Shown in pieces: positions 1 through 64,000 of a stretch of 64,000 bases of DNA. The translations under genes and the position numbers were made by a program. Origin of the DNA: Patescibacteria group bacterium (GTDB taxonomy: Bacteria > Patescibacteriota > Patescibacteriia > UBA9570). The stretch spans positions 104,720 through 168,719 of the forward strand of contig JBAYIY010000001.1 in NCBI GenBank assembly GCA_041665365.1, read 5' to 3'. The notes under the pieces are model-generated. The model searched no databases, was not told where the DNA came from, and saw only the letters and a list, made by a program, of their open reading frames with translations. How positions within the stretch are numbered: the first letter of the stretch is position 1; each line of letters starts with the position of its first letter.

Positions 1-741
1 AAAACCCTTCACAGCATTGATACTCAACATGGCTTTACCTAAATCGGCCGGAAGTTTATCAAACACGGGTTCACCTAAACCAGCTGGCACGTTTTTAATT
101 ACTCCCCTAATCACACCACCTAACGAGTCACCTTCAGCTTTAACTGTTTCAATCAGTTGAATCATTTTTTTAGCTGTCACCTGATCTGGACAACGGACAA
201 TATTTGATTCAATTTCTGTCAGGGACACTTTATTAAAATCAATGTTAGTTTTAATATCGCCCACTTGCTCCACATAGCTTAAAATTTCAACGCCTAACTT
301 TTCTCGTAAATACTTTTTAGCAATCGCTCCGGCCGCGACACGGGCTAATGTTTCCCTAGCACTGGCTCGACCGCCACCACGCCATTCGCGCAGACCGTAT
401 TTTTGTTGATAGGTTAAATCGGCATGACCCGGCCGAACAGCCTGTTTGAGATGGTTGTAATCTTCTGATTTGTGATCTTCATTATAAGCCAGCAACAAAA
501 TTGGTGTACCGGTAGTTTGGTCGTCAGTTACTCCAGACAAAATATGAATCGTGTCAGACTCGTTGCGCGCCGTGGTAATATTGCTTTGACCCGGTCGCCG
601 TCGATCTAACTCTATTTGAATATCGGCCTCACTTAATTTTAGTTGAGGTGGGCACCCATCGATGATTACACTAATCGCACCACCATGAGATTCGCCCGCC
701 GTAGTGATTTTGAAAAGTTGTCCAAATGAATTGCCTGGCAT
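1..741 (-). CDS. aroC: Chorismate synthase, N-terminal about 247 aa (C-terminus beyond window edge)
   Basis: Reverse-strand translation from ATG at 739-741 gives [23 protein letters not shown]...[43 protein letters not shown], a close match to the chorismate synthase N-terminus. Not in the ORF track because it is truncated by the window edge. Confidence 0.8.
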
Positions 742-744
742 AAT

Positions 745-1821
745 TTATGGTTTACAACCTAATTGAGTTAGTACTTTAAACACTACTTTATCAGACACTG
801 GGTGTGCATACTGACCGTTCACTTTATAGACCTGACCAATTTTTTTAAGTAAAATATAATAAACCAGACCGGCTTGAACTTTTTTATCAGAATGCGTAAC
901 AGATATAATTTCTCGGGCAGAATACTTACTAAATATTTGTTTGGTAATACCAAATTTTTGCAAGATTTTTTGTATCGCCAAATTTTCTTTTTCACTCAAA
1001 ATTCCCAGTGCTTGCGCAATTGAACATTCTGCAATAATGCCATAACCAACCGCGTAACCATGCGGCAGTGTATACTTAGACATTTTTTCTAAAGCATGCC
1101 CGATAGTGTGGCCAAAATTTATCACCCGCCGCTCGTTACTTTCATGTTCATCTCTCATCACAATAGCCGACTTAATTTTCACCGATCGCGAAATTATTTT
1201 ATCTAATTTATATTTATTAATTATTAATTTAACAGCTGCTCGATCGGAGGTTAAAAATGTTTTTAGAGCTTCTATTAATCCACTGACTTGTTGTGTGTGC
1301 GGCAAACCACGCAAACGATTCATATCCATAATCACGCCAACTGGCTGATAAAAAGCACCGATGGTATTTTTACCATACACAGTATCTATACCCACTTTGC
1401 CACCCACCGAAGCGTCCACCATGGCTAAAACGGTAGTTGGTACCTGGATATATGGTACACCGCGTAAGTAGGTGGCTGCCACAAAACCGGCTAAATCCCC
1501 CACTACGCCGCCACCTAAGGCAATAATGAGCGTATCCCGACCGTAGTGTTTTTTTAATAAAGTATGTTGCAGTTTAGTAACTTGAGGTTGAGTTTTGTTG
1601 GTTTCTCCGGCCGGTATAACTATCATATCAACATTTAACTTGGTCGTTTTAAGTTGTTTTAATAATTTACTTCCCTGATTATGGGCTAAATGTTCATCAG
1701 TAATTATCACTAACTTCTCAGCCTTCACTTGTTTAATAAGTTTGATTAGTTTGCTATCCAAATCTGACCCAATAATAATTGGATAGATACGAACATTAGT
1801 AGTTTTTATATTAAGCAACAT
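745..1821 (-). CDS. aroB: 3-dehydroquinate synthase
   Basis: 358 aa. Has the GGGVVGDLAGFVAATYLRGVPYIQVPTT NAD/metal-binding signature of DHQ synthase. Sits in the shikimate operon. Confidence 0.85.
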   Translation of the reverse strand: MLLNIKTTNVRIYPIIIGSDLDSKLIKLIKQVKAEKLVIITDEHLAHNQGSKLLKQLKTTKLNVDMIVIPAGETNKTQPQVTKLQHTLLKKHYGRDTLIIALGGGVVGDLAGFVAATYLRGVPYIQVPTTVLAMVDASVGGKVGIDTVYGKNTIGAFYQPVGVIMDMNRLRGLPHTQQVSGLIEALKTFLTSDRAAVKLIINKYKLDKIISRSVKIKSAIVMRDEHESNERRVINFGHTIGHALEKMSKYTLPHGYAVGYGIIAECSIAQALGILSEKENLAIQKILQKFGITKQIFSKYSAREIISVTHSDKKVQAGLVYYILLKKIGQVYKVNGQYAHPVSDKVVFKVLTQLGCKP

Positions 1822-2854
1822 ATAATTTTGTCATATCATAAATTAATTTTTCTGTGTCAAACCAACTCAAACACGGGTCAGTAATGGACAAACCAGATCG
1901 ATCAATTGTATTAGTGTTTAAAGCATCTAAGTTTTGTTTGCCTTCTTTGATAAAACTCTCGACCATAAAACCTTTTACTAGTTTTTTTAATTCTGAATTA
2001 ACATTCATCGTCGCCAGTGTTTCTTTAATCACCATCGGTTGCATCGTACAATCTTTCACCCCATTCACTAAACAATTATCATGGCTCGCATCAATTATTA
2101 TGGCCGGATTTTGAATTTTAGCTTTGGCGAACAAAGCGGCTGCCTCATGAATATATTCGGCGCCATAATTGGGCCCACTGGTTTTTCCCCGCAACACCAA
2201 ATGCGCATACGGATTACCGTTGGTTTCAACTTGGTAGCCATTAAACACCGCATTGTGTTGATACTGGGCAGAAATAATACCATTAACGGCAATGGCGATT
2301 GAACCAGTGGTACTATTTTTCATACCCACGGGGCATTCCACGGCGGAAGCAAACACCCGATGTTCTTGATCTTCCACACTGCGTGCCCCAATCGCTACCC
2401 AACTTAATAGTTCCACAAACCCTTTGGCATTGTGTGTAAATAGAGCCTCGTCAGCAATCGGTAAACCCAGCTCAATTATTTTTACCATCAAGCTACGACA
2501 ATATTTTATCCCCGCAGTAATATCCGATGGAGCAAACGGATCAGGTTGATTAACCGGCCCTGTCCAACCTTTGGTGGTGCGCGGTTTTTGAATATATACG
2601 CGCATCACAATTTTAATTGTATCCTTAACATTATCAGCGACTTTTTTTAACCGCGTAGCATATTCGAGCACGGCCTCTTTTGGCCAAGCCGAACACGGAC
2701 CAACTATCAACAATAAACGTTTATCCTGACCAGAGATAATATCACGTACTTCTTGCCGATCTTTAACAACGCGTTCGTGTCCCTGTTCAGATAAAGGATA
2801 GAGTTGAATAATTTCATCGGGTGTTGGAATTTTTTTTATAACAGTTATGTTCAT
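1811..2854 (-). CDS. 3-deoxy-7-phosphoheptulonate (DAHP) synthase, class I
   Basis: 347 aa. LLLIVGPCSAWPKEAVLEYATRL and GARSVEDQEHRVFASAVECPVGMKNSTTG resemble AroG/F/H-type DAHP synthases. Confidence 0.75.
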   Translation of the reverse strand: MNITVIKKIPTPDEIIQLYPLSEQGHERVVKDRQEVRDIISGQDKRLLLIVGPCSAWPKEAVLEYATRLKKVADNVKDTIKIVMRVYIQKPRTTKGWTGPVNQPDPFAPSDITAGIKYCRSLMVKIIELGLPIADEALFTHNAKGFVELLSWVAIGARSVEDQEHRVFASAVECPVGMKNSTTGSIAIAVNGIISAQYQHNAVFNGYQVETNGNPYAHLVLRGKTSGPNYGAEYIHEAAALFAKAKIQNPAIIIDASHDNCLVNGVKDCTMQPMVIKETLATMNVNSELKKLVKGFMVESFIKEGKQNLDALNTNTIDRSGLSITDPCLSWFDTEKLIYDMTKLYVA

Positions 2855-2858
2855 AATA

Positions 2859-4073
2859 TTATGTTGTTAACCATAACTCTATTTGTGCCCTACCTTGTGC
2901 TTCAAACATGGTAATACCAGAAATAGTTTTAGCCCCGCGTTGTTTAGCTAATTTCAACAGTTTAGTCTCAATTGGATTATACACTATATCAAAGACGGTC
3001 ATATGACTAGTAATGATAGATTCTAAGATTGGCTGCCAGTCAGGTACTGTATTTATAACGATATCAAGTGGTTGATTTAAACTAAATATTTTTCCACCGA
3101 ATTTTTCTATTAATTGTTTGGCTTTAAATTCAGTTCGATTTAAACAATATATATTACCTTGTTCAGATTTAATGACTGCCGCCACCGCATAAGCCGCACC
3201 GCCGGCTCCAACAATTAACACATTTTTATTATTTATTTTTATATCAGTCAAAGCATGCTTAATACCAATAATATCGGTATTATATCCAATTAGTACACCA
3301 TTTCTATTTATCACAGTATTAACAGCACCAACTGCTTGTGCCGGCTCATCAATTACATCTAAATATGACATAATCGTTTGCTTGTGCGGAATAGTGACAG
3401 CTACTAATGTTAAAGGTTTATTACGAATTAATTGAACTAGTTCTTCAATATTTTCACCGGCATAACTGGTCATCTCGGCATTGATCTGTTTAGTTTTGTA
3501 GATAGCATTATGTAATTTTGGACTCAGGCTATTAGTTAACGGAAAGCCAATTACACCGTTATGTATCTGCTGGGACAATTTATTAATTATATTTTCCACT
3601 ACAACATCTAAACTGTTGTTATTATTAATAGTCATTATGGCTAAAGCGTCGTAATGTGGAGTTCGTTCCAGCCACAGTTTTTGAAATGATATATATGGAT
3701 CAACTTCTTGCGGAAAAAAGGCCGGCCAACCATTCACCATAATGCGTTCAAACACCACACCTTTAGGAGCTGTCACGTTTATCACTAGATGATTTTTTAA
3801 TAATATTTGATTACGTAATTCGATGGGTATTCCTCCTCCGACTGCTATCACTCGTTGCGCTTCATTACTCAATAACTGTTTTAATACCTCATGTTCTAGA
3901 TCACGAAAATAGGCTTCACCTTGTGCGCGCATAATTTCCCGGCAGGATAAATTGGCTTGTGCGGCAATCACACTATCTGTATCCATGACAGGTAAATTAA
4001 GTTTATCGGCTAATAATTTAGCAATACTGGATTTACCGACGTGTTTAAAACCGATTATGACGATGTGTTGCAT
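2859..4073 (-). CDS. Bifunctional shikimate kinase / shikimate dehydrogenase (AroK-AroE fusion)
   Basis: 404 aa. N-terminus IIGFKHVGKSSIAKLLADKLNLPVMDTD is a P-loop shikimate kinase. Residues from about 170 (GVIGFPLTNSLSPKLHN ... NTDIIGIK ... VLIVGAGGAAYAVAAV) are a shikimate dehydrogenase with a Rossmann fold. Confidence 0.7.
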   Translation of the reverse strand: MQHIVIIGFKHVGKSSIAKLLADKLNLPVMDTDSVIAAQANLSCREIMRAQGEAYFRDLEHEVLKQLLSNEAQRVIAVGGGIPIELRNQILLKNHLVINVTAPKGVVFERIMVNGWPAFFPQEVDPYISFQKLWLERTPHYDALAIMTINNNNSLDVVVENIINKLSQQIHNGVIGFPLTNSLSPKLHNAIYKTKQINAEMTSYAGENIEELVQLIRNKPLTLVAVTIPHKQTIMSYLDVIDEPAQAVGAVNTVINRNGVLIGYNTDIIGIKHALTDIKINNKNVLIVGAGGAAYAVAAVIKSEQGNIYCLNRTEFKAKQLIEKFGGKIFSLNQPLDIVINTVPDWQPILESIITSHMTVFDIVYNPIETKLLKLAKQRGAKTISGITMFEAQGRAQIELWLTT

Positions 4074-5287
4074 ATAGCCCCTAAACTTTTTATCAGTTGA
4101 ATAAATGGTGGACAGGTTTTATTAATACTCTCGGCTGTAGCTATGGTGGTTTCACCGGAGGCGACTAACCCGGCAATGGTGAGTGCCATGACAGTGCGAT
4201 GATCATTATAGCCAGGCACAGAAGTTCCGGTTAGTTTACTTTCTTGAATAATTAACCCATCTGATAATTCTGTGACTTTTGCTCCTAATTTGGTTAAGCC
4301 ATCAAACATCGAGTGTAACCGATCAGTTTCTTTCAACCTTGCTTGTGGTACATTTATTAATTCAGTCACTCCATAAGCCTGGGTAGCAATTACCGCTAGG
4401 GTTGGCACCAAATCAGGTATGTCATTACAATCTATAATTTGACCAGTTAATTTGTTTCCACCGTGTATCACTAGCTGCCCTGTTGGTTTTTGAATAATAT
4501 CTGCCCCCATGTGTTGTAAAATTTCTATTAACCGTTTATCACCTTGCATGTCACTAAAATCCAACCCTTGTACAATTACTTCATCACCACATAACACTCC
4601 GGCCGCAATCAGATATGACGCTGAAGAAAAATCTCCGGGAATAGTTTTATTAAAAGCCTGATAGGTTTGTCTTCCAATAATTTTAAAAATATCTTTAGAA
4701 TCTATTTGGATCCATGAATATTTTATATTAAGTTCATCTAACCAGCGTGTGGTCATTTTCACATAAGGTCGTTCGTTTAAATTATTTACAGTCACGATAG
4801 AATCATGCTGTGCTAAAGGTAAGGCTAGCAACAAGGCTGAGAGATATTGTGAAGTGGTTCCATCAATATTTGTTGCGCCTCCCACCAAACGACCAGAAAT
4901 TTTTAATGGATAAATCGTTCCAGGAGTTTCTGTAATACTCATGCCCAACTCCCGCAAAGATTGCAGTAAAGGATCAATTGGCCGAACGCGCATTTGTTGA
5001 CTACAATCCAGTGTCACTTGGTCAGTCGTATCAAAACGTAAACCAAGCAAAGGTAAAATAAACCGAGTAGTAATACCAGAGTCGCCGGTAAAAATACTAG
5101 ATTTATTTTTGAGATCAGCCAAAACCGTGCGCGCAGTGTTTGTGTCATCTGATTCAAGTATGTTAGTCAATTCAGATTTACCTTGTGCCACACTAGCCAA
5201 CAACAAAGCCCGGATCGATTGCGATTTGGAACTTGGCACTACTACTGTACCAGTTAGATGTTTAGTTGATTTTACTATTATGTTCAT
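4055..5287 (-). CDS. aroA: 3-phosphoshikimate 1-carboxyvinyltransferase (EPSP synthase)
   Basis: 410 aa. LPSSKSQSIRALLLASVAQGKSEL is the AroA N-terminal motif. First gene of the minus-strand aro operon. Confidence 0.85.
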   Translation of the reverse strand: MNIIVKSTKHLTGTVVVPSSKSQSIRALLLASVAQGKSELTNILESDDTNTARTVLADLKNKSSIFTGDSGITTRFILPLLGLRFDTTDQVTLDCSQQMRVRPIDPLLQSLRELGMSITETPGTIYPLKISGRLVGGATNIDGTTSQYLSALLLALPLAQHDSIVTVNNLNERPYVKMTTRWLDELNIKYSWIQIDSKDIFKIIGRQTYQAFNKTIPGDFSSASYLIAAGVLCGDEVIVQGLDFSDMQGDKRLIEILQHMGADIIQKPTGQLVIHGGNKLTGQIIDCNDIPDLVPTLAVIATQAYGVTELINVPQARLKETDRLHSMFDGLTKLGAKVTELSDGLIIQESKLTGTSVPGYNDHRTVMALTIAGLVASGETTIATAESINKTCPPFIQLIKSLGAICNTSS

Positions 5288-5521
5288 ATATTTTACCTAC
5301 CCGAATAAAGAAAAAACCCCGGTGTTCCGAGGTTATTGTTTATGCGCGTAATGGTTTAATCATGCAGCCAAACAAGCCCCGGGTGTGGTAGGAGTAAAAC
5401 TAAAGTAGAAATTAAAGGATTGTGAGTGTTGCATGTGTACACAAAGTATCAGGCTAGTCATTTGGTGTCAATTAGCCCTGATAATATTGGTGTGGATAAC
5501 TAACATGTGATCTAAATAATA

Positions 5522-6211
5522 TTATTGCAATATTTCTTTTACTGTTGCGTCCACCAATATTTTCATTGTGTCAAATATTTTTAAACGTGGATGTTTCGGA
5601 ATTAATAATTGCAGGTCAGTGCAAGCCAGTGCTACACAGTCAACACTCTTATTTTCAAAGTCACTAATAATTTTAATAAGCTCCTCACGATCACGATTTT
5701 TTTGCTGACCAGTAACGAGATTAAGAATAAATTTACCCATTTTTGCCTGCTGCAAAGCGTCGGGTATAACATAGGTTATGCCATATTCCTCAAAGGCTGT
5801 TTCGTATAATTTATTCTCAATTGTTGCCGAGGTAGATATTATACCAATCTTTTTAAAATCTTTCTGCTTGAAATACTTTACAGTTTCTTCAACTATACTT
5901 AACATTGGGACATTGACAGCGTTCCTTATTTTCTTGATAAAAACATGGAGAGAATTACAAGGCATGACGATAAAATCGGCTCCGGCTTTTTCCAACCTTT
6001 TCGCCTCGTTGATTAAAAAAGGGATATACCGTTCAGAACCTTTGTTTTGTGTGATTAGATCCTCCTCGATTTCATAAGGCAAAGGCACGCTCGAGATTAT
6101 TATTCCCGGCCTAATCTTTTTATTTTCCCTATAACATGAAAAAACTATGTCGAGATAAAATTCCGCTGTTGTTTCTGGTCCGAGACCACCAATTATTCCT
6201 ACAGTTTTCAT
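5522..6211 (-). CDS. Aspartate/glutamate racemase family protein
   Basis: 229 aa. MKTVGIIGGLGPETTAEFYLDIV N-terminus is typical of Asp/Glu/hydantoin racemases. Has two-Cys active-site architecture. Confidence 0.65.
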   Translation of the reverse strand: MKTVGIIGGLGPETTAEFYLDIVFSCYRENKKIRPGIIISSVPLPYEIEEDLITQNKGSERYIPFLINEAKRLEKAGADFIVMPCNSLHVFIKKIRNAVNVPMLSIVEETVKYFKQKDFKKIGIISTSATIENKLYETAFEEYGITYVIPDALQQAKMGKFILNLVTGQQKNRDREELIKIISDFENKSVDCVALACTDLQLLIPKHPRLKIFDTMKILVDATVKEILQ

Positions 6212-6236
6212 AATAACTACTTAGAATTTTCTACCT

Positions 6237-6785
6237 TTAACTGCTCACCGGACGTGGAAACACTTCCAAACTCAATATTTTCGTAGCTTCTTTTGGTGAA
6301 AAGACTTTTTTATCTTCCAAAAGATGCACAATCTTGATGGTTTTTTTATCCTCAGTTTTTAATGGTTGAAATAGTTCAGCTTTAAATTCACCAAATTTTT
6401 CATCTAAGTAGGATTTGGTCACCATCTGAGTTTTGAACTCTGCTAGATCAGTTTTAGTAGCCATGGTGGACTTAATATTATCAATTTCCTTCTTTAGCTC
6501 ACCTTTCGTGACCATATTGGCCTCAATACGATCAAACCGTTGTTCATGGTGAATAGACATAGTCGCAACAGCTGAAACAAACTCGTCTACTTTTGATGAA
6601 ATGCTATCAACACTAACTTTAACACTAGCCACGTCTGATTTAACACTAGCCACGTCTACTTTTACACCAGCGACGTCTTTTTTTACCTCAGCGAGACTTA
6701 ATTCAATCTTATCAACCTTTGTATTCAAAGAATCTACGTTAATTTTAACCTCTTTAATTGTTGTTTGATTCGTGTTTTGTTCCAT
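6237..6785 (-). CDS. Hypothetical coiled-coil protein with VKxDVASVK heptad-like repeats
   Basis: 182 aa. Repeats VKVDVASVKSDVASVKVSVDSI, with the nucleotide-level tandem repeats visible at 6620-6700. Confidence 0.45.
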   Translation of the reverse strand: MEQNTNQTTIKEVKINVDSLNTKVDKIELSLAEVKKDVAGVKVDVASVKSDVASVKVSVDSISSKVDEFVSAVATMSIHHEQRFDRIEANMVTKGELKKEIDNIKSTMATKTDLAEFKTQMVTKSYLDEKFGEFKAELFQPLKTEDKKTIKIVHLLEDKKVFSPKEATKILSLEVFPRPVSS

Positions 6786-6881
6786 AAATACAATAATTTA
6801 ACGATGCTACCTTAAAAAAATGATACTGTCAATACTATAATTTTTTTGTAATTATAGTATTAGTGTGGATAAGTTAATTAA

Positions 6882-7679
6882 TTATTTTTTTGGGTAAGGA
6901 ATTGGAAAAATTCCGGTTAATTTAATAATGGCTGGTGCAGCAGTTTTGGCGTTTATTTTGGCAGTGAATTTGTACTTATCTTGTGTGACCAGTTCTTTTG
7001 GATCCATGTCAGAATGGTATTTGTTGATTAGATTAGCAGTTTCTGTGTCGATAAAATAACACAAAATATGATTGGCAGTTTCTACTAAACGCTCAAAAAC
7101 ATCAGTGCGATAATGCATGGATGTTTGATCAGATAATATACACAGGGAGCCTTTTTCTTGGTTTTGTATAATTTCTTCAACTATTGTTTCATAATTATGT
7201 GCTTCATCAAGCGCGAGTGTGCGATTTTTTCCTCCCACCACCTGCCAATACTGTTTCACTAAGTAGATACCAAGCTCTCTAGCCACAGCTTGCCCCAGAG
7301 TTCGGTAATCAATCTTACAGAGTAAAAACTTTTGCTCATCATTTTTCATTTCAGTAAAATCAATTTCCTGATGAAATTTTTTGATATTATCATCCAGCGT
7401 GCCTGGTTGAGCAGCAAAAACCGCCACCTTATTTATCTTGTCGGCGGGAATGTATGATTGAATATCTTTGACTAGATCACCGTAAGGTTCAATAAACATA
7501 CCGCCTCTTCCATTATAAATATCTGAAATTATTATACTTTCAAGTGTAACTGATTTACCACAGCCGCTGCGACCCAGTAGATGTAAAATTCCAACATGCT
7601 CTTCACGCTTTAAACTAAGTGTTTCTCCATTTTCTTGGACACCAAGTGGTGTTAATATTTTTTTAGTGATGTTTTTCAT
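6882..7679 (-). CDS. P-loop NTPase (DUF87/TraG-VirD4-like short ATPase)
   Basis: 265 aa. Walker A LLGRSGCGKSVT and Walker B LALDEAH. Confidence 0.45.
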   Translation of the reverse strand: MKNITKKILTPLGVQENGETLSLKREEHVGILHLLGRSGCGKSVTLESIIISDIYNGRGGMFIEPYGDLVKDIQSYIPADKINKVAVFAAQPGTLDDNIKKFHQEIDFTEMKNDEQKFLLCKIDYRTLGQAVARELGIYLVKQYWQVVGGKNRTLALDEAHNYETIVEEIIQNQEKGSLCILSDQTSMHYRTDVFERLVETANHILCYFIDTETANLINKYHSDMDPKELVTQDKYKFTAKINAKTAAPAIIKLTGIFPIPYPKK

Positions 7680-7696
7680 ACTATTTGTTAATGATA

Positions 7697-8377
7697 TTAA
7701 TTCTTCGCATACACACTATCCAGCAACCTATTAAAAAAAGACATGTCCTCTTCATGGTAGTATTGATTCAACATTTCCAAAACTTCTTCTCGGCTTTTGC
7801 CTTGGTCTTTTAGAAATTCAAATTGCTTGGTAAAAGTATATTGCTCCACTGGATTATTTGGATATGGATAGTCAGTTTTTAAATCCTCAAAAGCGAATCT
7901 TTGCATATTACCTTGATATGCTTCAGACGATTCAGAATCTAAAAAGTTTTGGCAATGCGCCAATTCATGGCATAACCAAGCAATTTCATCGGGTTTGTCC
8001 TGCACTTCAAAATAACTCTGTTTGACTAAGATTAGTTTTCTTTCAGCACTTGATTCAGATGGTTGATTGCCTTTGAACCATAAGTCATCCGGCACAACTG
8101 CAATCATAATCACATCCAATCTACTATCATTAAGTATCTCTCGCTGAGCTTGATAATGTTCTGGAAGATTGATTGCTTCCAATAATTTTATCCTGTCAGC
8201 ATTTTTTTGTTCAATACCGAGGTATTCCTGTAAATGTTTTTTTATTTCATGTTCAGCTGGATTAACTCGATCATCAATCTCAGGTAATGCGGTCAATATA
8301 ATATCAGTTGATTCTGGTTGTGAATCAATATGTTGAATAATTGTACCCGGACGAAAATGATTTTCAGGATCTTTCAT
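7697..8377 (-). CDS. Putative zincin-like metallopeptidase (HExxH)
   Basis: 226 aa. The only recognisable motif is CHELAHCQN (HExxH). Confidence 0.4.
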   Translation of the reverse strand: MKDPENHFRPGTIIQHIDSQPESTDIILTALPEIDDRVNPAEHEIKKHLQEYLGIEQKNADRIKLLEAINLPEHYQAQREILNDSRLDVIMIAVVPDDLWFKGNQPSESSAERKLILVKQSYFEVQDKPDEIAWLCHELAHCQNFLDSESSEAYQGNMQRFAFEDLKTDYPYPNNPVEQYTFTKQFEFLKDQGKSREEVLEMLNQYYHEEDMSFFNRLLDSVYAKN

Positions 8378-8400
8378 AAATAAAGATAAATTGAGACCTA

Positions 8401-9303
8401 TTACAATTTAACATGATCACTATCATCGATTAACGGGCTATTTAGAATCCTAAATTTCTTTTTTGTTTTCCAAATCTGTACCAACTCATCAAAGCTTTCA
8501 TCTGGTTCTAACATCAATTCAGCCAATTCATCAATCTCTAAAAAATCTTTCTCGGTTAATATATCAAATTTGTTTGCTACATAAGCCGGTATTTGCAAGT
8601 ATAGTATTTCATTGTTCATTAAGCAATGAAAATCATACAGTACCGCCCACAACACCGGCATAAGACCTTTATAACCTCCGGCGTTAATAAAATTATCTGC
8701 CTCTACCCTTCCTCGTCTTATACCAAGCCAAGTATCAGCGGCCCAATCAAATTTATCGTTAGGTATATTATATTGATCAAAACCAATTGTGCTATCAAAA
8801 AAACCATCCGCATCAAAAGTAATCCATGTTTGCTTTGTATTATCCCAGTACTGATTGATCCAATGATCACAACTGCCTTGGCAAAAATATGGAGCAAACC
8901 CAGATCGAACTCGGCATGGAATTTCTTTAGATTTTAGAATGGCTGCCATTAGAATAGCCACATTACGACATGTCACCACGATTTTATTTTCTACTTTTCT
9001 ATCAGATACAAAACCGCTGACGTCAAGTCTTAATAATTCTGCCGTCATCGCCACAGCCGTAGGTAAAACATCATCCTCACATCTTAATCTATACCACGGA
9101 AAATTATTCATATCACCATAACGCAAATCTTGATTGGCTTTTGTGTTACCTTCTTTTAAGGTCACGCGATGTATGATTTGATGACTTATTAACTTACCAA
9201 GTTCATTGACACTGTCTGGTAATGTTTGAAAAAACACTTTATAACAACCAGGGTTAGTAAAAGTACCAAACTCTCTATAGTGATTTAAAATTTTATTATC
9301 CAT
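8401..9303 (-). CDS. Transglutaminase-like cysteine protease domain protein
   Basis: 300 aa. Cys (CRNVAILMAAILKSKEIPCRVRSGF), His (CDHWINQYWD) and a downstream Asp match the transglutaminase-core triad pattern. Confidence 0.5.
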   Translation of the reverse strand: MDNKILNHYREFGTFTNPGCYKVFFQTLPDSVNELGKLISHQIIHRVTLKEGNTKANQDLRYGDMNNFPWYRLRCEDDVLPTAVAMTAELLRLDVSGFVSDRKVENKIVVTCRNVAILMAAILKSKEIPCRVRSGFAPYFCQGSCDHWINQYWDNTKQTWITFDADGFFDSTIGFDQYNIPNDKFDWAADTWLGIRRGRVEADNFINAGGYKGLMPVLWAVLYDFHCLMNNEILYLQIPAYVANKFDILTEKDFLEIDELAELMLEPDESFDELVQIWKTKKKFRILNSPLIDDSDHVKL

Positions 9304-9312
9304 ATAATAATA

Positions 9313-10437
9313 TTATTCAATCACAATCATCTTTGGTTGACCAGTGGCCATATTGGTTTCTGGAATAGTTAAATCATGAATCGCTGGTATTAAGATGTTT
9401 TCAGGAATATGATATTGTTCCCCATATCGCGTACCCGGATCATGCACAATAAAGTCACTCCCTTCATAACCAACCACCAAAAGCATGTGATAATACGGGC
9501 CGCCATTACGGTAGTGTGGGTTGTGTAAAGCCTGACCAAACACCGGCACAATAACTGGCTTCTTTTGAGCAATTGCAACGCGAATAGTAGTGGCACTAAC
9601 ATCAGTGGAAACTTCAGCCTGCAAATTATAGAACTCACGTGCGGTTCGAGCGGTTTCATCAGCCGAAGTATCTTCATGGTGTCCATAAGTTTTCATCTCC
9701 CACGCCACTATCGAGCTAATGTCATTATTGGCTTCGTCGGCAGACAAACTAGTACCATCTGCCCAGTTGTGTAACATAACCAAAATAGCTTCCTCGCAGG
9801 CTTCATTATAAGGTGAACTCCAATCCCCAAACGGCGCCTGAGCGGTAAAGGGTACATCAATAAATGCTGAAACAGCGGTGTCATTAAACTGATCAACTTC
9901 ATTTAACAAAATCTGGTATAAATTATCATCCGTAATACCCACCCCTAGACGACTCATAATTTTATAAGCATCGGCTGGGCGACCTAAATAATAGCGTCGA
10001 TTGTTAGCTGGGTTTACATACCAAGCCTCACCATGATTTTCTACTTGCAATAAAATGCGCCCACGCACCCGCTCCAGCAGTGCAGCATCTGCATCCCAAT
10101 TTGTGCCGGCTTGTGGTATGTCTGCCAACTGTTCATTAGTAATACCCAATCCTAAATAGCGCATGATAGCAAAAGCATCGTCCGGTCTACCTAAATAATA
10201 CCGACGTTGATCAACTGGATTCACGTACCAAGCCTCACCATGTTGCTCAACCTGCAAAACAATGTGGCCACTCACGCGGCTGGACACCGTACTGGCCAAA
10301 CTAATTTTAGGCAGCACCAAAAACATTATTCCTAAAAAAATAATGTTTACAATAATACTGTGTTTATAAATCGGCGTAGACACCACCGGAAATTTTAATG
10401 CGACCAAAAGCAAGAAATACCCAACTGACCGCAGCAT
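9313..10437 (-). CDS. Secreted C39-like papain-fold peptidase with two tandem about 66-aa HGEAWYVNP...RRYYLGRP repeats
   Basis: 374 aa. The likely true start is the internal MFLVLPKISLA signal peptide. Tandem repeat at the nucleotide level, about 9870-10275. C-terminus YYHMLLVVGYEGSDFIVHDPG is C39_2-like. Confidence 0.45.
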   Translation of the reverse strand: MLRSVGYFLLLVALKFPVVSTPIYKHSIIVNIIFLGIMFLVLPKISLASTVSSRVSGHIVLQVEQHGEAWYVNPVDQRRYYLGRPDDAFAIMRYLGLGITNEQLADIPQAGTNWDADAALLERVRGRILLQVENHGEAWYVNPANNRRYYLGRPADAYKIMSRLGVGITDDNLYQILLNEVDQFNDTAVSAFIDVPFTAQAPFGDWSSPYNEACEEAILVMLHNWADGTSLSADEANNDISSIVAWEMKTYGHHEDTSADETARTAREFYNLQAEVSTDVSATTIRVAIAQKKPVIVPVFGQALHNPHYRNGGPYYHMLLVVGYEGSDFIVHDPGTRYGEQYHIPENILIPAIHDLTIPETNMATGQPKMIVIE

Positions 10438-11167
10438 AAAATAAGAAATGACTCAGATACATAATCTGATAGATCGGCAAACCAAAAGTTTCTTCGAGTA
10501 AATCATAAAAAATATATGGTACGGTGGATAACATTATCAAACTGATCGCAACCAATAAGAACCTAGTGAAACCGGTAGAAATAGCCACGTATTTGCCAAT
10601 GCGCTTAACTTTCATTAGTGTCATTAAACCAAATGCAAACACTAATAAAGTATAAATATACGGCGTTGGCTCATCTAACTCTAACGATATTAAATCTGTT
10701 TTTGTCGTAAACACAAATATTAAAACAACAAAAGTAACAATTAATCCAATGAGAACTCTGATTTGCATCGCTGATCGACTATCATGCACTTTTAAAAAAG
10801 CCTCCGCGCCAATGGCTATCAACAACAAACTTATCAAATAAAAATTGACTGTATTCACCAACACATGATCAGAATAGTTAACAAACGCACCCATACTCAT
10901 GCTGAAATATTCCACAATATGCGATATGGTGAAAACAAATAAAGCCGCTAAACTGGCTTGAAAAAATTTTTCTAGAATTGGATCGTAAGAATAATACCGC
11001 ACAAAAATTCTGACAATCGCTAAGGCAATAAAGAAAACAGCGATCATATGAATGATACCAAATTGAAAGAATAATTGTCCGGTAAATTCTGTTATGGCGA
11101 TAATGGCTAAGTTAACAAAAAACAACACCACTGGACTAAATATTTTTTCGGTTTTGATTTTATCCAT
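10364..11167 (-). CDS. Polytopic membrane protein, hypothetical
   Basis: 267 aa with 7-8 hydrophobic spans. Confidence 0.45.
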   Translation of the reverse strand: MDKIKTEKIFSPVVLFFVNLAIIAITEFTGQLFFQFGIIHMIAVFFIALAIVRIFVRYYSYDPILEKFFQASLAALFVFTISHIVEYFSMSMGAFVNYSDHVLVNTVNFYLISLLLIAIGAEAFLKVHDSRSAMQIRVLIGLIVTFVVLIFVFTTKTDLISLELDEPTPYIYTLLVFAFGLMTLMKVKRIGKYVAISTGFTRFLLVAISLIMLSTVPYIFYDLLEETFGLPIYQIMYLSHFLFYAAVSWVFLAFGRIKISGGVYADL

Positions 11168-11257
11168 AAGTACAGATTAATTTTTTTATAAATAGATAAT
11201 GTAATAAGTATACTACATTTTACCAAAATTGCTATCTGACAACTGGAATTATGACCC

Positions 11258-11815
11258 TTATAATTCTTTCTTAATGGCCTCTAATAACAAAACAAATTTA
11301 TTGTAACCAGCGGCGTCATTAAAATGACCGGCGTTTTTGACTAGTGTAACAGTAACACCCAACTCAGTGGATAATTTATTAGCGGCATTGATCGGCACAT
11401 AGGGATCATTATCCGAGTAGAATAAATAGAATTTTGGACAATTTTGTTTTATGTTTGGCCAAATAAAACTTCTGTCGACAAAAGTCTTATTGATCTCATC
11501 AAACGCTGGGTTGTCCAATAAACTAATAAAGCCAGCCACGAAAAAAGCTGCTTTGATTGGTTGGTTAATCCTTTCCAAAACATCTAACAAAAAAGCCACG
11601 CCTAGACTATGCCCAATCACTATAGAGTTCTGATCTAATAATTTTTCGTATTCACTAAAAACATCTTTCCAACTAGCCAGAGTTTGGTTATCTGGTGTCG
11701 GAAATTTCGGCACATAAACTGTATTACCTAATGTCTCTAATTCACTCTTCAACCAAGGCAACCAATTTTCTTTTGGTTGTCCAAAGGCACCGTGGATAAT
11801 AAATATGTTGGACAT
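11258..11815 (-). CDS. Alpha/beta hydrolase (YdeN/RBBP9-like serine hydrolase)
   Basis: 185 aa. IIHGAFGQPKENWLPWL and a GHSLGV nucleophile elbow. Confidence 0.6.
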   Translation of the reverse strand: MSNIFIIHGAFGQPKENWLPWLKSELETLGNTVYVPKFPTPDNQTLASWKDVFSEYEKLLDQNSIVIGHSLGVAFLLDVLERINQPIKAAFFVAGFISLLDNPAFDEINKTFVDRSFIWPNIKQNCPKFYLFYSDNDPYVPINAANKLSTELGVTVTLVKNAGHFNDAAGYNKFVLLLEAIKKEL

Positions 11816-11822
11816 AATTTTG

Positions 11823-11895
11823 TCGGGGTAGCCAGACTTGAACTGACGACCTCACGCACCCCATGCGTGCGCGCTACCAACTGCGCCATACCCCG
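11823..11895 (-). tRNA. tRNA-Pro(GGG): tRNA-Pro (anticodon GGG)
   Basis: Reverse complement CGGGGTATGGCGCAGTTGGTAGCGCGCACGCATGGGGTGCGTGAGGTCGTCAGTTCAAGTCTGGCTACCCCGA folds as a cloverleaf. Anticodon stem CACGC/GCGTG, loop AUGGGGU, with a GTTCAAGT T-loop. CCA is not encoded. Confidence 0.8.
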
Positions 11896-12339
11896 TTATA
11901 TTAACACTGCCAAATCGTTCAACACTTGTTCTACATGCTCAGCCGGTTTGACGTGCTCATAGATTTTAGCAATTTTACCAGCCGGGTCAACTAAAAACGA
12001 ACTCCGTTTGGTGCCGAGTAAACTAGTTACACCATAGGCTTTAACCATGTCTTTCTTTTCATCAGACAGTAATGTAAAAGGTAAACCGTACTTATCAACA
12101 AATTTTTTATGGCTAGCCACGGAATCAGTACTGATACCAACCACGATAGCATCAACATTTTTAAACTTTGGTAAGTTATCCCGAAATGAGCAGGCCTCTT
12201 TAGTACAACCAGGGGTATCATCTTGTGGATAAAAATAAACCAGCACCCACTGCCCGGCCCAATCGGCTAAGGCATGCAGCGCACCGGTATAATCTGGTAA
12301 ATTAAACTCCGGGGCTTTATCCCCAATCTTGAGTGTCAT
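11896..12339 (-). CDS. bcp: Thiol peroxidase / peroxiredoxin (Bcp type)
   Basis: 147 aa. YFYPQDDTPGCTKEACSFRD is the Bcp/PrxQ active-site motif. Confidence 0.8.
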   Translation of the reverse strand: MTLKIGDKAPEFNLPDYTGALHALADWAGQWVLVYFYPQDDTPGCTKEACSFRDNLPKFKNVDAIVVGISTDSVASHKKFVDKYGLPFTLLSDEKKDMVKAYGVTSLLGTKRSSFLVDPAGKIAKIYEHVKPAEHVEQVLNDLAVLI

Positions 12340-12679
12340 TGTCTTCTTCGTTATTGTTGGTCACTCCGGCCACGGTGGCAATGTCGGCATCTTGAAACAA
12401 CACATGTTCTTGCTCGAATAACTTATTTAAACCGGTCACATCTTTTTCGGCTAACATTTTTTTCTGTAGTTTTACACCAGCCACCACGGCGCGGATTTTT
12501 TGGGGGTGATCCAAGAAATAATCCATGGCCGCCTCCCGTTTGGTATCAGGCACAATATCCAGCACTTTAAAAAAAATATCCTGATCACGTCTGGTCAGAC
12601 CATCAAATGGATCAGCAATCGAAGCTTCTGCGTCTTCTGAAAAGCTATCGTCTAACCATGTTTCTTCAAAGTCCCCCAT
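12317..12679 (-). CDS. Hypothetical acidic protein
   Basis: 120 aa, compact and co-directional with its neighbours. No recognisable motif. Confidence 0.35.
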   Translation of the reverse strand: MGDFEETWLDDSFSEDAEASIADPFDGLTRRDQDIFFKVLDIVPDTKREAAMDYFLDHPQKIRAVVAGVKLQKKMLAEKDVTGLNKLFEQEHVLFQDADIATVAGVTNNNEEDNDTQDWG

Positions 12680-12687
12680 AAACTTTA

Positions 12688-12921
12688 TTAAGCAGCTTGT
12701 TGTCTAACCCTAAATCTTTCTAAAAACTGATCTTCTAAAGATATATTATTATTAGCAGCATCGTCGTCAAATAACTGAACGGCACCTTCAAGAACTTCCC
12801 CTAAATTATTAGAGGCCAAACGTTTCTCTGCTGCTATTTTCACTCGTTCCTCGAGTGATACTATATTACCGCGTTCTAAGTTCTTCATAAAATAGATAGA
12901 TTGAATAATGTTTACTAACAA
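12688..12921 (-). CDS. Hypothetical small protein
   Basis: 77 aa, ORF only. Confidence 0.3.
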   Translation of the reverse strand: MLVNIIQSIYFMKNLERGNIVSLEERVKIAAEKRLASNNLGEVLEGAVQLFDDDAANNNISLEDQFLERFRVRQQAA

Positions 12922-12978
12922 GACTTATCAGAAAAAAACGATTTTGTCAAGAGCCTGTGATTAGTATATCATATCGAC

Positions 12979-14202
12979 ATGATTTGTCGACAATGCCAGC
13001 AGCCATTTACAGTGTTTCCGGATGAAACAGAGCTTCATCAGAGTTTTGGTCTACCAGCACCAACCTTGTGCCCGGTTTGCCGTTTACAAGGCAGATTAGC
13101 GTTTCGTAATGAACGTTCGTTATATAATCGCACATGTGACCTGTGTCATCAACCCATTGTGTCAATTCATAAGGGAACAGCCCCTTACCCAGTATATTGC
13201 CAACCCTGTTGGTGGAGTGACCAATACGATGCTATGGCATCGGGCCAACCATTTGATTTTTCTAAAACATTTACGGAGCAATTTAAACAATTACAACTGG
13301 CTGTCCCACACGCTGCCCTCTACCAAACTAATGCCACTAATAGTACTTATAATAATTACGTCTTGAATATCTCTGATTGTTACCTGTTATTCGGTGGCGG
13401 TAATAACGAACACTGTTTATATGGCAAATATATTATTGATTGTAAAGATGTGCTGGATGTCTATTCCAGTATCCAAAATGAACTAGGTTACGAATTAGTT
13501 GGCTCTGATCATTGTTATAATTGCCGGTATGCGGATTTTAGCCGTAACTGTCGTGATTGTGCGTTTATTGCCGAGTGCCTTGCCTGTAGTGATTGCATCA
13601 TGTGTTACGGTTTACAACATAAACAATATTATTACCAAAATAAATATGTCGGCCCGGAAAAGTTTGCCGTGTTGAAAGACCAATATGATCATCTCACCGC
13701 GGCGGGTTGGGAAAATGCTGTCCAAGAATTTAAAGACTTTAGAAAAACCTTTCCGCAACGCGCCAGTCATATCTATGCCAGTGAAGATTGTACCGGTGAT
13801 TTAATTTCGAATAGTGTGGATTGTCACGAATGTTTCGATATTAAAGAATCTGAACATTGCCGCTATGTCTCGTATATTCCCTTGGCCAAGGATAGTGTAG
13901 ATTGTACGTTTGGTGCGCCGTATGGTGTCGAACACTGTTATAATTTATGTTCCGCCACCGGCAATAAAAATTGTCATAATGCTTTTTTAATCTGGAACAG
14001 TTACGACGTAGCTTACTCAACCGAGTGTCATCTCAGTCATGATTTATTTGGCTGCGCCGGTTTACGCAAGCAACAATACTGTATTTTAAATAAACAATAT
14101 AATCCTGCAGAGTATCAAGCATTAAAAGAAAAAATTATTACCCATATGACAACCACCGGCGAATGGGGTGAATATCTATCTCCAGAATATGTTACATTGT
14201 AA
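12979..14202 (+). CDS. Cysteine-rich protein with N-terminal zinc-ribbon and many CxxC pairs
   Basis: 407 aa. N-terminus CRQCQQPFTVFPDETELHQSFGLPAPTLCPVCR, followed by more than 15 CxxC/CxC pairs. Confidence 0.5.
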   Translation: MICRQCQQPFTVFPDETELHQSFGLPAPTLCPVCRLQGRLAFRNERSLYNRTCDLCHQPIVSIHKGTAPYPVYCQPCWWSDQYDAMASGQPFDFSKTFTEQFKQLQLAVPHAALYQTNATNSTYNNYVLNISDCYLLFGGGNNEHCLYGKYIIDCKDVLDVYSSIQNELGYELVGSDHCYNCRYADFSRNCRDCAFIAECLACSDCIMCYGLQHKQYYYQNKYVGPEKFAVLKDQYDHLTAAGWENAVQEFKDFRKTFPQRASHIYASEDCTGDLISNSVDCHECFDIKESEHCRYVSYIPLAKDSVDCTFGAPYGVEHCYNLCSATGNKNCHNAFLIWNSYDVAYSTECHLSHDLFGCAGLRKQQYCILNKQYNPAEYQALKEKIITHMTTTGEWGEYLSPEYVTL

Positions 14203-14443
14203 ACGCTGTCAGGCATCTTTTAAGATTATTCCAGACGAACAGGCTTTGTATAAACAATTACACGTGCCTGAACCGGTGATGTGTTTTAATTGTCGTCATG
14301 CTGATAGAACTACTCGGCGGAGACCTTACCAATTACGTTCAATTCAGTGTAGTAAATGTCAAAAACCAATCATGACCAACTCTCCTCGAGACATGGGTAA
14401 TGTGATATACTGTGAGCAGTGTTTTATTGAGTCATTAATTTAA
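14168..14443 (+). CDS. Small zinc-ribbon protein, paralogous to the N-terminus of the upstream Cys-rich protein
   Basis: 91 aa. CKRCQASFKIIPDEQALYKQLHVPEPVMCFNCR shows the same CxxC...F.I.PDE...P.P..C..CR pattern. Overlaps the previous gene by 35 bp in another frame. Confidence 0.4.
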   Translation: MNIYLQNMLHCKRCQASFKIIPDEQALYKQLHVPEPVMCFNCRHADRTTRRRPYQLRSIQCSKCQKPIMTNSPRDMGNVIYCEQCFIESLI

Positions 14444-14469
14444 TAAATTAAATAAATAAAAAAAACTTT

Positions 14470-16674
14470 ATGTTGACACGTACTCTAATTTGCCTCTTAT
14501 TGCTACTGCCCAGTTTAAGTTTGGCCGAAACCATTAATCAAACTACGGCTCGGGCGACTAACTTAGGTATTTTTGGAGGAGAAGTGCGCGATGTAGCAAT
14601 TGATACCACTAACAATGTTTGGTATATCACCACCTACTCACCAACTGGTTTTTTCCATTCCAGTGATAATGGTGCTACCTGGCTTGGTTTAGATAGTACC
14701 ACAAATAATTTAGGTCAACCCAGTGGTGTAGACATTGATGCCGACGGCAACGTGTTTACTATAATGGGTGGAAATCTTTATGAGAGTACTGACCATGGTA
14801 TAACTGTCACAGAAATAGGCGATTTTAATGGTTACGCCAATTTGGTGCATTATGCTGATGGGATATTATATGTCGGCCGACAAGATGGTAATATTTCTAT
14901 CAGTACAAATGGTGGTAATAGCTTTTCAGATGTCTTAGTTGATCGCACCGATCAATATCCCGTCTCACTGGCTACCTCCTCAACTAGTAACATTGTTTAT
15001 GTGGTAATGGAAGATGGCAATAATTCAGTCTTGTACGTATCAAGTAACGGCGGACACACCTGGGCAGTAGCCAATACCGATGATGTCGCTGAGCGCTATG
15101 TGGTTATCGCCGTTGATCCGACTGATGAAACCCACTTGATTCTGACGAGCCATGATGAATCGGCCAGTAATTGGCAGAGTTATAACGCCGGGGCAACTTG
15201 GGATCCTATCGTTGGAGTGAATTACACAAAAACTGTCACCTTTGATAGTACCGACCGCATTTATATGGGTGTGTCATACTCTGATGATAATGGTGTCACT
15301 TGGCAAAGTATCACCGATACTACACCTAGTAGTCGTGTGAACCAATCGGTTTGGGTAGATACTAGTAACAATAATAATCTATTTGGTGCCAGTTTTGCTG
15401 CACTGGCTGTCAGCACTGATCGTGGAGTTACTTGGACAGATAGTAATAATGGCATTACTGCAGTTACTGTAAAAGATCTGGCGCAATCGACGGATAAAAA
15501 TACCGTTTGGGCGGCGACTAATTCTGGTCTGGCGAAAACGACTGACTTTTTGTCCGCTAGCCCCACCTGGGAATTCCCGATTTTTTATGATTCATTTCCG
15601 GAATCGGTTTGGTTAGATGCGGCCAATTCCGATCATGTTGTAGTGGGTGGTATGGGTGCGATGTATGTGTCGACTGATGGGGGTGATAATTGGACAACCG
15701 CCACGGGTTGGGATAGTAATCTCACGGCTTACCAAATAGCCAGCGCTGTAGGTGAATCTAATACACTGTATGCCGCTGCCGCTGTGCAATCGCTTGAAGC
15801 CACCAGGACGGGTGAGGTGTTTAGTAGTACCGACGGCGGTGCTACTTGGACATCGTTAAGCATTCCAGGTGATGCCGCTGTCCAAAGTTTGGCTGTTACC
15901 ACCACTGGTGAAGTGTATGTTGGTGCCGGCATTATCGGTATCTCTGGAGCGGGTGCCACGGGCATTTATAATTATGATGGCACTTGGCACTATTTAGATA
16001 ACAGTCCAACTGAAGAAATCACGAGCATAATTGTTGATCGAAGTGATGATAATACTCTCTATGCGACCGCCAGCGATTTTAGCAGCACCCAAACGAGTGC
16101 TGGCGGTGTTTATAAAACTACCGATAGTGGTAATAGTTGGACACAACTGACCAGTGGTTTAGAAAATGCCTCACAGTATCGCGTAATTTCACAACAGATT
16201 AGTACTAACACCTTATATGTTTCCGGCACTGATACGGCGAATAATTCTGGAGCGTTGTGGAAATCAACCGATGGCGGAAATACTTGGGGTGAATATTATG
16301 TTGGTTTGAAAGATGAGGATTTTAATTGTTTGTTATTCGATGGTTTAATGACCGGTAATAGTCGTGGTGCCTACAACCTTAAAGGTAAGGCGAAACTGAA
16401 AATTACTGTTACCAATACTACGCTCTCATCAACTTTAAAAGATGCGGCTACCCACAAAAAATTAAAACACAAAAAAGTGACCCTTTGGAAAAAACACAAC
16501 GACTCTTGGACAAAGATTGGCACGACTACTAGTAACAACAAAGCCAAGGTTCATTTCACAGTACATCCACGGAAAAAAACCACGTATCGTTTACAATACA
16601 AACCAACCGGTCAAGCGGCCGAAGAATATACTAAGTCTTACTCAAAAACGTTGACGTTGACGGTGCCCAACTGA
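14470..16674 (+). CDS. Secreted BNR/Asp-box repeat beta-propeller protein with lysine-rich C-terminal tail
   Basis: 734 aa, signal peptide. At least 10 SxDxGxTW Asp-box motifs (SSDNGATW, STDHGITV, SSNGGHTW, SDDNGVTW, STDRGVTW, STDGGDNW, STDGGATW, TTDSGNSW, STDGGNTW). C-terminal tail is K-rich. Confidence 0.7.
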   Translation: MLTRTLICLLLLLPSLSLAETINQTTARATNLGIFGGEVRDVAIDTTNNVWYITTYSPTGFFHSSDNGATWLGLDSTTNNLGQPSGVDIDADGNVFTIMGGNLYESTDHGITVTEIGDFNGYANLVHYADGILYVGRQDGNISISTNGGNSFSDVLVDRTDQYPVSLATSSTSNIVYVVMEDGNNSVLYVSSNGGHTWAVANTDDVAERYVVIAVDPTDETHLILTSHDESASNWQSYNAGATWDPIVGVNYTKTVTFDSTDRIYMGVSYSDDNGVTWQSITDTTPSSRVNQSVWVDTSNNNNLFGASFAALAVSTDRGVTWTDSNNGITAVTVKDLAQSTDKNTVWAATNSGLAKTTDFLSASPTWEFPIFYDSFPESVWLDAANSDHVVVGGMGAMYVSTDGGDNWTTATGWDSNLTAYQIASAVGESNTLYAAAAVQSLEATRTGEVFSSTDGGATWTSLSIPGDAAVQSLAVTTTGEVYVGAGIIGISGAGATGIYNYDGTWHYLDNSPTEEITSIIVDRSDDNTLYATASDFSSTQTSAGGVYKTTDSGNSWTQLTSGLENASQYRVISQQISTNTLYVSGTDTANNSGALWKSTDGGNTWGEYYVGLKDEDFNCLLFDGLMTGNSRGAYNLKGKAKLKITVTNTTLSSTLKDAATHKKLKHKKVTLWKKHNDSWTKIGTTTSNNKAKVHFTVHPRKKTTYRLQYKPTGQAAEEYTKSYSKTLTLTVPN

Positions 16675-17913
16675 ACCGCCGGAACGACGGCCACTGAAAC
16701 CACCTCTACGTCCACCAAAAGATCGTCCACCGAAAGATTTTCGGCCGGCTGGGTGACTGCTGGCAGCGGGTAGATCAATTGTTTCGATTGATGTCATTTT
16801 GCGCTGAGTCATTGGTTTAGTCGTGAAACGTTGAATTCTACGAAACAAATCAGACTGATCAATTGCCACTAATGATATTGCTTTACCCATTCGACCCGCT
16901 CGACCAACTCGACCAATGCGATGAACATAATCTTCAGCCTGTTCAGGTAAATCATAGTTAATTACCACATCTAAGTGGGCAATATCAATACCACGACCAG
17001 CGATGTCGGTAGCTACTAATATTTTGGAACGTTTGCTTTGTAAGGCCGCTAAGGCTTGTTTACGTTGAAACAATGAGCGATTGGAATGTAATTCTTCGGC
17101 GCGCCAACCTTTTTCCCGTAATACTTGAGTTAAACGTTTGGCGCCATGTTTTGTGCGTGTAAAAATTAGAGCTGTGGTATTTTTATCAGCAATTAATTCA
17201 AAAATCGCTGTATTTTTTTGGCCAGTTCCAACCACCACAAATTCCTGCTCAATATTTTCGGCGGTTGTGCCACTCGGTGCCACTTCAATCGATACCGGTG
17301 TACGCATCGATTGCGTCACTAAACTGCGAATACTGCTGGGCATAGTAGCGGAAAACAATAAAGTTTGACGCTGCGCGGGCGGTACGACATGTTTTAAGAT
17401 ATCTTTAATTTGAGGAGCGAAACCCATATCAAACATGCGGTCTGCTTCATCTAAAATTAAGGTATTGACCGCTTGTAAATTAACAGTACGTTGGCGTAAA
17501 TGATCCAATAAGCGACCGGGTGTAGCAATTATGCAACGCGGTCGTCGTTTCAAAGCCGAAATTTGTGCCCCCATCCCCGCTCCACCAATTACCACGGCAT
17601 AAGGTAAACGCAAATCGCGCTCAAACCATTGCCATACGTCGGCGACCTGCTGAGCTAATTCACGCGTTGGGACTAAAATTAAAGCCTGTCCTGGATTCTG
17701 AGCCAATTTCATTACGGTTGGTAAGACAAACACTAGTGTTTTACCGGTGCCGGTCTGGGCTAAACCAATCACATCGTGTCCTTGCAAAACCGGCGGTAAC
17801 GCCTGATGTTGAATGGGTGTGGGGATATTAATATGGCGTTGTTGCAACAACCGCAGAACGGCTGGAGCAATGCCAAGATCAGCAAAAGTTGCTGGTGTCG
17901 CAGTGGTACTCAT
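16642..17913 (-). CDS. DEAD-box ATP-dependent RNA helicase with C-terminal RGG/arginine-rich tail
   Basis: 423 aa with Q-motif, GTGKT, DEAD (LDEADRMFDMGF), SAT and HRIGRVGRAG motifs. Tail is GGRSFGGRRGGFSGRRSGG. Its 3' end overlaps the convergent BNR gene by 33 bp. Confidence 0.85.
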   Translation of the reverse strand: MSTTATPATFADLGIAPAVLRLLQQRHINIPTPIQHQALPPVLQGHDVIGLAQTGTGKTLVFVLPTVMKLAQNPGQALILVPTRELAQQVADVWQWFERDLRLPYAVVIGGAGMGAQISALKRRPRCIIATPGRLLDHLRQRTVNLQAVNTLILDEADRMFDMGFAPQIKDILKHVVPPAQRQTLLFSATMPSSIRSLVTQSMRTPVSIEVAPSGTTAENIEQEFVVVGTGQKNTAIFELIADKNTTALIFTRTKHGAKRLTQVLREKGWRAEELHSNRSLFQRKQALAALQSKRSKILVATDIAGRGIDIAHLDVVINYDLPEQAEDYVHRIGRVGRAGRMGKAISLVAIDQSDLFRRIQRFTTKPMTQRKMTSIETIDLPAASSHPAGRKSFGGRSFGGRRGGFSGRRSGGSVGHRQRQRF

Positions 17914-18263
17914 AGAATGTGTATAATGTTAACCGATACTCCGGAACATTTCCACAAACCAGAGAACCGATACGAATAAATAAAACGTGATGAGTATATA
18001 GGAACCGGCGGTTCCTGTCAAGAACACACCCCGTTGATTAATATATATTCATTCAAAAATAATTTTTCGGGTTGTCAATAATATATTTCCTTATATTGCA
18101 TAATTCATGTTCAGTACGAATAATATGATCATGATACCGCGGTTGCCATTGAAAACTATAACCGGATGACCAAATACGTTTGGTACAGATCGATTTGAAT
18201 TGGTTGATGATGGAACCAAGTGAATTGGGTAATAAACGCGGTTTGTGCGTTGAAACAACCCGT

Positions 18264-18292
18264 GTAGAGACGTCCCGCCGGGACGTCTCTAC
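18264..18292. repeat. 29-bp near-perfect palindrome GTAGAGACGTCCCGCCGGGACGTCTCTAC (copy 1 of a palindromic repeat family)
   Basis: 13-bp arms with a 3-nt centre. Overlaps the stop of the SRPBCC gene. No T-run on either side. A second, longer copy lies at 25981-26027. Confidence 0.7.
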
Positions 18293-18684
18293 GAAAAATA
18301 CTCTTTCATTGGTGCGAAATAATGTTCTTCCCAGCCTTCCCGATATGACGCTTCCTGATTTTTTGGTGTGCCGACATGCTTGAGTTTTAAACTGGTACCA
18401 GTTTTGGTGGCTTTTAATTCAATCGTCAGAATTGAATCTGGATCAGCGTCAGAAAATTCGGTTGTTCTCCAGGTTTGCACAATCTTTTTTCCAGGCACTA
18501 ATTCCAGGTTTTTCCCCGAAATATATCCATCCCAAGCCGTAAATTTTTCACCAACTTTTTTTGAGGCGGTGGCTTGACCGCCGGTCATGGCACCGTGTTT
18601 TTCCCCGTCCAACCAGGCTGTGTAAACCGCTGTTGAACTAGCGGGTAATTTTGTTGTGAGTTTTATCATAACCGTAGTATACAT
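18289..18684 (-). CDS. SRPBCC-family protein (AHSA1/YndB-like)
   Basis: 131 aa. Pattern typical of Activator-of-Hsp90-ATPase-homolog/START-like small proteins (VQTWRTTEFSD...LKLKHVG...EGWEEHYF). Confidence 0.6.
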   Translation of the reverse strand: MYTTVMIKLTTKLPASSTAVYTAWLDGEKHGAMTGGQATASKKVGEKFTAWDGYISGKNLELVPGKKIVQTWRTTEFSDADPDSILTIELKATKTGTSLKLKHVGTPKNQEASYREGWEEHYFAPMKEYFS

Positions 18685-18713
18685 AATAAAAGAAAAATGT
18701 TATAGTACGCGTA

Positions 18714-19091
18714 ATGTCTGAACAAAAATTGATACTAATAGCCGAAGATGAACCAGCTCTAGCCAGAGCCATGCAACTCAAATTAGAGCGCAGTGGTTTC
18801 GCTGTGGAGGTCGCGAGCGATGGTGAAGTTGTACTGGAAAAATATGTCCCGGGTAAATATGACTTAATCTTATTAGATTTAATGATGCCAAAGAAAAACG
18901 GTTTTGACGTTTTAACCGCTTTGCAGAAATTAAAAAATACCACACCAATTATTGTCAGTTCTAACCTTAATCAAGCGGAAGATGTATCTCGTACCAAAGA
19001 ACTAGGTGCCGTGGATTACTTAGTAAAATCTGAAATTCCCATCTCAGAAATTATCACTAAAATAAAAAGTCGCCTGACACCTACTACTTAG
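18714..19091 (+). CDS. Stand-alone response-regulator receiver (REC) domain protein
   Basis: 125 aa. LIAEDEPALARAM...DLILLDLMMPKKNGFDVL carries the phospho-acceptor Asp signature. Lies immediately upstream of pilB. Confidence 0.75.
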   Translation: MSEQKLILIAEDEPALARAMQLKLERSGFAVEVASDGEVVLEKYVPGKYDLILLDLMMPKKNGFDVLTALQKLKNTTPIIVSSNLNQAEDVSRTKELGAVDYLVKSEIPISEIITKIKSRLTPTT

Positions 19092-19122
19092 CCACTCAGA
19101 TAAAAATAATAAACAAAAAAAT

Positions 19123-20766
19123 ATGGCCAAACGAGAATTCAATGTTCGAGCCGTGCAAAGCATTTTAGTGCGTGAAGATTATATTACCTCACAAGATGTA
19201 GCCAAGGCTGAAAATTATGCCAAAACCTACAACGCTAGCCCACTTGAATATTATTTGTCTAGTGGCGTACTCACTGAAGAATTACTTGGCCAAGCTTTAG
19301 CTGAAGCGTTTAATGTAACATTCGTTGATTTGCTGACTAATCTACCAGACGCCACCCACATTCAACTTATTCCCAAAGAAACTAGTGAGGCCTTACGGAT
19401 TGTCGTTTACAAGATAGACGATCAAACAGTCACACTAGCGACCGACGATCCAACTCAGCTCGATATCAATAAACTAACCAACCAACTGTTTCCTGATCGT
19501 CAGTTAAAAATTGTTTACGCTTTACCATCTGCCATCGATTTTGCACTCGCCACCTATCGTTCTTCATTGGATTCTCAACTCCAAAATTTATTTTCCGGCG
19601 ATGCCTTACAGGCTCCGGAAGGCATCCAAATTATTGTCAGCGAAGCGATTTTGCACCGGGCGTCGGATATTCATTTTGAGCCCAGCGAAACTGAAGTCAT
19701 TCTTCGTTATCGCATTGATGGTATGCTGCATGAAATGGCCAAATTAAAACACGATTTTTTTGATCTACTAGTTAATCGTATTAAAGTCATGTCCCGCCTA
19801 CGAATTGATGAGCATATGACTCCTCAAGACGGTGCCATGCGCATGGTAATAGATAATAAACCAGTTGATTTACGCGTCTCATGTGTACCAATGTTAGATG
19901 GTGAAAAAATTGTCATGCGCGTGCTGGCTCAATATGTAAAAGATTTTTCTTTGCAAGATATTGGTTTATTAACTGATCATCAAACCAAAATTAAAGAAGC
20001 TCTCAAAAAACCGTATGGTATGGTGTTAACCACTGGTCCAACTGGCTCCGGTAAAACTACCACGCTCTATGCTTTGATAAAATTGCTTAATACTCCTTAC
20101 GTCAATATCACTACCATTGAAGATCCAGTCGAATATAAAATCAGTGGTGTCAATCAAATGCAAGTGAACAATATCATGAACGTCACTTTTAGTACTGGTT
20201 TACGTTCGTTGATGCGGCAAGATCCTGATGTTATTTTGTTGGGCGAGGTGCGCGATTTTGATTCCGCCAACAATGCAGTTAATGCTGCCTTAACTGGCCA
20301 TTTAATGTTTTCTACGTTTCACGCTAATGATGCCGCTACCACTATCCCCCATTTGCAAGAAATGGGGATTGAACCATTTCTACTAGCCTCAGCTTTAGAA
20401 TTGATTATTGCCCAACGGTTAGTACGTAAAATTTGTAGTCATTGTCGCATTAGTTACGTTGTGCCACGTAAAAGCTTAAAACCAATTGTGCGCGCCCACT
20501 ACGGCAGTGAAACTGCCACTCTCTATAGAGGTAAAGGTTGCGTGGCTTGTAACCAGTTGGGTTACATGGGTCGGGTGCCAGTCTTTGAAATGATTCAAAT
20601 GACGAGTGAAATGCGTGATTTAGTACTTAACCATGCTTCATCTGAACAAATTTGGGAATTAGCTTTACAACAAGGTAGCCAATCGTTTTTTTCTGATGGT
20701 ATGAAGAAAGTTAATCTTGGATTAACTACTTTGGAAGAATTACTGCGCGTCATTCCAACAAAATAA
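19123..20766 (+). CDS. pilB: Type IV pilus assembly ATPase (GspE/PilB family)
   Basis: 547 aa. Walker A TGPTGSGKTTTLYA, GEVRD Asp box and a tetracysteine CSHC...CVAC motif. Confidence 0.85.
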   Translation: MAKREFNVRAVQSILVREDYITSQDVAKAENYAKTYNASPLEYYLSSGVLTEELLGQALAEAFNVTFVDLLTNLPDATHIQLIPKETSEALRIVVYKIDDQTVTLATDDPTQLDINKLTNQLFPDRQLKIVYALPSAIDFALATYRSSLDSQLQNLFSGDALQAPEGIQIIVSEAILHRASDIHFEPSETEVILRYRIDGMLHEMAKLKHDFFDLLVNRIKVMSRLRIDEHMTPQDGAMRMVIDNKPVDLRVSCVPMLDGEKIVMRVLAQYVKDFSLQDIGLLTDHQTKIKEALKKPYGMVLTTGPTGSGKTTTLYALIKLLNTPYVNITTIEDPVEYKISGVNQMQVNNIMNVTFSTGLRSLMRQDPDVILLGEVRDFDSANNAVNAALTGHLMFSTFHANDAATTIPHLQEMGIEPFLLASALELIIAQRLVRKICSHCRISYVVPRKSLKPIVRAHYGSETATLYRGKGCVACNQLGYMGRVPVFEMIQMTSEMRDLVLNHASSEQIWELALQQGSQSFFSDGMKKVNLGLTTLEELLRVIPTK

Positions 20767-20771
20767 TCACT

Positions 20772-21839
20772 ATGCACATACCTGGCTTGAAAAATTTTGG
20801 ACTGCGTAAAGAAGTCTACATTATGGTGGAAAATTTATCTGATTTGCTCACCAGTGGCATGAGTATTATCACGGTATTAGATTCCATTGCGTCTGAAGTA
20901 CGCACCACTCGCTTACGAAAACGGATCTATAGTATTTCTAAACAAGTACAAAGTGGTTCAACTTTAGCTAGTGCCTTTGCCAAAGAAGATCTGCTTCCAC
21001 CCCGCATGATTACGCTAATTAGAATTGGTGAAAAAACTGGTAAACTATCAGAAAACCTTAAAGTCTTAGTGCTGCAAAACCAAAAAGATGAGATGTTTCG
21101 TTCGAAAGTACGCTCTTCCCTACTCTATACCACAATCATTATGGTGCTGACAGTATTAATTGGCGGTGGCACTGCCTGGTACGTTTTACCAAAACTAACT
21201 TTAGCTTTTGAGCAGTTTGATGTGGTTTTGCCTTTACCAACTCGCATTATGTTGTGGTTTGGTACCATACTGAGTCGATTTGGTTATATTATTATGCCGT
21301 TAGTCGCCTTGATATTAATAAACGTATTTTATTTTCTGTTTAGTTTTCCGCGCACTAAATTTATCGGGCATAGAATACTGTTTCACGTCCCGTTAATAAA
21401 GACTCTGATTCGTGACGTCGAAATTGCCCGCTTCGGGTTTATTTTAGGCACGATGGTTCAAGCTGGCGTACCAATTGTACCCGCTTTGGAAGCACTAATT
21501 GACACCACTACATATAAAAATTATCAAGCTTTGTACAGCTATTTGGCAAAATCAATTGGTCAAGGCAAATCATTCCGGCAGTGTTTTCATGAATATCCAG
21601 GGATTGATAAATTATTTCCGAATACAGTGACGGCTTTGATTATGGCTGGCGAATTATCCGGCAATCTGGATAAACAATTACTCCATATTGGCGAACGCTA
21701 TGAACGCTTTGTTGATGAAGTCGCGCGCAATTTACCTATCATCATTGAACCAATTCTGATTGTTGGCGTTGGCATCGCGGTGGCTTTTTTAGGTGTCAGT
21801 ATTATTTATCCAATTTATCAATTGGCTGATTCTATTTAA
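20772..21839 (+). CDS. pilC: Type IV pilus platform protein (GspF/PilC family)
   Basis: 355 aa, polytopic. Two T2SSF-like repeats. Follows pilB. Confidence 0.75.
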   Translation: MHIPGLKNFGLRKEVYIMVENLSDLLTSGMSIITVLDSIASEVRTTRLRKRIYSISKQVQSGSTLASAFAKEDLLPPRMITLIRIGEKTGKLSENLKVLVLQNQKDEMFRSKVRSSLLYTTIIMVLTVLIGGGTAWYVLPKLTLAFEQFDVVLPLPTRIMLWFGTILSRFGYIIMPLVALILINVFYFLFSFPRTKFIGHRILFHVPLIKTLIRDVEIARFGFILGTMVQAGVPIVPALEALIDTTTYKNYQALYSYLAKSIGQGKSFRQCFHEYPGIDKLFPNTVTALIMAGELSGNLDKQLLHIGERYERFVDEVARNLPIIIEPILIVGVGIAVAFLGVSIIYPIYQLADSI

Positions 21840-21840
21840 C

Positions 21841-22272
21841 ATGCTGCCACGGGCGGGGTTTAGCTTAATCGAATTAATTGTAGTTCTAGCCGTAGTTAGT
21901 TTATTAGCGGTGTTATCTATTTCCACTTACGGCACAATTAGCGTTCATCATGATGTTAATAGTTCGGTTACAATGTTGCGTAGTAATATTGAGGCAGCCA
22001 AACACAGAGCGGTGGCTGGAGTGAACGATTCAAACTGGGGTATAAAGTTATTAGCTGATCGCATGGTGATATTTAGAGGTGTCAGTTATGCCGCTCGAGT
22101 AACAGCCTCTGATATTACCACCTACTGGCCACAGGGTGTAACATTTACTGGTACAGATGAAATCGTGTTTACTAAACTGACCGGCTCGCCCTCAACCACT
22201 ACTGCCTGGCAGTTAACGAAAAAAAACTTTTCCACTAACTTAACGCTCAATGCGACTGGAACATTACAATAA
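21841..22272 (+). CDS. Prepilin-type N-terminal cleavage/methylation domain protein (pilin/pseudopilin)
   Basis: Internal start MLPRAG|FSLIELIVVLAVVSLLAVLS directly after the pilC stop. Class III signal peptide. Confidence 0.6.
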   Translation: MLPRAGFSLIELIVVLAVVSLLAVLSISTYGTISVHHDVNSSVTMLRSNIEAAKHRAVAGVNDSNWGIKLLADRMVIFRGVSYAARVTASDITTYWPQGVTFTGTDEIVFTKLTGSPSTTTAWQLTKKNFSTNLTLNATGTLQ

Positions 22273-23632
22273 TAAAGCAGGTTTCTCTTTAGTTGAAGTA
22301 GTGGTAGCTACGGCCATTCTGGCGTTGCTGGCTACTGCTGTCACTGGAGTAATGATTTATGGTAGCCGCATCGGTTACACTGTCAATCAAAAACAGCAAG
22401 CCTCAGCCCTAGCCGAAGAAGGTTTGGAAGCCGCCCGCAATATCGCTGATAATAATTTTAGTAATCTAGTTAATGGCACTTACGGTTTGGTGATTAGTGG
22501 TAATCAGTGGACATATTCTGGAGCCAATGACACAACCGGCAGTTTTACTCGTACTACGACCATTAGTACGGTTGATGCTAATACCAAATCGGTCGCTGTT
22601 AACGTCTCTTGGACCGGTTTATTTGGGAGCAGCTCAACGAGTGCTACATCTTACTTGACCAACTGGAAAGCCGCTACCTATACTCCTTGGCAAACGCCTG
22701 TGGTATTTACTAGTTTAAATTTAGCCGCTGGACACGATGGATTAAAATTAGATCAATCAGGTAATTCTATTTATTTAGTACGCTCGAATGCTACGGTTAA
22801 CCTGATAGATGTTTCTACTCCATCCGCACCAACCTTAACTAGTTTTTTCACGGCCACGGTATCACCGAACAATTTAGCAGTGAGTGGCACAAATGTATTT
22901 TTATCCTCATCAGCCAATGCCCGAGAACTGGAAATAATTAGTTTTGCTACGCCACTTAGCCCGGTGTATGTTGGCAGTTATAATGCCGCTGGAACAGATA
23001 ATGCTACTAGTATCGCAGTGGTTGGTACGACGGCTTACCTAACACGAGTTAATGGCACTAATCCTGAATTTAATATTATTAATGTCTCAACTCCAGCAAC
23101 TCCAACCTTAACTGGATCATTAAACCTTTTAGGTAGCGCCAATGACATTAGTGTTAGTGGTAGTTATGCTTATATCGCTAGTAGTGAAGATACTCAAGAA
23201 TTACAAGTGGTGAATATTTCCGTACCGGCTACACCCAGTTTAGCTGGTACATTAGGTTTAACCGGCACCGCTGACGCTACCGCCATAGTTATCTATGGAA
23301 CGACTGTTTATGTCGGCCGTACCGATGGCAGTGTGGCCATTATTAGTGTCGCTACTCCAGCTACACCAACTTTATTAGGTACCTTTACTTCAGCCACGGC
23401 CATAAATGATCTTAAAGTAAACCCCACTGGTACCTTAGTATTTATTGCGGCCACACTTGGCACGGCCGAATTTCAAGCCATTGACGTTACGATACCGGCT
23501 ACCCCAACTTTATATAGTAGCTTAAATTTATCTGACACTTTATACGGCATAGTTTATCAAACTTCACCTGAATACGCTTTTGGTGCATCAGCCGATAATG
23601 CCGCCGAGTTTCAAGTGTTTAGCCCCAATTGA
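22250..23632 (+). CDS. Large pilin-like protein with prepilin N-terminus and LVIVD-type beta-propeller repeats
   Basis: 460 aa. NNKAG|FSLVEVVVATAILALLATAV, then at least 5 repeats of about 55 aa with VSTP(A/S)(A/T)PTL(T/A)G...A..I.V.G..AY (LVIVD-repeat-like). Confidence 0.55.
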   Translation: MRLEHYNNKAGFSLVEVVVATAILALLATAVTGVMIYGSRIGYTVNQKQQASALAEEGLEAARNIADNNFSNLVNGTYGLVISGNQWTYSGANDTTGSFTRTTTISTVDANTKSVAVNVSWTGLFGSSSTSATSYLTNWKAATYTPWQTPVVFTSLNLAAGHDGLKLDQSGNSIYLVRSNATVNLIDVSTPSAPTLTSFFTATVSPNNLAVSGTNVFLSSSANARELEIISFATPLSPVYVGSYNAAGTDNATSIAVVGTTAYLTRVNGTNPEFNIINVSTPATPTLTGSLNLLGSANDISVSGSYAYIASSEDTQELQVVNISVPATPSLAGTLGLTGTADATAIVIYGTTVYVGRTDGSVAIISVATPATPTLLGTFTSATAINDLKVNPTGTLVFIAATLGTAEFQAIDVTIPATPTLYSSLNLSDTLYGIVYQTSPEYAFGASADNAAEFQVFSPN

Positions 23633-23633
23633 T

Positions 23634-24113
23634 ATGAATAAACATACAACCGGTTTTACTTTAATTGAATTGATTGTCTATATAGCCATAGCCAGTATTT
23701 TGATTTTAACCGCCGCTGGTTTTATTCAAAGTATTTTACAAATTCAACGCACGCAAAAAATCGCTTCGTTGCTCGAGGCCAATGGTAATAATGCCATGCG
23801 GCGTATTACCCAAGCGGTGCGTAACGCCGATAGTATTACACTACCAACCACCGGAACCAGTGGCACCACGTTAACAGTGGCTACCTATAGTGGACCAACT
23901 AATCCAACTAGTTACACGCTCAGTGGTGGTCAATTACGTGAACAATTGGGCGCTGGTAGTGTCACACCTATCACTAGTACCGAGGTCACTGTTTCAGCGT
24001 TATCTTTTTATAATCTGTCACGAGCCGCAACACCGGGCGCTGTCCGTATTCAATATACCGTCACTTATGGTACACAAAGTAAAACATTCTATGGCACTGC
24101 TACACTCCGTTAA
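23634..24113 (+). CDS. Prepilin-type pseudopilin
   Basis: MNKHTTG|FTLIELIVYIAIASILILTAAGF starting at the ATG 2 nt after the previous stop. Confidence 0.55.
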   Translation: MNKHTTGFTLIELIVYIAIASILILTAAGFIQSILQIQRTQKIASLLEANGNNAMRRITQAVRNADSITLPTTGTSGTTLTVATYSGPTNPTSYTLSGGQLREQLGAGSVTPITSTEVTVSALSFYNLSRAATPGAVRIQYTVTYGTQSKTFYGTATLR

Positions 24114-24492
24114 ACCAAGTAATGGCTACACTATTTTAGTAGCAGTTATTTTAATATCAGCTGTGGCTTTAATTGTAGCTACCACCCTGGCCTTAACCAG
24201 TATTAATAGTTTGCGCGATCAAAGAATTGATAATGCCGCTGTTATTGCTCAAGCCACCGTCAACGGCTGCGGTGAATTAGCTTTATTGGCCATTCAACAA
24301 AATACCAGCTTCACCGGCACTGTTAACACTACAGTGAACGGTAATGCTTGTACCTACATAGTTACCAACACAGGCGGTAGTACACGCACCGTGACTGCTA
24401 CAGCGACATACAACACAGTCACAAGAAATATCACTATACTGGTTAATCAGGTAACGCCCAATATTACTTTCACGAGTTGGTTAGAAAATTAG
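24091..24492 (+). CDS. Minor pilin-like protein (hydrophobic N-terminal helix)
   Basis: MALLHSVKPSNGYTILVAVILISAVALIVATT, read from the internal ATG overlapping the previous stop. The upstream part of the ORF-track ORF is antisense noise. Confidence 0.4.
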   Translation: MALLHSVKPSNGYTILVAVILISAVALIVATTLALTSINSLRDQRIDNAAVIAQATVNGCGELALLAIQQNTSFTGTVNTTVNGNACTYIVTNTGGSTRTVTATATYNTVTRNITILVNQVTPNITFTSWLEN

Positions 24493-24496
24493 GTTT

Positions 24497-25957
24497 TTAC
24501 TTTAATAAAGTTTCCAAATCCAACCGCTCTGTAACATTTATTTGATTCAAGAATTCTTGATCGTGACACACTAAAATAATGGCTCCAGCAAACTTATTCA
24601 GCGCCTCAGCAATAATTGGTAAGTGTCGAAAATTTATATGGTTAGTTGGTTCATCCAGAATTAATAAACCGGGTTGTTGCACCATAAAACGAGCGTAACA
24701 AAGCAAACCTTTTTGGCCTTCTGATAATGACCCAATGTTATTTTGTAACAAATCTCCGGTTAACATAAAATGCGCCGCCGCCCGATAGACCGTTTCATCT
24801 CCCCCACTATTTTCCAATTGACTAGCCCGCAATGTTTTCATGGCTGTACTGGAAAAATCTAAACCGGAAAAATCTTGCTCATAATACCCTACTCTTAACC
24901 CCGCCGGCGGTGTTTGCGCCAGACGTTTAAGAGCCGTAGTTTTGCCGATGCCATTGGGCCCAATAATATGTAAAATATCTTTTTGGCGTAAAATAATATC
25001 AACCGGTTTATCTAAAATAGAGGTCAATTTTATCACCGGATTGCCAATATTTTGTGCCTGAATAATAAATGGCCGAATGGTTTTATCTTCTTGTCTAACA
25101 TCTACTATATTCTCTTCACTCTCTTCAATTTGATCGCGTAATTTACTGGCTAACTTCCGCATCTTGCCCCCTTTATGTGAGAAGAAGTTCACTTTATCTT
25201 TACGATCTTGAATGTTTTTTTGCAGTTGAGCATTTTTATGTTTCTCACGCTCTATTTGCGCCGCGATTTCTTCCACCACATCAAAGTAATTACCAACATA
25301 TTGTTGTACGGTGTGTGTAAAAACATCTAAATTTAATACACCGTCAGTGAAAGTATTTAAAAAACCAGCGTCATGGGAAATAACAATGACAGTTTTTTCG
25401 TAACCTAATAGAAAGCCGGTCAGATGATCTATCCCGGCACTATCTAAATTATTAGTCGGCTCATCTAATAATAAAATGTCCGGCTCTTGAATTAAGGCTT
25501 GGGCTAATAATAACCGCGCTTGTTGACCACCCGATAATTGTTTGACTAAACGATCTAGTGGTATATCCAAATTTACTACCTTAAATATTTTCTCAATCCG
25601 TCTAGACAAATCATAAACTTTGTCCGGAAAGGCTCTCGTAAAAAAATCCTGTACAGTAATGTCTAAACAATCACGCGGTACAACTTGGGCTGCCAAGGCA
25701 ATACTAGCACCCGGTTGAATATGAATATTCCCACCCTGAGGTTGTAATTGCCCAGTGATTAATTTAAATAAGGTGCTTTTACCGGCTCCATTTTGACCCA
25801 TGATGGTAATTTTAGCGTTGGCGCGCACCGAAAAATTCGCCTCAGTCAAAATAACCTTAGTTTCGTTATAATGATAAGTGACATTATTAAATCGAATGGC
25901 AACAACTTGGTCAGTCATACAGTGGCTCACACTAATAGATTTCACCAGTTTGGTCAA
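24497..25957 (-). CDS. ABC-F family ATPase (tandem ABC domains, no TMD)
   Basis: 486 aa. Two Walker A motifs (GQNGAGKST; GPNGIGKTT) and two LSGGQ signatures (LSGGQQARLLLAQAL; LSEGQKGLLCYARF), with an inter-domain linker. Confidence 0.8.
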   Translation of the reverse strand: MTKLVKSISVSHCMTDQVVAIRFNNVTYHYNETKVILTEANFSVRANAKITIMGQNGAGKSTLFKLITGQLQPQGGNIHIQPGASIALAAQVVPRDCLDITVQDFFTRAFPDKVYDLSRRIEKIFKVVNLDIPLDRLVKQLSGGQQARLLLAQALIQEPDILLLDEPTNNLDSAGIDHLTGFLLGYEKTVIVISHDAGFLNTFTDGVLNLDVFTHTVQQYVGNYFDVVEEIAAQIEREKHKNAQLQKNIQDRKDKVNFFSHKGGKMRKLASKLRDQIEESEENIVDVRQEDKTIRPFIIQAQNIGNPVIKLTSILDKPVDIILRQKDILHIIGPNGIGKTTALKRLAQTPPAGLRVGYYEQDFSGLDFSSTAMKTLRASQLENSGGDETVYRAAAHFMLTGDLLQNNIGSLSEGQKGLLCYARFMVQQPGLLILDEPTNHINFRHLPIIAEALNKFAGAIILVCHDQEFLNQINVTERLDLETLLK

Positions 25958-25980
25958 ATCGCATCACTATGTCACTTGAA

Positions 25981-26027
25981 ATTAATCAAGTAGAGACGTG
26001 CCGGCGGCACGTCTCTACTTGATTAAT
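25981..26027. repeat. 47-bp near-perfect palindrome ATTAATCAAGTAGAGACGTGCCG-G-CGGCACGTCTCTACTTGATTAAT (copy 2 of the GTAGAGACGT palindromic family)
   Basis: 23-bp arms. Flanked by the direct repeat AATCGCATCACT (25966-25977 and 26044-26055). A T-rich tract lies on the plus side. Confidence 0.7.
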
Positions 26028-26049
26028 TTTATTTGGTTTGATAATCGCA

Positions 26050-27132
26050 TCACTTGATCAGTTCAACGACCTCATCTGTCGCATCAGATATTTCTTCAGT
26101 CTTAATTTTTTCAACCACAGAAGTGAGTTTTTTTGTGCGTGTAACCGATACTTTTTGGTATTGATCTGAGGCCGATTGGAGCCGAGTACCTAAAGTATCT
26201 AACTCTTCATTAAATTTTGTGTATTCTAATTCAAATGTTTTTATTAATTTAATAATATCGTGTAAATTTTCTTGATAGCGAAAATTACGATAGGCTTGAT
26301 AAACCATACGCAATAGGGCTGTGAAACTAAATGGTCCGGCTAAAATCACCTTTTGTTTTAACGCATCTTCCCAAATATCTGGCATTTTTTCATAGATGAA
26401 ACTAAAGATCATTTCATTTGGTACAAACATCACCACAAAATCCAAAGTCTGTTCGGCCGGATTAATATAATCACGCGAGGTGGCTTGTTTGATTTTTTGT
26501 TTAACATCCTTGGAAAATTCCCGTAAATATATGTCTTTATCGACTTTAGTTTCGGCGGCTTGATATTTTAACAATGACTGAAAAGGAAATTTAGCATCAA
26601 TGTTCAATTTGGTTTTATCTGGTAACAGAATCGTAAAATCTGGCCGAGTGGTGACAGTATCTAAGGCGGTATTAGCTAAATATTGTTGCCCCTTAACAAA
26701 GCCAACTGACAATAATAGATTTTCAGCCACTTCTTCACCATAGCGTCCACGCAATTGATTGTTCGATAAAATATTTTTCAAATCATCCGTCGAGGTTTTT
26801 AATTCACTAGTCACTAATTTATGTTCGTCCACCACACTCTTGAGGGCACTGAATTGGCTAATCCGGGCTTGCTCGGATTGTTCAATTTTTTTCTGACTCG
26901 CCTCCAGATCATGTCCGATCCGATCAACTAGTTCTTTAATGGCATCTTTTTTACTATCCAGCGTTTGCGCACCTTGTTTCATTTTTTCATCTAAAACTGA
27001 TTGTAAACGCTGCTGCATGACATCGGTCGCTAGAGTTGTAATATAATGCACAATTGGTTTCTGCAGAACAAACAGCAGTGCCGTGCCAAGTGCAATGGTA
27101 GCCAGAATAGTCAAAATAATGGTGGTAATCAT
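26050..27132 (-). CDS. rmuC: DNA recombination protein RmuC-like
   Basis: 360 aa. N-terminal TM, a long coiled coil and C-terminal NIDAKFPFQSL...VVMFVPNEMIF resembling the RmuC C-terminal domain. Confidence 0.6.
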   Translation of the reverse strand: MITTIILTILATIALGTALLFVLQKPIVHYITTLATDVMQQRLQSVLDEKMKQGAQTLDSKKDAIKELVDRIGHDLEASQKKIEQSEQARISQFSALKSVVDEHKLVTSELKTSTDDLKNILSNNQLRGRYGEEVAENLLLSVGFVKGQQYLANTALDTVTTRPDFTILLPDKTKLNIDAKFPFQSLLKYQAAETKVDKDIYLREFSKDVKQKIKQATSRDYINPAEQTLDFVVMFVPNEMIFSFIYEKMPDIWEDALKQKVILAGPFSFTALLRMVYQAYRNFRYQENLHDIIKLIKTFELEYTKFNEELDTLGTRLQSASDQYQKVSVTRTKKLTSVVEKIKTEEISDATDEVVELIK

Positions 27133-27145
27133 ATAAATAATATTG

Positions 27146-28153
27146 TTATAAAGCCTGCGTCAGTAACTCCTTAATAAATTTTAAATTGTTGTATTTAGCG
27201 TGTCGGCCGACTAATTCAAGAAAACCATCGCCTGTTACCGGCTTCCCTGCCATCGTACCACACACCTGTAGTGGACCTTCCCAGTAATTCATTTTTCCAA
27301 AGATCATTTCTTGCTGTTTGACTTTTGGTGTGACTGTGACATCCAATTTTATGGCTGGAATTTTTATATGCCAGGTTAATTGATAAGTGGCACTGGTATT
27401 AGGACTAGTCCAGGCAGTACCAACTGGCTCAAGCGTAAATTTTTTATTATGAACTTGAGTATTATCTGGAAAAGATACGCTGGCACTATTTTTAAATTTT
27501 TCATTATCCTTAAAACGAGCCAACAAAATATCAGTTTTATTATCCAGTTGTAAGGAAAACCACGTCCAGTCAAAATCAACGAATCGCGCCTCAGCCCACT
27601 GATGATCCATCCAAGCAATCCCCTGTACTGGAATGAGGTTATTGTTCCACTGGATATTACCAGACACATATAATCTGGGTATTGAATAATAACATGATGA
27701 TTTACCTTGATATTTCATAATACCCGTTCCACCTACTAAGAGGGGCGGTTTTTCGGACAATAATTGGAGGTGCATTTTATCGGTTTGCACAACATAATGA
27801 AATGGTTCCAGTTCGTCTAGGCGCTGCGGTGCTTGTAATGGTTTTAATGGGAGACTACACGATAAAGACAACAACTTAGCTCTAGGAGGCTGTGTATGTA
27901 AGGCTAAATAACTAATTTGCCGTTCACAACTTTTTTGGCTAACATTAGTTAATACAGCATGGGGAAAATAGATTGACTCCACTGGTAAATATTCCAAAAT
28001 GGGTAAACTGGATTTTTTTGGATTAACATGAAAAATACAGTACATAAAAGCATACTGTTTGTTGTATTTATCGGTCAGATGCCCATTAATGTACCACCAC
28101 TCTCCGGCGACATTGTGGGGTAACTCATCGTGAGGGAATCGTAGTGCTTTCAT
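27146..28153 (-). CDS. AttH/CrtC-like lipocalin-fold protein (hydroxyneurosporene-synthase-like family)
   Basis: 335 aa. N-terminus FPHDELPHNVAGEWWYINGHL matches the CrtC/AttH signature. Confidence 0.55.
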   Translation of the reverse strand: MKALRFPHDELPHNVAGEWWYINGHLTDKYNKQYAFMYCIFHVNPKKSSLPILEYLPVESIYFPHAVLTNVSQKSCERQISYLALHTQPPRAKLLSLSCSLPLKPLQAPQRLDELEPFHYVVQTDKMHLQLLSEKPPLLVGGTGIMKYQGKSSCYYSIPRLYVSGNIQWNNNLIPVQGIAWMDHQWAEARFVDFDWTWFSLQLDNKTDILLARFKDNEKFKNSASVSFPDNTQVHNKKFTLEPVGTAWTSPNTSATYQLTWHIKIPAIKLDVTVTPKVKQQEMIFGKMNYWEGPLQVCGTMAGKPVTGDGFLELVGRHAKYNNLKFIKELLTQAL

Positions 28154-28218
28154 AGTTACCCTGTATGATATAGAATAACCTCAGTCTAGACAACTCTAAA
28201 CATTTTTTTAATATCACT

Positions 28219-28989
28219 ATGAAACCCATCGCTGAACTATTTAATCTAACTGGCCAAACTGCTATTGTCACCGGTGGCGCTATGGGCATTGGTCAGGGCA
28301 TCGTCCAGCGTTTACACGAAGCCGGAGCTAATGTCATAATTGCCGACGTTGCTGAACCGAAAAGCTTAACAGATAATGAGTTTTACATAAAAACCGATAT
28401 CAGTGATGAAACGAGTATAAAAAATTTAGTTACTGCTGTACAAAAACAATTTGGTCGAATAGATATACTAGTAAACAACGCCGGTATCTTTCCACAACAA
28501 CCAGTCTTAGCTATGGAGTTATCCTTCTGGGAAAAAATCCAGGCGGTTAATTTAAGAGGGACTTTTTTGTGTTGCCGCGAAGTTGGTAATGTCATGGCCA
28601 AGCAAGGTCGAGGTAATATTGTTAATATCGCCTCAATTGATGCGTTACACCCCAGCATGGCCGGGTTAGCCGCCTATGATGCTTCCAAGCACGCTGTATG
28701 GGGCTTTACGAAAAACTTTGCCTTAGAGGTAGGTAAGCTAGGTATTCGTGTTAACGCCATCGCGCCGGGCAGTATAAACACTGAGGGTGTAAAAAACCTG
28801 AATTCAGGAGCCGTACCGGCCGGTGTTGATATGACCGCCATCATGAAACAATTTTTAGCCAAAATACCATTAGGCCGCATGGGTGAACCGGATGATATCG
28901 CCATGGCAACACTATTTTTAGCCAGTGCTGCCTCTAGTTACATGACCGGTAGTATGATGGTAGTAGACGGCGGCGTGTTGTTGTCTTAA
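28219..28989 (+). CDS. Short-chain dehydrogenase/reductase (FabG-like)
   Basis: 256 aa. TGGAMGIGQGI Rossmann motif, NNAG, and catalytic S...YDASKHAV (YxxxK). Confidence 0.8.
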   Translation: MKPIAELFNLTGQTAIVTGGAMGIGQGIVQRLHEAGANVIIADVAEPKSLTDNEFYIKTDISDETSIKNLVTAVQKQFGRIDILVNNAGIFPQQPVLAMELSFWEKIQAVNLRGTFLCCREVGNVMAKQGRGNIVNIASIDALHPSMAGLAAYDASKHAVWGFTKNFALEVGKLGIRVNAIAPGSINTEGVKNLNSGAVPAGVDMTAIMKQFLAKIPLGRMGEPDDIAMATLFLASAASSYMTGSMMVVDGGVLLS

Positions 28990-28992
28990 AAA

Positions 28993-29532
28993 CTACTGAA
29001 TCGCGTTTAAGCGCACTTGAAATTGCAAAGTAGCATTGGGTGGAATAGCGGCGCCGGCACCCATAGAACCATAACCTAACTCAGATGGAATCACTAAAAT
29101 TCTCTCTTGCCCAATTTTCATACCAGCGACACCTTCATCCCAACCGGCAATCACTTGACCAACGCCTAAGGTAAAGGTAAAAGCCTGACCACGATCAAGC
29201 GAACTATCAAATTTCGTACCATCGGGCAACATGCCAGTATAATCCATTACAACATTATCACCAGCTTTGGCAGTATCGGTAGAAGTACCAACCGTTAAAT
29301 CTTTATATTTTAAACCAGATGTAGTAGTGGTTAATGTACTCATATCAGTGATGGGTAATTGCAAACCACTGCTAAACTCACCACTTGATATATTAACATT
29401 TGCATTCATATTTTTTGTAGTAGATTTATTAACGTTTATATTCGTATTTGAAGAAGTGGTAGTGGTGCTAGCACAGCCACTGATTAACACTAGTGATAAA
29501 ATAATGGTAGTTATTTTAAAAACATTTTTCAT
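28993..29532 (-). CDS. FKBP-type peptidyl-prolyl cis-trans isomerase, lipoprotein
   Basis: 179 aa. Lipobox LISGCAS, an N/T-rich linker and an FKBP core (VMDYTGMLPDGTKFDSSLDRGQAFTFTLGVGQVIAGWDEGV). Confidence 0.8.
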   Translation of the reverse strand: MKNVFKITTIILSLVLISGCASTTTTSSNTNINVNKSTTKNMNANVNISSGEFSSGLQLPITDMSTLTTTTSGLKYKDLTVGTSTDTAKAGDNVVMDYTGMLPDGTKFDSSLDRGQAFTFTLGVGQVIAGWDEGVAGMKIGQERILVIPSELGYGSMGAGAAIPPNATLQFQVRLNAIQ

Positions 29533-29557
29533 AGAATTGATTTATTTATTAATCAAT

Positions 29558-29609
29558 GATATCACATTGTCTCGATTGCGACTAGAAAAGCCTACACTAG
29601 TGATGGGTA
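29558..29609 (-). promoter_or_regulatory. Conserved about 50-bp intergenic motif, copy A (upstream of FKBP gene)
   Basis: Plus-strand sequence GATATCACATTGTCTCGATTGCGACTAGAAAAGCCTACACTAGTGATGGGTA. On the minus sense it ends about 25 nt before the FKBP ATG and contains a TGTGATATC (-10-like) element. Confidence 0.4.
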
Positions 29610-29683
29610 CAATTCACAATTAGTATGATGAAGCTATATTTAAAAAAAGTCTGGATTTTGTTTAGGTTCCAGAAACCATGTTT

Positions 29684-30316
29684 CTACTCGCAGCCCTCAT
29701 CGACTACGAAGTCGCAATCGTTGTCCTGCCCGTCGCAGAGCTCGGGCGCTCCGGGGTAGACACTGTCGTCCCCTTCACTACAGTCGGCATCTTCGACCAT
29801 CAGCGCCCACCCATCGGGCTGAGTGCAGTCGACAACTCCATTGAACGGGTTGATGTACCCGTCCTCATCCTCATCCTCGTACCAGGTAGACGGGCCAGCA
29901 ACATCTGAGTCGGCGTCGTCACAGTCAGTGGAGGCCGCCACCCCGTCGCCATCGGAGTCGGGCCAAGTACCCTCGTCGATGTCTCCATCGCAGTCGTTGT
30001 CGAGACCGTCACACAACTCCGGGGCTCCGTTGTAAACCGTCGCATCGCCGTCGTCGCAGTCGGTCGCATCGGCCAGGTACCCATCGGGCTGAGTACACGA
30101 CATGATGGGACTATCCTCCTGACCATGACCGTCCCCGTCATCGTCAGAGTGCCAAATCTCAGCTAACTCTGACGTCACGCCTTCAATGCAAACATCGTTG
30201 AGGTTGCAGCCGGAAAGCAGAAACAAAGAAATAGAGATAAACATGAATACCTCACATGTTGGTGGCCTGGGGTTTGGCTGTGGTTGAAAGTAAAACCCCG
30301 CGCTTGCCATTACCAC
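29684..30316 (-). CDS. GC-rich secreted lipoprotein with MopE-like Cys-rich repeats (CDGxDNDCDGxxDEG)
   Basis: ORF of 210 aa. Probable start at the internal MFISISLFLLSGC lipobox (about 30247). Repeats ATDCDDGDATVYNGAPELCDGLDNDCDGDIDEG and SEGDDSVYPGAPELCDGQDNDCDFVVDEG. Local GC is about 58% against an AT-rich background. Confidence 0.55.
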   Translation of the reverse strand: MVMASAGFYFQPQPNPRPPTCEVFMFISISLFLLSGCNLNDVCIEGVTSELAEIWHSDDDGDGHGQEDSPIMSCTQPDGYLADATDCDDGDATVYNGAPELCDGLDNDCDGDIDEGTWPDSDGDGVAASTDCDDADSDVAGPSTWYEDEDEDGYINPFNGVVDCTQPDGWALMVEDADCSEGDDSVYPGAPELCDGQDNDCDFVVDEGCE

Positions 30317-30422
30317 TTGGTACTGAACAGTGCGGGACTTACTTTCGCCTCATCCACCAAACTATGCGGCTAAACCGAGCTTAGCCACATAGCCTGTGTT
30401 AGCTGATGTTGGGCTGATTTTA

Positions 30423-31001
30423 TTAGAATTTCAATGTTGAGATAATCTCTTTTAGGGCTTCATTATCTCTCTCAGTCCAATAAACTCTAAAAGCGACGAT
30501 CTGATTATTGTGTTTTGTGTAGTATCCTGTCACGTCGAACATATCGCTAACTGTGATTTTGACAAAATCATTGTCGCCGATTTTTACATTCTCATATTTA
30601 ATGCCGGTTTGTGCTGACATTTCTGCCAAGGTTGTTCCCGGCAAGTCGTAATCACTAATGATTTGTTGATCCACGGTGTTATTTGACGTTGTGGCTTTTA
30701 CTTGTACTTCTGGTATCTGACATGTGTCGCAAGCTTCAGGCGGATTTATATGTCTTTGATAACCTTCTTCTGTCCAAAGTCCTTTATCATCTGCTGTATA
30801 TCCTTTTTGATATGTGAATGAAAATCCGCTACCCTCAAATGTTTTGTCAGTTTCAACTGCTGGAACTGGCGTTTTGTCTTTTGTCTCTTGTGTAATTTGT
30901 GGGGTTTCCACTTCTTTGTTTTGTTGCCAGAAGTAAAAGCCACCCCCGACAACGATTGCCGTAATTATGACGGCGACAATGATTTTCCATGTTTGATTCA
31001 T
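30423..31001 (-). CDS. Membrane-anchored hypothetical protein
   Basis: 192 aa with an N-terminal TM (IIVAVIITAIVVGGGFYFW). Flanked by inverted 14-bp and direct 15-bp repeats (see findings). Confidence 0.45.
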   Translation of the reverse strand: MNQTWKIIVAVIITAIVVGGGFYFWQQNKEVETPQITQETKDKTPVPAVETDKTFEGSGFSFTYQKGYTADDKGLWTEEGYQRHINPPEACDTCQIPEVQVKATTSNNTVDQQIISDYDLPGTTLAEMSAQTGIKYENVKIGDNDFVKITVSDMFDVTGYYTKHNNQIVAFRVYWTERDNEALKEIISTLKF

Positions 31002-31081
31002 AAGAATTATTTAAATTATATATTAAGTCGCTTTTAAAATCAGCCCAACCTCATCCACCAAACATTCTGTGATGTGTACGC

Positions 31082-32476
31082 TTACTCTATCTGTAACGAT
31101 TCAATGATGGGTGCAATGTCACTATCATGCCCTTTTAATACAATATGATAACCGGCGGGCGCATTCGGGATGTAGTAGCTCCAGAATTCAAACTCACCGG
31201 TTACTTTCAACGCATCATGCCCATCTACTGTTGACCTGGTTACATCAATACGTGTGTGATCCGCTTCTGGATAGAGTGTGTTTTCTAGCTCTTCATCTGA
31301 TTGGGCAAAGTCAATACAATTAAAACAGAAATTAGCGCCAGTATCTCGATCACCCGTTTTTTCAAAATCTATGGTTTGGTACCAAAATAGAAATGTCCCT
31401 TCTTCTGCACCGTTTAGAGATGTATCTTCTCCGCCTTCAAACGTAATCGCGTAATATTCTCCTATCTTGGCTTCATCTCCAATTGCTGAAGGTTCAATGA
31501 TCGGCGCTCCCCAGGCGGGATCATAACAAAAGGATAACGCGACATCCGCTAGCGCGTAGCGTTCCCAGCCATCCGTGGCACAGGCAGTCTCAGCTGTATC
31601 TGCAGTAGCCACATTCAATTTCAAACTTGGTTCAACAACTTTTTTCACTTCGTCACAGCCAATCGGTAGCCCTGATCCATCGTCAAATCCACTGCCACAG
31701 GAATCTTCAAACAGCAGCCAGTCTGTATTGAGCATTGTAGGATATAAACTTCCTCCGGTAGCACATATATCCCAGTCATTTTTGAACTGATCTAGAGATG
31801 TATAACCTGCCGTATTAGGGATGAGTGTTACTTTAAAAGTATCTGCTGTTTGACTGGCCCCAGTATATTTAAAGTCATATGTTGTCATGACCGTGCCATT
31901 AAACATGGTAACCAATTGATCAAAATAGCCACTTTCATGTTGTGAACCACACTCAGTTGCGTTGCTCTGTAGTTGATCAGCAGTGTAATCAAATGGTGCT
32001 GTCGTTTTTGAAACCGCTACGGAAACGCCGCTGGTTGAATAAGACAGTGGCTCTGATTGTCCTATAGCCACTTTAAATTCTTGCAATAAGTTAGCAATGG
32101 TTACGGTGGCTTCATGATAGGTCGGAGCTGCATCGGCATCACCTCTCATTAAGGCAGTAGTTAAACGTTGAGAAATGTTCACGATGTCAATGGACGCATC
32201 ATCGTGGGTGGCAATGAAGGTTTGCAGATGGGTACTGACGCTAGACATAGCCGTCATAAACTCACTATAACTTGGAGCTGCATCGGCATCACCGCGTTGC
32301 ATGGCTGTCGACCATTCGGTGTCAATGTCGGTTAATTCAGGAGAAGTTGTGTCAGAAACTGTTGTAACTACGTTTGTATTTTTGACTGGATCCACCGGTG
32401 TTGGCGTGGTACAACTGGCTCCAATGAGAGTTATTAATCCGACTAAGCTCGTGATAAGATAGGTAGTGCTTTTCAT
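31082..32476 (-). CDS. Secreted lipoprotein, hypothetical, with internal duplicated M(Q/R)GDADAAP(S/T)Y segment
   Basis: 464 aa, lipobox LIGASCTT. Two copies of ALMRGDADAAPTY / AMQRGDADAAPSY. Confidence 0.45.
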   Translation of the reverse strand: MKSTTYLITSLVGLITLIGASCTTPTPVDPVKNTNVVTTVSDTTSPELTDIDTEWSTAMQRGDADAAPSYSEFMTAMSSVSTHLQTFIATHDDASIDIVNISQRLTTALMRGDADAAPTYHEATVTIANLLQEFKVAIGQSEPLSYSTSGVSVAVSKTTAPFDYTADQLQSNATECGSQHESGYFDQLVTMFNGTVMTTYDFKYTGASQTADTFKVTLIPNTAGYTSLDQFKNDWDICATGGSLYPTMLNTDWLLFEDSCGSGFDDGSGLPIGCDEVKKVVEPSLKLNVATADTAETACATDGWERYALADVALSFCYDPAWGAPIIEPSAIGDEAKIGEYYAITFEGGEDTSLNGAEEGTFLFWYQTIDFEKTGDRDTGANFCFNCIDFAQSDEELENTLYPEADHTRIDVTRSTVDGHDALKVTGEFEFWSYYIPNAPAGYHIVLKGHDSDIAPIIESLQIE

Positions 32477-32497
32477 AGATTGTATTGGTTAAATTGT

Positions 32498-32821
32498 TTA
32501 TTTAAGAGCTTGTTGAATAGTTTTAATGACTGCTTGCACGAATGGATTATTATGTTCAAGTTTGGGAAAAACTTTTTTTCCATTTCGCTCCTTTTGCAAT
32601 ATATTAGCGTGTACTAAAATTTTGATGTGTTGCGAGGCTAACGGTACGGAAATGTTGAGAATTCTGGCGATATCACCAACCGTCAGTTTGGGCTGTTTGG
32701 CAAGCACCATGAAAATGCGGTAACGATTCACGTCGCTGAGCACCTTAAATACCCCTGCCATGGTTATATCGGTTTCACTGAATGTTTGACGATTTTTACG
32801 CACTTCTTTTTCACTGAGCAT
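32498..32821 (-). CDS. ArsR/SmtB-family HTH transcriptional regulator
   Basis: 107 aa. LSDVNRYRIFMVLAKQPKLTVGDIARILNISVPLASQHIKILVHANIL is the ArsR winged-helix pattern. Confidence 0.75.
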   Translation of the reverse strand: MLSEKEVRKNRQTFSETDITMAGVFKVLSDVNRYRIFMVLAKQPKLTVGDIARILNISVPLASQHIKILVHANILQKERNGKKVFPKLEHNNPFVQAVIKTIQQALK

Positions 32822-32907
32822 TAAAATATAGTTTAATACTTAAACAAGTGTTAAACTTATACCACGCCATAATTTATCTGTCTAGAGCAAGAGTTCTTTC
32901 TGATATC

Positions 32908-33040
32908 GAGCTGGCTTGCCAGCCGGAGTAACGAACCTTGTGAGTTACGTAGGCTGGACGTACTGGTCTAGAACCTAGACCACCGAGGGTTTACTTGGGT
33001 TAAATTCGGAGTTACCAACAGGGTTGTTGGGTCACCTAAA
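32908..33040. repeat. Island repeat R1: degenerate tRNA-Gln 3'-end-like segment with hairpins (GCTGGCTTGCCAGC; GGTCTAGAACCTAGACC)
   Basis: Near-identical to 36017-36150 (R3) and partially to 34994-35052 (R2). Confidence 0.6.
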
Positions 33041-33066
33041 TGAGACAAACGAGACAGTATAAAAAG

Positions 33067-33120
33067 GATATCATACTGTCTCGATTGCGACTAGAAAAAA
33101 GCCTAGACTTGTGAGGGGTA
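33067..33120 (-). promoter_or_regulatory. Conserved about 50-bp intergenic motif, copy B (downstream of heliorhodopsin 1, upstream of ArsR gene)
   Basis: GATATCATACTGTCTCGATTGCGACTAGAAAAAAGCCTAGACTTGTGAGGGGTA. Preceded by the inverted repeat GAGACAGTAT(33051-60)/ATACTGTCTC(33073-82). Confidence 0.4.
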
Positions 33121-33142
33121 TTGTTGCGTAATATGCTGTAAA

Positions 33143-33913
33143 CTATACAGGGCGTAATGTACCGGCAAACACCTGCCAGGCCAGTAAAGATTTCGCCACC
33201 AGACTTAGGATAATATACACTTTTTCGCCATAGGTATACTCTTTCCATTTCCCGATTTTCTTATATTGCAATAACATATTCACTGCAAATGAATTGAAGA
33301 AGAGAAACATCGAGAAAAAAATCCAATACACAAAGGTGGGTGCATGATGATCCGCATCACCGGAAAAGGCTAAATAGCACGCAATCACAATCCAAGGGAT
33401 AGCTCCTGCAATGCAGCCAAAGATATAGGCTGTCCAATCAGTTTTTTTGGTAGATTGATTATGCAATTCCATCATCCAGCCAAACAAAATCATCATGGCA
33501 TTTAAGCCAAACATCAGCAGCAAACTAAATACATCATAGATACCAACCAACATACCAATCACTACAATCATCAGCGACGAGCTCAGTGAATATTCAACCC
33601 AACGAGCATAGTTCGCGCCCTTTTTTAAATGGTTCACATACCATTCATAGATACCGGGTAACGACACCATTAAATGTGCTAGGGCCGACAAGGCAAAAAA
33701 ACCTGCCACCAGGGGCCCTACCGATACAGTAGTTAACTCTTGCAAATTTTGTTGCAGCGTGAAGTTTTGAGTATTGAAACTTAAAAATGCAGTCGTTAGT
33801 GGTACTGCAAACGAATTGCTCAATACCAGTACAGCGACAGCTTGCACGGCATGCAAACAAAACATGACGATATTCCAGCGTCGCAAATTAAGAAATGTAT
33901 TTGGGTTCGGCAT
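33143..33913 (-). CDS. Heliorhodopsin (paralog 1)
   Basis: 256 aa, 7 TM. Heliorhodopsin family signatures: LRRWNIVMFCLHAVQA, ARWVEYSLSSSLMIVVIGML, MILFGWMME, FGCIAGAIPW, LFFNSFAV, YIILSLVAKSLLAWQVFAGTL (putative Schiff-base Lys in TM7). Confidence 0.85.
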   Translation of the reverse strand: MPNPNTFLNLRRWNIVMFCLHAVQAVAVLVLSNSFAVPLTTAFLSFNTQNFTLQQNLQELTTVSVGPLVAGFFALSALAHLMVSLPGIYEWYVNHLKKGANYARWVEYSLSSSLMIVVIGMLVGIYDVFSLLLMFGLNAMMILFGWMMELHNQSTKKTDWTAYIFGCIAGAIPWIVIACYLAFSGDADHHAPTFVYWIFFSMFLFFNSFAVNMLLQYKKIGKWKEYTYGEKVYIILSLVAKSLLAWQVFAGTLRPV

Positions 33914-33938
33914 AGTCCTCCGTATGCTTAATGATAAA

Positions 33939-34973
33939 TTAATTATTTACGGCTTGTACGATAATATAGAGCACCAATGCAGTAGTAATAGTAGCAGAGA
34001 CCATCATGCCAATAAATAATTGCCGTTTAATTGGTTTGGCCGAAAAACCTGAAAACTGACTCAAGTCATCAAGCTCTTTTACGTTAGCTACTAATTCATC
34101 TTTGGTTAAAATAGTACTTTTGCTGACATAACTATCGGTCACAAAGTGTTGAGCATAGGGAAAACACACCACTTGAATTGGTTGTGGTTCAAATAAACCT
34201 GGATACCAGCTATTGGTTTCAACTGTGACGTGTTCAAGCGGAATGCGTAGCGCCTGTTCAACTTCTAATGGATCAAACTGCAGCGAAAATACATTCGATT
34301 TACCATCCGATACGTTTGTACCATAATCGATCGATAAATTGCCTTCCAACCATAGTCGTTGATCGAGCGGCCACATGGTTCCAGCGGTACTATCTGCTTC
34401 TACGACGAGTTTACGAGAAGCATCGTCACGTTCCATATGTACGAGCACCTTGCCATGATGCGTAGTGGTCATCACTGAATTTGTGCTATTGGCATTCACT
34501 AAACCATGTTTGGGATCATAACTATTGGTATTGGTATCGTAATCTACAATCACCCAACTGAGTAACCCGGTGTGTTTATTTTCTGCAATCACATACATTT
34601 CAATTCTACTTCCCCAGAAGGCACTGGTATGGGCGGTCACGCAACCAAAAATAATATAGTACTCTGGTTCATCGTCAGCAAATATTTTGGTTTTGATCAT
34701 TTCATAATCTGCCGAGATTAAACTTTGTGCTAAGGCAACATTTTTAAGTTTATAACACAAAAACAGACTATACGGCTCCACCACAAAACCCATGTGCGGG
34801 ATGGTCTTGGCAGTACTGGTCATCAACTTCTTTTGAATTGGCTTGGGAATAAGCTTGGTAAAGGAATTTAAAAAGCTAATTGCCACCACGTCGGTTGGTT
34901 TCACTAAACGTTCTACACCTTTAATAAATTGAGTTGTGTCGATTTCCTCCATGATTGATGAGTAGTATAGCAC
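33939..34973 (-). CDS. Hypothetical protein with C-terminal TM anchor, co-transcribed upstream of heliorhodopsin 1
   Basis: 344 aa with no recognisable motif. Hydrophobic C-terminal segment FIGMMVSATITTALVLYIIVQA. A 25-bp gap separates it from the HeR start. Confidence 0.45.
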   Translation of the reverse strand: MLYYSSIMEEIDTTQFIKGVERLVKPTDVVAISFLNSFTKLIPKPIQKKLMTSTAKTIPHMGFVVEPYSLFLCYKLKNVALAQSLISADYEMIKTKIFADDEPEYYIIFGCVTAHTSAFWGSRIEMYVIAENKHTGLLSWVIVDYDTNTNSYDPKHGLVNANSTNSVMTTTHHGKVLVHMERDDASRKLVVEADSTAGTMWPLDQRLWLEGNLSIDYGTNVSDGKSNVFSLQFDPLEVEQALRIPLEHVTVETNSWYPGLFEPQPIQVVCFPYAQHFVTDSYVSKSTILTKDELVANVKELDDLSQFSGFSAKPIKRQLFIGMMVSATITTALVLYIIVQAVNN

Positions 34974-34984
34974 ATATCAATGAC

Positions 34985-35073
34985 GAGGACTTTTGAGAGG
35001 GTGAGGTTAGCTGGCTTGCCAGCCGGAGTAACGAACCTTGTGAGTTACGTAGGCTGGGGCGGTAGGGTTCGAA
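34985..35073. repeat. Island repeat R2 ending in an exact 21-bp copy of the tRNA-Gln 3' end (GCTGGGGCGGTAGGGTTCGAA, 35053-35073)
   Basis: GAGGACTTTTGAGAGG...GTAGGCTGG followed by CTGGGGCGGTAGGGTTCGAA, identical to 57466-57486. Confidence 0.7.
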
Positions 35074-35141
35074 AATCACCTTTGATTTCGAAGCTCATCC
35101 TAAATTATCAATAAATACCAGTGTCGCAGGTTAGTCGAGCA

Positions 35142-35681
35142 TCACAATGACGGTGTAGAAATGACGGCTTTGATCTGTGTGGAGTTGGCATGCCACCAGG
35201 CTCGGATCTCATCGGCTTTGCCGACCCCGCTAAACTGATTGACGGAAAATGCATTGCCTGCAAGCGCTGCTTGTTCGAGCTGTCTGCGCAGTTCTCCACC
35301 CACTCTGGAAGCTGCGTAGGAAGATATAGTTGTATTCAAGGCATCGTTTGACATCTCTCCCGTGAACATAATCGTACCGGTTGTCATCGTTGCGGAGTCC
35401 GTTGCCCCCATTGCGTTGAGTGACACGATGTCTGGGCTCCCATCGGCGGCGAGAAGGTCATGCAATTCAGATGCCTTCTCGGGTACGACCAAGCGGACAA
35501 GTACTTCTACCTGATCAGTGCCCTGACTCGCCAACATCGCGTCGAGATTCTGCTCGTACGCCGTCGCACCAAACGGTGGTTCTCCATTGCTTGCCGGCTG
35601 TGACGGAAGCCCAATTTTACAGCCAGTCGTGAGGCCGAGAAGGATGACGACGGTGGCGTACGCATATGTTCGCATAGGCAT
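35142..35681 (-). CDS. GC-rich lipoprotein, hypothetical
   Basis: 179 aa with lipobox LGLTTGCKI. Local GC is about 55%, far above the background. Confidence 0.45.
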   Translation of the reverse strand: MPMRTYAYATVVILLGLTTGCKIGLPSQPASNGEPPFGATAYEQNLDAMLASQGTDQVEVLVRLVVPEKASELHDLLAADGSPDIVSLNAMGATDSATMTTGTIMFTGEMSNDALNTTISSYAASRVGGELRRQLEQAALAGNAFSVNQFSGVGKADEIRAWWHANSTQIKAVISTPSL

Positions 35682-35756
35682 ATTTTAGGCCTGGAAAGCC
35701 AGTGCTGTCAACAGCCCGCGGAGACGGGCTATACAACCTGACAGGTCCAGAACCTA

Positions 35757-36000
35757 GACCACCAAGGCTTTATCGGTCAGCTTATTCCGGGTCTCTTGGC
35801 CAAGCATGCGCTTCTCGATCCATTTGTCTGATCTGCCTAGTTCCTGCCAATTTTCTCGAGCTCGATTAAGACCCAACTCTGGATCAACAGTTTCTTGTAA
35901 GCGCTCATAACCAACTTTAGCTAGCCATTGTTTAAATGGTTCTGCTTTACTAAAATACCATTTCTCCTCGGCTTCAGCCCAAATACGACGGACTGGGCTA
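35757..36000 (-). pseudogene. C-terminal gene remnant (about 80 codons, no start codon)
   Basis: The reverse frame translates to SPVRRIWAEAEEKWYFSKAEPFKQWLAKVGYERLQETVDPELGLNRARENWQELGRSDKWIEKRMLGQETRNKLTDKALVV*. The open frame runs into repeat R3 at about 36003. Confidence 0.3.
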
Positions 36001-36003
36001 TAT

Positions 36004-36160
36004 GAGGACTTTTGAGAGGGTGAGGTTAGCTGGCTTGCCAGCCGGAGTAACGAACCTTGTGAGTTACGTAGGCTGGACGTACTGGTCTAGAACCTAGACC
36101 AGTCGGGGTTTATTGGGATTAGATTTCGAGTTACCTACAGGGTTGATGGGTCACCTAAAT
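36004..36160. repeat. Island repeat R3 (same as R1 plus the GAGGACTTTTGAGAGG head)
   Basis: GAGGACTTTTGAGAGGGTGAGGTTAGCTGGCTTGCCAGCCGGAGTAACGAACCTTGTGAGTTACGTAGGCTGGACGTACTGGTCTAGAACCTAGACC...GGGTCACCTAAATGAGAC. Confidence 0.6.
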
Positions 36161-36185
36161 GAGACAGTTGAGACACTATAAAAAG

Positions 36186-36238
36186 GATATCACGTTGTCT
36201 CAGTTGCGACTAGAAGAAGCCTGGACTTGTGAGGAGTA
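36186..36238 (-). promoter_or_regulatory. Conserved about 50-bp intergenic motif, copy C (downstream of heliorhodopsin 2)
   Basis: GATATCACGTTGTCTCAGTTGCGACTAGAAGAAGCCTGGACTTGTGAGGAGTA. Confidence 0.35.
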
Positions 36239-36260
36239 TAGTGGCGTAATATTCTGCACT

Positions 36261-37031
36261 TTATACTGGACGTAATGTACCGGCAAATACTTGCCAAGCC
36301 AAGAGTGATTTAGTCACCAAACTCATGACAATATACACTTTTTCACCATAGGTATAATCTTTCCATTTCCCGACTTTCTTGTATTGCAATACCATATTTA
36401 TCGCAAAACTATTGAAGAAGAGGAACATCGAGAAGAAAATCCAGTAGACAAAGGTTGGGGCTTTAAATTCTCCTTCTCCAGCAAACGCTAAATAGCAGGC
36501 GATGATAATCCACGGAATGGCACCAGCAATGCAACCAAAGATGTATGCTGTCCAGTCCGTTTTTTGTGTGGATTGATTATGTAGCTCCATCATCCAACCA
36601 AACAGAATCATCATGGCATTCAAACTAAACATCAGCACCAGGCTAAAAACGTCATACATGCCGGTCAACATCGCAATGACCACAATCATTAACGACGAAC
36701 TGAAGGTATACTCTACCCAGCGAGCATAGTTAGCCCCTGACTTTAAATTCTTCACATACCATTGATACACACCAGGCAATGAAACTATTAAGTGGGCCAA
36801 AGCTGACAGGGCTAAAAATCCAGCAATTAACGGGGCAATCGGTACTGTGGTCAGTTGCTGTAAATCTTGGCCGAGACTGCGCGTTTGCGGATTAAATTCA
36901 ACAAACAATGTCGTCAACGGTAACGCAAAGCTATTACTGACTACCAGCATGATTGTGGCTTGGATTGAATGCAGGAAGAACATCGCAATGTTCCACCGGC
37001 GTAAGTTACGAAACTTGTTAGTTATTGGCAT
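36261..37031 (-). CDS. Heliorhodopsin (paralog 2)
   Basis: 256 aa with the same signatures as paralog 1 (LRRWNIAMFFLHSIQA, ARWVEYTFSSSLMIVVIAML, FGCIAGAIPW, YIVMSLVTKSLLAWQVFAGTLRPV). The 3' coding end and about 250 bp downstream are near-identical to paralog 1. Confidence 0.85.
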   Translation of the reverse strand: MPITNKFRNLRRWNIAMFFLHSIQATIMLVVSNSFALPLTTLFVEFNPQTRSLGQDLQQLTTVPIAPLIAGFLALSALAHLIVSLPGVYQWYVKNLKSGANYARWVEYTFSSSLMIVVIAMLTGMYDVFSLVLMFSLNAMMILFGWMMELHNQSTQKTDWTAYIFGCIAGAIPWIIIACYLAFAGEGEFKAPTFVYWIFFSMFLFFNSFAINMVLQYKKVGKWKDYTYGEKVYIVMSLVTKSLLAWQVFAGTLRPV

Positions 37032-37076
37032 AATCGTCCTCCTAAGTAGTGTATAAAATACTAGGCTTAGGATTAA

Positions 37077-37127
37077 GATATCATATTGTCTCGATTGCGA
37101 CTAGAAAAAACCTAGACTTGTGACGGC
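37077..37127 (-). promoter_or_regulatory. Conserved about 50-bp intergenic motif, copy D (about 50 nt upstream of heliorhodopsin 2 start; GGAGGA RBS follows)
   Basis: GATATCATATTGTCTCGATTGCGACTAGAAAAAACCTAGACTTGTGACGGCA. Confidence 0.4.
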
Positions 37128-37145
37128 ATGGCGGCGTAATACGAA

Positions 37146-38117
37146 CTAGCTTTTTTGAGTATGGTGATTAGCCTTTACGCTCTGATGGGCGTCCTGTAGT
37201 AAGGATTTTAGGGTAGAGGCAAAGGTTGGATGACCTAATAACTGTGGTAACTGTATGCTGCGAATCTCATCTGGCAAAGACAAGTTGGCAAATACTGACA
37301 CCTGACTCATTTTTAATTCTTCTACCGGAACAATATCAAGTAAAGAACCCTGCCTTTGCTCAAAGCGTTCTACTAGCTTAGTTAATTCCTGCTTAAACTC
37401 TTCGGGATATTGTTTAACATAACGTTTGTTCGTGAACCCTACTCTGCTAGCCAATTGAATGATATCTTGCGGTTGTATATTCTCACCTAAAAATCTACGA
37501 ATGAGAAGTACCTCGTTGGAAGTACCCTCTAGCATTGATAAATTATTTTGCGCAAAATCAATCCTTTTTTTATGAATAATAGCAACCATTAAGGCTTGCT
37601 GAGCGTAGGATCGGAAAGTCCCTTTATCATGATGATTTAATAATCTCAAAATTTCTTCAGCGGCCAAATCAAAATTACCAACCAGCAACTGACGCTCAAG
37701 ACCATAGTAGTATAAAAAGACATAACTTAGATTAGTTTCTTGAGTGACATCCCGCAACCAATTAATATATTGATACCGTTGTTCAGGCGTAAGTCCAGTA
37801 TATGATGGATAGTAAAGCTTATCCTGTTCAAGCTCATCATTTTGCTCCACTGGTAATTGCGTCCAAATTAAACTGGGTTCAGCAAAAAAATTATGTCGAT
37901 CTGGTATGTTAGTCCTTATACCGTCTGGACCCAGACTAATAGTGATATTGATGGTAGTGGCGGATTGAATTTTAGATGGGGGTTCATCTGTAAACCAAAG
38001 TAAGGACAGCGTAGGTTGAGGTATATGAAAAGAATTACGCAGTATAGACGGTATACTTGGCACTAGCGCTTGGTGCCTTGGAATTAAAGGTGAAAAAAGC
38101 TTTTTGAAAATGTTCAT
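37146..38117 (-). CDS. Hypothetical protein (last gene of five-gene defence-like operon)
   Basis: 323 aa. Its start overlaps the stop of the upstream HEPN-like gene by 4 nt. No confident domain; a TerB-N-like assignment is only a guess. Confidence 0.4.
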   Translation of the reverse strand: MNIFKKLFSPLIPRHQALVPSIPSILRNSFHIPQPTLSLLWFTDEPPSKIQSATTINITISLGPDGIRTNIPDRHNFFAEPSLIWTQLPVEQNDELEQDKLYYPSYTGLTPEQRYQYINWLRDVTQETNLSYVFLYYYGLERQLLVGNFDLAAEEILRLLNHHDKGTFRSYAQQALMVAIIHKKRIDFAQNNLSMLEGTSNEVLLIRRFLGENIQPQDIIQLASRVGFTNKRYVKQYPEEFKQELTKLVERFEQRQGSLLDIVPVEELKMSQVSVFANLSLPDEIRSIQLPQLLGHPTFASTLKSLLQDAHQSVKANHHTQKS

Positions 38118-38866
38118 TTTATAGATTCAAAATATTTTCTTGCTGCGCTTGTAAAATACAGGTAATCTTTTACTGCATTATAAACATTTTTCTGCTCTTC
38201 TTTGGAACAAGCAAATAAATGATTATTTTTAGACCAAAACCCTTGTTTAAACATTATGGATTTCTTTTTTACTTTCCCAAAATATAGATTCTTCCAAACT
38301 AAATTGCCTCTCTCAATATGATGCTTGCTACTCTTATCTTTTAGAATACCTTCCAAATAACCATTCGTGAAATAATTAGCACTATTATTGGCTGTGTTTT
38401 CTTCTAACTTCTTCCAGCCGATTTTTTTGATAAAATGATTGATACGTTGAGTATCACTACAGCTAAAAAATCTCAACTGCCAAACAAGTTCATCTAAAAC
38501 TAGTAACCAAGATCGTTTAGCATAAAATGGGAAATCAGGATAGCGAACAAAGTTATAAACACTTAAGTTCTTTACCAAATCAAGGCACTCTTTGTAGATG
38601 TTAAAAGATGGAATATTAGATTTACATAAATTATACAAATACTCTAGTTCATGCCATTGATTACCAGTTGCATTTCTGGGAACTTTTACGCCGTTGTATA
38701 AAAGTATCGATTTCAAATATTTCTCAATACTTTGATGAGCTAAAGTAAGGAACTGATCCAAGCACTGGTTGCGGAACAGTGTACGTGCAGCAATGTAGTC
38801 TCTATCAGCATAGGATCTAAAATCACTAGCTATCGCATTTCTATGGATAATACTTTCGTCGATCAT
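38114..38866 (-). CDS. HEPN-domain-like protein
   Basis: 250 aa. N-terminal DRDYIAARTLFRNQCLDQFLTLAHQSIEKYLKSIL is the HEPN helix-pair pattern, plus RNATGNQWH (a loose Rx4-7H). Confidence 0.45.
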   Translation of the reverse strand: MIDESIIHRNAIASDFRSYADRDYIAARTLFRNQCLDQFLTLAHQSIEKYLKSILLYNGVKVPRNATGNQWHELEYLYNLCKSNIPSFNIYKECLDLVKNLSVYNFVRYPDFPFYAKRSWLLVLDELVWQLRFFSCSDTQRINHFIKKIGWKKLEENTANNSANYFTNGYLEGILKDKSSKHHIERGNLVWKNLYFGKVKKKSIMFKQGFWSKNNHLFACSKEEQKNVYNAVKDYLYFTSAARKYFESIK

Positions 38867-38897
38867 AATAAGTATTATAATCCTAGGTACATTTTAA

Positions 38898-40067
38898 TCA
38901 TAGCCGTATCTTAGAATGATCACTGCCAGTCACATCCCATTCATCCGTTTCTTTTTTTATCTTTGGTAATTTTAATAAACCTTTCTTGAGCCGAGATATG
39001 ACCAGCTGTTTAATAGCATCCTCTTGGTCATAACCATGTAAACGGCCTGTCAGTACTCCCATTCTAAAGGTTAAGCCTTCAGACATTAGTGACCAGTTGG
39101 TGGCCGCTAAATTCTTTTCAAGCAACCTGGTCAAAGTTCTGATGCTATCGTATGACTGGCGCGTTGATTCATCTTGGACTGAAAAGCCAATCTGCACATC
39201 TTTACTAATCGCCGGCTGTTCAAAAGTGATTTGAGTATATTCGTTTTTTGTAGCTAGTGCCTCTACACGCTTGCGTAACTGCGGGACAGTGAGTCGTTCA
39301 ATGGACGCAATTAATTCATAAAGCCCCTTATGCTCTTCCTGTTCTTTGGCTTCATCGGTTATCTTTTTCATTTCTTCTAAATCTACCAGAAACTTCAAAT
39401 ACTCATGACCCTCTTCATCGGAAATGCAATATTTCTTACGCAATTTCTTAAACTCAATTTCACTCATTTCATCCTTTTTTTCTGTTTTTAAATCAAGCAC
39501 ATCTACAGTTTTGTGATGGCATTTCGTACAACGCTCTATAGTTGTAATAATATCTCCCTTACGTGATCGTTCTGTTTTAATTGTTTGCCGATGACAACGC
39601 ACACAAACTTTTGGTTGCGATACGTATTCAATGCCATCATGGTAGAAAGCCCGGCCCCGATGTTTACTTGGACAAGTGTAAAAGAATAAGACGACGTCTT
39701 TGCCGTCTCGATCAGTTAATGTTTTAAAGTCAGATTGTATAGACTCATGGCATGTGGAGCAGTAGATATTTTTTGGAGCAATTGCTGCTTCAAGTAACTG
39801 ATCCCGCACCCTGTCACGCTCCATCCATTCTTGGATTGTTTTTTCTTTGTTTTTCCATAGCTCACCTTTTTCAAAATACATTTGCAATTCAAGATTCATT
39901 TTTGAAAAAGTTTTATATTGCGCAAACTCAGGGGTTCCTTTCTTAAAATTTTTAGCTTCACTGACACGCTGCTGTGCATGCTCGATCATCTGACAATACT
40001 TGATAGTATGCAAGTCATATCTATCATCATAATGAGTTCTTTCTTTCAGCTCTCGTACAGTACCCAT
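38898..40067 (-). CDS. Zinc-finger protein, hypothetical
   Basis: 389 aa. CSTCHES...CPSKHRG...CVRCHRQ...CTKCHHK form repeated C-x2-C-H treble-clef-like knuckles. A coiled-coil middle region follows. Confidence 0.45.
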   Translation of the reverse strand: MGTVRELKERTHYDDRYDLHTIKYCQMIEHAQQRVSEAKNFKKGTPEFAQYKTFSKMNLELQMYFEKGELWKNKEKTIQEWMERDRVRDQLLEAAIAPKNIYCSTCHESIQSDFKTLTDRDGKDVVLFFYTCPSKHRGRAFYHDGIEYVSQPKVCVRCHRQTIKTERSRKGDIITTIERCTKCHHKTVDVLDLKTEKKDEMSEIEFKKLRKKYCISDEEGHEYLKFLVDLEEMKKITDEAKEQEEHKGLYELIASIERLTVPQLRKRVEALATKNEYTQITFEQPAISKDVQIGFSVQDESTRQSYDSIRTLTRLLEKNLAATNWSLMSEGLTFRMGVLTGRLHGYDQEDAIKQLVISRLKKGLLKLPKIKKETDEWDVTGSDHSKIRL

Positions 40068-40082
40068 CTAAGCTTTGTACAA

Positions 40083-41180
40083 CTATTTTTTTGTATGCGC
40101 TTCAAGTACGTCAATATAATTTTCCAAACGGCTAAGCAATTCATCATAAGTGACTATTACCACATCTTTCAATCCCTGCGTGAGTAGTCGCAAGTCATCT
40201 TTCTGCTTTTGCTCAGTTAAAATGGAAGCATTCCCTGCTAAGATAATGCCTCGTGGACGCAAGACCTGCAGTTGAATTTTATGTTTATCTATCAGATAAC
40301 TTCGAATAGCATCACCATGACGATGAACTTGGGACATGTAATTCTCGGTTTGAATAATAGCTTTAGAAATTTCTTTATCAAAGTAATAATTGCCTCGGCT
40401 ATCATCTGGCAGAAGCAGATTGGTATCCGGTTTTTTTATTTCTAGAATATCTAAATAGTTATCATGTGTTATTAAAGCAAAGTCAGGTAATTTTGTATTA
40501 CCAATTGCTACATTCATTTTCTCTATTGCTTTAATGTACCCTTGTTGAATAAGTAAAATATTATCCCGAATATATTTTTGCCACCACGACTCCGCATGCT
40601 TCGATTGGATGGCTTTCTTGAGATAAGCTGCCAACTCTTTCAATGATTTAATTTGTGCTTGGGCTTTTAAGAGGTTAACGCTACTAATTGATTCAGATGC
40701 AATATACCCCGGTAAAAACTTATTCAGAACATCCCTATCCTCTGAGGAAAGCTGAGGTATCATCGCTGGACTAATAACCTTAGATAATAAACCTGGCACA
40801 TATACTTGGATATCCTCAGCAGCAAAATGATTCGGATATGTTGCAGCAAAAAAATGATCAACAATATCATTTTTAATATCTCGGTTTCGTGTAATGCTCT
40901 CTCCACCCATTTTAGAAAGCAATGTTTTTGAAGTGTAAACAAGGTATTTTCCTCTAAAAAGATCTATGTGAGAATCTGAGTCTGTGATAATCCACTTATA
41001 ATTGCCTGGAAATTTACGTTGCAACTTTTGCAAAATATGTTTTCCAAAAGATATCATGCCATCCTTTTTTAAATTCGATGGCTTTTTGCCTTCGTAATAA
41101 ATACAAACTCCTTTAAGGGCATTACCATAAGTTCTATTCTTGATTTTGACATGTTTTAATTTTTTCTTTACAGCTCTCAT
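40083..41180 (-). CDS. DUF4263 (Shedu SduA-like) PD-(D/E)xK nuclease-domain protein
   Basis: 365 aa. C-terminal half ESWWQKYIRDNILLIQQGY...LPDFALITHDNYLDILEIKKPDTNLL...QTENY...RPRGIILAGN fits the DUF4263 D...E-x-K nuclease core and family pattern. Confidence 0.5.
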   Translation of the reverse strand: MRAVKKKLKHVKIKNRTYGNALKGVCIYYEGKKPSNLKKDGMISFGKHILQKLQRKFPGNYKWIITDSDSHIDLFRGKYLVYTSKTLLSKMGGESITRNRDIKNDIVDHFFAATYPNHFAAEDIQVYVPGLLSKVISPAMIPQLSSEDRDVLNKFLPGYIASESISSVNLLKAQAQIKSLKELAAYLKKAIQSKHAESWWQKYIRDNILLIQQGYIKAIEKMNVAIGNTKLPDFALITHDNYLDILEIKKPDTNLLLPDDSRGNYYFDKEISKAIIQTENYMSQVHRHGDAIRSYLIDKHKIQLQVLRPRGIILAGNASILTEQKQKDDLRLLTQGLKDVVIVTYDELLSRLENYIDVLEAHTKK

Positions 41181-41189
41181 AAGTTCATT

Positions 41190-41750
41190 TTATTGTTTGA
41201 TTGTGTTCACTTGAAATTTACACAGCCGACAAATACCATTCACGTTGGTATTTGTGTTAACGTAAAATTCAAATCGATCCTTATTACATACTGGGCATAA
41301 TACTAGTCCATTTTTATTTTTAGTCTCTCGTATTGCATTCAAAACAGTTTTAGCATTGCGGACATACTGATCTACTTTTTCTTTGTTATCAATATACCCC
41401 TTTACCCAAAGATCTGTGGTAATACGTCCGGCTGATGTTTCACGATATAAAATTTTGCCTTGGTTTAATAATTTTTCCCAATACTGACGACTATGCCCGT
41501 ATTGTTTGGCGATATCACTGGATGATAATATTTCAGCATTGGCCGGGATGTAGCCCCTTTGCTCCATGAATCTAATGCAATCCTTTAAAGCTTGGGCCAA
41601 AGCTGATTCCTTTTTTGCTTTTGACAAGCCTTGCGCAAGAGTTAACCTAACACTGAGTGTTCCTCCACTTGAAGTATTGGCGTGCCAGTAAAATTTATTT
41701 GAATCTTTAAGCATTGTGCCAATGCTAACATATCTGGTTTCTTTTGGCAA
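41190..41750 (-). CDS. Hypothetical protein with C-terminal zinc ribbon (first gene of operon)
   Basis: 186 aa. CPVCNKDRFEFYVNTNTNVNGICRLCKF. Confidence 0.4.
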   Translation of the reverse strand: MPKETRYVSIGTMLKDSNKFYWHANTSSGGTLSVRLTLAQGLSKAKKESALAQALKDCIRFMEQRGYIPANAEILSSSDIAKQYGHSRQYWEKLLNQGKILYRETSAGRITTDLWVKGYIDNKEKVDQYVRNAKTVLNAIRETKNKNGLVLCPVCNKDRFEFYVNTNTNVNGICRLCKFQVNTIKQ

Positions 41751-41769
41751 CCTATGTTAAACTGTCTCT

Positions 41770-42663
41770 ATGGCTACAAAATTTAAAGCTCAGGGGAAAA
41801 ATATCCTACATAACCAAGATAGATTTTGCTTGGTACTTAAAGACTATGGATTAGTTAGCACCCCTTTCGTGCTAAATGAATTCAGCAAACAGGACTTACT
41901 GAAACCAGGTAAGGGAAAGCAATATCAACAAGAACAGATTATTGTTTATGATAATATTCGAAGGCATTTGTTTAAACAATATCAGTTACCGATTATTTTT
42001 CAGCAACACATGAATGATGGTAAGACATTCGCTACAATGCTTTCGAGTTCACCCCAAGTCATTAAAAATGATTTAAAAAAATTAAGTACAATTTTATCTT
42101 TTTTAAAAAAAATCAATAACATCTGTGCGGATGCAGGACTAAATATTGAACGCATTTTAATTGATAGCAAGGTAAATGGTTACAATAGAAAAGATATAGA
42201 ACGTGACTATAAAGCAAGTAGGAAGCACGAACTCAAAAATACTGTTATTCCAGGGTTGAAGAAACTGATCAAGACTTTTGGTTTTAGTATAAAGGATCTT
42301 CAGGAGTGGCAATCAGAGTTTGCATTTTTAGGAAAACAACATGATGACACAAAAGACTTTTTTGGTTACATGGAATGTATTCCACTCGTAGTACGACGTC
42401 GCGCAAAAAATCCGTACCGGCTAGCGATGCTTTACTACGATTACTCTTATGACTTGGAATGGGTATTACGTCAGTTGGACGAAAAAACCGTACACCTTCA
42501 TACCCTGGTTACAAATATGCCTTATCAAAAAGTTTGCGTGTATTGTAACGCAGAATACGAACCAGTAAGAGCCGATAGTAAGAATTGCGCTAAAAAAGCA
42601 TGCCAACAGGCCTATAAAAACCATCAAAAGCGTATTCAACGAGAACTTGGCAACTACAGCTAG
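41770..42663 (+). CDS. Hypothetical protein with C-terminal CxxC...C...C zinc ribbon
   Basis: 297 aa. CVYCNAEYEPVRADSKNCAKKACQQAYKNHQ. Divergent from the defence-like operon. Confidence 0.4.
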   Translation: MATKFKAQGKNILHNQDRFCLVLKDYGLVSTPFVLNEFSKQDLLKPGKGKQYQQEQIIVYDNIRRHLFKQYQLPIIFQQHMNDGKTFATMLSSSPQVIKNDLKKLSTILSFLKKINNICADAGLNIERILIDSKVNGYNRKDIERDYKASRKHELKNTVIPGLKKLIKTFGFSIKDLQEWQSEFAFLGKQHDDTKDFFGYMECIPLVVRRRAKNPYRLAMLYYDYSYDLEWVLRQLDEKTVHLHTLVTNMPYQKVCVYCNAEYEPVRADSKNCAKKACQQAYKNHQKRIQRELGNYS

Positions 42664-42747
42664 CGGAACTTTACGGAACTTTCCAAATCTCCAAACACCC
42701 TATGCTTAAATGTATTGGGTGTTTTTAATTACTAAGAAAAATAACTT

Positions 42748-44028
42748 ATGAATCAACCCATTCAAACCGTTCAGGTTAAGATAGTCGACCTAAACCCTGC
42801 CCCCTATAACCCGCGGCGCTGGGACGAAGCAGCCAAAACTCATCTCAAAGACAGCATTCAGCGCTTTGGCTTAGTAGATCCAATTATTGTTAATAATAAT
42901 CCAGACCGTCACAATATTGTTATCGGAGGACATTTCCGGCTGCACATTGCAAAAGAACTAGGATATGTAGAGGTGCCCGTGATCTATCTCAATATCGCTG
43001 AGGTTGCCAAAGAAAAAGAACTTAATCTTCGGCTCAACAGGAATGTGGGGTCATGGAACTTCGAGTTGCTTAAAGAATTTGATCTGAACCTCTTGCTCGA
43101 TGTTGGATTTGATGATGCAGACCTTTCTATCATTTGGGATGAAATGTTAGAGGTAGAAGATGATCACTTTCATACCCAAAAAGAATTCAAAGAAGCACAA
43201 CATACTACTATTCAAGCTGGTGATTTGTTTGCGCTCGGTGATCATCGCGTCATTTGTGGTGACGCTACTCAACCCGAGGTGATTCAAGCACTGCTAGGAG
43301 GTCAGCATGTACAGATGATTTACTCTGATCCCCCATACAACATTGCCTTAAATTATTCTAAGGGTATAAGCACCCAAGGCAAGTATGGCCATAGCCAGCT
43401 GAATGATCATCAATCCGATTCTGAGTATCAACTATTTTTACAACGTTCCCTAGAAACCGCGTTGACAGTACTGGATGATGCAGGTCATGTGTTTTACTGG
43501 TGCGATGAGCGATATATTGGCTTGTTGCAGCAACTGTATACCACAGTAGGGATCAACCACAAACGGGTCTGTCTTTGGATTAAAAACAACCACAATATGA
43601 CTCCCCAAGTGGCATTTAATAAACTATATGAACCATGTGTCTACGGCACTCGTGGTAAACCTTATCTGGCTGAAATTAAAAACCTGCACGAAATTCTGAA
43701 CAAGGAAGTGGGTACCGGCAATCGCGCTATTGATGATCTCCAAGACCTCTTAAATATTTGGTTCGAAAAACGCCTGCCTGGAATGCAATATACACACCCC
43801 ACTGAAAAGCCAGCTACCCTACATGAAAAGCCCATACGCCGTTGTACTAAGCCCGGTGACCGTATATTGGATAGCTTCGGAGGTTCTGGTTCAACGTTAA
43901 TCGCCTGTGAACAACTAAAGCGGGTAGCCTATGTAGCTGAAATCGACCCTATTTTTACACAATTAATACTCAATCGCTATGAACAACTTACTGGAAATAA
44001 AGCCAAACAGCTCAACGGAACTAAATGA
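42748..44028 (+). CDS. ParB-like nuclease domain fused to N6-adenine/N4-cytosine DNA methyltransferase
   Basis: 426 aa. N-terminus VKIVDLNPAPYNPRRWDE...IVIGGHFRLHIAKELG (ParB/Srx fold), DPPYN catalytic motif, C-terminal SFGGSGSTLIACEQLKR (SAM-binding motif I). This architecture is common in phage. Confidence 0.75.
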   Translation: MNQPIQTVQVKIVDLNPAPYNPRRWDEAAKTHLKDSIQRFGLVDPIIVNNNPDRHNIVIGGHFRLHIAKELGYVEVPVIYLNIAEVAKEKELNLRLNRNVGSWNFELLKEFDLNLLLDVGFDDADLSIIWDEMLEVEDDHFHTQKEFKEAQHTTIQAGDLFALGDHRVICGDATQPEVIQALLGGQHVQMIYSDPPYNIALNYSKGISTQGKYGHSQLNDHQSDSEYQLFLQRSLETALTVLDDAGHVFYWCDERYIGLLQQLYTTVGINHKRVCLWIKNNHNMTPQVAFNKLYEPCVYGTRGKPYLAEIKNLHEILNKEVGTGNRAIDDLQDLLNIWFEKRLPGMQYTHPTEKPATLHEKPIRRCTKPGDRILDSFGGSGSTLIACEQLKRVAYVAEIDPIFTQLILNRYEQLTGNKAKQLNGTK

Positions 44029-44749
44029 ACCACAACAGTTAGGTTACCACTACGTCATGTGTGGCGATGCTACTAATCCAACTGATGTCGCTCAACTGAT
44101 AGGAAAACAGAAAATTAATCTAGTACTGACGGATCCACCGTACGGAGTTGGCTATGTAGAAAGTAAACAAGGTTTTCAAACTCTTCGTCATGAAAAAGTG
44201 ATCGCTAATGACCACGTCCAAAGCGAAGAGGAATATCAAAACTTTATGGAGCAATGGCTAAAACTGACAGTGCCGCATTTAGCCAAACGGAATGCTTTCT
44301 ATGTATTTAACTCAGATAAGATGCTATTTGCCCTCCGCCGTGCCATGGATAACCACAAGTTACACTTTGCTCAGTTACTAATCTGGATGAAACAACATGC
44401 TGTTATTGGTCGCTTAGATTACCTGCCACAACACGAGCTCATTATGTATGGCTGGTACGGCACGCATCGTTTCTATAAAAATAAAGATAAGTCCGTCCTC
44501 TTCTGCCCAAAGCCGCAGCGGAGTCGCCTGCACCCAACCACCAAACCAGTGAGTTTGCTACGCCGCCTCATACTGAATAATACCCAGGTGGGTGACGTTG
44601 TGTACGATCCCTTTGGTGGCTCAGGGTCGACGCTGATTGCATGTGAACAAACCCAACGCCGTTGTCTCATGATGGAACTTGATCCAGATTATTACACGAC
44701 GATTCTACAACGCTTTGAGCAGCACATTTTGAAATATGGGGATCAATAA
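43979..44749 (+). CDS. DNA methyltransferase (DPPYG; beta-class N6/N4)
   Basis: 256 aa. HYVMCGDATN, LTDPPYGVGY, DPFGGSGSTLIACEQTQR. Paralogous to the MTase domain of the upstream gene. Overlaps that gene by 50 bp. Confidence 0.75.
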   Translation: MNNLLEIKPNSSTELNEPQQLGYHYVMCGDATNPTDVAQLIGKQKINLVLTDPPYGVGYVESKQGFQTLRHEKVIANDHVQSEEEYQNFMEQWLKLTVPHLAKRNAFYVFNSDKMLFALRRAMDNHKLHFAQLLIWMKQHAVIGRLDYLPQHELIMYGWYGTHRFYKNKDKSVLFCPKPQRSRLHPTTKPVSLLRRLILNNTQVGDVVYDPFGGSGSTLIACEQTQRRCLMMELDPDYYTTILQRFEQHILKYGDQ

Positions 44750-44751
44750 AT

Positions 44752-45189
44752 ATGGAACCTAAACACAAGAGAAGAATGACCATTGAAAAACGTCAGCAAA
44801 CCCAAAAGGACGCCTTAATTGAACTACTGAAGAAAACACCCATCATCCAAGCGGCTTGCCAAAAGATGGAGCTGGGACGGGCTACCTACTATCGCTGGCT
44901 AAAAGATGACCCAGCATTTGCAGAGGCAGTACACACTGCACTCGACCATGGCGTGGGACTGGTAAATGATATGGCAGAGTCGCAGTTAATTTCTGCGATT
45001 AAAGATCAAAATATGACGGCCATCATCTTCTGGCTAAAACATCACCACATGGCTTATACAACACGTATTGAATTGACGGGCGGTCAATCTACGGATCTGC
45101 CTGAATTAACTCCAGAACAGCAGCGTGTAGTTCAAGTTGCTCTTGAACAAGCACGACTCCTAAATAATGAGTCACCACAGATACTATGA
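44752..45189 (+). CDS. Terminase small subunit-like HTH protein
   Basis: 145 aa. AACQKMELGRATYYRWLKDDPAFAEAV is an HTH, with the gene directly upstream of terL and overlapping it by 4 nt. Confidence 0.45.
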   Translation: MEPKHKRRMTIEKRQQTQKDALIELLKKTPIIQAACQKMELGRATYYRWLKDDPAFAEAVHTALDHGVGLVNDMAESQLISAIKDQNMTAIIFWLKHHHMAYTTRIELTGGQSTDLPELTPEQQRVVQVALEQARLLNNESPQIL

Positions 45190-46733
45190 ACACAGCTGAA
45201 CAATTTGCGATTATCAGCAGCACAAAATCGGTACGGAAAGCTATAACAATGCAATCGCATTTTTGGTTTTTTCATGTTTACCTTAATCAATATATCACCT
45301 ACGAAACGGCGCCGTTTCATCGAGAAATGTTACAGCTGACTGAAAACCCACAATTGAGTTTATTGGTCTTTATGGCGTTCCGGGGTTCTGGCAAATCCAC
45401 TATCTTATCCTTGTCCTATCCCTTATGGGCCTTGCTAGGGAAGAAAAAGAAACGCTGTATCTTAATTTTAAGTCAGACCCAGTATCAAGCGCAGTCATTA
45501 TTGCAGCACATTAAACATGAACTGGAGGAAAATATTTTATTACGTAAAGATTTTGGACCATTTGTCACACGCACTACGCAATGGAGCGCGGACACCATTG
45601 TTATTCCTCGGTACGATGCCAAAATTATTGCTGCTTCTACAGAACAAAGTATTCGTGGAATTCGTCATGCAGAAGTAAGGCCCGACCTCATTATTTGTGA
45701 TGATATTGAAGATTTGTCATCAGTTAAAACCATGGAGTCAAGAAACAAAACATTTCAATGGTTAAGTGGTGAAATCATCCCTGCCGGTGACCGACACACG
45801 CAGACCGTCATTTTAGGAAATTTACTACATGAAGATTCCTTGCTGATGCGGATCAATAAACTGATTGATGATGACCGGATTGATGGTATTGTAAAACGCT
45901 ATCCCATCATCTCAGAGGGCAAACCTTTGTGGGCTGCTAAATTTCCTAACGAAGCGAGTCTGGTTCAGGAACAGCGTAAGATTGGTAATCCCATTGCCTG
46001 GAAACGCGAATTTGAATTACAAATTGTACCCGAAGATGGACAAGTCATTAGCTATGATGATATTCATTATTACGACACACTCCCTGAACCCAAGGAACCA
46101 GAACAGCGAGAGCTGGATGATTACACAAATGTTATCCGTTTAGAAAAGGTCTGTACTGGTATTGATTTAGCCATTAGTAAAAAAGACTCTGCAGACTATA
46201 CAGCAATGGTTTCTATTGAAATATTTAGTTTTGAGCACGAGGAAATTAAATTCTATGTGTTGCCGCACCCTATCAATAAACGTCTTAGTTTTGCCGAAAC
46301 GATTGAACAGGCGGATAATATTAGTAAACGTTTAGGTAAAACGCATCCTACTCAACTCTACGTCGAGCAGGTAGCTTATCAGGCTAGTGCTGTGGAAACC
46401 CTCAAGGAACGTCGTCTGCCGGTGGAAGGCATTACTGTGACCGGGGCAGATAAACGAGCCCGATTACAAATCGTCTCACCTTTGATTGAACAAGGCCAGA
46501 TCCTGTTTCCACGTACGGGTGCAGAGGATTTAATTGCCCAAATCGTTGGATTTGGAGTAGAGCGCCATGACGATTTACTAGACGCCTTTACCTTAGTCAT
46601 CATGCAGGTGATGAATATGCGGCCAGCTTGGCAGCTAAGTGATATGAATAATGAACCCATTAAACGGATGCGCATGTACAGTAAATGCGTACCAGGAGGC
46701 TACTTTGATCCCCCAAACTGGAACATTATCTAA
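45186..46733 (+). CDS. terL: Phage terminase large subunit
   Basis: 515 aa. Walker A FMAFRGSGKSTILS, Walker B LIICDDIED, and a C-terminal RNaseH-like nuclease (TGIDLAISKKDSADYTAMV ... DDLLDAF). Confidence 0.75.
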   Translation: MNTAEQFAIISSTKSVRKAITMQSHFWFFHVYLNQYITYETAPFHREMLQLTENPQLSLLVFMAFRGSGKSTILSLSYPLWALLGKKKKRCILILSQTQYQAQSLLQHIKHELEENILLRKDFGPFVTRTTQWSADTIVIPRYDAKIIAASTEQSIRGIRHAEVRPDLIICDDIEDLSSVKTMESRNKTFQWLSGEIIPAGDRHTQTVILGNLLHEDSLLMRINKLIDDDRIDGIVKRYPIISEGKPLWAAKFPNEASLVQEQRKIGNPIAWKREFELQIVPEDGQVISYDDIHYYDTLPEPKEPEQRELDDYTNVIRLEKVCTGIDLAISKKDSADYTAMVSIEIFSFEHEEIKFYVLPHPINKRLSFAETIEQADNISKRLGKTHPTQLYVEQVAYQASAVETLKERRLPVEGITVTGADKRARLQIVSPLIEQGQILFPRTGAEDLIAQIVGFGVERHDDLLDAFTLVIMQVMNMRPAWQLSDMNNEPIKRMRMYSKCVPGGYFDPPNWNII

Positions 46734-46806
46734 GAGAAAGTTACCAACAAGTTACCTACAGCTGTCACTGGATAGCCTACAAAGGGTGTGACATTACTGT
46801 AGATAG

Positions 46807-48120
46807 ATGATTACCACTACCCTAGATACAACTCGAGTCAACCTTAAGTACTGCCTGTATGCGCGTAAGTCTTCAGAGGAAGACGAACGGCAAGCCATGT
46901 CGATTGAATCACAAGTCAATGAAATGCTGCAGCTTGCTGAGCAACAGGGGCTACAGGTCACTGATATCCGCCGTGAGGCCCATTCAGCTAAAAATTCAGG
47001 CCAGCGCGAAGTCTTAAATACTCTCTTGGCAGATATTGCCACAGATATGTTTGATGGAATACTCACGTGGGCGCCAGATCGATTAAGTCGTAATGCTGGC
47101 GACCTAGGCTCAATTGTCGATCTGATGGATCAAGGGCACATCAAAGAAATTCGTACCCACGGCCAGACGTTCAGCAATTCACCTAATGAAAAATTCCTAC
47201 TGATGATTCTGGGTTCTCAGGCCAAGCTGGAAAATGATCACCGGGGTCTTAATGTGAAGCGCGGCCTACGGGCCAAAGCCGGTACGGGCTGGCGTCCAGG
47301 GATGCCGCCACTTGGATACAACATCATGAAAGCGATTGGACCAAATGACAAGAAGATTGTGATTGATCCAGAGCGAGCTGAGACGATCCAACTGATCTTT
47401 AAAAAGGTAGGGCTCTATGGGTTTAGCGGCCGGATGATTCATCGCTGGTTAAAAGAAGAAACTCCCTTTACTACACGTAGTGGTAATATGCTGGCACTAA
47501 GCGCCATTTTCCGCATGATGAAAAATCCATTTTACTATGGCATGTTCGAATTCCCTGAGGGCAGCGGTAACTGGTATGTTGGTAAACATGACCCACTCAT
47601 TACGAAAGATGTCTTTGATGCTGCTAATGAACAGATGCAGCGGCCAGATACTGAAATAACAGTCTGGGGAGCAAAGAATTTTCACTTTACACAACTCCTC
47701 ACCTGCGGAGGATGTGGTTCAGGAGTAACCGCAGAAGAAAAGTTTAAAAAGTTGCTCGATGGAAGTAAGAGGCGGTACGTGTATTATCACTGCACACGAG
47801 GACGTGATGTGAACTGTGCCGAAAAGTTTATTCGGGAAGAGGAACTTCTAAAACAACTACTGTACATTATTGATCAGGTTGATTTAAACACGATTGCAGC
47901 TAAGCGAAAATTCCAGGAAGAACTAGAACGCTTCAGAAAATTTGCACGAGGCGTGCTTGGACAGGTGACAGATGGCTCAACTGGCCAAAAAGTCGTTGAT
48001 ATGAAGATGTATGTGAGATATGTGCTGCAAGAAGGAACTAGAGAAGAGAAGCAGGAGATACTAAAATGTTTGGATAGTAAGCTGATGTTGAAGGATCAGA
48101 AAGTGAATATTGAAAATTAA
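46807..48120 (+). CDS. Large serine recombinase (integrase/resolvase family)
   Basis: 437 aa. N-terminal resolvase domain with catalytic Ser (LYARKSSEEDERQAMSIESQ), a recombinase domain, and a zinc ribbon CGGCGS...YYHCTRGR. Confidence 0.8.
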   Translation: MITTTLDTTRVNLKYCLYARKSSEEDERQAMSIESQVNEMLQLAEQQGLQVTDIRREAHSAKNSGQREVLNTLLADIATDMFDGILTWAPDRLSRNAGDLGSIVDLMDQGHIKEIRTHGQTFSNSPNEKFLLMILGSQAKLENDHRGLNVKRGLRAKAGTGWRPGMPPLGYNIMKAIGPNDKKIVIDPERAETIQLIFKKVGLYGFSGRMIHRWLKEETPFTTRSGNMLALSAIFRMMKNPFYYGMFEFPEGSGNWYVGKHDPLITKDVFDAANEQMQRPDTEITVWGAKNFHFTQLLTCGGCGSGVTAEEKFKKLLDGSKRRYVYYHCTRGRDVNCAEKFIREEELLKQLLYIIDQVDLNTIAAKRKFQEELERFRKFARGVLGQVTDGSTGQKVVDMKMYVRYVLQEGTREEKQEILKCLDSKLMLKDQKVNIEN

Positions 48121-48380
48121 ATTTCTGATTTTTCTATATTCTTCTTGAAACAATCTTCAACTTGCTTCCAATTCTCATTCAAATAATATTGTATGCTTGC
48201 TATACTACATACTTCACAAGTAATGTTTAGTGACCGATTATCACAAATTTTGTTTACAAAATTAGGTTCAGTTTTAACATCATGAACGCTAAATATTTTA
48301 TTATTAGCTTGTTTTACTAGTAATACGTTTCCTGGATTTTTTAGAGGATTAACTTTAGGCATAAAGATATAAGATAACAA
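48117..48380 (-). CDS. Hypothetical small protein
   Basis: 87 aa, ORF only. Confidence 0.25.
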   Translation of the reverse strand: MLSYIFMPKVNPLKNPGNVLLVKQANNKIFSVHDVKTEPNFVNKICDNRSLNITCEVCSIASIQYYLNENWKQVEDCFKKNIEKSEI

Positions 48381-48451
48381 GTTAGTCTTGTTGGGTTAAA
48401 AAACAAACGTTCTGAGTATGGTGACAACTGGCCTCAGCAAATCAGAGGTGC

Positions 48452-48793
48452 TTATTGATTATTTTTTAAATCATTAAGTGACTTGATCTTGTTCTCTTTT
48501 AAGTAGGTACCCAGATGCATATCTGAACGAACTTTTAGATTCAATCTATATTGCTGTTCAATGGTACCAATATGAGTGTCATCACGCTTATCGCGTAATT
48601 GGCCACTTTTATTGCGGGAACGATATCCACGCATACCTGGTGCGTCTTTTGCCATATCAATTTTAACATTAATTTGGAAGAGCTCGACCACATCTCTCCG
48701 ACTGCTTAATGCAGTCTGCTGCAACCTGCAACAATCGGAACATGAGTAGAACGGCTGAGACCAGCTCACCGAAATATATTGTATAATTAGCAC
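48452..48793 (-). CDS. Hypothetical small basic protein
   Basis: 113 aa, ORF only. Overlaps the next ORF's 3' region. The real extent is uncertain. Confidence 0.25.
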   Translation of the reverse strand: MLIIQYISVSWSQPFYSCSDCCRLQQTALSSRRDVVELFQINVKIDMAKDAPGMRGYRSRNKSGQLRDKRDDTHIGTIEQQYRLNLKVRSDMHLGTYLKENKIKSLNDLKNNQ

Positions 48794-48837
48794 TCTCCAT
48801 AGTCAAGTGCCAATTATTATCTATCAACCAACTTAGG

Positions 48838-50331
48838 CTATGAAGCAACTGAAGCTGATGGCTTGTTATCGTCTCTGGCATCAATAAGAATAATATTTTC
48901 TTGCCCACTCATTTCTAGTGCCTTAAGGATATGATCAACGCCGATTTTTTCCTGCTCAGAAAAATAGAAAATAACATAGATACCCTTATCGGTAGCATTC
49001 GCTTCTTTATAGATTTGCAATTGCTTTTGTAAATTTGTTCTCAGATGGGTGTTACTGGCTAATTTAAATTCGACCATTGTTTTATCGGCCGCGCCCATAG
49101 ACACCTTAAAATCAGCTGGGCCTCTACCATTATTGACCTCTGCATTAAAATCATACTCTGAACCATACCAAACCAGTTTAAAAACTATTTGAAAATCTGA
49201 CTCTCGTTTCACAGGATGACCATCAATATAAAATAGCTTATAGCCATCTTGTTTTTCAATAACATCCTTTAGATATTTAATTCTACGCATGCTTTCTGCG
49301 TACGAATTAATTGGCGTTCTTAAAAAATTGGTATTTTTACCAAGTAGCTTTAGAAGTTCCTTAGTATTCTCAATAAACAGTTGTTCAGAAAACTGAACCT
49401 TCAAATCACTTATTGCTTCAGCCTGGTCACCTGTTTTTTCTTTATAGCGAATGTAGTGGTCAATTACCTCAGGGAATTCTTTAATAGCTCTTTGTCCGGC
49501 TTCTTTCTTTTGTTTATCTTTAGAATCATCAGGAAGTACTTTTTGAAAATATCGATCTAAGTTACTTCTTAAGTTATCATCATCAATCGCATTTCCAATA
49601 CTTACAACTTCTTTTACTAAATCTGGATAATTAATCCAACTTTCATCTTTAGTCAATAAATCTTTCGGTGTCAAGATAATGTAGTCACCATTATATGTAG
49701 GAAGAATATATTGCTTTTGTACCCATGTTTCTGTTTTATAATTAAACCAGACTCTGCTTACCGCAAATTCTCTACATAACGCAGGATCAATATACTCCCT
49801 TGCAAACTGTGCCGTATACTCTAGTAAGAAACCTTTTATTAGATTAACAGTAAAATCACTTATACTATCTCTGCCAACACCCGGTTGAATAAGACCTAAT
49901 TTTTCAAGATGGCTACTAGCCGTAATTTGTTCTTCGCCAAAATTTCTTAAAATCGAAGACAACCCGGAATGCAGCGCCTTGGCAAATTTTGGTCCCAGGC
50001 CACGCCCCTTATTTCCGCCGACTGTGAAACCAAACCAATTCTGTTCAACTTCCTTAAAATGAAATAACTCTTTTCTTAAACCAGATGAGATAGTTTCATG
50101 CCTTATAGAAATTTCTCTCAAGAAACGAAGATACTTGAGAATTTCCAAATGTAAATTCTGATATACTTCCTTTTCACTGTGAAAAATTAAAAATGGATCA
50201 ATAAACAATGGTAGGTCAGTCACTAAACTTATATTAAACGCCCCGTATTCCTCTAAATGTTGTGGAGGCACCTTAAAATAGTCACTAAATAGTAGACTGG
50301 GCTCAGATGTAGGGAGTGTTTGAGCAATCAT
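48838..50331 (-). CDS. Hypothetical 497-aa protein with possible C-terminal PD-(D/E)xK-like motif
   Basis: C-terminus GPADFKVSMGAADKTMVEFKLASN...GIYVIFYF. No confident family assignment. Confidence 0.4.
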   Translation of the reverse strand: MIAQTLPTSEPSLLFSDYFKVPPQHLEEYGAFNISLVTDLPLFIDPFLIFHSEKEVYQNLHLEILKYLRFLREISIRHETISSGLRKELFHFKEVEQNWFGFTVGGNKGRGLGPKFAKALHSGLSSILRNFGEEQITASSHLEKLGLIQPGVGRDSISDFTVNLIKGFLLEYTAQFAREYIDPALCREFAVSRVWFNYKTETWVQKQYILPTYNGDYIILTPKDLLTKDESWINYPDLVKEVVSIGNAIDDDNLRSNLDRYFQKVLPDDSKDKQKKEAGQRAIKEFPEVIDHYIRYKEKTGDQAEAISDLKVQFSEQLFIENTKELLKLLGKNTNFLRTPINSYAESMRRIKYLKDVIEKQDGYKLFYIDGHPVKRESDFQIVFKLVWYGSEYDFNAEVNNGRGPADFKVSMGAADKTMVEFKLASNTHLRTNLQKQLQIYKEANATDKGIYVIFYFSEQEKIGVDHILKALEMSGQENIILIDARDDNKPSASVAS

Positions 50332-50684
50332 ATTTAAACAAGTTCACCCTTAAACGCTTTTTGCATCAATGCTTGAAATTGGGTTTCTATTTTTACAGAT
50401 TGAACATGCATGGTTTGTTTTAGGGATTCTGTTTTTTATAAAATTTGAGCAAATTTCGTTTAAAACTTAATAAGTCTATTTGTTGAATTCTGAATAATTC
50501 CAAGTTTCATAATGATTATATTACTCCCTAATCGGTAACATTACTAATGTAAAAAGGATGCCCCGGACACAATCGTGAGATCATGCCGGGGCGAAGTACA
50601 GGAACGGATCACGTTGCCGTGACGGTGTTCACTGTTGGTCTGCGTTGCAAAGAACGAGCTGCTGCACCGTAGCCTTCCTAGGGT

Positions 50685-53516
50685 CTACAACCCATAGCCA
50701 TAGCTGAAGGTCCAAACACCAGTCTGGCTCCCGTTGGGGGTGATGGTGTCGGTGCAGTGGAGCAGAGCACCTCGCACGACGCAGATGCCGTCAGTGCCAT
50801 CACCGTCGAAGTCCGCGAAGTACCACTGGCTATCCAAGGTGGTATCACCGAAGGTGAACCAGTAGTCGTAGACCCCAGAGGTATTGTCGTCGACGTAGAA
50901 CCGGTTACCTTCACGGAAGATCAGGTCAGCCAGGCCGTCACCGTTGAGATCGGCCAGGTAGTAGTCGTCGGCTCCGTTGCCCGTACCGTAGTACAGGTAG
51001 GTGTCCATGATACCGTCGAGATTGCGGTCGATCTGGAGCTGGCTGCCAAAGCGAGCTGCGATGGTAGTGTGCCAGTACAAGAACTGGTCAGCGGACACGT
51101 CCGCATAGACCAACACGTAGTCGGCGATGCCGTCGGCACCCATGTAGTCGTAGTAGCTGGTGCGGCCGGAACGCCAGATGATGTATTCTCCCGTTCCGAT
51201 CACTTCGCCCGGAACCGTCCACGTGCCGTAGAGGCCGTCGTAGAGGCAGAGCAAGGTGGTTGCACGCCGGACGCAGGGATCATCGTCACCGTTGCCGTCG
51301 AAGTCGAAGAAGATGTATTGATCCTCGAAGAGGAAATCTTCATCGATCTCGCCGTCACAGTCGTTGTCGAGGTCGTCGAGGAGTTCGGGAGCACCCGGAT
51401 AGGTGTGGTCAGCCGTGTCGTCGCAGTCGCCGTTGGTGCTGGACCAACCATCGTAGTCGTTGTCACCGACTTCGTCGGTCACCCCGTCACAATCGTTGTC
51501 GAGACCGTCGGGAATCTCTACGGCATAGGGGTTGATGTTGTTGCTCTGTTCGGAGCAGTCACCCTGGTCGTAGGACCAACCGTCACCGTCGAGGTCGAAG
51601 GCTTCGTCGATCAGGGCATCACAGTCGTTGTCGAAGGTGTCCCACAGTTCCGGGGCACCCGGGTAGGTGTGGTCGGCCGTGTCGTCGCAGTCGCCGTCGT
51701 CGGGGGTGTAGGAGTCGTAGTCCTGATCCAGATCGTTGTCAGCCACTTCGATGTAGACGAATGGAGCAGTGCAGTCAGACTGCAGACCACCAAAGTTGCC
51801 GAACAGCAACGTGCCATCCGTCGGCAGGTTGCTGACGATGTCCTGCTGATCTCCCTGTTCTTCGAAGGTCGTGGCACTGGTGTGCTGACCCAAGTAGAGC
51901 GTGCCGGAACTGTTCAGACGGAGCAGATCAGGGTAGTCGTCGTTGTAGTCGAGCGGGTAGACGAAGTAGTCTCCGTCGGTGCCACCGACATCGTTGGCCA
52001 TCGTACTGACACTCAGCCACTGCAGCGTGCTGCTGTACTGGGCCAGGTAGGCTTCCACGGTGCTGTTCGTTTCGTCGATCCGCAGGAAGTCGTCCCGGCC
52101 ATCGGCATCGGCATTGAGGTTCGACACGAGGTAGGTGTTGCTGGGTGAACCCCAACCGGTCGCGATGGTCGCACTGTTTCCAGTTGTATCCAAGCGCTGC
52201 CAGCCCAGTTCGACTCCACCGCTGTTGGTGGTGCCGACCAGGATTTCACCCTTACCGTTACCGTTGAAGTCTCCGACCAAGAAGTGACTGTCGGTGGAAC
52301 CGAAGGACTCACTCCAGGTGGTCAGGTCAGCGAAGTCGCTGCCGATGTTGGTGCCGATCCGCCACTTGATGCTGCTCCCATTGGGATAGCCGAGTACCAG
52401 GTCCAGATCGTCGTCGTTGTCCATGTCGGTCAGGAAGGCGTGGCTGTAGCCGTTGTTGGCCTTCAGCCAGCGATCGCGACCGACGAAGGTGCCATCACCG
52501 TTGCTGACGTACACCTGAACGTAGGTGTAGTTGCCGTTGTCCGTGACGTTGACGATATCGTCGTTACCGTCATTGTCCAGGTCGCCTACCAGCCAGGTGT
52601 TGACGTTGTTGGTGTTGCCCAGGCCAGTCATGGTGTAGCTACTGTCGGGCAGCTTGAGGCTGACGCTGTTCCCAGAACCGGTGTGGTAGTAGGGTTTGAT
52701 GGTGAAGGTGTGGGTACTGGCGTCTGCGGTGACGGTGAGCAGGTGAATGGTGTAAACGTCGGAGGTGCAGGTGGAGACTTCGGCATTGTAGGTCGGAGGA
52801 CAGCTGGCCCAGAGGTAGTCTGAGTCAGTTGCTGCATCGCAGTCGAAGTCCGAATGCTGGCTGGAAGTGCCTTCGTTGGGACAGCCATTCGGGATATCAC
52901 AGCAGGTAGCGTTGTCGTCATTGAGGTTGTAGGGATCGAGCCAGTAGTCATGACTGAGGTACTGAAGTGATCCGTAGTCCTGAACGCCGAAATGGAGATG
53001 CGCGCCGTCAGAGTAGCCCGAGTTACCCATTTGACCGATGAGGGTGTTGGAACTGACGGAGTTGCCGACCGCCACGGTGATAGAACCAGACACGAGATGA
53101 GTGTACTTGGTGGTGTAGTCGTAGATGCTGTCACCATCCACATCATGCTTGATATCCACGAAGCAGCCCCAAGTAGGATTTCCATTGGGGTACGTATTAG
53201 GACAGTCACTGTTCTGGATATTAGACACGACACCAGAAGCGGCGGCGTAGACGTTGTCGCCTTCGTCGCCGTCGAAGTCATATCCACCGTGGCTCGCGGG
53301 CAACGGATAATAATCGACTTCATACTGCGCGGCAGAACAACTCACACTGTAGTTCCAGGCACCGCCATTGATCTCGACGCTGTTGTTGTGGATCGGCAGA
53401 ACGAAGGGACCATAGGCCAGAGCCTTGGTGGTGGGCAAGAAGAAGCCCAGGATCATGAGAAGCAGAACGAACAGAGGCTTGCGCATTGGAGTTTCCTTTT
53501 GACTTTGAATTGTCAA
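50685..53516 (-). CDS. GC-rich secreted multidomain protein: M23 peptidase + FG-GAP/VCBS-like repeats + MopE-like Cys-rich repeats
   Basis: 943 aa, signal peptide. M23 motif HLVSG...GQMGNSGYSDGAHLHFGVQDYG. FG-GAP-like repeats LVGDLDNDGNDDIV, FLTDMDNDDDLDLVLG, LVGDFNGNGKGEILVG. Repeats YPGAPELWDTFDNDCDALIDE and YPGAPELLDDLDNDCDGEIDE. GC is about 58%. All overlapping ORF-track ORFs in this span are antisense artefacts. Confidence 0.65.
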   Translation of the reverse strand: MTIQSQKETPMRKPLFVLLLMILGFFLPTTKALAYGPFVLPIHNNSVEINGGAWNYSVSCSAAQYEVDYYPLPASHGGYDFDGDEGDNVYAAASGVVSNIQNSDCPNTYPNGNPTWGCFVDIKHDVDGDSIYDYTTKYTHLVSGSITVAVGNSVSSNTLIGQMGNSGYSDGAHLHFGVQDYGSLQYLSHDYWLDPYNLNDDNATCCDIPNGCPNEGTSSQHSDFDCDAATDSDYLWASCPPTYNAEVSTCTSDVYTIHLLTVTADASTHTFTIKPYYHTGSGNSVSLKLPDSSYTMTGLGNTNNVNTWLVGDLDNDGNDDIVNVTDNGNYTYVQVYVSNGDGTFVGRDRWLKANNGYSHAFLTDMDNDDDLDLVLGYPNGSSIKWRIGTNIGSDFADLTTWSESFGSTDSHFLVGDFNGNGKGEILVGTTNSGGVELGWQRLDTTGNSATIATGWGSPSNTYLVSNLNADADGRDDFLRIDETNSTVEAYLAQYSSTLQWLSVSTMANDVGGTDGDYFVYPLDYNDDYPDLLRLNSSGTLYLGQHTSATTFEEQGDQQDIVSNLPTDGTLLFGNFGGLQSDCTAPFVYIEVADNDLDQDYDSYTPDDGDCDDTADHTYPGAPELWDTFDNDCDALIDEAFDLDGDGWSYDQGDCSEQSNNINPYAVEIPDGLDNDCDGVTDEVGDNDYDGWSSTNGDCDDTADHTYPGAPELLDDLDNDCDGEIDEDFLFEDQYIFFDFDGNGDDDPCVRRATTLLCLYDGLYGTWTVPGEVIGTGEYIIWRSGRTSYYDYMGADGIADYVLVYADVSADQFLYWHTTIAARFGSQLQIDRNLDGIMDTYLYYGTGNGADDYYLADLNGDGLADLIFREGNRFYVDDNTSGVYDYWFTFGDTTLDSQWYFADFDGDGTDGICVVRGALLHCTDTITPNGSQTGVWTFSYGYGL

Positions 53517-53620
53517 CGTACTATCTTGCTGTAGCCTTGTATGGCGAGCAAGTCAGGGTGAGGATTCACCGCTGAAGCCATCTCATCAATCCGGTGCTGA
53601 TGAGATGAATCAGGAGTGAA

Positions 53621-54388
53621 TTAGAATTGTAAAGAGTTCAATAGTGTGTCAGGATCTATACCGGTAGCGGCTTCATCTGTTAACCTAATTTCTAATGTTT
53701 TTTCGTCTGAGTCTAAGTAATAATACTCAGCTACATCTTGAAGTTTATGGTCTTCATCGACTGGATAATTACCAGTTAGTCCTTGCACTCTAAAATTTTC
53801 TCCATAATATTGCTGGACTGAGTAGGTAGTTTCATTGACTACATTGTCATAACTACCGTCTGGCCTGGGTCCGAGTACAGATTGAACAGAATTGATTTCA
53901 CTCGTTGTTGGGTGAGCAACAATACTATCGAAAAGAGTAATTCTTACTGGATCTATCTGTAAATCAGTTCTATCAATCATAAATACAGCGCCGGCATCGT
54001 CAATAAAGTCGGCTCGGGTTGATTTACTAACACTTACTGAATAAATTTTTGGATACTTAAAACTAAACCCATACTCCTCATTCGTATAAGTTAGCCAATC
54101 GCTGGTATCGAGAACCCCTTCATCAACTGTGACTTGCTCCCAATCACTAGTATCTACTTCACTTACTATTTCTGTATTTGTATTCTCATTGGTTAAATTG
54201 GTATTTTCATTAACTACAGTGACATTTATATTTTCGTTGGTATTCACTTCGGCATTTGTATTCACTGGGTTTACATTAACAATCTCATTAGTGACGGCCA
54301 CCGTATTTACATTCGTCGATGGACCCGCACACCCAGTCAGTGTCAGAGCAAAAACTGCTGCTGTAGTTAAAAATAGTTTTTCTTTCAT
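53621..54388 (-). CDS. Lipoprotein with N/T/V-rich low-complexity linker, hypothetical
   Basis: 255 aa. Lipobox LTLTGCAG and an NVNTVAVTNEIVNVNPVNTNAEVNTNEN linker. Confidence 0.45.
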   Translation of the reverse strand: MKEKLFLTTAAVFALTLTGCAGPSTNVNTVAVTNEIVNVNPVNTNAEVNTNENINVTVVNENTNLTNENTNTEIVSEVDTSDWEQVTVDEGVLDTSDWLTYTNEEYGFSFKYPKIYSVSVSKSTRADFIDDAGAVFMIDRTDLQIDPVRITLFDSIVAHPTTSEINSVQSVLGPRPDGSYDNVVNETTYSVQQYYGENFRVQGLTGNYPVDEDHKLQDVAEYYYLDSDEKTLEIRLTDEAATGIDPDTLLNSLQF

Positions 54389-54433
54389 AGGTATTTATTA
54401 ATAAGGTGTGTTAGAGAACAAATATTTACATAT

Positions 54434-55204
54434 CTAATAAATTCTTTCCGGATACCTGACCATTTCACCTATAGTCTTTTCCGGCACCTTAACAACATGA
54501 TTCTGTATATAGGTAAGTAACTGGCTATTGGACATGACAGTCAAATCATCAATCTCATCGATATCTGGAATAAAATATAATTTACCATCACTCTCGGCTG
54601 CCATGATGACACGTCCAACTAAACGTTGCTGTAAATTATCATATAGTTCCTCACGACCCATAAGAACATCACTACAAGCTGCTCCCTCGCCATAGTCTAG
54701 ACAAGCTAGTGCTTGAATATCTAAATCTGATGCAGGCGTAACACGAGAATCACCTTTAATCGCAGTTTCTAAAAACGCCGAATAAATGTTTTTTAATTTC
54801 AATTTGTGTTTATAACCATCAGCTACCCAGTAATATCTATTTTTTTTAACCTGATAAAAACCATCAGGTAAATATCTGTAACGTATTGGTAAAATATCAG
54901 AGGTATCTACCAAGTACATTTCCCCAGCATGCTGGGCACGTAAAATAACTCTGCCTTCTAAATCCTCCCATATAGGGTCACACAATCGTCCTAATGCAGT
55001 TGTGATTGCATCACTAGATGCGCTGTCGGCTACATTGTAACAACGACTATCTAACAACTCTTTATAAGAAGATTCACTAATACCAATGATGTCAGGGGTA
55101 AGATTAACCACTGCCATAGCGTTAGTTAAGGATGGTAGTACTAACGCAAGTACCAATAAACTAGCAGTTAGGGTGGAAATGAGGATGGTTTTGGGTTGGG
55201 TCAT
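54434..55204 (-). CDS. Secreted hypothetical protein
   Basis: 256 aa with an N-terminal signal/TM. Confidence 0.4.
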   Translation of the reverse strand: MTQPKTILISTLTASLLVLALVLPSLTNAMAVVNLTPDIIGISESSYKELLDSRCYNVADSASSDAITTALGRLCDPIWEDLEGRVILRAQHAGEMYLVDTSDILPIRYRYLPDGFYQVKKNRYYWVADGYKHKLKLKNIYSAFLETAIKGDSRVTPASDLDIQALACLDYGEGAACSDVLMGREELYDNLQQRLVGRVIMAAESDGKLYFIPDIDEIDDLTVMSNSQLLTYIQNHVVKVPEKTIGEMVRYPERIY

Positions 55205-55348
55205 AGGGTCGTATAGATGAAAAAACGTCCAGTAACAGCTACAGATGGTTAGATCTGCATATTGTTAAGGTGGACGCCTTTAAGATTGTTAATAAAATGT
55301 ACCTCAAGTATAGCACGCGCCCATACGGTGTACAGGGTATTAATAAGC

Positions 55349-56122
55349 TCATTCGCTTCGACCTACTACCACATTATTATGCTGCGTAACAAGCTCTGGT
55401 TTAATCTTTTGACGCTTAAAAATCGTATTGGGAACACCAGGTTGTTCAAACGCTATTTTTTCAACAATAATCTGGTAAATGGATGCAAAAATATCCTCGT
55501 CAGAAAATGTTAGTCCAGCTTTCTTTTTGAGGGCACGGCGTAAGAGATTACCAACCTCTGTGGAATAAAGGTACTTGCACAGATTATTTGGCTCGAGTGC
55601 CTGAAACCGAAGCCAGAAATCATCCAGCTCATTTTTCAACATGCTGCGTTTGGTCATCATCGCAAAATACTCAATGGATTGTTTGAGTTGGGCTTTATCC
55701 TTGAGGTCAAATGAACAGATGCGTTTATGCGTAATCGGTTTTTTAAAGACTACTCGATACAGTGAAAAGACTCTGCCGTTAGTGAGTAACACCCAGTCTA
55801 CACCTTCATTAGCGGCATAATTAATGGATTGGTAAATATGCTTATCCGACAAATCAATCTGGATAGCTTTCACTTCAACGATGATATACTTTTTGCGTTG
55901 GACTTGGATAATGTAATCAGCGTAGGTATTATTGATCTGGTACTCTGTTTTAATCTCATCCAGTTCAGCATAACCCAGTACCTCTGTTAGAAAACTATTA
56001 ATCATCAGGCGAGTAGCTGACTCATCTAACGTCTCGTATTTCTTCGACAGGTAACGCTTAGCATACTCTTTGAGTCGTTTAGCTATTTGGTCTTTTTGAG
56101 TTTGTGTAGGCATAGTGATCAA
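55349..56122 (-). CDS. Restriction-endonuclease-like (PD-(D/E)xK, HsdR-N/Mrr-type) protein
   Basis: 257 aa. ADYIIQVQRKKYIIVEVKAIQIDL (D...EVK core) plus VDWVLLTNGRVFSLY. Confidence 0.45.
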   Translation of the reverse strand: MITMPTQTQKDQIAKRLKEYAKRYLSKKYETLDESATRLMINSFLTEVLGYAELDEIKTEYQINNTYADYIIQVQRKKYIIVEVKAIQIDLSDKHIYQSINYAANEGVDWVLLTNGRVFSLYRVVFKKPITHKRICSFDLKDKAQLKQSIEYFAMMTKRSMLKNELDDFWLRFQALEPNNLCKYLYSTEVGNLLRRALKKKAGLTFSDEDIFASIYQIIVEKIAFEQPGVPNTIFKRQKIKPELVTQHNNVVVGRSE

Positions 56123-56125
56123 AAG

Positions 56126-57058
56126 TTATAAGGAAAGCATTAACTCACCCTCAACTAGTCCAGCACGAATGCTCGGGTGGATAGATTGGTATTCAGTATT
56201 ATCCTGCATAGTTTGGTAGATGGGCTGAAACTCTAAGTTTTCCCAGTTAAACTTTTCAAATGTCTCTTTTCCCATCTGCAAACCAACTGCATCTTTTATA
56301 GATTCAGCTCCAAATTCGTCAACGAATGGCACCTGGTAAGAGATGTCAACATACTCTACCCCATCAACCCTGAAAGCCTCCTGACCAAATTTGATGAAGT
56401 CAGTATATGTATCTTCGACTAAGTCTTGCTCGTCCCAAAAGGTATCTTGTGTACGTGTTAGCCATGCTGTCTTATATTCCTCGTCCCATTGCACATCATA
56501 ACCATTGCGTGTCCTGATGCTATCGTCTAAAGCAATCCAGAGTTTATCTAGTGTCGTTGGTTCCGGCTTAGGTTCTTCTTTGACTTCTTCAACCACAGCG
56601 GGAGCAACTTCTTCTTGAACGGGTTCCTGGACCACATTGGTATTTGATACAACGGGAGCATTAACTACATCTGCCGTATTGGTATCTTCGTTTGGTACCA
56701 CTTCGTTCGTATTCACTACTGCGTTAGTAGCTACGTTGGTATTCTTATTAGTGTTTTGAGCTATTTTAGCTGTATTGTCCGTCGAGCTCGGAAAAGTAAA
56801 TATTGATGCTGCAATGAAAAACGTACCTATAAAGAAAGCCATGAGACGAGGTATTTTTTTATGAATTATACTCTCAAACCATTGACGTGATGGTGGAAGC
56901 AGTAACAACCCGAGCAGTAGCATGGCTAGTCCTGATACAATGCTGCTAAACACGAGCAAGATACTGATGAATATAATGACGATGCCAAATACCCATCCAA
57001 GGATGTGGTTACCTTCTTTGGCGGAAGGTGTTGTGACTTGCGAATTTTCGCTGGCCAT
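56126..57058 (-). CDS. Membrane protein with N/T/V-rich low-complexity region, hypothetical
   Basis: 310 aa with two N-terminal TMs. NTNKNTNVATNAVVNTNEVVPNEDTNTADVVNAPVVSNTNVV. Confidence 0.45.
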   Translation of the reverse strand: MASENSQVTTPSAKEGNHILGWVFGIVIIFISILLVFSSIVSGLAMLLLGLLLLPPSRQWFESIIHKKIPRLMAFFIGTFFIAASIFTFPSSTDNTAKIAQNTNKNTNVATNAVVNTNEVVPNEDTNTADVVNAPVVSNTNVVQEPVQEEVAPAVVEEVKEEPKPEPTTLDKLWIALDDSIRTRNGYDVQWDEEYKTAWLTRTQDTFWDEQDLVEDTYTDFIKFGQEAFRVDGVEYVDISYQVPFVDEFGAESIKDAVGLQMGKETFEKFNWENLEFQPIYQTMQDNTEYQSIHPSIRAGLVEGELMLSL

Positions 57059-57384
57059 ATTGTTGTGTAGTTAGGGATTTGTTAGATTGGTTCAGAAAAC
57101 ACAAAGGGTCCCCTGAACCAGCGACAGCCCTTACGGAACTGCCACCCATCCTTTCGAATGGGTACCCTAACTACAAGATGCTGATCAGGAGACCTTCTCT
57201 ACGTAGTTAGGGATTTATAACCATGCCGCTGGAAATCAACGGTTTAGGCCATTAAATTGTATTTAAAGTATAGCTTGAAAAGCACCAGAAAGAAAGTCTG
57301 GGATTTTGAAGTTACCAACAATCACCCCATTCAAGCCACGTGCAAGCATGTGGGGTTTTAGACCCAAACTGGGACACTGACTCA

Positions 57385-57413
57385 CAAAACAAAAATCCTC
57401 GCGGTGTACGAGG
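57385..57413 (-). terminator. Rho-independent terminator downstream of tRNA-Gln
   Basis: Minus sense reads CCTCGTACACCGCGAGG (hairpin) followed by ATTTTTGTTTTG. Confidence 0.5.
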
Positions 57414-57466
57414 ACTTTTGAGAGGATGAGGTTGATGGGTCACCTCCAGAACTTTCTGAAATCAAG

Positions 57467-57539
57467 CTGGGGCGGTAGGGTTCGAACCTACGAAATGGCG
57501 GCGCCAAAGGCCGCTGCCTTACCACTTGGCTACGCCCCA
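57467..57539 (-). tRNA. tRNA-Gln(UUG): tRNA-Gln (anticodon TTG)
   Basis: Reverse complement TGGGGCGTAGCCAAGTGGTAAGGCAGCGGCCTTTGGCGCCGCCATTTCGTAGGTTCGAACCCTACCGCCCCAG. It has a U1:A72 start, as in E. coli tRNA-Gln. Anticodon stem GCGGC/GCCGC, loop CUUUGGC, and a GTTCGAAC T-loop. CCA is not encoded. Confidence 0.8.
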
Positions 57540-57595
57540 ATGTAAATAAACGCTATTTGTATATACCATATACTTGTTTTGTGTTCAAGTGATTA

Positions 57596-58097
57596 CACCT
57601 ATCCCCCGGCCCCTTTCCTAAACAGGAAAGGGGTGTTAGACTACGGTTAGAAAAGCGCTGCCGAAGTTTGGGGCGCTATTATGTTAATACAGGGTTATCA
57701 TCCACATAAACTTAGCTATGATCGCAAACTACGATCAATCGCTGAACAATTTAGAGATAATGCCACTGAGGCTGAACAACTCTTATGGAAAAGTTTAAAA
57801 GGTAAACGTTTAGGCTATAAGTTTCGCCGACAACATCCTTTACATGGATTTATTGTTGATTTTTATTGTTATGAATTAATGTTGGTAATTGAACTAGACG
57901 GTCCAATTCATCAAGATCAAAAAGAACGCGATTCTTTAAGAGATATAACCTTATCCCATCATGGCTTCAAAACATTGCGCTTCAGTAACGAAATAGTACT
58001 AACTGAATTACATTCAGTTATAAAAAAGATTTTCGATCACACTTCTTCCACCTCCCCCTTTCCTGCATAGGAAAGGGGGCCGGGGGGATAGGTGTTC
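57596..58097. mobile_element. Small cassette: DUF559 endonuclease gene flanked by about 24-bp terminal inverted repeats
   Basis: Left CACCTATCCCCCGGCCCCTTTCCT (57596-57619). Right AGGAAAGGGGGCCGGGGGGATAGGTG (58072-58097). Each end also forms a local hairpin (CCCCTTTCCTAAACAGGAAAGGGG; CCCTTTCCTGCATAGGAAAGGG). Confidence 0.45.
57681..58070 (+). CDS. DUF559 (Vsr-like very-short-patch-repair endonuclease fold) domain protein
   Basis: 129 aa. ATEAEQLLWKSLKGKRLGYKFRRQHPLHGFIVDFYCYELMLVIELDGPIHQ...DSLRD...GFKTLRFSNEIV matches the DUF559 pattern. Confidence 0.7.
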   Translation: MLIQGYHPHKLSYDRKLRSIAEQFRDNATEAEQLLWKSLKGKRLGYKFRRQHPLHGFIVDFYCYELMLVIELDGPIHQDQKERDSLRDITLSHHGFKTLRFSNEIVLTELHSVIKKIFDHTSSTSPFPA

Positions 58098-59011
58098 TAC
58101 ACCTTCAAGTATCTCCCAATCGAAAGCATACTACTCCCCAAAGCCAGCGCTAATGATATTAAGAATTGGCTCAGAACAATAATCCAGAAATTACTCAAGA
58201 AAAATACATTCAAGCTGAAATTATAGCCGGCAAAAAAACTATCGACATAAGGTGAAGCGGAAAATACGGTGATGGCTAAGGCCACAGTGGCTAAGGTACA
58301 GGCACAGACGGCATACAAAACACCTTCCCATAAGAAGGGGGCACGAATAAACCAATTAGTGGCTCCGACCAACTTCATAATCCCCAACTCTTCTCGGTGA
58401 GAATAGATGGCTACCCGAATGGTGTTATATAACATAATTACCGATATCAACACAAATATGCCACTAATCAATAAACCACCTTGATAAATCCGTTTGGTAA
58501 TTTCGGATAATTTCGTAATGGCGGCTTGGTGATCAGAAAAATTCTTCTTATCCACTAACACATTATATTCGGATGCCGAAAAAGCATCACTAATTACTTG
58601 GTAGTTATCCAGGTCATTAGATTGCACACTAAGTGTGGCTGGTAACGGGTTCTCATCTAGTTCACCTAAGGCCGCTTGAATATCAGGATCATCGGCATGA
58701 GTTTCAGTAAAGCTAGACAAGGCTTCCGCTTTGGAAATATAACGCACATTGGTCACTTCGGGTAATGATTCTAAATAAATTTTAGCTTTTAATATATCGC
58801 TTTCATCCGTACTGGCTTTAAACGTGAAATCAATATTGATTTTTTCCTCAACGGCATTAATCGCTTGGTCGGCCACTAAATTTAGCGTGCTCACTAAACC
58901 AACAATAAATAAGGTTAACGATAAAATCAGAATGGTGATACTGGAAATCCAGAGGTTTCTCCAAAAATGTTGAGTGGCATACTTAGTCGTGCGCGTTATA
59001 AAAACCAACAT
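58097..59011 (-). CDS. ftsX: Cell-division ABC transporter permease FtsX
   Basis: 304 aa. N-terminal TM, a large periplasmic loop and 3 C-terminal TMs. Directly follows ftsE. Confidence 0.75.
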   Translation of the reverse strand: MLVFITRTTKYATQHFWRNLWISSITILILSLTLFIVGLVSTLNLVADQAINAVEEKINIDFTFKASTDESDILKAKIYLESLPEVTNVRYISKAEALSSFTETHADDPDIQAALGELDENPLPATLSVQSNDLDNYQVISDAFSASEYNVLVDKKNFSDHQAAITKLSEITKRIYQGGLLISGIFVLISVIMLYNTIRVAIYSHREELGIMKLVGATNWFIRAPFLWEGVLYAVCACTLATVALAITVFSASPYVDSFFAGYNFSLNVFFLSNFWIIVLSQFLISLALALGSSMLSIGRYLKV

Positions 59012-59012
59012 A

Positions 59013-59693
59013 TTATAAAGTATACTTACCGGCTTCTTGATCGGATACTATCACGCCATCATCAATGGTGACTACGCGTCGCCGTAAGCGATCCACAATA
59101 TCTTTATTATGTGTGACTAACATAATAGTAGTACCTAAGGTATTTATTTTTAATAACAAATCTATCACTTCTTGGGCATTAATGGTATCTAAACTGCCAG
59201 TCGGTTCATCGGCTACTAGCACTTTTGGTCGGTGTACTAGGGCTCGACCAATGGCCACACGTTGCTGTTGACCACCGGATAATTGGTGCGGAAATTTATC
59301 CCGTTTATTCTCCAAACCAACCACTTTTAACACTTGCGGCACAATCGTATTGATTTTACTTTGTTCTACCCCACACACTTCTAAAGCAAACGTGATGTTT
59401 TCATAAACCGTTCTTTTGGGTAATAATTTATAATCTTGAAACACTACTCCAACCTGCCGCCGTAAGACTGGAATGTCATGGGATTTTATATCGGTAATAT
59501 CCCAACCACCGATCACTACTCTACCCCGGGTTGGATGTTCCTCGGCAATTACCATCTTAGCTAAAGTCGTTTTACCAGTGCCAGATTGGCCAACAATTGA
59601 AATGAATTCACCCGAGCGCACTAACAAAGACAAATCACGGGCGGCGTAAGTGTTATCGGAATATATTTTGGTTACTTTTTTGAATTCGATCAT
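59013..59693 (-). CDS. ftsE: Cell-division ABC transporter ATP-binding protein FtsE
   Basis: 226 aa. GQSGTGKTT, LSGGQQQRVAIGRAL, LVADEPTGSLD. Confidence 0.85.
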   Translation of the reverse strand: MIEFKKVTKIYSDNTYAARDLSLLVRSGEFISIVGQSGTGKTTLAKMVIAEEHPTRGRVVIGGWDITDIKSHDIPVLRRQVGVVFQDYKLLPKRTVYENITFALEVCGVEQSKINTIVPQVLKVVGLENKRDKFPHQLSGGQQQRVAIGRALVHRPKVLVADEPTGSLDTINAQEVIDLLLKINTLGTTIMLVTHNKDIVDRLRRRVVTIDDGVIVSDQEAGKYTL

Positions 59694-60424
59694 GGTACTA
59701 ATTGAACTGTCACGGTGGCAACGCCAGCTGACAAATCGGCTATTTTTGAAAAATCATCGCGGGTTAAATCTACTACTCGCCCCGGAATAAATGGTCCGGT
59801 GGAAACAATAGTGGAATCGACATAAGCACCGGTGGCCACATTGGTAGTTCGAATCCGACTACCCATTGGGAAAGAGTTACACGCCGCTCCTGTCCAATCA
59901 TACCAACTAGCCAAGCCCTCGACAACCTCTCCGCTGGCATTCTTTTCGAACAAAGCAATAATAGCGTGTTTTTTAAGTAATCTGCCTCTTTGCACCAATA
60001 AATTATTAACATTAGATTGTTTACCAACGGGGCGCCAACGGTTTACTACTGAATCATAATACTTAACCACTATTGTCTGACCACCATAACTGGCCGGATA
60101 AGACAGTTGCAGTGCCACGGGCTGTTTTAATTTAAAAGTATCTTGACTTTGAAAGCTGTAACGATATAAATCAGAGATCGGTTGGGAGGTGCCATAATAT
60201 TTTTCCGGATGAGCCACTTTACTTAATTTAACCCGGAGTTTTTTGGCACCGGATACACTGGCCGCCGGCAAACCGAGCCAAGCTGTTTGCGTTGGATTGA
60301 CTAGTGTATAACCAGACCGCAAAGCATCCCGCCGCAATACAGTCTCCACACTGAAAAGATCAGCCGCCAAAGTGGGTAATGTGACCGATAATAAAACTAT
60401 ACCCGTTAGAAAATAATATTTCAT
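59690..60424 (-). CDS. RlpA-like double-psi beta-barrel (DPBB) secreted protein
   Basis: 244 aa with signal peptide. GLASWYDWTGAACNSFPMGSRIRTTNVATGAYVDSTIVSTGPFIPGRVVDLTRDDFSKI is RlpA/expansin-like. Confidence 0.55.
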   Translation of the reverse strand: MKYYFLTGIVLLSVTLPTLAADLFSVETVLRRDALRSGYTLVNPTQTAWLGLPAASVSGAKKLRVKLSKVAHPEKYYGTSQPISDLYRYSFQSQDTFKLKQPVALQLSYPASYGGQTIVVKYYDSVVNRWRPVGKQSNVNNLLVQRGRLLKKHAIIALFEKNASGEVVEGLASWYDWTGAACNSFPMGSRIRTTNVATGAYVDSTIVSTGPFIPGRVVDLTRDDFSKIADLSAGVATVTVQLVP

Positions 60425-60427
60425 AAA

Positions 60428-60841
60428 TCAAACTAAAGCGTTAATTTCCTCAACAATTTGTTTTGGCACCACGTTTGATTTTACGATGTAACCATTGGCT
60501 CCCAAAGTTTCGGCCATTTGCCGATCTTCATTATTATCCAAATTAGTCATGATAATAACCGGCACCAACTCATACCATTTATTCTGCCGTAACCATTGCA
60601 AAATTTCGAACCCGGCTCGATCCCTAAATTTTACAGCTTCTGTGCGCGCTCCAGGCAAAATTAGATCGAGCAACACTACGGACGGCTTTTTATTTTCGGC
60701 CAGTAACCGCTCAAATAACTCGAAAGCATCCTGTTTGGTGCTAGCTGCTAACACCTGACCAATTTTATGTAGACCAAAGCTGTATAATGATACGAGCGAT
60801 GGTTCATCTTCAATCAGGACAATCCTTAAATCGCTTGACAT
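60428..60841 (-). CDS. Stand-alone response-regulator receiver (REC) domain protein
   Basis: 137 aa. RIVLIEDEPSLVSLY...VVLLDLILPG. Confidence 0.7.
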   Translation of the reverse strand: MSSDLRIVLIEDEPSLVSLYSFGLHKIGQVLAASTKQDAFELFERLLAENKKPSVVLLDLILPGARTEAVKFRDRAGFEILQWLRQNKWYELVPVIIMTNLDNNEDRQMAETLGANGYIVKSNVVPKQIVEEINALV

Positions 60842-60927
60842 ACGGGCTGAATGATACTATTTTTACTCTCGTTCGTCAACCCCCACACTAGCCGACTTGT
60901 CGGCCGGAGTGAATCTGATGAACGAAG

Positions 60928-61003
60928 GCCGATGTAGCTCAGCTGGTAGAGCAACGGTATCGTAAACCGTGGGTCGCCGGTTCAATTCCGGCCATCGGCT
61001 CCA
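60928..61003 (+). tRNA. tRNA-Thr(CGU): tRNA-Thr (anticodon CGT), CCA encoded
   Basis: GCCGATGTAGCTCAGCTGGTAGAGCAACGGTATCGTAAACCGTGGGTCGCCGGTTCAATTCCGGCCATCGGCTCCA. Anticodon stem ACGGT/ACCGT, loop AUCGUAA, and a GGTTCAATTCC T-arm. Confidence 0.8.
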
Positions 61004-61013
61004 ATGTTTTGAT

Positions 61014-61637
61014 CTAGTCTTTATCAGCAAACACCACTAGCCGCGTGGCATATTGTTTAGCATTCTTGTCCCAGGTACCGGAACAGGTAATCAGATTGAG
61101 ATGTGCCTTGTTATCGTTTGAGGTAAAAACATCCGTCGCATCAGCTTCAGCATCATACGTTCGGCTATCACGCACAATAAAACTAACTAACTGTCCGGTA
61201 CTATCCTCCAGGGTAATTTTATCGCCGGTTTTTAATTTATTTAAATCTTCAAATACTCCAGTGGCACCGTTGTACCAATCAACATGTCCGGCGATAACGG
61301 CACTGCCTGTTTCTCCCGGGCGAGGCCCTAATTCATACCAGCCACCGTTTAACGGGTCTTGCGGCACGGCCATTGAGCCATCATCAGTTAAACCCACTGC
61401 TTCAACCGCAGCATCAACTGCAATACTCGGGATTTTAAGACGTTGCGGTAAGCCAATTGCAGAAACGTCTGGCGTTTCATTATTAATTACGATTTCAGGT
61501 TCACTTTTTTCATTCACTACCACATGAGGAGTAAAAACATTTCTCCAAACTAACAGACCAAACAGCACAACTGCTAGAGCGGCTAAGGTTAGTATTATAT
61601 TGACTGGATTAAGTATTTTTTTATGCATGCCTTTCAC
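61014..61637 (-). CDS. Sortase-family transpeptidase
   Basis: 207 aa. N-terminal signal-anchor, AGHVD His, LNLITC Cys motif, ATRLVV Arg. GTG start at 61637 overlaps the upstream stop (GTGA). An alternative ATG lies at 61628. Confidence 0.65.
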   Translation of the reverse strand: MKGMHKKILNPVNIILTLAALAVVLFGLLVWRNVFTPHVVVNEKSEPEIVINNETPDVSAIGLPQRLKIPSIAVDAAVEAVGLTDDGSMAVPQDPLNGGWYELGPRPGETGSAVIAGHVDWYNGATGVFEDLNKLKTGDKITLEDSTGQLVSFIVRDSRTYDAEADATDVFTSNDNKAHLNLITCSGTWDKNAKQYATRLVVFADKD

Positions 61638-63964
61638 TGCTCAGGCTCGACGCCTGTATCAGGTAATCCAGGTACAAATACAACTGTGTCTGTAGGTGAT
61701 GGTAATGCTGTAGCCACAACGACCGTAATAATAGCAAAGTCGCGCGCGATCAAACCGTTGGCCTCACCTGTCGCGACGGCCGTATTTGTGGTAGTTTCCG
61801 TAAGATTTGTCTGACAGGTGTACACCCATGATTCGGTCGGATCAAGTTTAGAATCGTCATTGATGTCGCCCGACACAAATGTTAACGGACTACATTTATC
61901 ATCCGAAAGCGTCACATGACTCAATGGGACAGTTCCTGGGTTAGTGATTGTTTCCGTATAAGTGACCAGCCCCCCATCAACTGACAACGCCAGCGGATCT
62001 GGAATTTTTGTGACGTGGATCAACGGCGGCACAACTGGAACACCAACCACCACCGTGGCACTGGCAATATCCGTGGCGCTGATACCGTTGGCCCAACCAG
62101 TCGCAACAACCGTGTTGGTATGCGTTTCCTGAAGCGTAGTGGTACAGGTAAATGTCCATGTTTCATTCAGATCGAGTTTCGCGTCAGCATTAGCATCACC
62201 AGATATAAGTACAATGGGGCTACAAGTATCACCAACCAATGTAATATCAGTTACCGGCAGAGTCCCAATATTAGTTAATGTGTAGGTGTATTCCACTTTC
62301 CCTGGACCATCTGGCAAAGACAGTAGATTCGGCACCTTCACTACATCAATGATAGGCGGTACAACATTAGGTGGAACCACCACAGCGGCTATGTCATTAT
62401 TCGTGATAATACAGAACAAGTTGTCGCCCGGATTGAGAGCCATCTGACCATTACTATTACAATCGCCTGATATTGTCTGCGTATAATTAGGGTCATCGGT
62501 TTCAGACACCGTATATGTTGCCGGTGCGGAAAACGTGTTGGTTTCGCCAGAAATGACGCTAGTAGTACCCACAAACAATGGAAAATCACCCACAGTCTTA
62601 GTCCCACCATTATCATTCACAACCGTTTTGACGACATTGATTGTCGCAGTCGGCACTACAACAGCTGCCATATCATTATTCGTGATGGTGCAGGTCTGGT
62701 CATCAGCCAAGGAAAGTGTCACGTGGCCCGTTGCATCACAATCCCCACTAAACGTTGCATTATATCCAAAAAATGCATCCTCACTCACAACATATGCACC
62801 GGCATCTAAGGTATATGCAGTTCCAGGCGATGCCGCTCCAGGTGCCGGGCTTCCTGACACATCCACGCCTCCATTCTTCACATACAAATTAAAATCAGAT
62901 CGCACAGCCGTTCCACCATCATTGTTCACAACACGTTTAATGACGTGTAAAGTGGCTGGAATATCATTGTTAATAATCCTGCAAGTCTTGTCCTCACCCG
63001 CCGCCAGCGTAATGTTACCGCTCGCATCACAATCCCCTGTGAAACTTTGTGTATAGGAGGTATTTACATCTTCACTGACCGCATAGGTTCCTGCAGTTAG
63101 GGTATAAGCTGTGCCAGGGGATGCAACACCAGGTGCCGGACTGTCGGCGACGTCTGCACCACCCGTCATCACGTGCAGATTAAAGTCAGACCGCACAGCC
63201 GTACCGCCATTGTCATTGGTAACCGTTTTTATCACACGCAGAGTTGCGGGAACGGGAGCACATGTGGCACGCGTAATGGTATTAGTATCTAAAGTAACGG
63301 CACCATTTCTGGCTAAAACGCGACCTTCGACATTAGCTCTGGTGGTAAGAGTAGCTGAGGTTAAGGCCAGAATATTACCTTTAAAGGTGGAGGTGGCACC
63401 GAGTGTAGCGGAACTGCCGACTTGCCAAAAAACGTTACACGCCTGAGCACTATTAATAAGACTTACCGTACTTGCTCCTGCTGTAATCAGAGTGGAAGCG
63501 GTTTTAAAGATAAAAACCGCATTAGGGTCACCCTGGGCGTCCAGCGTCAGGGTTCCTGTGATTCCAAAGGTGCCTGAGGCAGAGTTATAAACCCCTGAAG
63601 TTTTAGTCGTTCCCCCAAGCTCAGTTGCGACTGTAGAAACTGGTGTTTGTCCGGCGGCGTTTGTATAGGCTGTTACCAGATCAACTTTAGCCTGCACAGC
63701 AGTAGCATCGGCTACATGGGACGTTCCATTCAACGTTCCTGGTGGAAAACCAGTAACAGACGTACCGGGGCTAAGACCGAGATCGCCATTTAATACACTC
63801 GACCCCGTGTTAGTGACGGTTGAGCCGCCTAACACGACAAAATTATCCGCTGAGCCAAGATCCACGGCCGTAGCCGCACTAACTGCATTAATTCTAGCTA
63901 GACCAAATGCAAATACAGTAGTTAAAACGATAGCTGAAAATCTACTAAAATCTTCACCTACCAT
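61634..63964 (-). CDS. Surface protein: ice-binding-like (DUF3494) N-domain + three prealbumin/Ig-like repeats + two DUF11-like repeats + C-terminal LPDTG
   Basis: 776 aa with signal peptide. AVDLGSADNFVVLGGSTVTNTGSSVLNGDLGLSPGTSVTGFPPG (DUF3494 head). Three repeats of about 95 aa L.VIK.V.NDNGGTAVRSDF.L.V...GDCD...C.I.NND. Two repeats of about 95 aa Y(T/E)(L/I)TN(I/P)GT(L/V)P. Ends ...VFVPGLPDTGVEPEQ*. Confidence 0.65.
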   Translation of the reverse strand: MVGEDFSRFSAIVLTTVFAFGLARINAVSAATAVDLGSADNFVVLGGSTVTNTGSSVLNGDLGLSPGTSVTGFPPGTLNGTSHVADATAVQAKVDLVTAYTNAAGQTPVSTVATELGGTTKTSGVYNSASGTFGITGTLTLDAQGDPNAVFIFKTASTLITAGASTVSLINSAQACNVFWQVGSSATLGATSTFKGNILALTSATLTTRANVEGRVLARNGAVTLDTNTITRATCAPVPATLRVIKTVTNDNGGTAVRSDFNLHVMTGGADVADSPAPGVASPGTAYTLTAGTYAVSEDVNTSYTQSFTGDCDASGNITLAAGEDKTCRIINNDIPATLHVIKRVVNNDGGTAVRSDFNLYVKNGGVDVSGSPAPGAASPGTAYTLDAGAYVVSEDAFFGYNATFSGDCDATGHVTLSLADDQTCTITNNDMAAVVVPTATINVVKTVVNDNGGTKTVGDFPLFVGTTSVISGETNTFSAPATYTVSETDDPNYTQTISGDCNSNGQMALNPGDNLFCIITNNDIAAVVVPPNVVPPIIDVVKVPNLLSLPDGPGKVEYTYTLTNIGTLPVTDITLVGDTCSPIVLISGDANADAKLDLNETWTFTCTTTLQETHTNTVVATGWANGISATDIASATVVVGVPVVPPLIHVTKIPDPLALSVDGGLVTYTETITNPGTVPLSHVTLSDDKCSPLTFVSGDINDDSKLDPTESWVYTCQTNLTETTTNTAVATGEANGLIARDFAIITVVVATALPSPTDTVVFVPGLPDTGVEPEQ

Positions 63965-64000
63965 TTAATCACTCGCTTATTCAAATAAGAATATAATAAC

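Follow-up and report, generated by a model that had tools for sequence, protein, structure and literature searches.

A non-coding sequence of about 70 nt that occurs four times in the 64-kb stretch of DNA analysed here (the window) looks like a copied promoter module lying amid recombination scars by a tRNA gene, and not like the mark of a co-regulated gene set. Our tentative reading is that of a portable, reused and outward-reading promoter of ~70 bp, ordinary in kind and restricted to its lineage.

Copies of the motif and the element around them

The motif is present in four copies, all on the minus strand (29558-29604, 33067-33113, 36186-36232 and 37077-37123; repeat family D7; Table 1). 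The sequence-only reading had described them as a ~50-bp motif placed 25-50 nt before start codons. Its count and consensus were correct, as were the GGAGGA ribosome-binding site behind copy D and the inverted repeat at copy B (33046-33060 / 33073-33087, 15 nt, 93% complementary). The length has to be revised to ~70 nt: the conserved unit begins ~20 nt further 5' (TATTACGCC...) and also takes in an invariant T two bases past GATATC. The stated distance holds for copies A (25 nt, FKBP) and D (45 nt, HeR2) and fails for B (245 nt to the ArsR ATG) and C, whose downstream ORF is a fragment without start codon. Since every gene from 29 to 41 kb lies on the minus strand and the stop codon of the preceding gene stands only 4-75 nt 5' of each copy, a location upstream of genes and in sense orientation is weakly discriminating.

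The 20-nt core TGTCTCGATTGCGACTAGAA has four matches at up to three mismatches (three exact, one with two mismatches), against a chance expectation of 0.00 (100 shuffles), and an nhmmer profile of the motif recovers only copies A to D in the 64-kb window, with E-values of 1e-19 to 1e-22. Neither search found a further copy in the other 56 kb, all four being confined to 7.6 kb. The edges of the motif are sharp; it contains a 10-bp inverted repeat (TCACAAGTCT / AGACAATGTGA) and has no terminal inverted repeats. Identity between the copies is 83-96% along the entire motif, the spacer not excepted, and the T-tracts differ in length by 2 nt. Copies A and D share 87.5% identity over 48 nt, with unrelated genes downstream, while D and C form direct repeats around HeR2, 891 bp apart.

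A larger non-coding element of ~185-250 nt (repeat families D1 and D2), absent from the earlier description, has its 5' end in copies B and C. Membership in a larger mobile repeat, named there as evidence against the proposal, is found for two of the four copies. The element, which carries one GAGACA and two TGTCTC boxes, also occurs once on a related Patescibacteria contig of 6.9 kb (L020), before a rhodanese gene, and besides it no nucleotide similarity was found between that contig and that of the window.

Table 1. Motif copies and associated modules (window positions)
Feature	Position	Strand	Match and setting	Promoter-like parts
Copy A	29553..29623	-	nhmmer E 1.1e-19; ends 25 nt before FKBP lipoprotein ATG; 5' neighbour is the stop of a GC-rich MopE-repeat gene, 75 nt away	-35-like 29579-29584; TG 29563-29564; -10 TATCAT 29556-29561
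Copy B	33060..33134	-	nhmmer E 1.2e-22; begins ~9 nt past HeR1 stop	-35-like 33088-33093; -10 TATCCT 33065-33070; second overlapping promoter-like site TCGAGA-17-TATACT, 33084->33056
Copy C	36179..36252	-	nhmmer E 2.5e-22; begins ~9 nt past HeR2 stop	-35-like 36207-36212; -10 TATCCT 36184-36189; second overlapping site CTGAGA-17-TATAGT, 36203->36175
Copy D	37072..37142	-	nhmmer E 5e-21; 45 nt before HeR2 ATG; 5' neighbour is the TerB_N stop codon, 4 nt away	putative -35-like TAGTCG 37098-37103; TG 37082-37083; -10 TATCTT 37075-37080
Body after copy B	32953..33059	-	88-90% identical to copy C and L020; two TGTCTC boxes, box AGGTGACCCAACAACC, hairpin TGGTCTAG-GTT-CTAGACCA; ends ...GTACGTCCAGC core	
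Body after copy C	36072..36178	-	modules as after copy B; ends ...GTACGTCCAGC	
Tail module (copy C)	36004..36071	-	CTACGTAAC...GCTGGCAAGCCAGC joined to TAACCTCACCCTCTCAAAAGTCCTC; repeat families D5, D11	
Tail module after copy B	32910..32952	-	past GCCAGC joined to tRNA-flank-like TCGATATCAGAAAG instead	
Solo tail module	34985..35052	-	D5, 100% identity; profile E 3.3e-13	
Solo body-hairpin fragment	35741..35776	-	GGTCTAGGTTCTGGACCTGT; D8, profile E 1e-4; left border of GC-rich cassette	
tRNA-Gln with 3' flank	57408..57539	-	gene 57466-57539; island anchor	
tRNA-Gln 3'-end copy	35053..35076	-	21 nt exact, 2 mismatches over 24	

The promoter-like register of the motif

The -10-like end reported earlier is borne out: each copy carries TG-n-TATCnT, which reads as an extended -10 whose hexamer has A as its second and T as its sixth base. 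The five full copies (A to D and that of L020) agree without exception in the TG, in the first three bases of the hexamer (TAT) and in the T two bases past GATATC, and in all of them exactly 17 nt separate the T-tract with TAGTCG from the hexamer that follows. Similarity among copies ends abruptly just past GATATCnT, the point where a transcript would begin, and 3' of it A and D differ in sequence from the element copies (B, C and L020). At A and D, the promoter scan revealed no other minus-strand promoter-like site between motif and start codon. At B, C and L020, a second and better site of the same direction, with 9/12 matches (TCGAGA or CTGAGA, 17 nt, TATAGT or TATACT), overlaps the motif end. 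Similar hexamers and TG extensions are found in other likely promoters of the genome; TTGACG-17-TATCAT precedes the gene at 60428-60841, TGCTATACT precedes ORF344 and TGGTATATA precedes tRNA-Gln.

L033 is another genome, which shares the DPBB-FtsE-FtsX-tRNA-Gln synteny; upstream of its heliorhodopsin it keeps only TTTTTTCTAGTCG-N14-TGnTATnnT, in identical register and with a different spacer. The site, TTTTTTCTAGTCG-N14-TG-T-TATTCT, ends 25 nt before the heliorhodopsin ATG, a terminator hairpin stands in place of the motif 5' half, and the 35-nt local alignment outscored 300 of 300 shuffles. At a distance of 27 nt from it, the body hairpin has a significant match (E 5e-5). Elements that are kept while the spacer changes are what one expects of a conserved extended -10 promoter. 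This support is one sequence, and its heliorhodopsin is HeR1-type, not HeR2-type, which does not allow us to assert strict orthology with copy D; the motif is absent from nine other heliorhodopsin relatives.

We propose that the 3' half of the motif is laid out as a T-tract, a weak -35-like TAGTCG, a 17-nt spacer and TG-n-TATCnT, in the manner of an extended -10 promoter of the sigma-70 type, and that transcripts would start a few bases past GATATCnT in the gene (minus) sense. Copy D would then drive expression of heliorhodopsin 2 and copy A that of the FKBP lipoprotein gene, while from B, C and L020 transcription would read through a ~185-nt non-coding segment into the ArsR operon, the gene fragment and the rhodanese gene, respectively. 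The copies lie inside and just beyond an island assembled through repeated recombination beside tRNA-Gln, with non-coding modules shuffled at a short CCAGC core. They may themselves have been multiplied by recombination, and their close likeness would result from this copying and not from a regulator holding separate sites alike.

Several observations count against a promoter. The -35-like hexamer matches TTGACA at 3/6 positions and the -10 at 4/6, the consensus promoter scan did not call the motif, and no Shine-Dalgarno sequence stands before the FKBP gene that follows copy A. TGnTAnnnT is merely ~2-fold enriched upstream of genes (9/29 regions). Moreover, the spacer and the 5' half are conserved among copies as much as the putative promoter elements, so that conservation within this genome fails to single out a promoter. 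The weak match, the clustering of the copies and a surrounding mosaic of repeated fragments would also suit neutral debris, namely what duplication, gene conversion and illegitimate recombination leave behind in a hypervariable island, with a promoter likeness that is coincidental in AT-rich intergenic DNA. In the tract common to B and C, the identity of the motif (84%) and that of the element (91%) are close to the synonymous-site identity of the adjacent last ~60 codons (0.62-0.86), which indicates no excess conservation. We nevertheless regard this explanation as unlikely, given that the L020 element is 89-90% identical over 185 nt despite unrelated genes and another genome, that A and D lie at promoter-typical distances from start codons, and that L033 keeps specifically the -35-like, TG and -10 positions.

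Regulon, RNA and recombination-site readings

In the sequence-only reading, the motif was a shared promoter or operator, or a 5'-UTR RNA element, that marked a regulon, with the adjacent ArsR-family protein as candidate binder. The promoter part is reasonable; the others are not supported. The clustering of all copies, with none elsewhere in the window, speaks against a regulon. In addition, B and C share a young recombination tract and are thus not independent, and an identity of 83-96% that includes the spacer is what copying leaves, and not what operator sites maintained independently would show. That the motif is the regulator's binding site and defines a regulon is very improbable. An ArsR/SmtB-family gene does lie downstream of copy B and the motif holds short dyads (CTAG...CTAG, TCACA...TGTGA), but its half-sites are 23-25 bp apart, the dyad spacing varies by 2 nt between copies, and A and C have lost the first CTAG. 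Operators of the 12-2-12 type are known in the ArsR/SmtB family; the motif is unlike them and has no ArsR-type operator dyad. A separate promoter-like site, TTAACA-18-TATATT, belongs to the ArsR gene and stops 4 nt short of its ATG; an imperfect palindrome nearby, seen by eye, seems a more natural site for autoregulation. The 6.9-kb L020 contig carries no ArsR gene, and we know of no functional link of FKBP, heliorhodopsin or the gene fragment to metal or sulfur sensing.

As for RNA, the consensus fold of the motif reaches -4.3 kcal/mol with 0 compensatory pairs, variable positions break the predicted pairs, and Rfam gave no match for E <= 5 besides noise. A functional RNA, which we consider improbable, would reside in the ~115-190-nt body behind B, C and L020, either as a small RNA or as the cis-regulatory leader of the genes downstream (ArsR operon, rhodanese), with the motif as no more than its promoter or 5' end. 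The 256-nt element folds with z = -5.6 in the gene sense versus -3.2 on the opposite strand, and a 7-10-bp hairpin (GGTCTAG-GTT-CTAGACC) is found in all copies; in the fragment at 35741 it is kept despite a base change, which yields a G-U pair in the gene sense but not in the other. The 3' hairpin of L020 is changed on both sides (GCTGGC/GCCAGC vs GGGCT/AGCCC), and TAACC follows it in L020 and copy C, not in copy B. However, only three sequences are compared, most pairs are invariant (covariation term 0.01), the motif itself has no structure, and the body is followed by no terminator and holds no conserved ORF. It also splits at CCAGC into modules that occur separately, which favours a DNA-level mosaic over a single RNA.

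The motif region lies within and just beyond the tRNA-Gln-linked island, and a CCAGC core recurs there where non-coding modules have been reassorted. The tRNA-Gln 3' flank carries AGGTGACCCATCAACC and TCATCCTCTCAAAAGTCCTCGT, both common to the element, and then an intrinsic terminator. The final 26 nt of the tail module of copy C match this flank, and the solo tail module sits directly behind the displaced tRNA-Gln 3' end, before the ORF344-HeR1 operon. This displaced end borders an inserted, GC-rich cassette (35058-35740) on the right. Such scars raise the unlikely alternative that the motif is the distal part of an attachment-site arm: a ~185-nt arm to ...GTCCAGC would end at the crossover core, the three GAGACA/TGTCTC boxes (one and two per element) would be recombinase arm-binding sites, HeR2 would be a cassette between the direct repeats D and C, and the copies would be cassette borders from successive integrations. 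The CCAGC core is found at every module junction (tRNA end to f1, tRNA end to tail, hairpin to tail, tail hairpin to f3, tail hairpin to f1-like, and hairpin to other sequence in L020 and L033). The exact 21-nt tRNA end at the cassette border, the sharp boundaries and inverted repeat of the motif, and a large serine recombinase in the island would also agree with an arm. Conversely, the motif borders are not at CCAGC, it has no significant similarity to the tRNA, and its 2-nt T-tract variation is hard to square with a recombinase whose geometry is fixed. Among the window ORFs scanned, Pfam and PHROG surveys revealed no tyrosine integrase, and the sequence next to the serine recombinase gene contains nothing motif-like; to our knowledge, serine-integrase integration leaves no full-site direct repeats. 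Finally, the solo copies A and D are without the remaining arm and core, and only the promoter-like half is kept in L033.

Relation to known systems

The promoter module that we favour has its closest features in several known systems. Putative mobile promoters were delimited by at least 80% identity over at least 50 nt and surveyed from -150 to -50 (Matus-Garcia, Nijveen & van Passel 2012; PMC3575422). The likeness of copies A and D fits this level of identity. As with mobile promoters, highly similar non-coding sequence precedes unrelated genes (FKBP, heliorhodopsin, ArsR operon) in one genome, is common to a related genome and has no IS element attached. Unlike them, the copies are clustered and not dispersed, two belong to a longer composite element, and the motif reaches 25-45 nt from the start codon, outside the range of that survey. 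Composite intergenic mosaic repeats include pneumococcal BOX, enterobacterial BIME, and neisserial NIME and Correia elements, some of which create promoters or stimulate downstream genes (PMC3049150). Here too, short modules (motif, body, tail) occur alone or in varying combinations, are intergenic and co-oriented with genes, and form stable hairpins. The differences are the very few copies (four in 64 kb, one in another MAG), the lack of terminal inverted repeats and of an evident target-site duplication, and modules joined at a tRNA-type CCAGC core instead of a regular array.

With extended -10 (TGn) sigma-70 promoters, the motif shares a TG one base 5' of a hexamer with A2 and T6, a weak -35 and an A/T-rich tract upstream, whereas its putative hexamer TATCnT matches only 4/6. 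We know of no experimental establishment of promoter rules in Patescibacteria. As in tRNA-linked islands with repeated att scars, an island of ~20 kb, which carries phage and defence genes and lies between tRNA-Gln and the heliorhodopsin genes, borders the cluster, and the cluster itself includes an exact but displaced tRNA 3' end as well as repeats of the tRNA flank. In contrast to island att repeats, the motif is not itself such a repeat, having no tRNA similarity and borders off the crossover core. The setting of the module in this candidate-phyla-radiation bacterium looks like a patchwork of recombination scars.

Motif copies and their neighbourhood

A repeat search (family D7) recovered four co-oriented copies of the motif, A to D, where the sequence-only reading had placed them. 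A 20-nt core gave four matches at three mismatches or fewer versus none expected, and a profile built from the copies matched only these four in the 64-kb window (E 1e-19 to 1e-22). Alignment of the copies with their flanks puts the length of the conserved unit at about 70 nt, and its approximate layout in gene (minus) sense is TATTACGCCACTATACCCCTCACAAGTCTAGGC-T(4-6)-CTAGTCGCAATCGAGACA-nnn-TGATATC-n-T. The T-tract is not constant in length among copies, and GATATCnT forms an abrupt 3' limit of similarity. They are few in number and form a cluster of 7.6 kb, the remaining 56 kb of the window containing no further copy; these counts cover 64 kb out of a metagenome contig of 365 kb (ENA ERZ27249449). 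Every gene from 29 to 41 kb is carried by the minus strand. The location 25-50 nt before start codons that had been proposed holds for copies A and D and fails for B and C. Overall, the earlier observation is confirmed and its interpretation, a regulon sharing a common promoter, operator or RNA element with the ArsR-family regulator as candidate binder, is supported in part only.

The MopE-type metal-binding (CxxCDxDxD) repeat gene next to copy A has a larger counterpart in the window. Both are far above the ~40% background GC (up to 59% at 51-53 kb), and a high-GC donor is their probable source. Elsewhere, the perfect palindrome at the RmuC gene could serve as a bidirectional terminator or bind a protein.

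Features of the window around the motif copies and the tRNA-Gln island
Feature	Position	Strand	Remarks
Palindrome	25979-26029		perfect, 25 nt, arms 1 nt apart; between RmuC gene and upstream ABC-ATPase gene
Copy A	29553-29623	-	75 nt past GC-rich MopE-repeat gene; 25 nt before FKBP lipoprotein ATG
MopE-repeat gene	29684-30316
Inverted repeats	30340-30425, 31035-31071		37 nt, 76% complementary; flank 192-aa gene (30423-31001); CCTCATCCACCAAAC at 30349 and 31050, reverse complement at 56206 (56206-56230); left repeat within ~70-nt imperfect palindrome with GTTGGGC / GCCCAAC ends, loosely attC-like
ArsR promoter-like site	32822-32860	-	TTAACA-18-TATATT; ends 4 nt before ATG
Copy B	33060-33134	-	starts ~9 nt past HeR1 stop codon; 245 nt from ArsR ATG
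HeR1	33143-33913	-	heliorhodopsin; paralog of HeR2, of different ancient type
GC-rich cassette	35053-35740	-	~52% GC; bordered by tRNA-Gln 3' end copy and element hairpin fragment
Cassette gene	35142-35681	-	no family match; near-perfect TTGACA-18-TAAAAT promoter
Gene remnant	35777-36003	-	84-codon open frame …WYFSKAEPFKQWLAKVGYERLQETVDPELG…RMLGQETRNKLTDKALVV*; start codon absent
Copy C	36179-36252	-	starts ~9 nt past HeR2 stop codon; precedes ORF fragment without start codon
HeR2	36261-37031	-	heliorhodopsin
Copy D	37072-37142	-	4 nt past TerB_N stop codon; 45 nt before HeR2 ATG; GGAGGA RBS
Island	~37150-57400		~20 kb between tRNA-Gln and HeR2
TerB_N	37146-38117	-	island
HEPN	38114-38866	-	island
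Shedu SduA_C	40083-41180		island
Two ParB-N/N6_N4 methylases	42748-44749		island
Terminase fragment	45186-46733		island
Large serine recombinase	46807-48120		island
Larger MopE-repeat gene	50685-53516		also M23 peptidase and FG-GAP domains; 132-nt tandem repeats at 51325-51697
LOOT RNA (Rfam RF03000)	57123-57250	-	71.3 bits vs gathering score 46.4; just past tRNA-Gln terminator, tRNA-proximal island edge
DPBB-FtsE-FtsX-tRNA-Gln block	57.5-60.4 kb		syntenic with L033
CCAGC junctions, window	57466, 36072, 36029, 35053, 32953, 32910		pairings: tRNA end/f1; tRNA end/tail; hairpin/tail; tail hairpin/f3; tail hairpin/f1-like
CCAGC junctions, other genomes	L020 4380; L033 9914, 9643		pairings: hairpin/other sequence

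A promoter-like layout

The sequence TGATATCnT is invariant in copies A to D and in L020, a related Patescibacteria contig, and its TG stands one base before a putative -10 hexamer. The hexamers (TATCAT, TATCCT, TATCTT and TATTCT) agree with TATAAT at four or five of six positions, A2 and T6 being present in all. Exactly 17 nt upstream, all copies as well as L033, a third genome, carry TAGTCG, which agrees with TTGACA at three of six positions, was left uncalled by the consensus scan and is preceded in the motif by the T-tract. Extended -10 sigma-70 promoters start transcription 5-9 nt downstream of the -10 hexamer. In L033, where TGTTATTCT is the counterpart of TGATATCnT in the same register, TTTTTTCTAGTCG, TG and TATTCT are retained in identical register and end 25 nt before a heliorhodopsin ATG; the spacer differs, and a terminator hairpin takes the place of the motif's 5' half. 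This 35-nt alignment scores above 300 of 300 shuffles and adjoins a stretch that matches the body hairpin of the element significantly (E 5e-5). Such conservation of the -35, TG and -10 positions while the spacer drifts is the pattern expected of a promoter. Since the L033 heliorhodopsin is HeR1-type, strict orthology of its upstream region with copy D is weakened.

For copies A and D, the consensus scan detected no other promoter on the minus strand from the motif to the start codon. It called sites overlapping the motif in B (TCGAGA-17-TATACT) and C (CTGAGA-17-TATAGT), and inspection of L020 gave TCGAGA-17-TATAGT. Other likely promoters of the window show similar hexamers and TG extensions, and TGnTAnnnT is only about two-fold enriched upstream of genes. 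Judged from this layout, the most likely reading, which we put forward tentatively, is that the motif would be a reused, outward-reading promoter module within a recombination mosaic at the tRNA-Gln island.

An ArsR operator, as proposed by the sequence-only reading for the regulator encoded behind copy B, is very improbable. Operators of the ArsR/SmtB family are imperfect inverted repeats of fixed short spacing that overlap the regulated promoter, whereas the half-sites of the motif are 23-25 bp apart, their spacing shifts with the T-tract, and copies A and C lack one CTAG. Besides, the regulator has its own TTAACA-18-TATATT site, from which its mRNA would probably be leaderless. An imperfect palindrome detected by eye, TTTAACACTTGTTTAA, overlaps this site; as an autoregulatory operator it would be more natural than the motif. 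The suggested 5'-UTR RNA is not supported either. The consensus fold of the motif reaches -4.3 kcal/mol and contains no compensatory pairs, while its variable positions break predicted pairs; for want of covariation, the structured-RNA reading of the motif was rejected. Against Rfam, the motif region gave no match reaching a gathering score, with only noise at E <= 5. A functional RNA lying in the element body, where the hairpin matched in L033 is found, is a separate and quite doubtful proposal.

Element modules at the tRNA-Gln island

On their 3' side, copies B and C share about 190 nt more of non-coding sequence (families D1, D2, D5 and D8, by alignment), made of body and tail modules that vary in combination. 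The motif stands alone in A and D, the tail at 34985 and a hairpin fragment at 35741, and the full set is present in B, C and L020. Of the 22 loci that a 16-base core picked out in the GTDB set (one genome per species), only L020 also fits a 28-nt pattern, giving one copy in one other MAG. Its motif and body are 89% identical over 185 nt, with an unrelated membrane-protein gene on one side and a rhodanese gene on the other. The contig (CAZSXL010000062.1) was deposited as 'uncultured Gammaproteobacteria'; for its TMEM43-like protein, every named homolog belongs to Kerfeldbacteria, Patescibacteria or ACD_41C bins, which places the contig in the same lineage as the window and rules out the cross-phylum transfer that its label would imply. 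It is probably misbinned. Source names of the window's heliorhodopsin homologs point to a Patescibacteria bacterium close to Candidatus Kerfeldbacteria. Two further loci (L024, L025) are 99.7-100% identical to the window, hence of the same strain, and bring no independent evidence. Two patterns gave no match in metagenome contigs or in viral contigs, phage and plasmid collections gave none, and the motif is absent from nine other heliorhodopsin loci. A motif-like match upstream of the heliorhodopsin of another locus, L026 (p = 0.003), fails correction for ~60 tests.

In L033, heliorhodopsin follows within ~350 nt of tRNA-Gln; in the window, the two are separated by an island that looks like a phage remnant with defence genes. 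At 35053-35076, bordering the GC-rich cassette, 21 nt of the tRNA-Gln 3' end recur exactly, and the element tail matches the 3' flank of this tRNA. Furthermore, CCAGC, the end of tRNA-Gln, is found at every junction of the non-coding modules with its arms re-paired, a pattern that points to recurrent site-specific recombination at a tRNA-type core. The gene remnant, which extends from the tail into the fragment of the hairpin, is a truncated gene trapped between two junctions; neither Pfam nor NCBIfam gave a match for it. As the promoter of the cassette gene ends 1 nt before the ATG, its mRNA is probably leaderless.

Whether the motif itself acts as an att arm or recombination site must be weighed here. 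An att repeat of a tRNA-targeting integrase shares sequence with the tRNA 3' end or the crossover core. Modules next to the motif do so, but the motif itself has no tRNA similarity and has its own borders away from CCAGC; the window ORFs that were scanned include no tyrosine integrase. We regard this role as improbable. The motif was rejected as an att site of the large serine recombinase for lack of anything similar next to its gene; such enzymes would not be expected to leave full direct repeats. Integron attC sites combine paired RYYYAAC / GTTRRRY cores, set within an imperfect palindrome, with a neighbouring IntI gene; inspection of the motif revealed no such pair, and Pfam surveys of the window no integron integrase. 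The body hairpin was also rejected as a decayed tRNA-Gln 3' end, its 10 mismatches in 24 being at chance level (57 matches in the window versus ~32 in shuffles). More speculatively, and with low probability, the ~185-nt unit of motif, body and hairpin ending in CCAGC could represent a new kind of mobile or integration module, non-coding and proper to Kerfeldbacteria-like Patescibacteria. It would be att-arm-like, with its own outward promoter, and genes such as heliorhodopsin would be captured, duplicated and re-expressed through it at the tRNA-Gln hotspot without a co-encoded integrase.

The two heliorhodopsins bear on the independence of copies B and C. HeR1 and HeR2 share 78% protein identity and their fourfold-degenerate sites are saturated (32% identity), which rules out a plain segmental duplication of heliorhodopsin plus motif as the whole account of B and C; identity is 91% for the non-coding element behind them and 84% for the motif. 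In a sliding window, synonymous-codon identity jumps from 0.3-0.5 over codons 1-195 to 0.73-0.86 over codons 196-240. Instead of a simple duplication, this jump indicates a younger recombination or gene-conversion tract covering the last ~60 codons (~196-256), the motif and the element, so that B and C represent one event. HeR1 is 87-91% identical to its counterparts in L033 and L026, and HeR2 87% to those of two other loci (L028, L034), where heliorhodopsin lies in an operon with a 337-aa ORF; in the window, HeR1 and not HeR2 stands behind a homolog of this ORF. The likeness of B and C is explicable without selection. Neutral debris could account for such copies, the retained -35, TG and -10 register in L033 speaking for a promoter; we hold debris to be unlikely, if the foremost of the alternatives to the promoter module.

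If active, the promoter module would offer a concrete case of promoter reuse in a candidate-phyla-radiation bacterium, a group in which, to our knowledge, hardly any work has addressed promoter architecture or gene regulation. It would also show a route to expression for acquired or duplicated island genes, such as the second heliorhodopsin and the FKBP lipoprotein, and has modest practical value as a candidate native promoter for CPR genetics. In addition, it calls for caution, as upstream motifs repeated in islands can stem from copying and not from co-regulation.

Relation to known intergenic repeats and mobile promoters

MITEs occur as multiple dispersed copies, whereas four copies in 7.6 kb and one in one other MAG (GTDB scan) were found here. 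No terminal inverted repeats link the element ends in B, C or L020, which have internal hairpins only, and alignments with flanks show no consistent target-site duplication among the motif copies. The low copy number and the missing terminal inverted repeats rule out a MITE. The modular make-up, with sub-modules variously combined, resembles the composite intergenic repeats BOX, BIME and NIME (PMC3049150); those number tens to hundreds of copies chromosome-wide, and in the 64 kb covered here the copies are few and lie in one cluster. Finally, putative mobile promoters are defined by at least 80% identity over at least 50 nt between upstream regions of non-paralogous genes in one genome (PMC3575422). 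Motif core identities among copies are 83-96%, and BLAST identities amount to 88% over 50 nt (A vs D), 88% over 67 nt (D vs B) and 86% over 57 nt (A vs B). Counting B and C as one event, A vs D and A vs B reach the defining identity, and the genes behind the copies (FKBP_C, heliorhodopsin, ArsR HTH_5) are non-paralogous. Among known systems, the putative mobile promoter is the closest description of the motif.

Follow-up and report, generated by a model that had tools for sequence, protein, structure and literature searches.

The tRNA-Gln locus and its repeats

The window, that is, the whole 64,000-nt stretch of candidate-phyla-radiation (Patescibacteria) DNA analysed here, contains a minus-strand tRNA-Gln(UUG) gene, recovered by both ARAGORN and Rfam as the first-pass annotation had reported it, and, to its left, two heliorhodopsin genes, phage packaging genes, a serine recombinase gene and defence-related genes (Table 1). 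The 3'-terminal 21 nt of the tRNA, GCTGGGGCGGTAGGGTTCGAA, recur exactly, as also reported earlier, at 35053–35073; this copy and that at 57466–57486 remain the only two when up to three mismatches are allowed, with none expected by chance. The tRNA is indeed followed, at 57410–57431, by the previously described head, GAGGACTTTTGAGAGGRTGAGG; as a 26-nt unit (57408–57433), it makes up the 5' arm of the intrinsic terminator that a terminator scan assigns to tRNA-Gln. In the window, head sites are found at 34985, 36004 and 57410 only, so that it is common to junctions B, C and T (the tRNA side).

Table 1. Features of the tRNA-Gln locus (window coordinates)
Feature	Position	Strand	Evidence or composition
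Copy A: X, GCTGG (32953-32957), second complete left-end block	32909..33145	+	alignments
337-aa protein gene, then heliorhodopsin-1	33143..34952	-	orthologues in L004
Junction B	34983..35073	+	truncated head 34983-35008, X 35009-35052, tRNA-Gln 3'-terminal 21 nt 35053-35073
Remnant between junctions B and C	35074..36003	none	0.9 kb
Chromosome-side arm of junction C: truncated head (H) + X	36004..36071	+	repeat comparison
Left-end block of main element (copy C)	36072..36262	+	four-way alignment; nhmmer E about 1e-50
Cargo region 1	36261..41750	-	domain and defence annotation
Conserved backbone	41770..46733	+	Pfam, PHROGs
Large serine recombinase	46807..48120	+	Resolvase + Recombinase + Zn_ribbon_recom domains; phrog_95 integrase
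Variable cargo region 2	48117..56122	-	Pfam, PADLOC, PHROGs
310-aa membrane-anchored protein, conserved LOOT companion	56126..57058	-	sequence
LOOT RNA (RF03000)	57123..57250	-	71.3 bits vs gathering score 46.4
R2: element-borne tRNA trailer copy + intrinsic terminator (57420->57390)	57390..57465	-	terminator scan
tRNA-Gln(UUG)	57466..57539	-	ARAGORN; Rfam 61 bits; anchored comparison; alignment A1

The three hairpin-motif copies noted earlier are real and make up a 32-nt repeat family (D7) that contains GGTCTAGAACCTAGACC (32962–32993, 35741–35772 and 36081–36112; 88% alike). A 49-nt block, X, recurs with 100% identity at 32909, 35009 and 36028, and there are two perfect 73-nt repeat pairs (34985–35057 with 36004–36076, and 32909–32981 with 36028–36100); the right copy of the former consists of the H+X arm of junction C plus the core. 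Copies A (32909–33706) and C (36028–36824) belong to one paralogous segment of about 0.8 kb, 81% identical, that takes in the 3' part of both heliorhodopsin genes, and thus are not independent scars. The left-junction arm is 100% identical between A and C over 73 nt, with flanks at about 80%. Simple serial integration leaves unexplained the perfect 73-nt identity of X plus M (A and C) and of H plus X (B and C) amid such flanks.

In copy C, the GCTGG core is followed by a pseudo-T-arm, M (36077–36100), by Q, P, a hairpin and GCGTAATAT. The left-end blocks of copies C and A directly adjoin the stop codons of heliorhodopsin-2 and heliorhodopsin-1, respectively, and the sequence to the left of copy A (32885–32908) resembles the trailer immediately after the genuine tRNA. 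The remnant between junctions B and C holds, on the minus strand, a GC-rich lipoprotein-like ORF (35142–35681) and an 83-codon open frame without a start codon (35754–36005), as well as a partial M copy, D (35741–35772).

A recombinase-bearing element and its relatives

Comparison with five related contigs (L171–L175) shows that positions 36072–57470 form one intact-looking element of 21.4 kb; the pair of 21-mers does not mark the limits of a single element. This element (E2, 36077–57465) lies between identical cores at 36072–36076 and 57466–57470, the latter being the final 5 nt of the tRNA gene (GCTGG on the plus strand). From left to right, it comprises the left end, cargo region 1, a gene in the repressor position, the backbone, the recombinase gene, cargo region 2, the LOOT RNA with the membrane-protein gene, and the trailer with its terminator, followed by GCTGG/tRNA-Gln.

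The backbone encodes, in this order, a 297-aa unknown protein, a ParB-N6/N4 methylase, a second methylase, a TerS-like protein and TerL. The ParB-methylase, methylase, TerS, TerL and recombinase genes occur in the same order in L172, L173, L174 and L175, with 48–74% amino acid identity; contig L171 ends just upstream of its recombinase gene, with only the recombinase-to-tRNA part visible. The backbone gene order is also found in at least 35 IMG/VR loci. The cargo on both sides differs between family members, as do the chromosomal neighbours. Full-length, conserved versions of both TerL and the recombinase are encoded; an alignment of TerL from the window and L172–L175 shows the Walker A motif to be invariant, along with many further residues. 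No capsid genes are found in the element family (in L202, the TerL–recombinase interval holds a reverse transcriptase and a type III R-M system), and neither a directionality factor nor a replication gene was identified in the element.

The catalytic domain of the recombinase aligns with the TP901-1 integrase (PDB 3bvp), and its orthologues in L171–L175 are 68–74% identical (72% for the L171 gene). It is the sole recombinase found in the region examined (window 27–64 kb), and the Pfam listings of L171–L175 contain no further recombinase except an IS transposase in L174. In the subfamily represented in the window, 9.3 kb separate the recombinase gene from the right junction, and the ORF adjoining the tRNA encodes the membrane protein, not a recombinase; in other subfamilies (L185, L202), the recombinase gene is found next to tRNA-Ser or tRNA-Glu, at a distance of 120–200 nt from the tRNA 3' end.

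Cargo region 1 encodes heliorhodopsin-2, a TerB_N/SngA-like protein, a HEPN protein, a 389-aa CXXCH protein, Shedu SduA and, in the repressor position, a 186-aa Zn-ribbon protein. The last three of these are syntenic in L174 (CXXCH protein 42%, Shedu 58%, 186-aa protein 66%), and in L172 and L173 an S24 repressor takes the place of the 186-aa protein. Cargo region 2 encodes a 497-aa protein resembling the candidate defence protein PDC-M36A (DUF8370/8371), a GC-rich M23/FG-GAP/MopE protein, two unknown secreted proteins and an HSDR_N/PD-(D/E)XK protein; the corresponding slot is occupied elsewhere by type I R-M (L171), metal resistance (L172), an nSTAND NTPase (L173) and an SMC-like ATPase (L174). 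The LOOT RNA lies 65 nt upstream of the membrane-protein gene in matching orientation. It occurs at the equivalent position in L171, L172, L173 and L174 and is present in the viral contig L205, whereas relatives without the element have no LOOT RNA at their tRNA-Gln loci. Homologues of the 310-aa membrane protein are encoded at the same position in L172 (35%) and L173 (41%).

Both ends of the element are conserved as well. The right ends of L171 (10642–11136, matching window 57056–57541) and L174 (15749–15937, matching 57352–57541) finish in tRNA-Gln(UUG) on the same strand as in the window; an intact tRNA is missing from the right end of L172. Trailers homologous to R2 precede tRNA-Gln in L171 and L174 and are found at the right end of L172. 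On the left, a four-way alignment of copies C and A with L172 (1641–1834) and L174 (1929–2119) reveals a common block of about 195 nt from the GCTG core to GCGTAATAT.

Junctions and the origin of the island

In the window, junctions C and T have only GCTGG in common, and their arms are unrelated. L172 and L174 have GCTGA at the left junction and GCTGG at the right one, so that GCTG is the only invariant block; this shared core of 4–5 nt is deduced from one junction pair per genome. Within the window, the pattern GCTG[G/A]-N13-GAAYCTW, drawn up after these sites had been seen, is matched by the tRNA, copy A and copy C alone (0.03 expected); related elements from two other genomes match it at their left ends as well. 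GCTG[G/A]-N13-GAACCTA is retained in the tRNA and in every left end compared. Taken by itself, the hairpin motif resembles the T-arm of the tRNA weakly (15 of 29 positions ungapped, by hand count), but its form is specific. Together, these comparisons favour reading the pseudo-T-arm as the element-borne, attP-derived arm of the left junction, conserved in the elements of other genomes.

The 21-mer belongs to a separate junction of the T-loop type, which bounds the 0.9-kb remnant; junction B matches the tRNA as far as TTCGAA, within the T-loop, and no further. The right end of L172 is of the same kind, with a trailer and a tRNA-like fragment of about 22 nt ending in TTCGAAC. At least two kinds of junction are thus stacked at this locus, and relatives carry further old scars (L172 170–310, an M scar in L004, and 17-nt tRNA copies in L009 and L025).

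In L004, the closest long relative (FtsX 72% identical), orthologues of heliorhodopsin-1 and the 337-aa gene (87% and 65% at the amino acid level, respectively) lie within 360 nt after tRNA-Gln, as against 22.4 kb in the window, and on the chromosome side of the L004 scar. This gene pair is also conserved in unrelated contigs. Given this adjacency, which would be ancestral, it is probable that heliorhodopsin-1 and the 337-aa gene are resident, and the earlier view that everything between the copies is cargo holds for heliorhodopsin-2 and probably not for these two genes. In the window, however, heliorhodopsin-1 lies on the "inside" of copy A. The heliorhodopsin-1 gene is a mosaic, with the 5' part nearer to L004 and the 3' part nearer to heliorhodopsin-2. 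Neither a same-species empty site nor a strain without the element was found. Circular junctions and excision products were also sought, and none was found; in all three samples holding this species, the integrated state is identical and contigs break at the repeats. No dyad symmetry is obvious by eye in the reconstructed attB and attP.

These data are best compatible with a composite island at the 3' end of tRNA-Gln(UUG), consisting of one serine-recombinase family element of about 21.4 kb and older layers, a reading that we consider likely. Points against it are the missing circular junction and empty site, the deduction of the short core from one junction pair per genome, the lack of obvious dyad symmetry, the 9.3 kb between the recombinase gene and the right junction, the missing intact tRNA in L172, the perfect 73-nt identities, the position of heliorhodopsin-1 relative to copy A, and the lack of an identified directionality factor or replication gene. 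The circular form would carry an attP composed of a trailer copy, GCTG and the pseudo-T-arm, and strand exchange by the recombinase would take place in GCTG(G), with which the tRNA gene ends; the fact that the two ends have GCTG(G) alone in common fits such a crossover. Integration would keep the whole tRNA and replace only the trailer, which would explain why the element has its own trailer and terminator. If the recombinase is active here, its predicted site is the terminus of the tRNA gene rather than the 21-bp core. Junction B is the mark of a different element, probably of the tyrosine-integrase type, of which only 0.9 kb remains between two perfect 73-nt repeats. Copy A is either a left end that belonged to an even older sister element or a result of gene conversion involving the two heliorhodopsin paralogues.

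The first-pass annotation had instead envisaged repeated site-specific integration, each event duplicating the tRNA core, with the hairpins as degenerate copies and what lies between the copies as cargo; in such a model, the elements would be of the tyrosine-integrase type, with a 21-bp core, decayed at the hairpins, and would have built one island of 22.4–24.6 kb. That mobile DNA accreted at the tRNA 3' end holds true, but the anatomy differs. The exact 21-nt direct repeat in the correct orientation, the partial tRNA-Gln copies in relatives and the T-loop breakpoint of junction B (tyrosine-integrase sites are said, by Williams in 2002, often to break there) agree with serial core duplication. 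However, no tyrosine integrase is found among the ORFs scanned in the region, and the hairpin motif is a conserved left end of a recombinase-bearing family in other genomes and hence not a product of local decay. Furthermore, the motif and the adjacent X are 100% identical in A and C, yet 14 of 29 positions of the motif differ from the tRNA, and in-situ decay would have hit X too. The head, supposed to mark every junction, precedes the copy at 36081 and the exact 21-mer but is missing at two of the three motifs (about 32962 and 35741), and the L004 orthologues of the two resident genes lie on the chromosome side. Serial core duplication therefore appears unlikely.

We regard as similarly improbable that there is no active or dedicated element at all, but a decayed prophage with segmental duplications, in which exchange between heliorhodopsin paralogues and fragments of the tRNA trailer, through homologous recombination or gene conversion, produced repeats A, B and C. 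A deleted prophage could have left TerS and TerL behind without capsid genes, and the 0.8-kb segment containing A and C, the mosaic heliorhodopsin-1 gene, the perfect 73-nt repeats (suggestive of recent homologous exchange) and the same state in all samples are all in line with this. However, the capsid-less gene order, the end blocks and the LOOT RNA recur across genomes with differing cargo and neighbours, the gene order extends to the IMG/VR loci, and TerL and the recombinase show no truncation; independent decay is not expected to converge on one order. RecA-dependent recombination between a trailer copy of about 60–100 nt and the host trailer, with the recombinase serving another purpose such as inversion or resolution, could draw on the trailer arms of the left and right L172 junctions (about 90% alike over about 95 nt) and on the head shared by B, C and T. 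It seems highly improbable given that the window arms beside the core (X versus GATGGGTCACCT...AATCAA) are unrelated, which leaves only 5 nt of homology near the junction, that the recombinase has the full domain set of large serine integrases, and that other subfamilies have it directly beside the tRNA junction.

Relation to known mobile elements

Tycheposons of Prochlorococcus are cargo-carrying integrative elements that target tRNA genes, leave partial tRNAs and degenerate remnants, and stack in tandem, with newcomers pushing older elements deeper into the island; most have tyrosine recombinases and replication genes (primase, helicase), a large serine recombinase is present in 27 of 937, and some are PICI-like with TerS (10.1101/2020.12.28.424599). 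The composite island, likened to them by description, shares the cargo, the tRNA target, the tandem stacking and the remnants. Unlike tycheposons, the present family belongs to Patescibacteria, has the ParB-methylase, methylase, TerS, TerL, LOOT RNA and trailer/terminator copy without a recognisable replication module, and has ends with GCTG(G) alone in common and no partial tRNA.

Phage satellites (PICI, cf-PICI, P4-like and others) are small integrated elements with an integrase, a repressor-position gene, packaging gene(s) and hotspots of anti-phage defence genes, without a full virion module. The family resembles them in its integrase, repressor-position gene, packaging genes, lack of a virion module and defence cargo, and differs in encoding both TerS and TerL and in having a serine rather than a tyrosine integrase; no capsid-redirecting, primase or AlpA-type genes were detected in it. 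The conservation of TerS and TerL together with the absence of capsid genes suggests a satellite-like element that would be packaged into the capsids of a helper phage; to our knowledge, no such helper is known.

The recombinase has the domain architecture of those of phages TP901-1, A118, phiC31 and Bxb1. Large serine integrases typically have a very short common core of attP and attB, and those of temperate phages typically target protein-coding or intergenic sites. Unlike such phages, the family has no virion genes, and its predicted target is the terminus of a tRNA gene, with a putative attP that mimics the tRNA trailer and T-arm. Junction B, with its repeat of the tRNA 3' 21 nt and its T-loop breakpoint, is similar to classical tRNA-anchored tyrosine-integrase islands and prophages; unlike these, its element is left without an integrase, as about 0.9 kb between the perfect 73-nt repeats.

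E2 represents a previously undescribed, widespread family of elements that combine a serine recombinase with phage packaging genes, lack capsid genes and carry anti-phage defence cargo, and whose insertion site appears to be the extreme end of tRNA genes.

The tRNA-Gln locus and its chromosomal setting

Both ARAGORN and Rfam identify a tRNA-Gln(UUG) gene on the minus strand (see the table); the tRNA is intact and its 3' end, at 57466, faces the island that lies directly downstream. In the first-pass annotation, the 3'-terminal 21 nt of this tRNA and three degenerate copies were taken to mark tandem integrations, with everything between the copies as cargo. The 21-mer indeed has an exact second copy in the same orientation, and no further match is found at up to 3 mismatches (chance expectation, none). 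The hairpin repeat is equally real, a 32-nt unit containing GGTCTAGAACCTAGACC (motif M hereafter). The shared head, GAGGACTTTTGAGAGGRTGAGG, precedes the exact 21-mer copy and one hairpin motif, but not the other two as had been claimed; on the tRNA strand, it forms the 5' arm of a canonical intrinsic terminator about 46 nt past tRNA-Gln. Overlooked were a 49-nt block, X, two pairs of perfect 73-nt repeats, and a paralogous segment of about 0.8 kb that extends into both heliorhodopsin genes. A permissive Rfam scan of 32500-37300 detects no known RNA in the X and M repeats. Speculatively, X may be one more truncated arm, with AGCTGG at its start and GAACCTT 18 nt on. The combination of M with the adjacent part of the left-end block, Q, was rejected as a pseudo-tRNA (no acceptor pairing, by eye), and X or Q-M-X as a miniature transposon (no terminal inverted repeats).

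The neighboring genes encode FtsE/X, a sortase and a SpaA-type surface protein, and the best FtsX relatives come from Patescibacteria, e.g., Kerfeldbacteria and Falkowbacteria. Some records of FtsX relatives, contigs L004 and L005 among them, and many in all, are titled "uncultured Gammaproteobacteria" while their gene content and nearest named relatives are those of Patescibacteria; the taxonomy labels of that MAG set look unreliable, with several closer records evidently mislabeled. The location of tRNA-Gln(UUG) shortly downstream of ftsX is a conserved synteny in this lineage. In the closest relative with a long contig, L004 (FtsX 72% identical), downstream of the tRNA come a small membrane ORF, a 29-nt sequence 90% identical to the window hairpin motif and its flank (GCTGGACGTACTGGCCTAGAATCTAGAGC, plus strand of the window), a terminator, a heliorhodopsin gene and an ortholog of the 337-aa gene, which adjoins a gene resembling, by eye, dihydroorotate dehydrogenase. 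The L004 heliorhodopsin is 86.7% identical to heliorhodopsin-1 and 75.8% to heliorhodopsin-2, the copy at the left of the island cargo. Thus, tRNA-Gln and the heliorhodopsin-1/337-aa pair were probably adjacent in the common ancestor; they are 22.4 kb apart in the window, which supports an insertion at tRNA-Gln. As the empty-site comparison that had been called for, L004 serves in part: the orthologs lie within 360 nt of tRNA-Gln, but the species is different, the gene orientation differs, and the locus has a small scar of its own. Judging from L004, heliorhodopsin-1 and the 337-aa gene are probably resident, which argues against the view that everything between the copies is cargo.

The same species was recovered by exact-protein look-ups in three samples (ENA ERZ27249449, whose 365-kb metagenome contig k141_1447249 includes the window; Logan SRR6484324; JGI 3300037810) with an identical arrangement each time, and no empty-site strain is among them. 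Contig ends at 36072, 35014, 32953 and 57512 were rejected as excision junctions because they coincide with repeats and reflect repeat-induced breaks. In a metagenome scan with the 337-aa protein for an empty site, no relative exceeded 55% identity, and none was usable.

The 337-aa protein, which has no Pfam match, directly precedes a heliorhodopsin gene also in several unrelated metagenome contigs (L096, L114, L119), so the two may be a conserved functional pair, possibly with the 337-aa protein as a partner. On the opposite side of tRNA-Gln, a gene for a DUF559 (Vsr-like endonuclease) protein is flanked by a 39-41-nt inverted repeat (88%) and is missing between ftsX and tRNA-Gln in the related contigs L004, L005 and L007; the gene has the appearance of a small insertion of its own. 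Other Patescibacteria have tandem or duplicated tRNA-Gln genes, or an exact 17-nt repeat of the tRNA-Gln 3' end located 170-200 nt downstream, and therefore tRNA-Gln seems to have been targeted for integration repeatedly in this phylum.

Coordinates of features in the window and in related contigs
Feature	Location	Remark
tRNA-Gln(UUG)	57466-57539	minus strand
Exact copy of tRNA 3'-terminal 21 nt	35053-35073
Head	34985; 36004; 57410	only sites
Terminator past tRNA-Gln	57420->57390
32-nt hairpin unit	32962; 35741; 36081
X block	32909; 35009; 36028	100% identical
Perfect 73-nt repeats	34985-35057 = 36004-36076; 32909-32981 = 36028-36100
Paralogous segment	32909-33706 and 36028-36824	81% identical
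Copy A	32909-33145
Junction B	34983-35073
Interval between B and C	35074-36003
Main element, E2	36072-57470
Left-end block	36072-36262; 32953-33145; L172 1641-1834; L174 1929-2119	~195 nt
Right end, L171	10642-11136	71% match to window 57056-57541
Right end, L174	15749-15937	75% match to window 57352-57541
Other sites of hairpin module	29558-29608; 37077-37146
Large serine recombinase gene	46807-48120
Membrane-anchored protein gene	56126-57058
LOOT RNA, window	57123-57250	minus strand
LOOT RNA, related contigs	L171 10710-10835; L172 17445-17576; L173 14924-15064; L174 11470-11595; L205 16354-16475
Insertion sequence, L174	556-1926
GC-rich gene, 943 aa	50685-53516	58% GC; 132-nt tandem repeats at 51325-51697
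GC-rich gene, 179 aa	35142-35681	52% GC
DUF559 gene	57681-58070	inverted repeat 57595-57633 / 58055-58095
tRNA-Gln duplications or copies	L012 2745-3273; L067 12047-18651; L009 11225-11241; L025 18158-18174

The main element and its relatives

The only recombinase encoded in the region is a large serine recombinase (phrog_95), in which the resolvase, recombinase and zinc-ribbon domains (PF00239, PF07508 and PF13408) all score above threshold and the catalytic domain aligns with that of the TP901-1 integrase, an R-K-S motif standing opposite R-V-S. No tyrosine integrase was found in the region; the 310-aa ORF beside tRNA-Gln was considered as a divergent one and rejected, being a membrane-anchored protein. 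Five contigs, L171-L175, were selected through the closest homologs of the recombinase (68-74% identity). In the window, the recombinase gene is preceded on the same strand by a backbone that encodes a 297-aa protein, a ParB-N6/N4 methylase, a second methylase, a TerS-like protein and TerL. The order and orientation of these genes are the same in L172, L173, L174 and L175 (tblastn synteny), and the L171 contig ends just upstream of its recombinase gene; the cargo on both sides differs between the window and these contigs. The backbone methylase(s), TerS, TerL and the recombinase recur in at least 35 IMG/VR loci. Some members of this wider family (L182, L187, L189 and L210, from IMG/VR) have two tandem TerL genes.

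The ends are shared as well. The right-end matches of L171 and L174 terminate in tRNA-Gln(UUG), with its strand as in the window; in L172, the right end has a tRNA-like fragment only, and the 310-aa membrane protein with its upstream region is common to L172 and L173. At the left end, L172 and L174 align with two blocks of the window, each of which has GCTG(G/A) at its start, M next, and a terminator-like hairpin plus GCGTAATAT at its end. Therefore, from the shared backbone and both end blocks, 36072-57470 is one member (E2, ~21.4 kb) of an element family whose ends are defined. The supposed decayed tRNA ends are instead the left-end arm of this family, present also in L172 and L174, and the element is bounded by 36072 and 57470 rather than by the pair of 21-mers. 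The broader proposal, that mobile DNA has built up at the 3' end of tRNA-Gln, is supported by adjacency in L004 versus a 22.4-kb separation in the window, and by the existence of an element family with defined ends.

The hairpin module of the left-end block (~60 nt, GATATCAT..TGTCTCGATTGCGACTAGAAAAAA.CCTAGACTTGTGA) occurs at two more sites downstream of minus-strand genes, one of them outside the island, after a MopE-motif gene; this module is a dispersed terminator-like repeat. In L174, a Kerfeldbacteria element, an insertion sequence (rve-family transposase, terminal inverted repeats of about 16 nt) splits the left junction between the host trailer and GCTGA.

In the window, cargo, the membrane-protein gene and a LOOT RNA occupy the 9.3 kb that separate the recombinase gene from the right junction. 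In other subfamilies, identified in IMG/VR with a TerL profile, the distance between this gene and the 3' end of tRNA-Ser(CGA) or tRNA-Glu(UUC) is 120-200 nt (contigs L185 and L202), which links this enzyme family to tRNA ends more generally. A distant recombinase homolog, P0008 (58% identity), was rejected as another case at tRNA-Gln, not being located beside a tRNA. As a single query against viral contigs, the recombinase detected no relative; the TerL alignment did.

Junctions, proposed crossover core and older layers

For comparison, all junctions were anchored on GCTG. The right junctions (T, at tRNA-Gln in the window; L171; L174) consist of a terminator hairpin, TTTTGAGG...GGGTC.C..., about 20 nt, GCTGG and the tRNA. 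The left junctions (C, at the left end of E2, and A in the window; L172; L174; the L004 scar) consist of a trailer-like arm, GCTG(G/A), 13 nt, GAACCTA and (G/C)ACC. The tRNA-Gln gene itself reads GCTGG, 13 nt, GAACCTA, i.e., the same two anchors with the same spacing, so that the left arm imitates the acceptor/T-arm, with a different intervening 13 nt. The pattern GCTGR-N13-GAAYCTW matches only three sites in the window (the tRNA, A and C; 0.03 expected); it was derived post hoc, and the left ends of L172 and L174, which are independent, fit it.

At C and T, the arms are unrelated on both sides of GCTGG, the only shared repeat of the main element. On the core and the enzyme involved, the first-pass annotation is judged wrong; the serine recombinase, if it acts here, would do so at the last bases of the tRNA and not on the 21-bp core. 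If C and T are the reciprocal products of one integration, the exchange occurred within these five bases, and since L172 and L174 have GCTGA in the left junction but GCTGG in the right one, only GCTG is invariant throughout. Large serine integrases, such as those of phiC31, Bxb1 and TP901-1, use a 2-bp crossover within a common core that is very short; with tyrosine integrases at tRNA genes, the identical repeats left behind are usually far longer. We infer that the recombinase catalyzes attP x attB exchange within GCTG(G). The predicted attP, with 57465 joined to 36077, would be ...TTTCTGAAATCAA-GCTGG-ACGTACTGGTCTAG..., and the predicted empty attB, with 36071 joined to 57471, ...GAGTTACGTAG-GCTGG-GGCGGTAGGGTTCGAACC.... 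A crossover at the last bases of the tRNA gene would keep the whole tRNA and replace the trailer alone, which would be the rationale for the element's private copy of trailer and terminator. Neither the predicted attP junction nor the 21-mer has a match in the viral contigs scanned; M (CTAGRTTCTAGRCCAGTACGTCCAGC) has none in viral or metagenome contigs, the metagenome zero being weak since JGI 3300037810 (contig L088) carries the motif and is evidently missing from the collection scanned.

Junction B is of a different kind. It comprises a truncated head, X, GCTGG and 16 more tRNA nucleotides; the tRNA match stops in the T-loop, after TTCGAA, where unrelated sequence takes over. L172 is built alike at its right end, with a trailer, GCTGG and a tRNA-like fragment of about 22 nt ending in TTCGAAC. 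The T-loop crossover and long identical core of these two junctions point to a second element type with the classical tyrosine-integrase pattern. Between B and C, all that remains is D, a partial copy of M 32 nt long, together with a GC-rich lipoprotein-like ORF and an 83-codon frame without a start codon, for which a suggested resemblance to DinD or Bro is unsupported (no Pfam match). The perfect 73-nt repeat that brackets this interval fits integration by exchange inside a long identical stretch, and fits later homogenization as well. The exact 21-mer pair probably exists because B kept the original tRNA end of the chromosome and each later insertion regenerated the tRNA; the pair does not delimit a single element.

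Copy A is a second complete left-end block that abuts heliorhodopsin-1 and is preceded, on its left, by a sequence similar to the trailer after the real tRNA-Gln (CGATATCAGAAAGAACTCT vs TTGATTTCAGAAAGTTCT). It might have arisen as the left junction of an even older sister element with a heliorhodopsin gene on board, i.e., serial accretion as originally proposed; in L172, too, a degenerate left-junction scar of older date is present, 1.4 kb outside the element. This scenario is quite plausible, but we somewhat favor the explanation that copy A was copied onto the 3' flank of a resident gene by conversion from heliorhodopsin-2. The L004 heliorhodopsin ortholog lies on the chromosome side of the scar, and heliorhodopsin-1 is a mosaic: the 5' third is 68-74% identical to L004 vs 56-62% to heliorhodopsin-2, the last 140 nt are 82-86% identical to heliorhodopsin-2 vs 76-80% to L004, and identity climbs towards X and M, reaching 100% over 73 nt.

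Cargo, packaging genes and the LOOT RNA

The cargo in the two slots of the window includes Shedu, a SngA-like TerB_N protein, HEPN and a protein resembling the candidate defense protein PDC-M36A; the relatives carry type I restriction-modification (L171), metal resistance (L172), an nSTAND NTPase (L173) and an SMC-like ATPase (L174). The Shedu SduA contains the DUF4263/SduA_C nuclease domain (PF14082, 1.9e-24; PADLOC SduA, 4.4e-30). The TerL-recombinase intervals of several kb harbor defense genes and no virion genes, e.g., a reverse transcriptase and a type III restriction-modification pair in L202. The Walker A motif and many other residues of TerL are invariant across the window and L172-L175. 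An S24 (LexA/CI-like) repressor is encoded upstream in L172, L173 and L202; in the window and L174, its position is taken by a 176-186-aa Zn-ribbon protein. The window also contains two GC-rich genes in a ~40% GC genome, both probably acquired from a high-GC donor, one for a 943-aa M23 peptidase/FG-GAP/MopE-motif protein with internal tandem repeats, the other for a 179-aa lipoprotein-like ORF.

A LOOT RNA (RF03000) is detected in the window with 71.3 bits (gathering threshold 46.4; model positions 1-121) and at the corresponding place in all four of L171-L174 (53-77 bits). In these five loci, it lies 65-165 nt upstream of a gene for a membrane-anchored protein in the same orientation. Three of these proteins are homologous and 274-310 aa long, and the other two are Zn-ribbon membrane proteins; the unit of LOOT and gene is inverted as a whole in L174. 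From this position, a 5' leader or cis-regulatory role seems more likely than that of a free-standing small RNA. LOOT as a native neighbor of tRNA-Gln was rejected because it is missing at the loci of nine relatives. A literature search for LOOT found nothing beyond its listing.

The gene content is PICI-like: an integrase, a gene in the regulatory position and packaging genes, with no complete virion module. The elements resemble phage satellites in this profile and differ in that a replication module of their own (primase/rep, origin) was not detected; Pfam and PHROGs searches reveal no replication domain in any backbone protein, and the 250-297-aa backbone proteins have no Pfam match. Because neither such a module nor a helper phage was identified, "satellite" is a hypothetical designation. 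By concept, tycheposons (preprint 10.1101/2020.12.28.424599) have a similar profile as cargo-carrying integrative elements. It is conceivable, although we consider it rather unlikely, that E2 represents an undescribed class of phage satellites, widespread in Patescibacteria and among many IMG/VR "viral" contigs, in which the serine recombinase would integrate exactly at the tRNA discriminator end, attP would consist of the element's own trailer/terminator and a pseudo-T-arm, its TerS/TerL would package it into helper capsids, the two cargo slots would be defense hotspots, and LOOT would gain its first genomic context as the 5' element of a membrane-protein gene carried by a satellite. The case for mobility, for packaging and for the crossover site is a comparative one.

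The searchable literature yielded no description of this element family or of serine-recombinase elements at Patescibacteria tRNA genes. A family that combines a serine recombinase apparently acting at the extreme tRNA 3' end, a putative attP mimicking the trailer and T-arm, capsid-less TerS/TerL, two defense/cargo slots and LOOT has apparently not been described before. A tRNA-anchored island with direct repeats, as first stated, is an ordinary finding, and the value lies in the element family that it exposes. The proposed mode of tRNA targeting is uncommon, with a serine-recombinase crossover at the last bases that would replace the trailer, as opposed to the usual duplication of the 3' half. 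The orphan LOOT RNA is tied to a defined genetic context through its consistent association with this family, and such elements can take heliorhodopsin genes along, as cargo at their end. To our knowledge, the mobile elements and defense islands of Patescibacteria are poorly charted; the window supplies a precise, comparable anatomy (end blocks, core, backbone and two cargo slots) by which further members can readily be sought.

Follow-up and report, generated by a model that had tools for sequence, protein, structure and literature searches.

The heliorhodopsin locus

The window, by which we mean the whole stretch of 64,000 nucleotides analysed here, comes from a Patescibacteria (CPR) genome that is related to Kerfeldbacteria-type MAGs. 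It carries two genes for heliorhodopsin light sensors of 256 aa, HeR1 and HeR2, along with a gene for a 337-aa protein, a tRNA-Gln gene and a number of repeated segments (Table 1). Loci from other genomes are denoted below by L numbers.

Table 1. Features of the locus, in window coordinates.
Feature	Coordinates	Strand	Remarks
~190-nt unit after HeR1	32950..33142	-	nhmmer E 1.7e-53 and alignment
HeR1, 256-aa heliorhodopsin	33143..33913	-	resident copy, immediately 3' of the 337-aa gene
25-nt spacer between 337-aa gene and HeR1	33914..33938	-	GGAGGA ribosome-binding site, no terminator
337-aa tail-anchored protein gene	33939..34952	-	previously annotated as a 344-aa ORF from GTG 34973
73-nt block: 'C core' hairpins and copy of the tRNA-Gln downstream flank	34985..35057	-	100% identical to 36004-36076
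Perfect 21-nt copy of tRNA-Gln 3' end	35053..35073	-	attR-like, marks the distal end of the island; 5' of the 337-aa gene
Island, 22,392 nt (22.4 kb)	35074..57465	.	absent from relative L003
179-aa ORF, lipoprotein-like N-terminus (LTTGC)	35142..35681	-	strong promoter-like site TTGACA-18-TAAAAT
~190-nt unit, second copy, after HeR2	36069..36260	-	nhmmer E 2.7e-51
HeR2, 256-aa heliorhodopsin, second sub-lineage	36261..37031	-	distal end of the tRNA-Gln island
Module A (5' module of the unit), partial copy immediately upstream of HeR2	37077..37143	-	88% over 67 nt; E 7.6e-09
tRNA-Gln(ttg)	57466..57539	-	ARAGORN, Rfam; last 21 nt (57466-57486) are the proximal repeat, attL-like

HeR1 and HeR2 are both intact, full-length, bona fide heliorhodopsins, as the first-pass annotation had proposed. 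Each matches the Pfam heliorhodopsin family PF18761 over its full 242-position profile (E 9.8e-101 for HeR1 and 1.6e-99 for HeR2); HeR1 also matches the NCBIfam heliorhodopsin model NF038020 (E 2e-103), and TaHeR 6is6 is its closest PDB sequence (E 3e-74). The two proteins align at 78% identity without gaps, and every heliorhodopsin signature motif quoted in that annotation is found in both. Residues H21, H80, E107, S237 and K241 are invariant in HeR1, HeR2 and 19 relatives, and both proteins keep the retinal lysine (K241, in TM7), the counter-ion glutamate and both histidines. The TM7 motif is SLVTK in HeR2 and SLVAK in HeR1, the latter being the form most commonly reported for CPR heliorhodopsins (PMC9166423, PMC8612252).

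Heliorhodopsins occur in only ~6.5% of CPR genomes (PMC9166423), and multiple rhodopsins per CPR genome have already been documented (115 in 86 genomes; PMC9166423, PMC8612252). Compared with CPR/Patescibacteria heliorhodopsins (PF18761; PMC9166423, PMC8612252), the two proteins themselves are in no way unusual; they share the full-length match, the glutamate counter-ion and both histidines. What is new is the context: HeR1 is paired with an unnamed gene in a conserved arrangement, and HeR2 lies on a tRNA-Gln island.

The gene upstream of HeR1 had been described as a 344-aa ORF (33939-34973, minus strand). That ORF exists and does end 25 nt before HeR1, but its start is most likely ATG 34952, giving 337 aa, because GTG 34973 lies inside an extended -10-like box, TGCTATACT, and because the ATG is also where the database copy and all homologues start. 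The spacer between the 337-aa gene and HeR1 is short, contains GGAGGA and has no predicted terminator-like site, from which we infer co-transcription; matching gene order is found in L082 and L083, with 15-nt spacers. Judging from these sequence features, the 337-aa gene followed by HeR1 probably forms a two-gene module on one transcript.

HeR2 and the tRNA-Gln island

Of the two heliorhodopsin genes, only HeR2 lies inside the island. The 21-nt repeat TTCGAACCCTACCGCCCCAGC matches the tRNA-Gln 3' end exactly (0 matches in 100 shuffles) and sits 22,392 nt from the tRNA gene; HeR2 is located between the two 21-nt repeats, while the 337-aa gene and HeR1 are located outside them. The uninterrupted site is present in L003, where tRNA-Thr, four collinear genes and tRNA-Gln are followed directly by a heliorhodopsin and a homologue of the 337-aa gene, the orthologous tRNA-Gln being ~350 nt from the heliorhodopsin. 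The window's genes at 58097-60841 and its tRNA-Thr are collinear with L003 at 61-92% identity, the 22.4-kb interval is missing there, and HeR1 with the 337-aa gene occupies the position of L003's own pair. Thus, synteny and repeats together show that a 22.4-kb island has been inserted at tRNA-Gln and that HeR2 lies at its far end.

The cargo of this island comprises a LOOT RNA, restriction- and defence-type genes, a high-GC M23/FG-GAP/MopE protein, a large serine recombinase, a terminase and methylases, as well as Shedu, HEPN and TerB_N/SngA-like genes, HeR2 and the 179-aa lipoprotein-like gene; its GC content ranges from 0.35 to 0.58. HeR2 does lie beside defence-like genes (SngA-like/TerB_N, HEPN and Shedu SduA), as previously noted. 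Pfam, NCBIfam and PADLOC gave no match for the 179-aa gene, which is bracketed by the two perfect 73-nt copies, and none of the fetched loci contains a homologue of it. A third copy of the 73-nt block, at 32885-32957, retains 49 identical nucleotides.

In several respects the island resembles known ones integrated at tRNA genes: the tRNA 3' end is repeated directly at the far boundary, a relative has an uninterrupted site, the cargo (defence, methylases, phage-type genes) is mosaic and heterogeneous in GC, and secondary repeats suggest stepwise accretion. It differs from typical tRNA islands in that a heliorhodopsin stands next to the distal junction and in that conservation of the junction unit between genomes extends past its tRNA-derived core. 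It differs also in its recombinases: no tyrosine integrase was detected among the island ORFs of at least 100 aa, and a large serine recombinase is the only recombinase. Large serine recombinases do not normally leave long tRNA repeats. The lack of a tyrosine integrase counts against a clean model of one island with its attachment sites, and so does the order of the 337-aa/HeR pair relative to tRNA-Gln, which differs between the window and L003.

It had been proposed that the two heliorhodopsin modules arose by a recent segmental duplication within the island, and that the 344-aa protein is a candidate heliorhodopsin partner. The gap-free alignment of the two proteins, the collinearity of their downstream sequences (32885-33142 versus 36004-36260) and the presence of perfectly identical blocks speak for such a duplication. 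However, the 3' coding ends and tails, described as near-identical, are 82-93% identical, and the only stretches of 100% identity are 73 nt (36004-36076 and 34985-35057) and 49 nt of the same block at 32909-32957. Third codon positions of HeR1 and HeR2 are only 49% identical overall, and 26-35% identical in the 5' third, so that synonymous sites are near saturation. Moreover, both copies are more similar to proteins from other genomes than to each other: HeR1 shares 92% identity with the L083 protein and 87% with its L003 counterpart, whereas the closest relative of HeR2 is the protein of L082 (83%), followed by those of L001, L002 and L004 (77-79%). In L082, the HeR2 sub-lineage fills the slot after the 337-aa gene. 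Third-position identity and the closer relatives elsewhere argue against recent segmental duplication as the origin of the pair, and three further observations run against the model as a whole: HeR1 and the 337-aa gene lie outside the tRNA-Gln repeat, other genomes also carry the tail (some with no heliorhodopsin next to it), and most members of the 337-aa family have no heliorhodopsin nearby. We therefore consider duplication combined with a dedicated partner very improbable and already disfavoured on present evidence. HeR2 instead represents an alternative heliorhodopsin sub-lineage, as synteny and repeats show, and not a local duplicate. The 3' ends and tails have probably been partly homogenised between the two copies, with a weak gene-conversion signal (P ~0.09 per segment).

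The conserved intergenic unit

The tail shared by HeR1 and HeR2, in which the two copies are 88% identical over 230 nt, contains a unit of ~190 nt with a fixed order of sub-motifs. It begins with a ATATTACGC box, followed by a -35-like TCGAGA and a -10-like TATACT inside a GAGACA/TGTCTC inverted repeat, and then by TGTCTCATTT, GGTGACCCA, TGTTGGTAAC, the palindrome TGGTCTAGGTTCTAGACCA and GTACGTCCAGC. The motif copy reported upstream of HeR2 is indeed present, as a copy of the first module. The unit is also conserved in L083, L001 and L002, with the sub-motif order kept, and a related sequence, TTTTTTTCTAGTCGAGA, lies ~60 nt upstream of the heliorhodopsin of L003. The shared tail is better conserved than the heliorhodopsin genes, and it appears to be a functional intergenic unit.

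What this function might be is suggested by its positions. In L001 and L002 the unit is not beside a heliorhodopsin but between methylase-type island genes and the region of the 337-aa gene, and in L002 there is a second partial copy, which brackets a gene. At its end the unit has a core resembling a tRNA 3' end, at the junction where the true tRNA-Gln fragment lies 5' of the 337-aa gene. The unit would thus mark the junctions of island-type genes with the 337-aa gene region in several genomes, and it is most likely a site of attachment or recombination, or a scar left by such a site.

A competing interpretation, to which we give appreciable but lesser weight, is that the tail encodes a small RNA or acts as a regulatory 3'UTR of the heliorhodopsin. 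In five copies a -35-like (T/C)GAGA and a -10-like TATA(C/G)T are kept 17-18 nt apart, with a variable sequence between them, and in L083 and L001 the unit is followed by clean intrinsic terminators. The HeR1 tail, with a predicted terminator-like hairpin at 33083-33050, has an RNA fold z-score of -4.9, the alignment has a column-shuffle z of -4.7, and the unit is better conserved than synonymous sites. Yet the fold z-score of the HeR2 tail is only -1.7, the single shared hairpin is imperfect in L001 and L002, and there is no Rfam match even at E = 1. The partial copies that bracket genes, and the tRNA-3'-like core at the junction, likewise favour a recombination site over an RNA.

The 337-aa protein and its linkage to heliorhodopsin

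At its N-terminus the 337-aa protein has a helical segment that is conserved; a beta-cone domain of ADC-like type (~residues 55-275) follows, and a TM helix (~306-336) forms the C-terminal part. It was said to have no recognisable domain, and this holds for sequence profiles, as no match was found among Pfam, NCBIfam and PDB sequences; it does not hold for the fold. The resemblance to the acetoacetate decarboxylase-like superfamily, represented by 3bh2 (ADC), 3cmb, 5upb (Swit_4259), 4jm3 (MppR) and 4zbo (Sbi00515), is distant: Foldseek gives TM scores of 0.33/0.43 at 7-10% identity, hhalign gives a probability of 0.3%, and there is no significant sequence or profile similarity. The 337-aa protein adds to this fold its conserved N-terminal segment and its membrane anchor. 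The Schiff-base lysine of ADC enzymes has no conserved counterpart in the 337-aa family, nor is a lysine conserved elsewhere in the superfamily alignment, and so ADC chemistry cannot be transferred to the 337-aa protein. The family is compact and very strongly conserved; its invariant polar residues (G114, R116, E118, D137, Y138, S144, D146 and N205) suggest an enzyme or a specific ligand-binding protein. There is no signal peptide, and a positively charged flank precedes the single TM helix. By the positive-inside rule, therefore, the soluble beta-cone domain should face the cytoplasm, on the same side as the heliorhodopsin N-terminus and loops.

Among 80 genome loci found through the 337-aa family, 13 have a heliorhodopsin within 10 kb. 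The three closest relatives are all linked, either 15 nt downstream on the same strand (L082, L083) or 5.8 kb away (L081), and in the window's own clade of the family tree a heliorhodopsin lies within 6 kb in 8/8 genomes. This linkage persists through rearrangement (same-strand, convergent, divergent, 2.7-5.8 kb apart), which indicates that co-transcription is not obligatory, and among homologues that have diverged to 57% identity. Some eight further scattered lineages are linked as well. Heliorhodopsin is the top specific neighbour cluster of the family, and no other family is found repeatedly on the same strand at a distance of up to 80 nt in different lineages (6 loci for heliorhodopsin, in at least 4 lineages, with spacers of 15-52 nt). 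Against a generous chance rate of 3%, 11/37 linked gives P = 7e-9; when loci are collapsed to ~25 lineages, P = 3e-8. The linkage is thus non-random, and the 337-aa gene is syntenic with heliorhodopsins in other genomes.

The converse does not hold. In 80 metagenomic loci centred on heliorhodopsins 57-68% identical to HeR1, over the available flank, the 337-aa family was found once (L144), which is chance level. Most family members lack a heliorhodopsin within 10 kb, among them every Eggerthellaceae member and almost every Firmicutes member sampled. The term "partner" is therefore an overstatement, although the linkage behind it is real; 8/8 in one clade together with 1/80 in the reverse direction makes the 337-aa protein a clade-limited candidate client of heliorhodopsin, not a universal partner.

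Our best explanation of the locus thus has four parts: two intact heliorhodopsins; a resident module, probably a single transcript, in which the 337-aa protein would be the client of HeR1; HeR2 on the tRNA-Gln island; and a tail that is a recombination site or scar. We assign it a probability of about 0.55. The linkage is established by the comparisons above, and we infer the mechanism. Most members of the family work without heliorhodopsin; in the module, the 337-aa protein would be tethered to the membrane with its beta-cone domain in the cytoplasm, on the loop side of the heliorhodopsin. Most likely, by analogy with the three cases discussed below, light-activated heliorhodopsin would bind the tethered protein and modulate its activity.

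Alternatively, there may be no functional link, with the 337-aa gene and the heliorhodopsin being accessory genes that collect near tRNA genes, so that their proximity reflects hot-spot architecture and shared ancestry. The region is visibly mosaic, a tRNA is nearby in several linked loci (L003, L004, L010, L033, L020), and the variable orientation and distance of the pair, the chance-level reverse synteny and the many family members without heliorhodopsin all fit such an account. We regard it as unlikely, though deserving of weight, because no other accessory family shows a comparable recurrence, the tight same-strand pairs recur in several lineages, the clade linkage outlasts rearrangement and divergence, and the statistical signal survives the collapse to lineages. 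Still less probable is that the membrane-anchored beta-cone protein serves the chromophore, by binding, converting or delivering retinal or a related carbonyl or isoprenoid in hosts that cannot make retinal. The missing conserved lysine makes Schiff-base chemistry unlikely, the family is common in gut Eggerthellaceae, enterococci and Listeria without a heliorhodopsin within 10 kb, and most heliorhodopsin genes have no neighbour from the 337-aa family.

The client mechanism draws on three experimental cases in which a heliorhodopsin regulates its operon neighbour, namely glutamine synthetase (PMC9529153), photolyase (PMC9769723) and the ABC transporter OmrDE (PMC11109279). The pair of the 337-aa gene and HeR1 resembles these operons in its shared strand and short spacer, and in the predicted cytoplasmic location of the candidate client's domain; the regulated neighbours, like the 337-aa family, are also widespread without heliorhodopsin. 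The 337-aa family falls outside the ten published neighbour groups (GS, NAD+ synthetase, photolyase, MerR, TerC, ABC transporter, SDR, alpha/beta hydrolase, DUF2177 and DUF2238). Unlike known operon neighbours, this candidate is itself membrane-anchored, and it represents a new candidate target of heliorhodopsin signalling.

Two heliorhodopsins and their surroundings

The first-pass annotation had described two heliorhodopsins in this region, each with a putative retinal-binding lysine in the seventh transmembrane helix, and this basic observation is correct, as the profile matches, the matches to solved heliorhodopsins and the key residues in both copies attest. The Pfam family PF18761 (Heliorhodopsin) covers both 256-residue proteins end to end (profile positions 1-242 of 242, E about 1e-100), scoring 336.6 bits for the resident copy, HeR1, and 332.6 bits for the island-borne copy, HeR2, against a cut-off of 26.7. 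HeR1 also scores 345 bits against the heliorhodopsin equivalog NF038020 (cut-off 100), and a PDB sequence search matches it to the solved heliorhodopsins 6is6 (E 3e-74) and 6su3 (E 3e-63). The two proteins align without gaps at 78% identity. The SxxxK motif of TM7 reads SLVAK in HeR1 and SLVTK in HeR2; its lysine, K241, aligns with the equivalent lysine of TaHeR (6is6), and S237 and K241 are invariant across 21 sequences. E107 (within RWVEY), H21 and H80 are likewise present in both copies and invariant in 19 relatives; by homology to the solved proteins, E107 would be the counter-ion in TM3, and H21 and H80 the two conserved histidines. The remaining 256-residue reading frames of the window (at 28219, 43979 and 54434) were considered as further rhodopsins and rejected, being respectively an SDR, a DNA methylase and a protein without assignment. 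That CPR bacteria have heliorhodopsins, often two or more in the same genome, is documented (86 of 1,326 genomes hold 115 rhodopsins; PMC9166423), and those of the window are themselves ordinary for CPR.

Coordinates of the features discussed, in window positions
Feature	Position	Strand
CrtC-type lipocalin protein and divergent SDR	27146-28989	
Partial copy of module A	29555-29609	-
MopE-repeat protein	29684-30316	
ArsR-family (ArsR/SmtB-type) regulator	32498-32821	-
HeR1	33143-33913	-
337-residue gene	33939-34952	-
"344-aa" reading frame as first drawn	33939-34973	-
73-nt direct repeats	34985-35057, 36004-36076	
Copy of tRNA-Gln 3' end	35053-35073	
Island	35074-57465	
179-residue lipoprotein-like gene	35142-35681	-
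Promoter-like site of the 179-residue gene	35711-35682	
HeR2	36261-37031	-
TerB_N/SngA-like gene	37146-38117	-
Defence-type gene row	37146-41180	-
Phage-like block	42748-48120	+
Large serine recombinase	46807-48120	
943-residue M23/FG-GAP/MopE gene	50685-53516	-
LOOT RNA (RF03000)	57123-57250	-
tRNA-Gln	57466-57539	
tRNA-Gln 3' end	57466-57486	
Four genes collinear with a related locus	58097-60841	

HeR2 does indeed sit beside defence-type genes, as had been proposed: directly upstream lies a row comprising a TerB_N/SngA-like gene, a HEPN gene that overlaps it by 4 nt, a gene for a 389-residue Cys-rich protein, and a Shedu SduA gene (PADLOC E 4e-30). The TerB_N protein, the 179-residue protein, the ArsR regulator and a 464-residue protein are conserved neighbours in none of the related loci.

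Two further features of the surroundings may be recorded. A CrtC-type lipocalin protein (PF07143 and PF17186) and a divergent SDR (adh_short_C2) lie 5-6 kb from HeR1; SDRs are a published heliorhodopsin neighbour group, and the pair may have a role in retinoid or carotenoid handling in an organism that is not expected to make retinal. The surroundings of HeR1 are also related to metals, since the ArsR/SmtB-type regulator adjoins it and the MopE-repeat protein is 3 kb away. At L081, the locus of a close metagenomic relative, a MopE protein and a P-type ATPase (17647-20688) directly follow the heliorhodopsin.

A tail-anchored protein family linked to heliorhodopsin

The gene upstream of HeR1 had been drawn as a 344-residue reading frame. 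Its existence and its 25-nt distance from HeR1 stand, but its length must be corrected to 337 residues. The GTG at 34973 falls within an extended -10-like box, TGCTATACT, and the database copy and all homologues begin at an ATG, so that the ATG at 34952 is almost certainly where translation begins. The source is a Patescibacteria (CPR) bacterium: a Patescibacteria MAG carries an identical protein, and among named relatives the closest is from a Kerfeldbacteria MAG. The protein consists of a conserved N-terminal helical segment, a beta-cone, and a single C-terminal transmembrane helix that follows Lys/Arg residues; there is no signal peptide and, by the positive-inside rule, the soluble domain would be cytoplasmic.

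Compact and very strongly conserved, the family forms 230 clusters at 50% identity in a set of 1.84 billion representatives, and its mean column identity across CPR phyla is 63%. Its relatives occupy 226 reference-genome stretches from CPR, Firmicutes, Eggerthellaceae, other Actinobacteria and Spirochaetes. The analysis defines an uncharacterised protein family that spans CPR, Firmicutes and Actinobacteria. Tandem same-strand paralogues, 11-33 nt apart, occur in two loci (L074 and L080, near 10001-11014 in each), which derive from a Spirochaetales MAG and a high-GC 'Deltaproteobacteria' MAG. A distant branch of 245-275 residues has no anchor and retains G-x-R-x-E, D-Y, S-x-D and N, with no conserved lysine. 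When these distant relatives were tried as a bridge they gave no Pfam matches, an additional database search returned just 35 unnamed environmental proteins, and neither branch is named in any source searched. The distant branch (P0192, P0205, P0221, P0224, P0231, P0243 and related sequences) includes one 427-residue protein, also without the C-terminal anchor; its members are all unnamed environmental sequences, whose compositions look eukaryotic, being low-complexity and Asn/Lys-rich or very GC-rich.

The earlier statement that the protein has no recognisable domain holds for sequence profiles: none of 18 family members matched Pfam, even at E = 10 and with PF06314 included, NCBIfam gave nothing, and the family profile found no match among PDB sequences. 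It does not hold for the fold. In an AlphaFold model (pTM 0.76) the protein has a beta-cone like that of acetoacetate decarboxylase (ADC), and Foldseek returns ADC as the sole significant match; the assignment is clear from the model, though the TM-scores are low (0.33/0.43). Thus the beta-cone is common to this protein and the ADC-like superfamily, whereas sequence similarity and the catalytic Schiff-base lysine with its partner residues (K115 in C. acetobutylicum ADC for the lysine) are not, a comparison in which the equivalence of positions is inferred. There is no invariant lysine in the superfamily alignment (A6), and relatives have other residues in place of the window protein's K87 and K148; because no lysine is kept in the distant branch, ADC-type Schiff-base chemistry cannot be assumed. 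An hhalign comparison of the family with an ADC alignment, whose ADC sequence agrees with 3bh2 at 243 of 244 positions, gave a probability of 0.3% and was unusable for mapping catalytic residues.

The 25-nt spacer between the 337-residue gene and HeR1 contains a GGAGGA ribosome-binding site and no predicted terminator, and this same-strand adjacency is compatible with a single transcript. Comparable arrangements recur elsewhere, with same-strand spacers of 15 nt in L082 and L083 and of 21-52 nt in L010, L032 and L033. L082 and L083 are two of the three closest metagenomic relatives, in both of which the heliorhodopsin lies downstream; in the other, L081, it is 5.8 kb away. Among the 80 best of the 226 relatives, 13 loci have a heliorhodopsin within 10 kb, which makes heliorhodopsin the commonest specific neighbour of the family and the only one that recurs as a tight same-strand neighbour across different lineages. 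Eleven of the 37 CPR-type loci are linked (P = 7e-9 against a generous chance rate of 3%). On the family tree, all 8 members of the clade to which the window belongs are linked despite rearrangements, and about eight more linked lineages are interspersed with unlinked ones. SDRs are the second commonest neighbour (9 of 80 loci), and P-type ATPase clusters occur in 6 of the 80 loci centred on the family and likewise in 6 of the 80 centred on heliorhodopsin.

Viewed from the opposite direction, only one of 80 metagenomic heliorhodopsin loci (with heliorhodopsins 57-68% identical to HeR1) has a member of the family nearby, and no other recurrent partner emerges from the same 80 loci. The family is also common where no heliorhodopsin is nearby. 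Since the association recurs from the side of the 337-residue family and not from that of heliorhodopsin, we regard it as real but facultative and limited to certain clades; to call the protein a partner, as first proposed, overstates it. A search of viral contigs yielded no homologue of the 337-residue protein and heliorhodopsins of only 44% identity, and so no evidence that phages carry either gene.

The function of heliorhodopsins has so far been settled case by case, through the neighbouring protein that each one regulates. The experimentally studied clients are glutamine synthetase, photolyase and an ABC transporter (PMC9529153, PMC9769723, PMC11109279), ordinary proteins that are regulated by some heliorhodopsins and whose linkage is likewise facultative. 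The 337-residue family shows the same pattern of linkage, although it does not figure among the recurrent heliorhodopsin neighbours listed in the literature, and we rank first the reading that it is a candidate light-modulated client. The main rival is that the gene and the heliorhodopsin lie together at a hot spot, with no functional relation, in which case what remains is a pair of ordinary CPR heliorhodopsins next to an unremarkable genomic island; the scarcity of the family at heliorhodopsin-centred loci favors this account, and the tight same-strand spacing across lineages and the fully linked clade of the window speak against it. A role for the 337-residue protein in handling the chromophore is a minor rival.

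In its full form, the client reading holds that the family is a new membrane-tethered beta-cone enzyme, switched by light through heliorhodopsin in CPR bacteria, and, in addition, that heliorhodopsin together with a downstream unit of about 190 nt may be carried from genome to genome as cargo of tRNA-Gln islands, at their edge. We consider this tentative, with a probability of roughly 0.3. If true, it would add a fourth class of heliorhodopsin client, different in structure from the three others and the first to be anchored in the membrane itself, and in light-exposed episymbionts that scavenge retinal, light would act directly on a reaction at the cytoplasmic membrane face. The family is strongly conserved, fold-assignable, small, and part of a simple two-gene unit with heliorhodopsin, so that the proposal should be straightforward to test. 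The value of the locus lies in this new candidate client, in a corrected history (a resident pair and an island-borne allele), and in a conserved junction unit.

The tRNA-Gln island and the two heliorhodopsin types

All 21 nucleotides of the tRNA-Gln 3' end are repeated upstream of the 337-residue gene (0 matches in 100 shuffles), where a 24-nt copy of the downstream flank of tRNA-Gln is also found. The related locus L003 begins with tRNA-Thr and continues with four genes that are collinear with the window (61-92% identity), tRNA-Gln, and then heliorhodopsin with the 337-residue homologue, both within about 350 nt of tRNA-Gln; at this point the window is longer by 22,392 nt. The insert is a tRNA-targeted island with HeR2 inside it, and the 337-residue gene and HeR1 are the resident copy. 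It contains a LOOT RNA, restriction- or defence-type genes (Shedu SduA, HEPN, SngA-like, PDC-M36A-like), a high-GC M23/FG-GAP/MopE protein, a large serine recombinase, a terminase and two methylases, with HeR2 and the 179-residue gene at the far end. No tyrosine integrase was found among its reading frames of at least 100 residues.

Several components of the island deserve separate mention. The LOOT RNA (71 bits; gathering score 46) is situated just within it, about 215 nt from the tRNA-Gln 3' end; L003 has none between tRNA-Gln and heliorhodopsin. The phage-like block encodes a ParB-N6/N4 methylase, a second DNA methylase, a small HTH protein, the terminase large subunit and the recombinase, and both methylases have orthologues (57-67% identity) 7-8 kb from the 337-residue homologue in L001 and L002. 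The 943-residue gene, with peptidase M23, FG-GAP and MopE metal-binding repeats, looks compositionally foreign (GC 0.51-0.58 against about 0.40 around it). The 179-residue gene, which has a near-consensus promoter-like site (TTGACA-18-TAAAAT) and no homologue in any fetched locus, is flanked by perfect 73-nt direct repeats, as though inserted or duplicated very recently. In L003, a 47-residue hydrophobic reading frame (MLWTIAIILIVLWLLGLITSYTFGGFVHILLVIAIVIVLVRVIRGGK; 11905-12048, minus strand) between tRNA-Gln and a diverged palindrome core, upstream of heliorhodopsin, may be a small insertion in its own right, at the same site.

The two heliorhodopsin genes had been attributed to a recent segmental duplication, with near-identical downstream sequence, and neither claim survives comparison. 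The coding sequences are 73% identical, third codon positions agree at only 49% overall and at 26-35% in the 5' third, and the downstream tail is 82-93% identical. Moreover, the heliorhodopsin tree places the copies in two sub-lineages shared with other genomes: HeR1 groups with L083 (92%) and L003 (87%), HeR2 with L082 (83%) and L001, L002 and L004 (77-79%). The slot directly after the 337-residue gene holds the HeR1 type in L083 and the HeR2 type in L082, and the two types behave as alternative alleles of one locus. HeR2 is nearer to L082 in codons 1-128 and nearer to HeR1 in the last 32 codons, which suggests, on a weak signal, that the 3' end and tail recombined within the window genome; a gene-conversion test along the genes gave the expected direction and was not significant (P about 0.09 per segment).

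A conserved unit downstream of heliorhodopsin

The tail consists of an intergenic unit of about 190 nt, with its sub-motifs in fixed order, that follows both heliorhodopsins of the window and directly follows that of L083. In L001 and L002, the unit is intergenic and away from heliorhodopsin, between methylase-type island genes and the region that carries the 337-residue homologue. These diverged copies were found by profile and blastn searches; exact searches for the palindrome and for the C core, the hairpins of the 73-nt block, gave no copies in the first 80 related loci. The unit is conserved better than synonymous sites, and is therefore under constraint.

We slightly favor the interpretation of the unit as a recombination or attachment site. 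It ends in a T-arm-like palindrome and ...CCAGC, and in the copy upstream of the 337-residue gene a true tRNA-Gln fragment stands at that exact place. It also holds GAGACA/TGTCTC repeats, and its copies bracket inserted genes, as the 73-nt repeats do the 179-residue gene and as a second half-unit does in L002. Close behind comes the alternative that the unit is a small RNA gene, to which the -35-like and -10-like boxes conserved across a variable spacer, and the clean terminators after the unit in L083 and L001, lend weight; but the single common hairpin is imperfect, and Rfam covariance models return nothing at E <= 1 in 32700-37300. In this CPR genome a mobile island carries a heliorhodopsin gene as cargo at its edge, which offers a concrete way in which heliorhodopsins could have come to be so patchily distributed.

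The palindrome was also considered as an operator for the ArsR regulator; since the unit persists in related genomes that lack an ArsR gene, we reject this as an account that would hold in general. Module A, the 5' part of the unit, has a fourth, partial copy (...CTAGTCGCAATCGAGACAATGTGATATC) away from heliorhodopsin, between the genes for the MopE-repeat protein and an FKBP isomerase.
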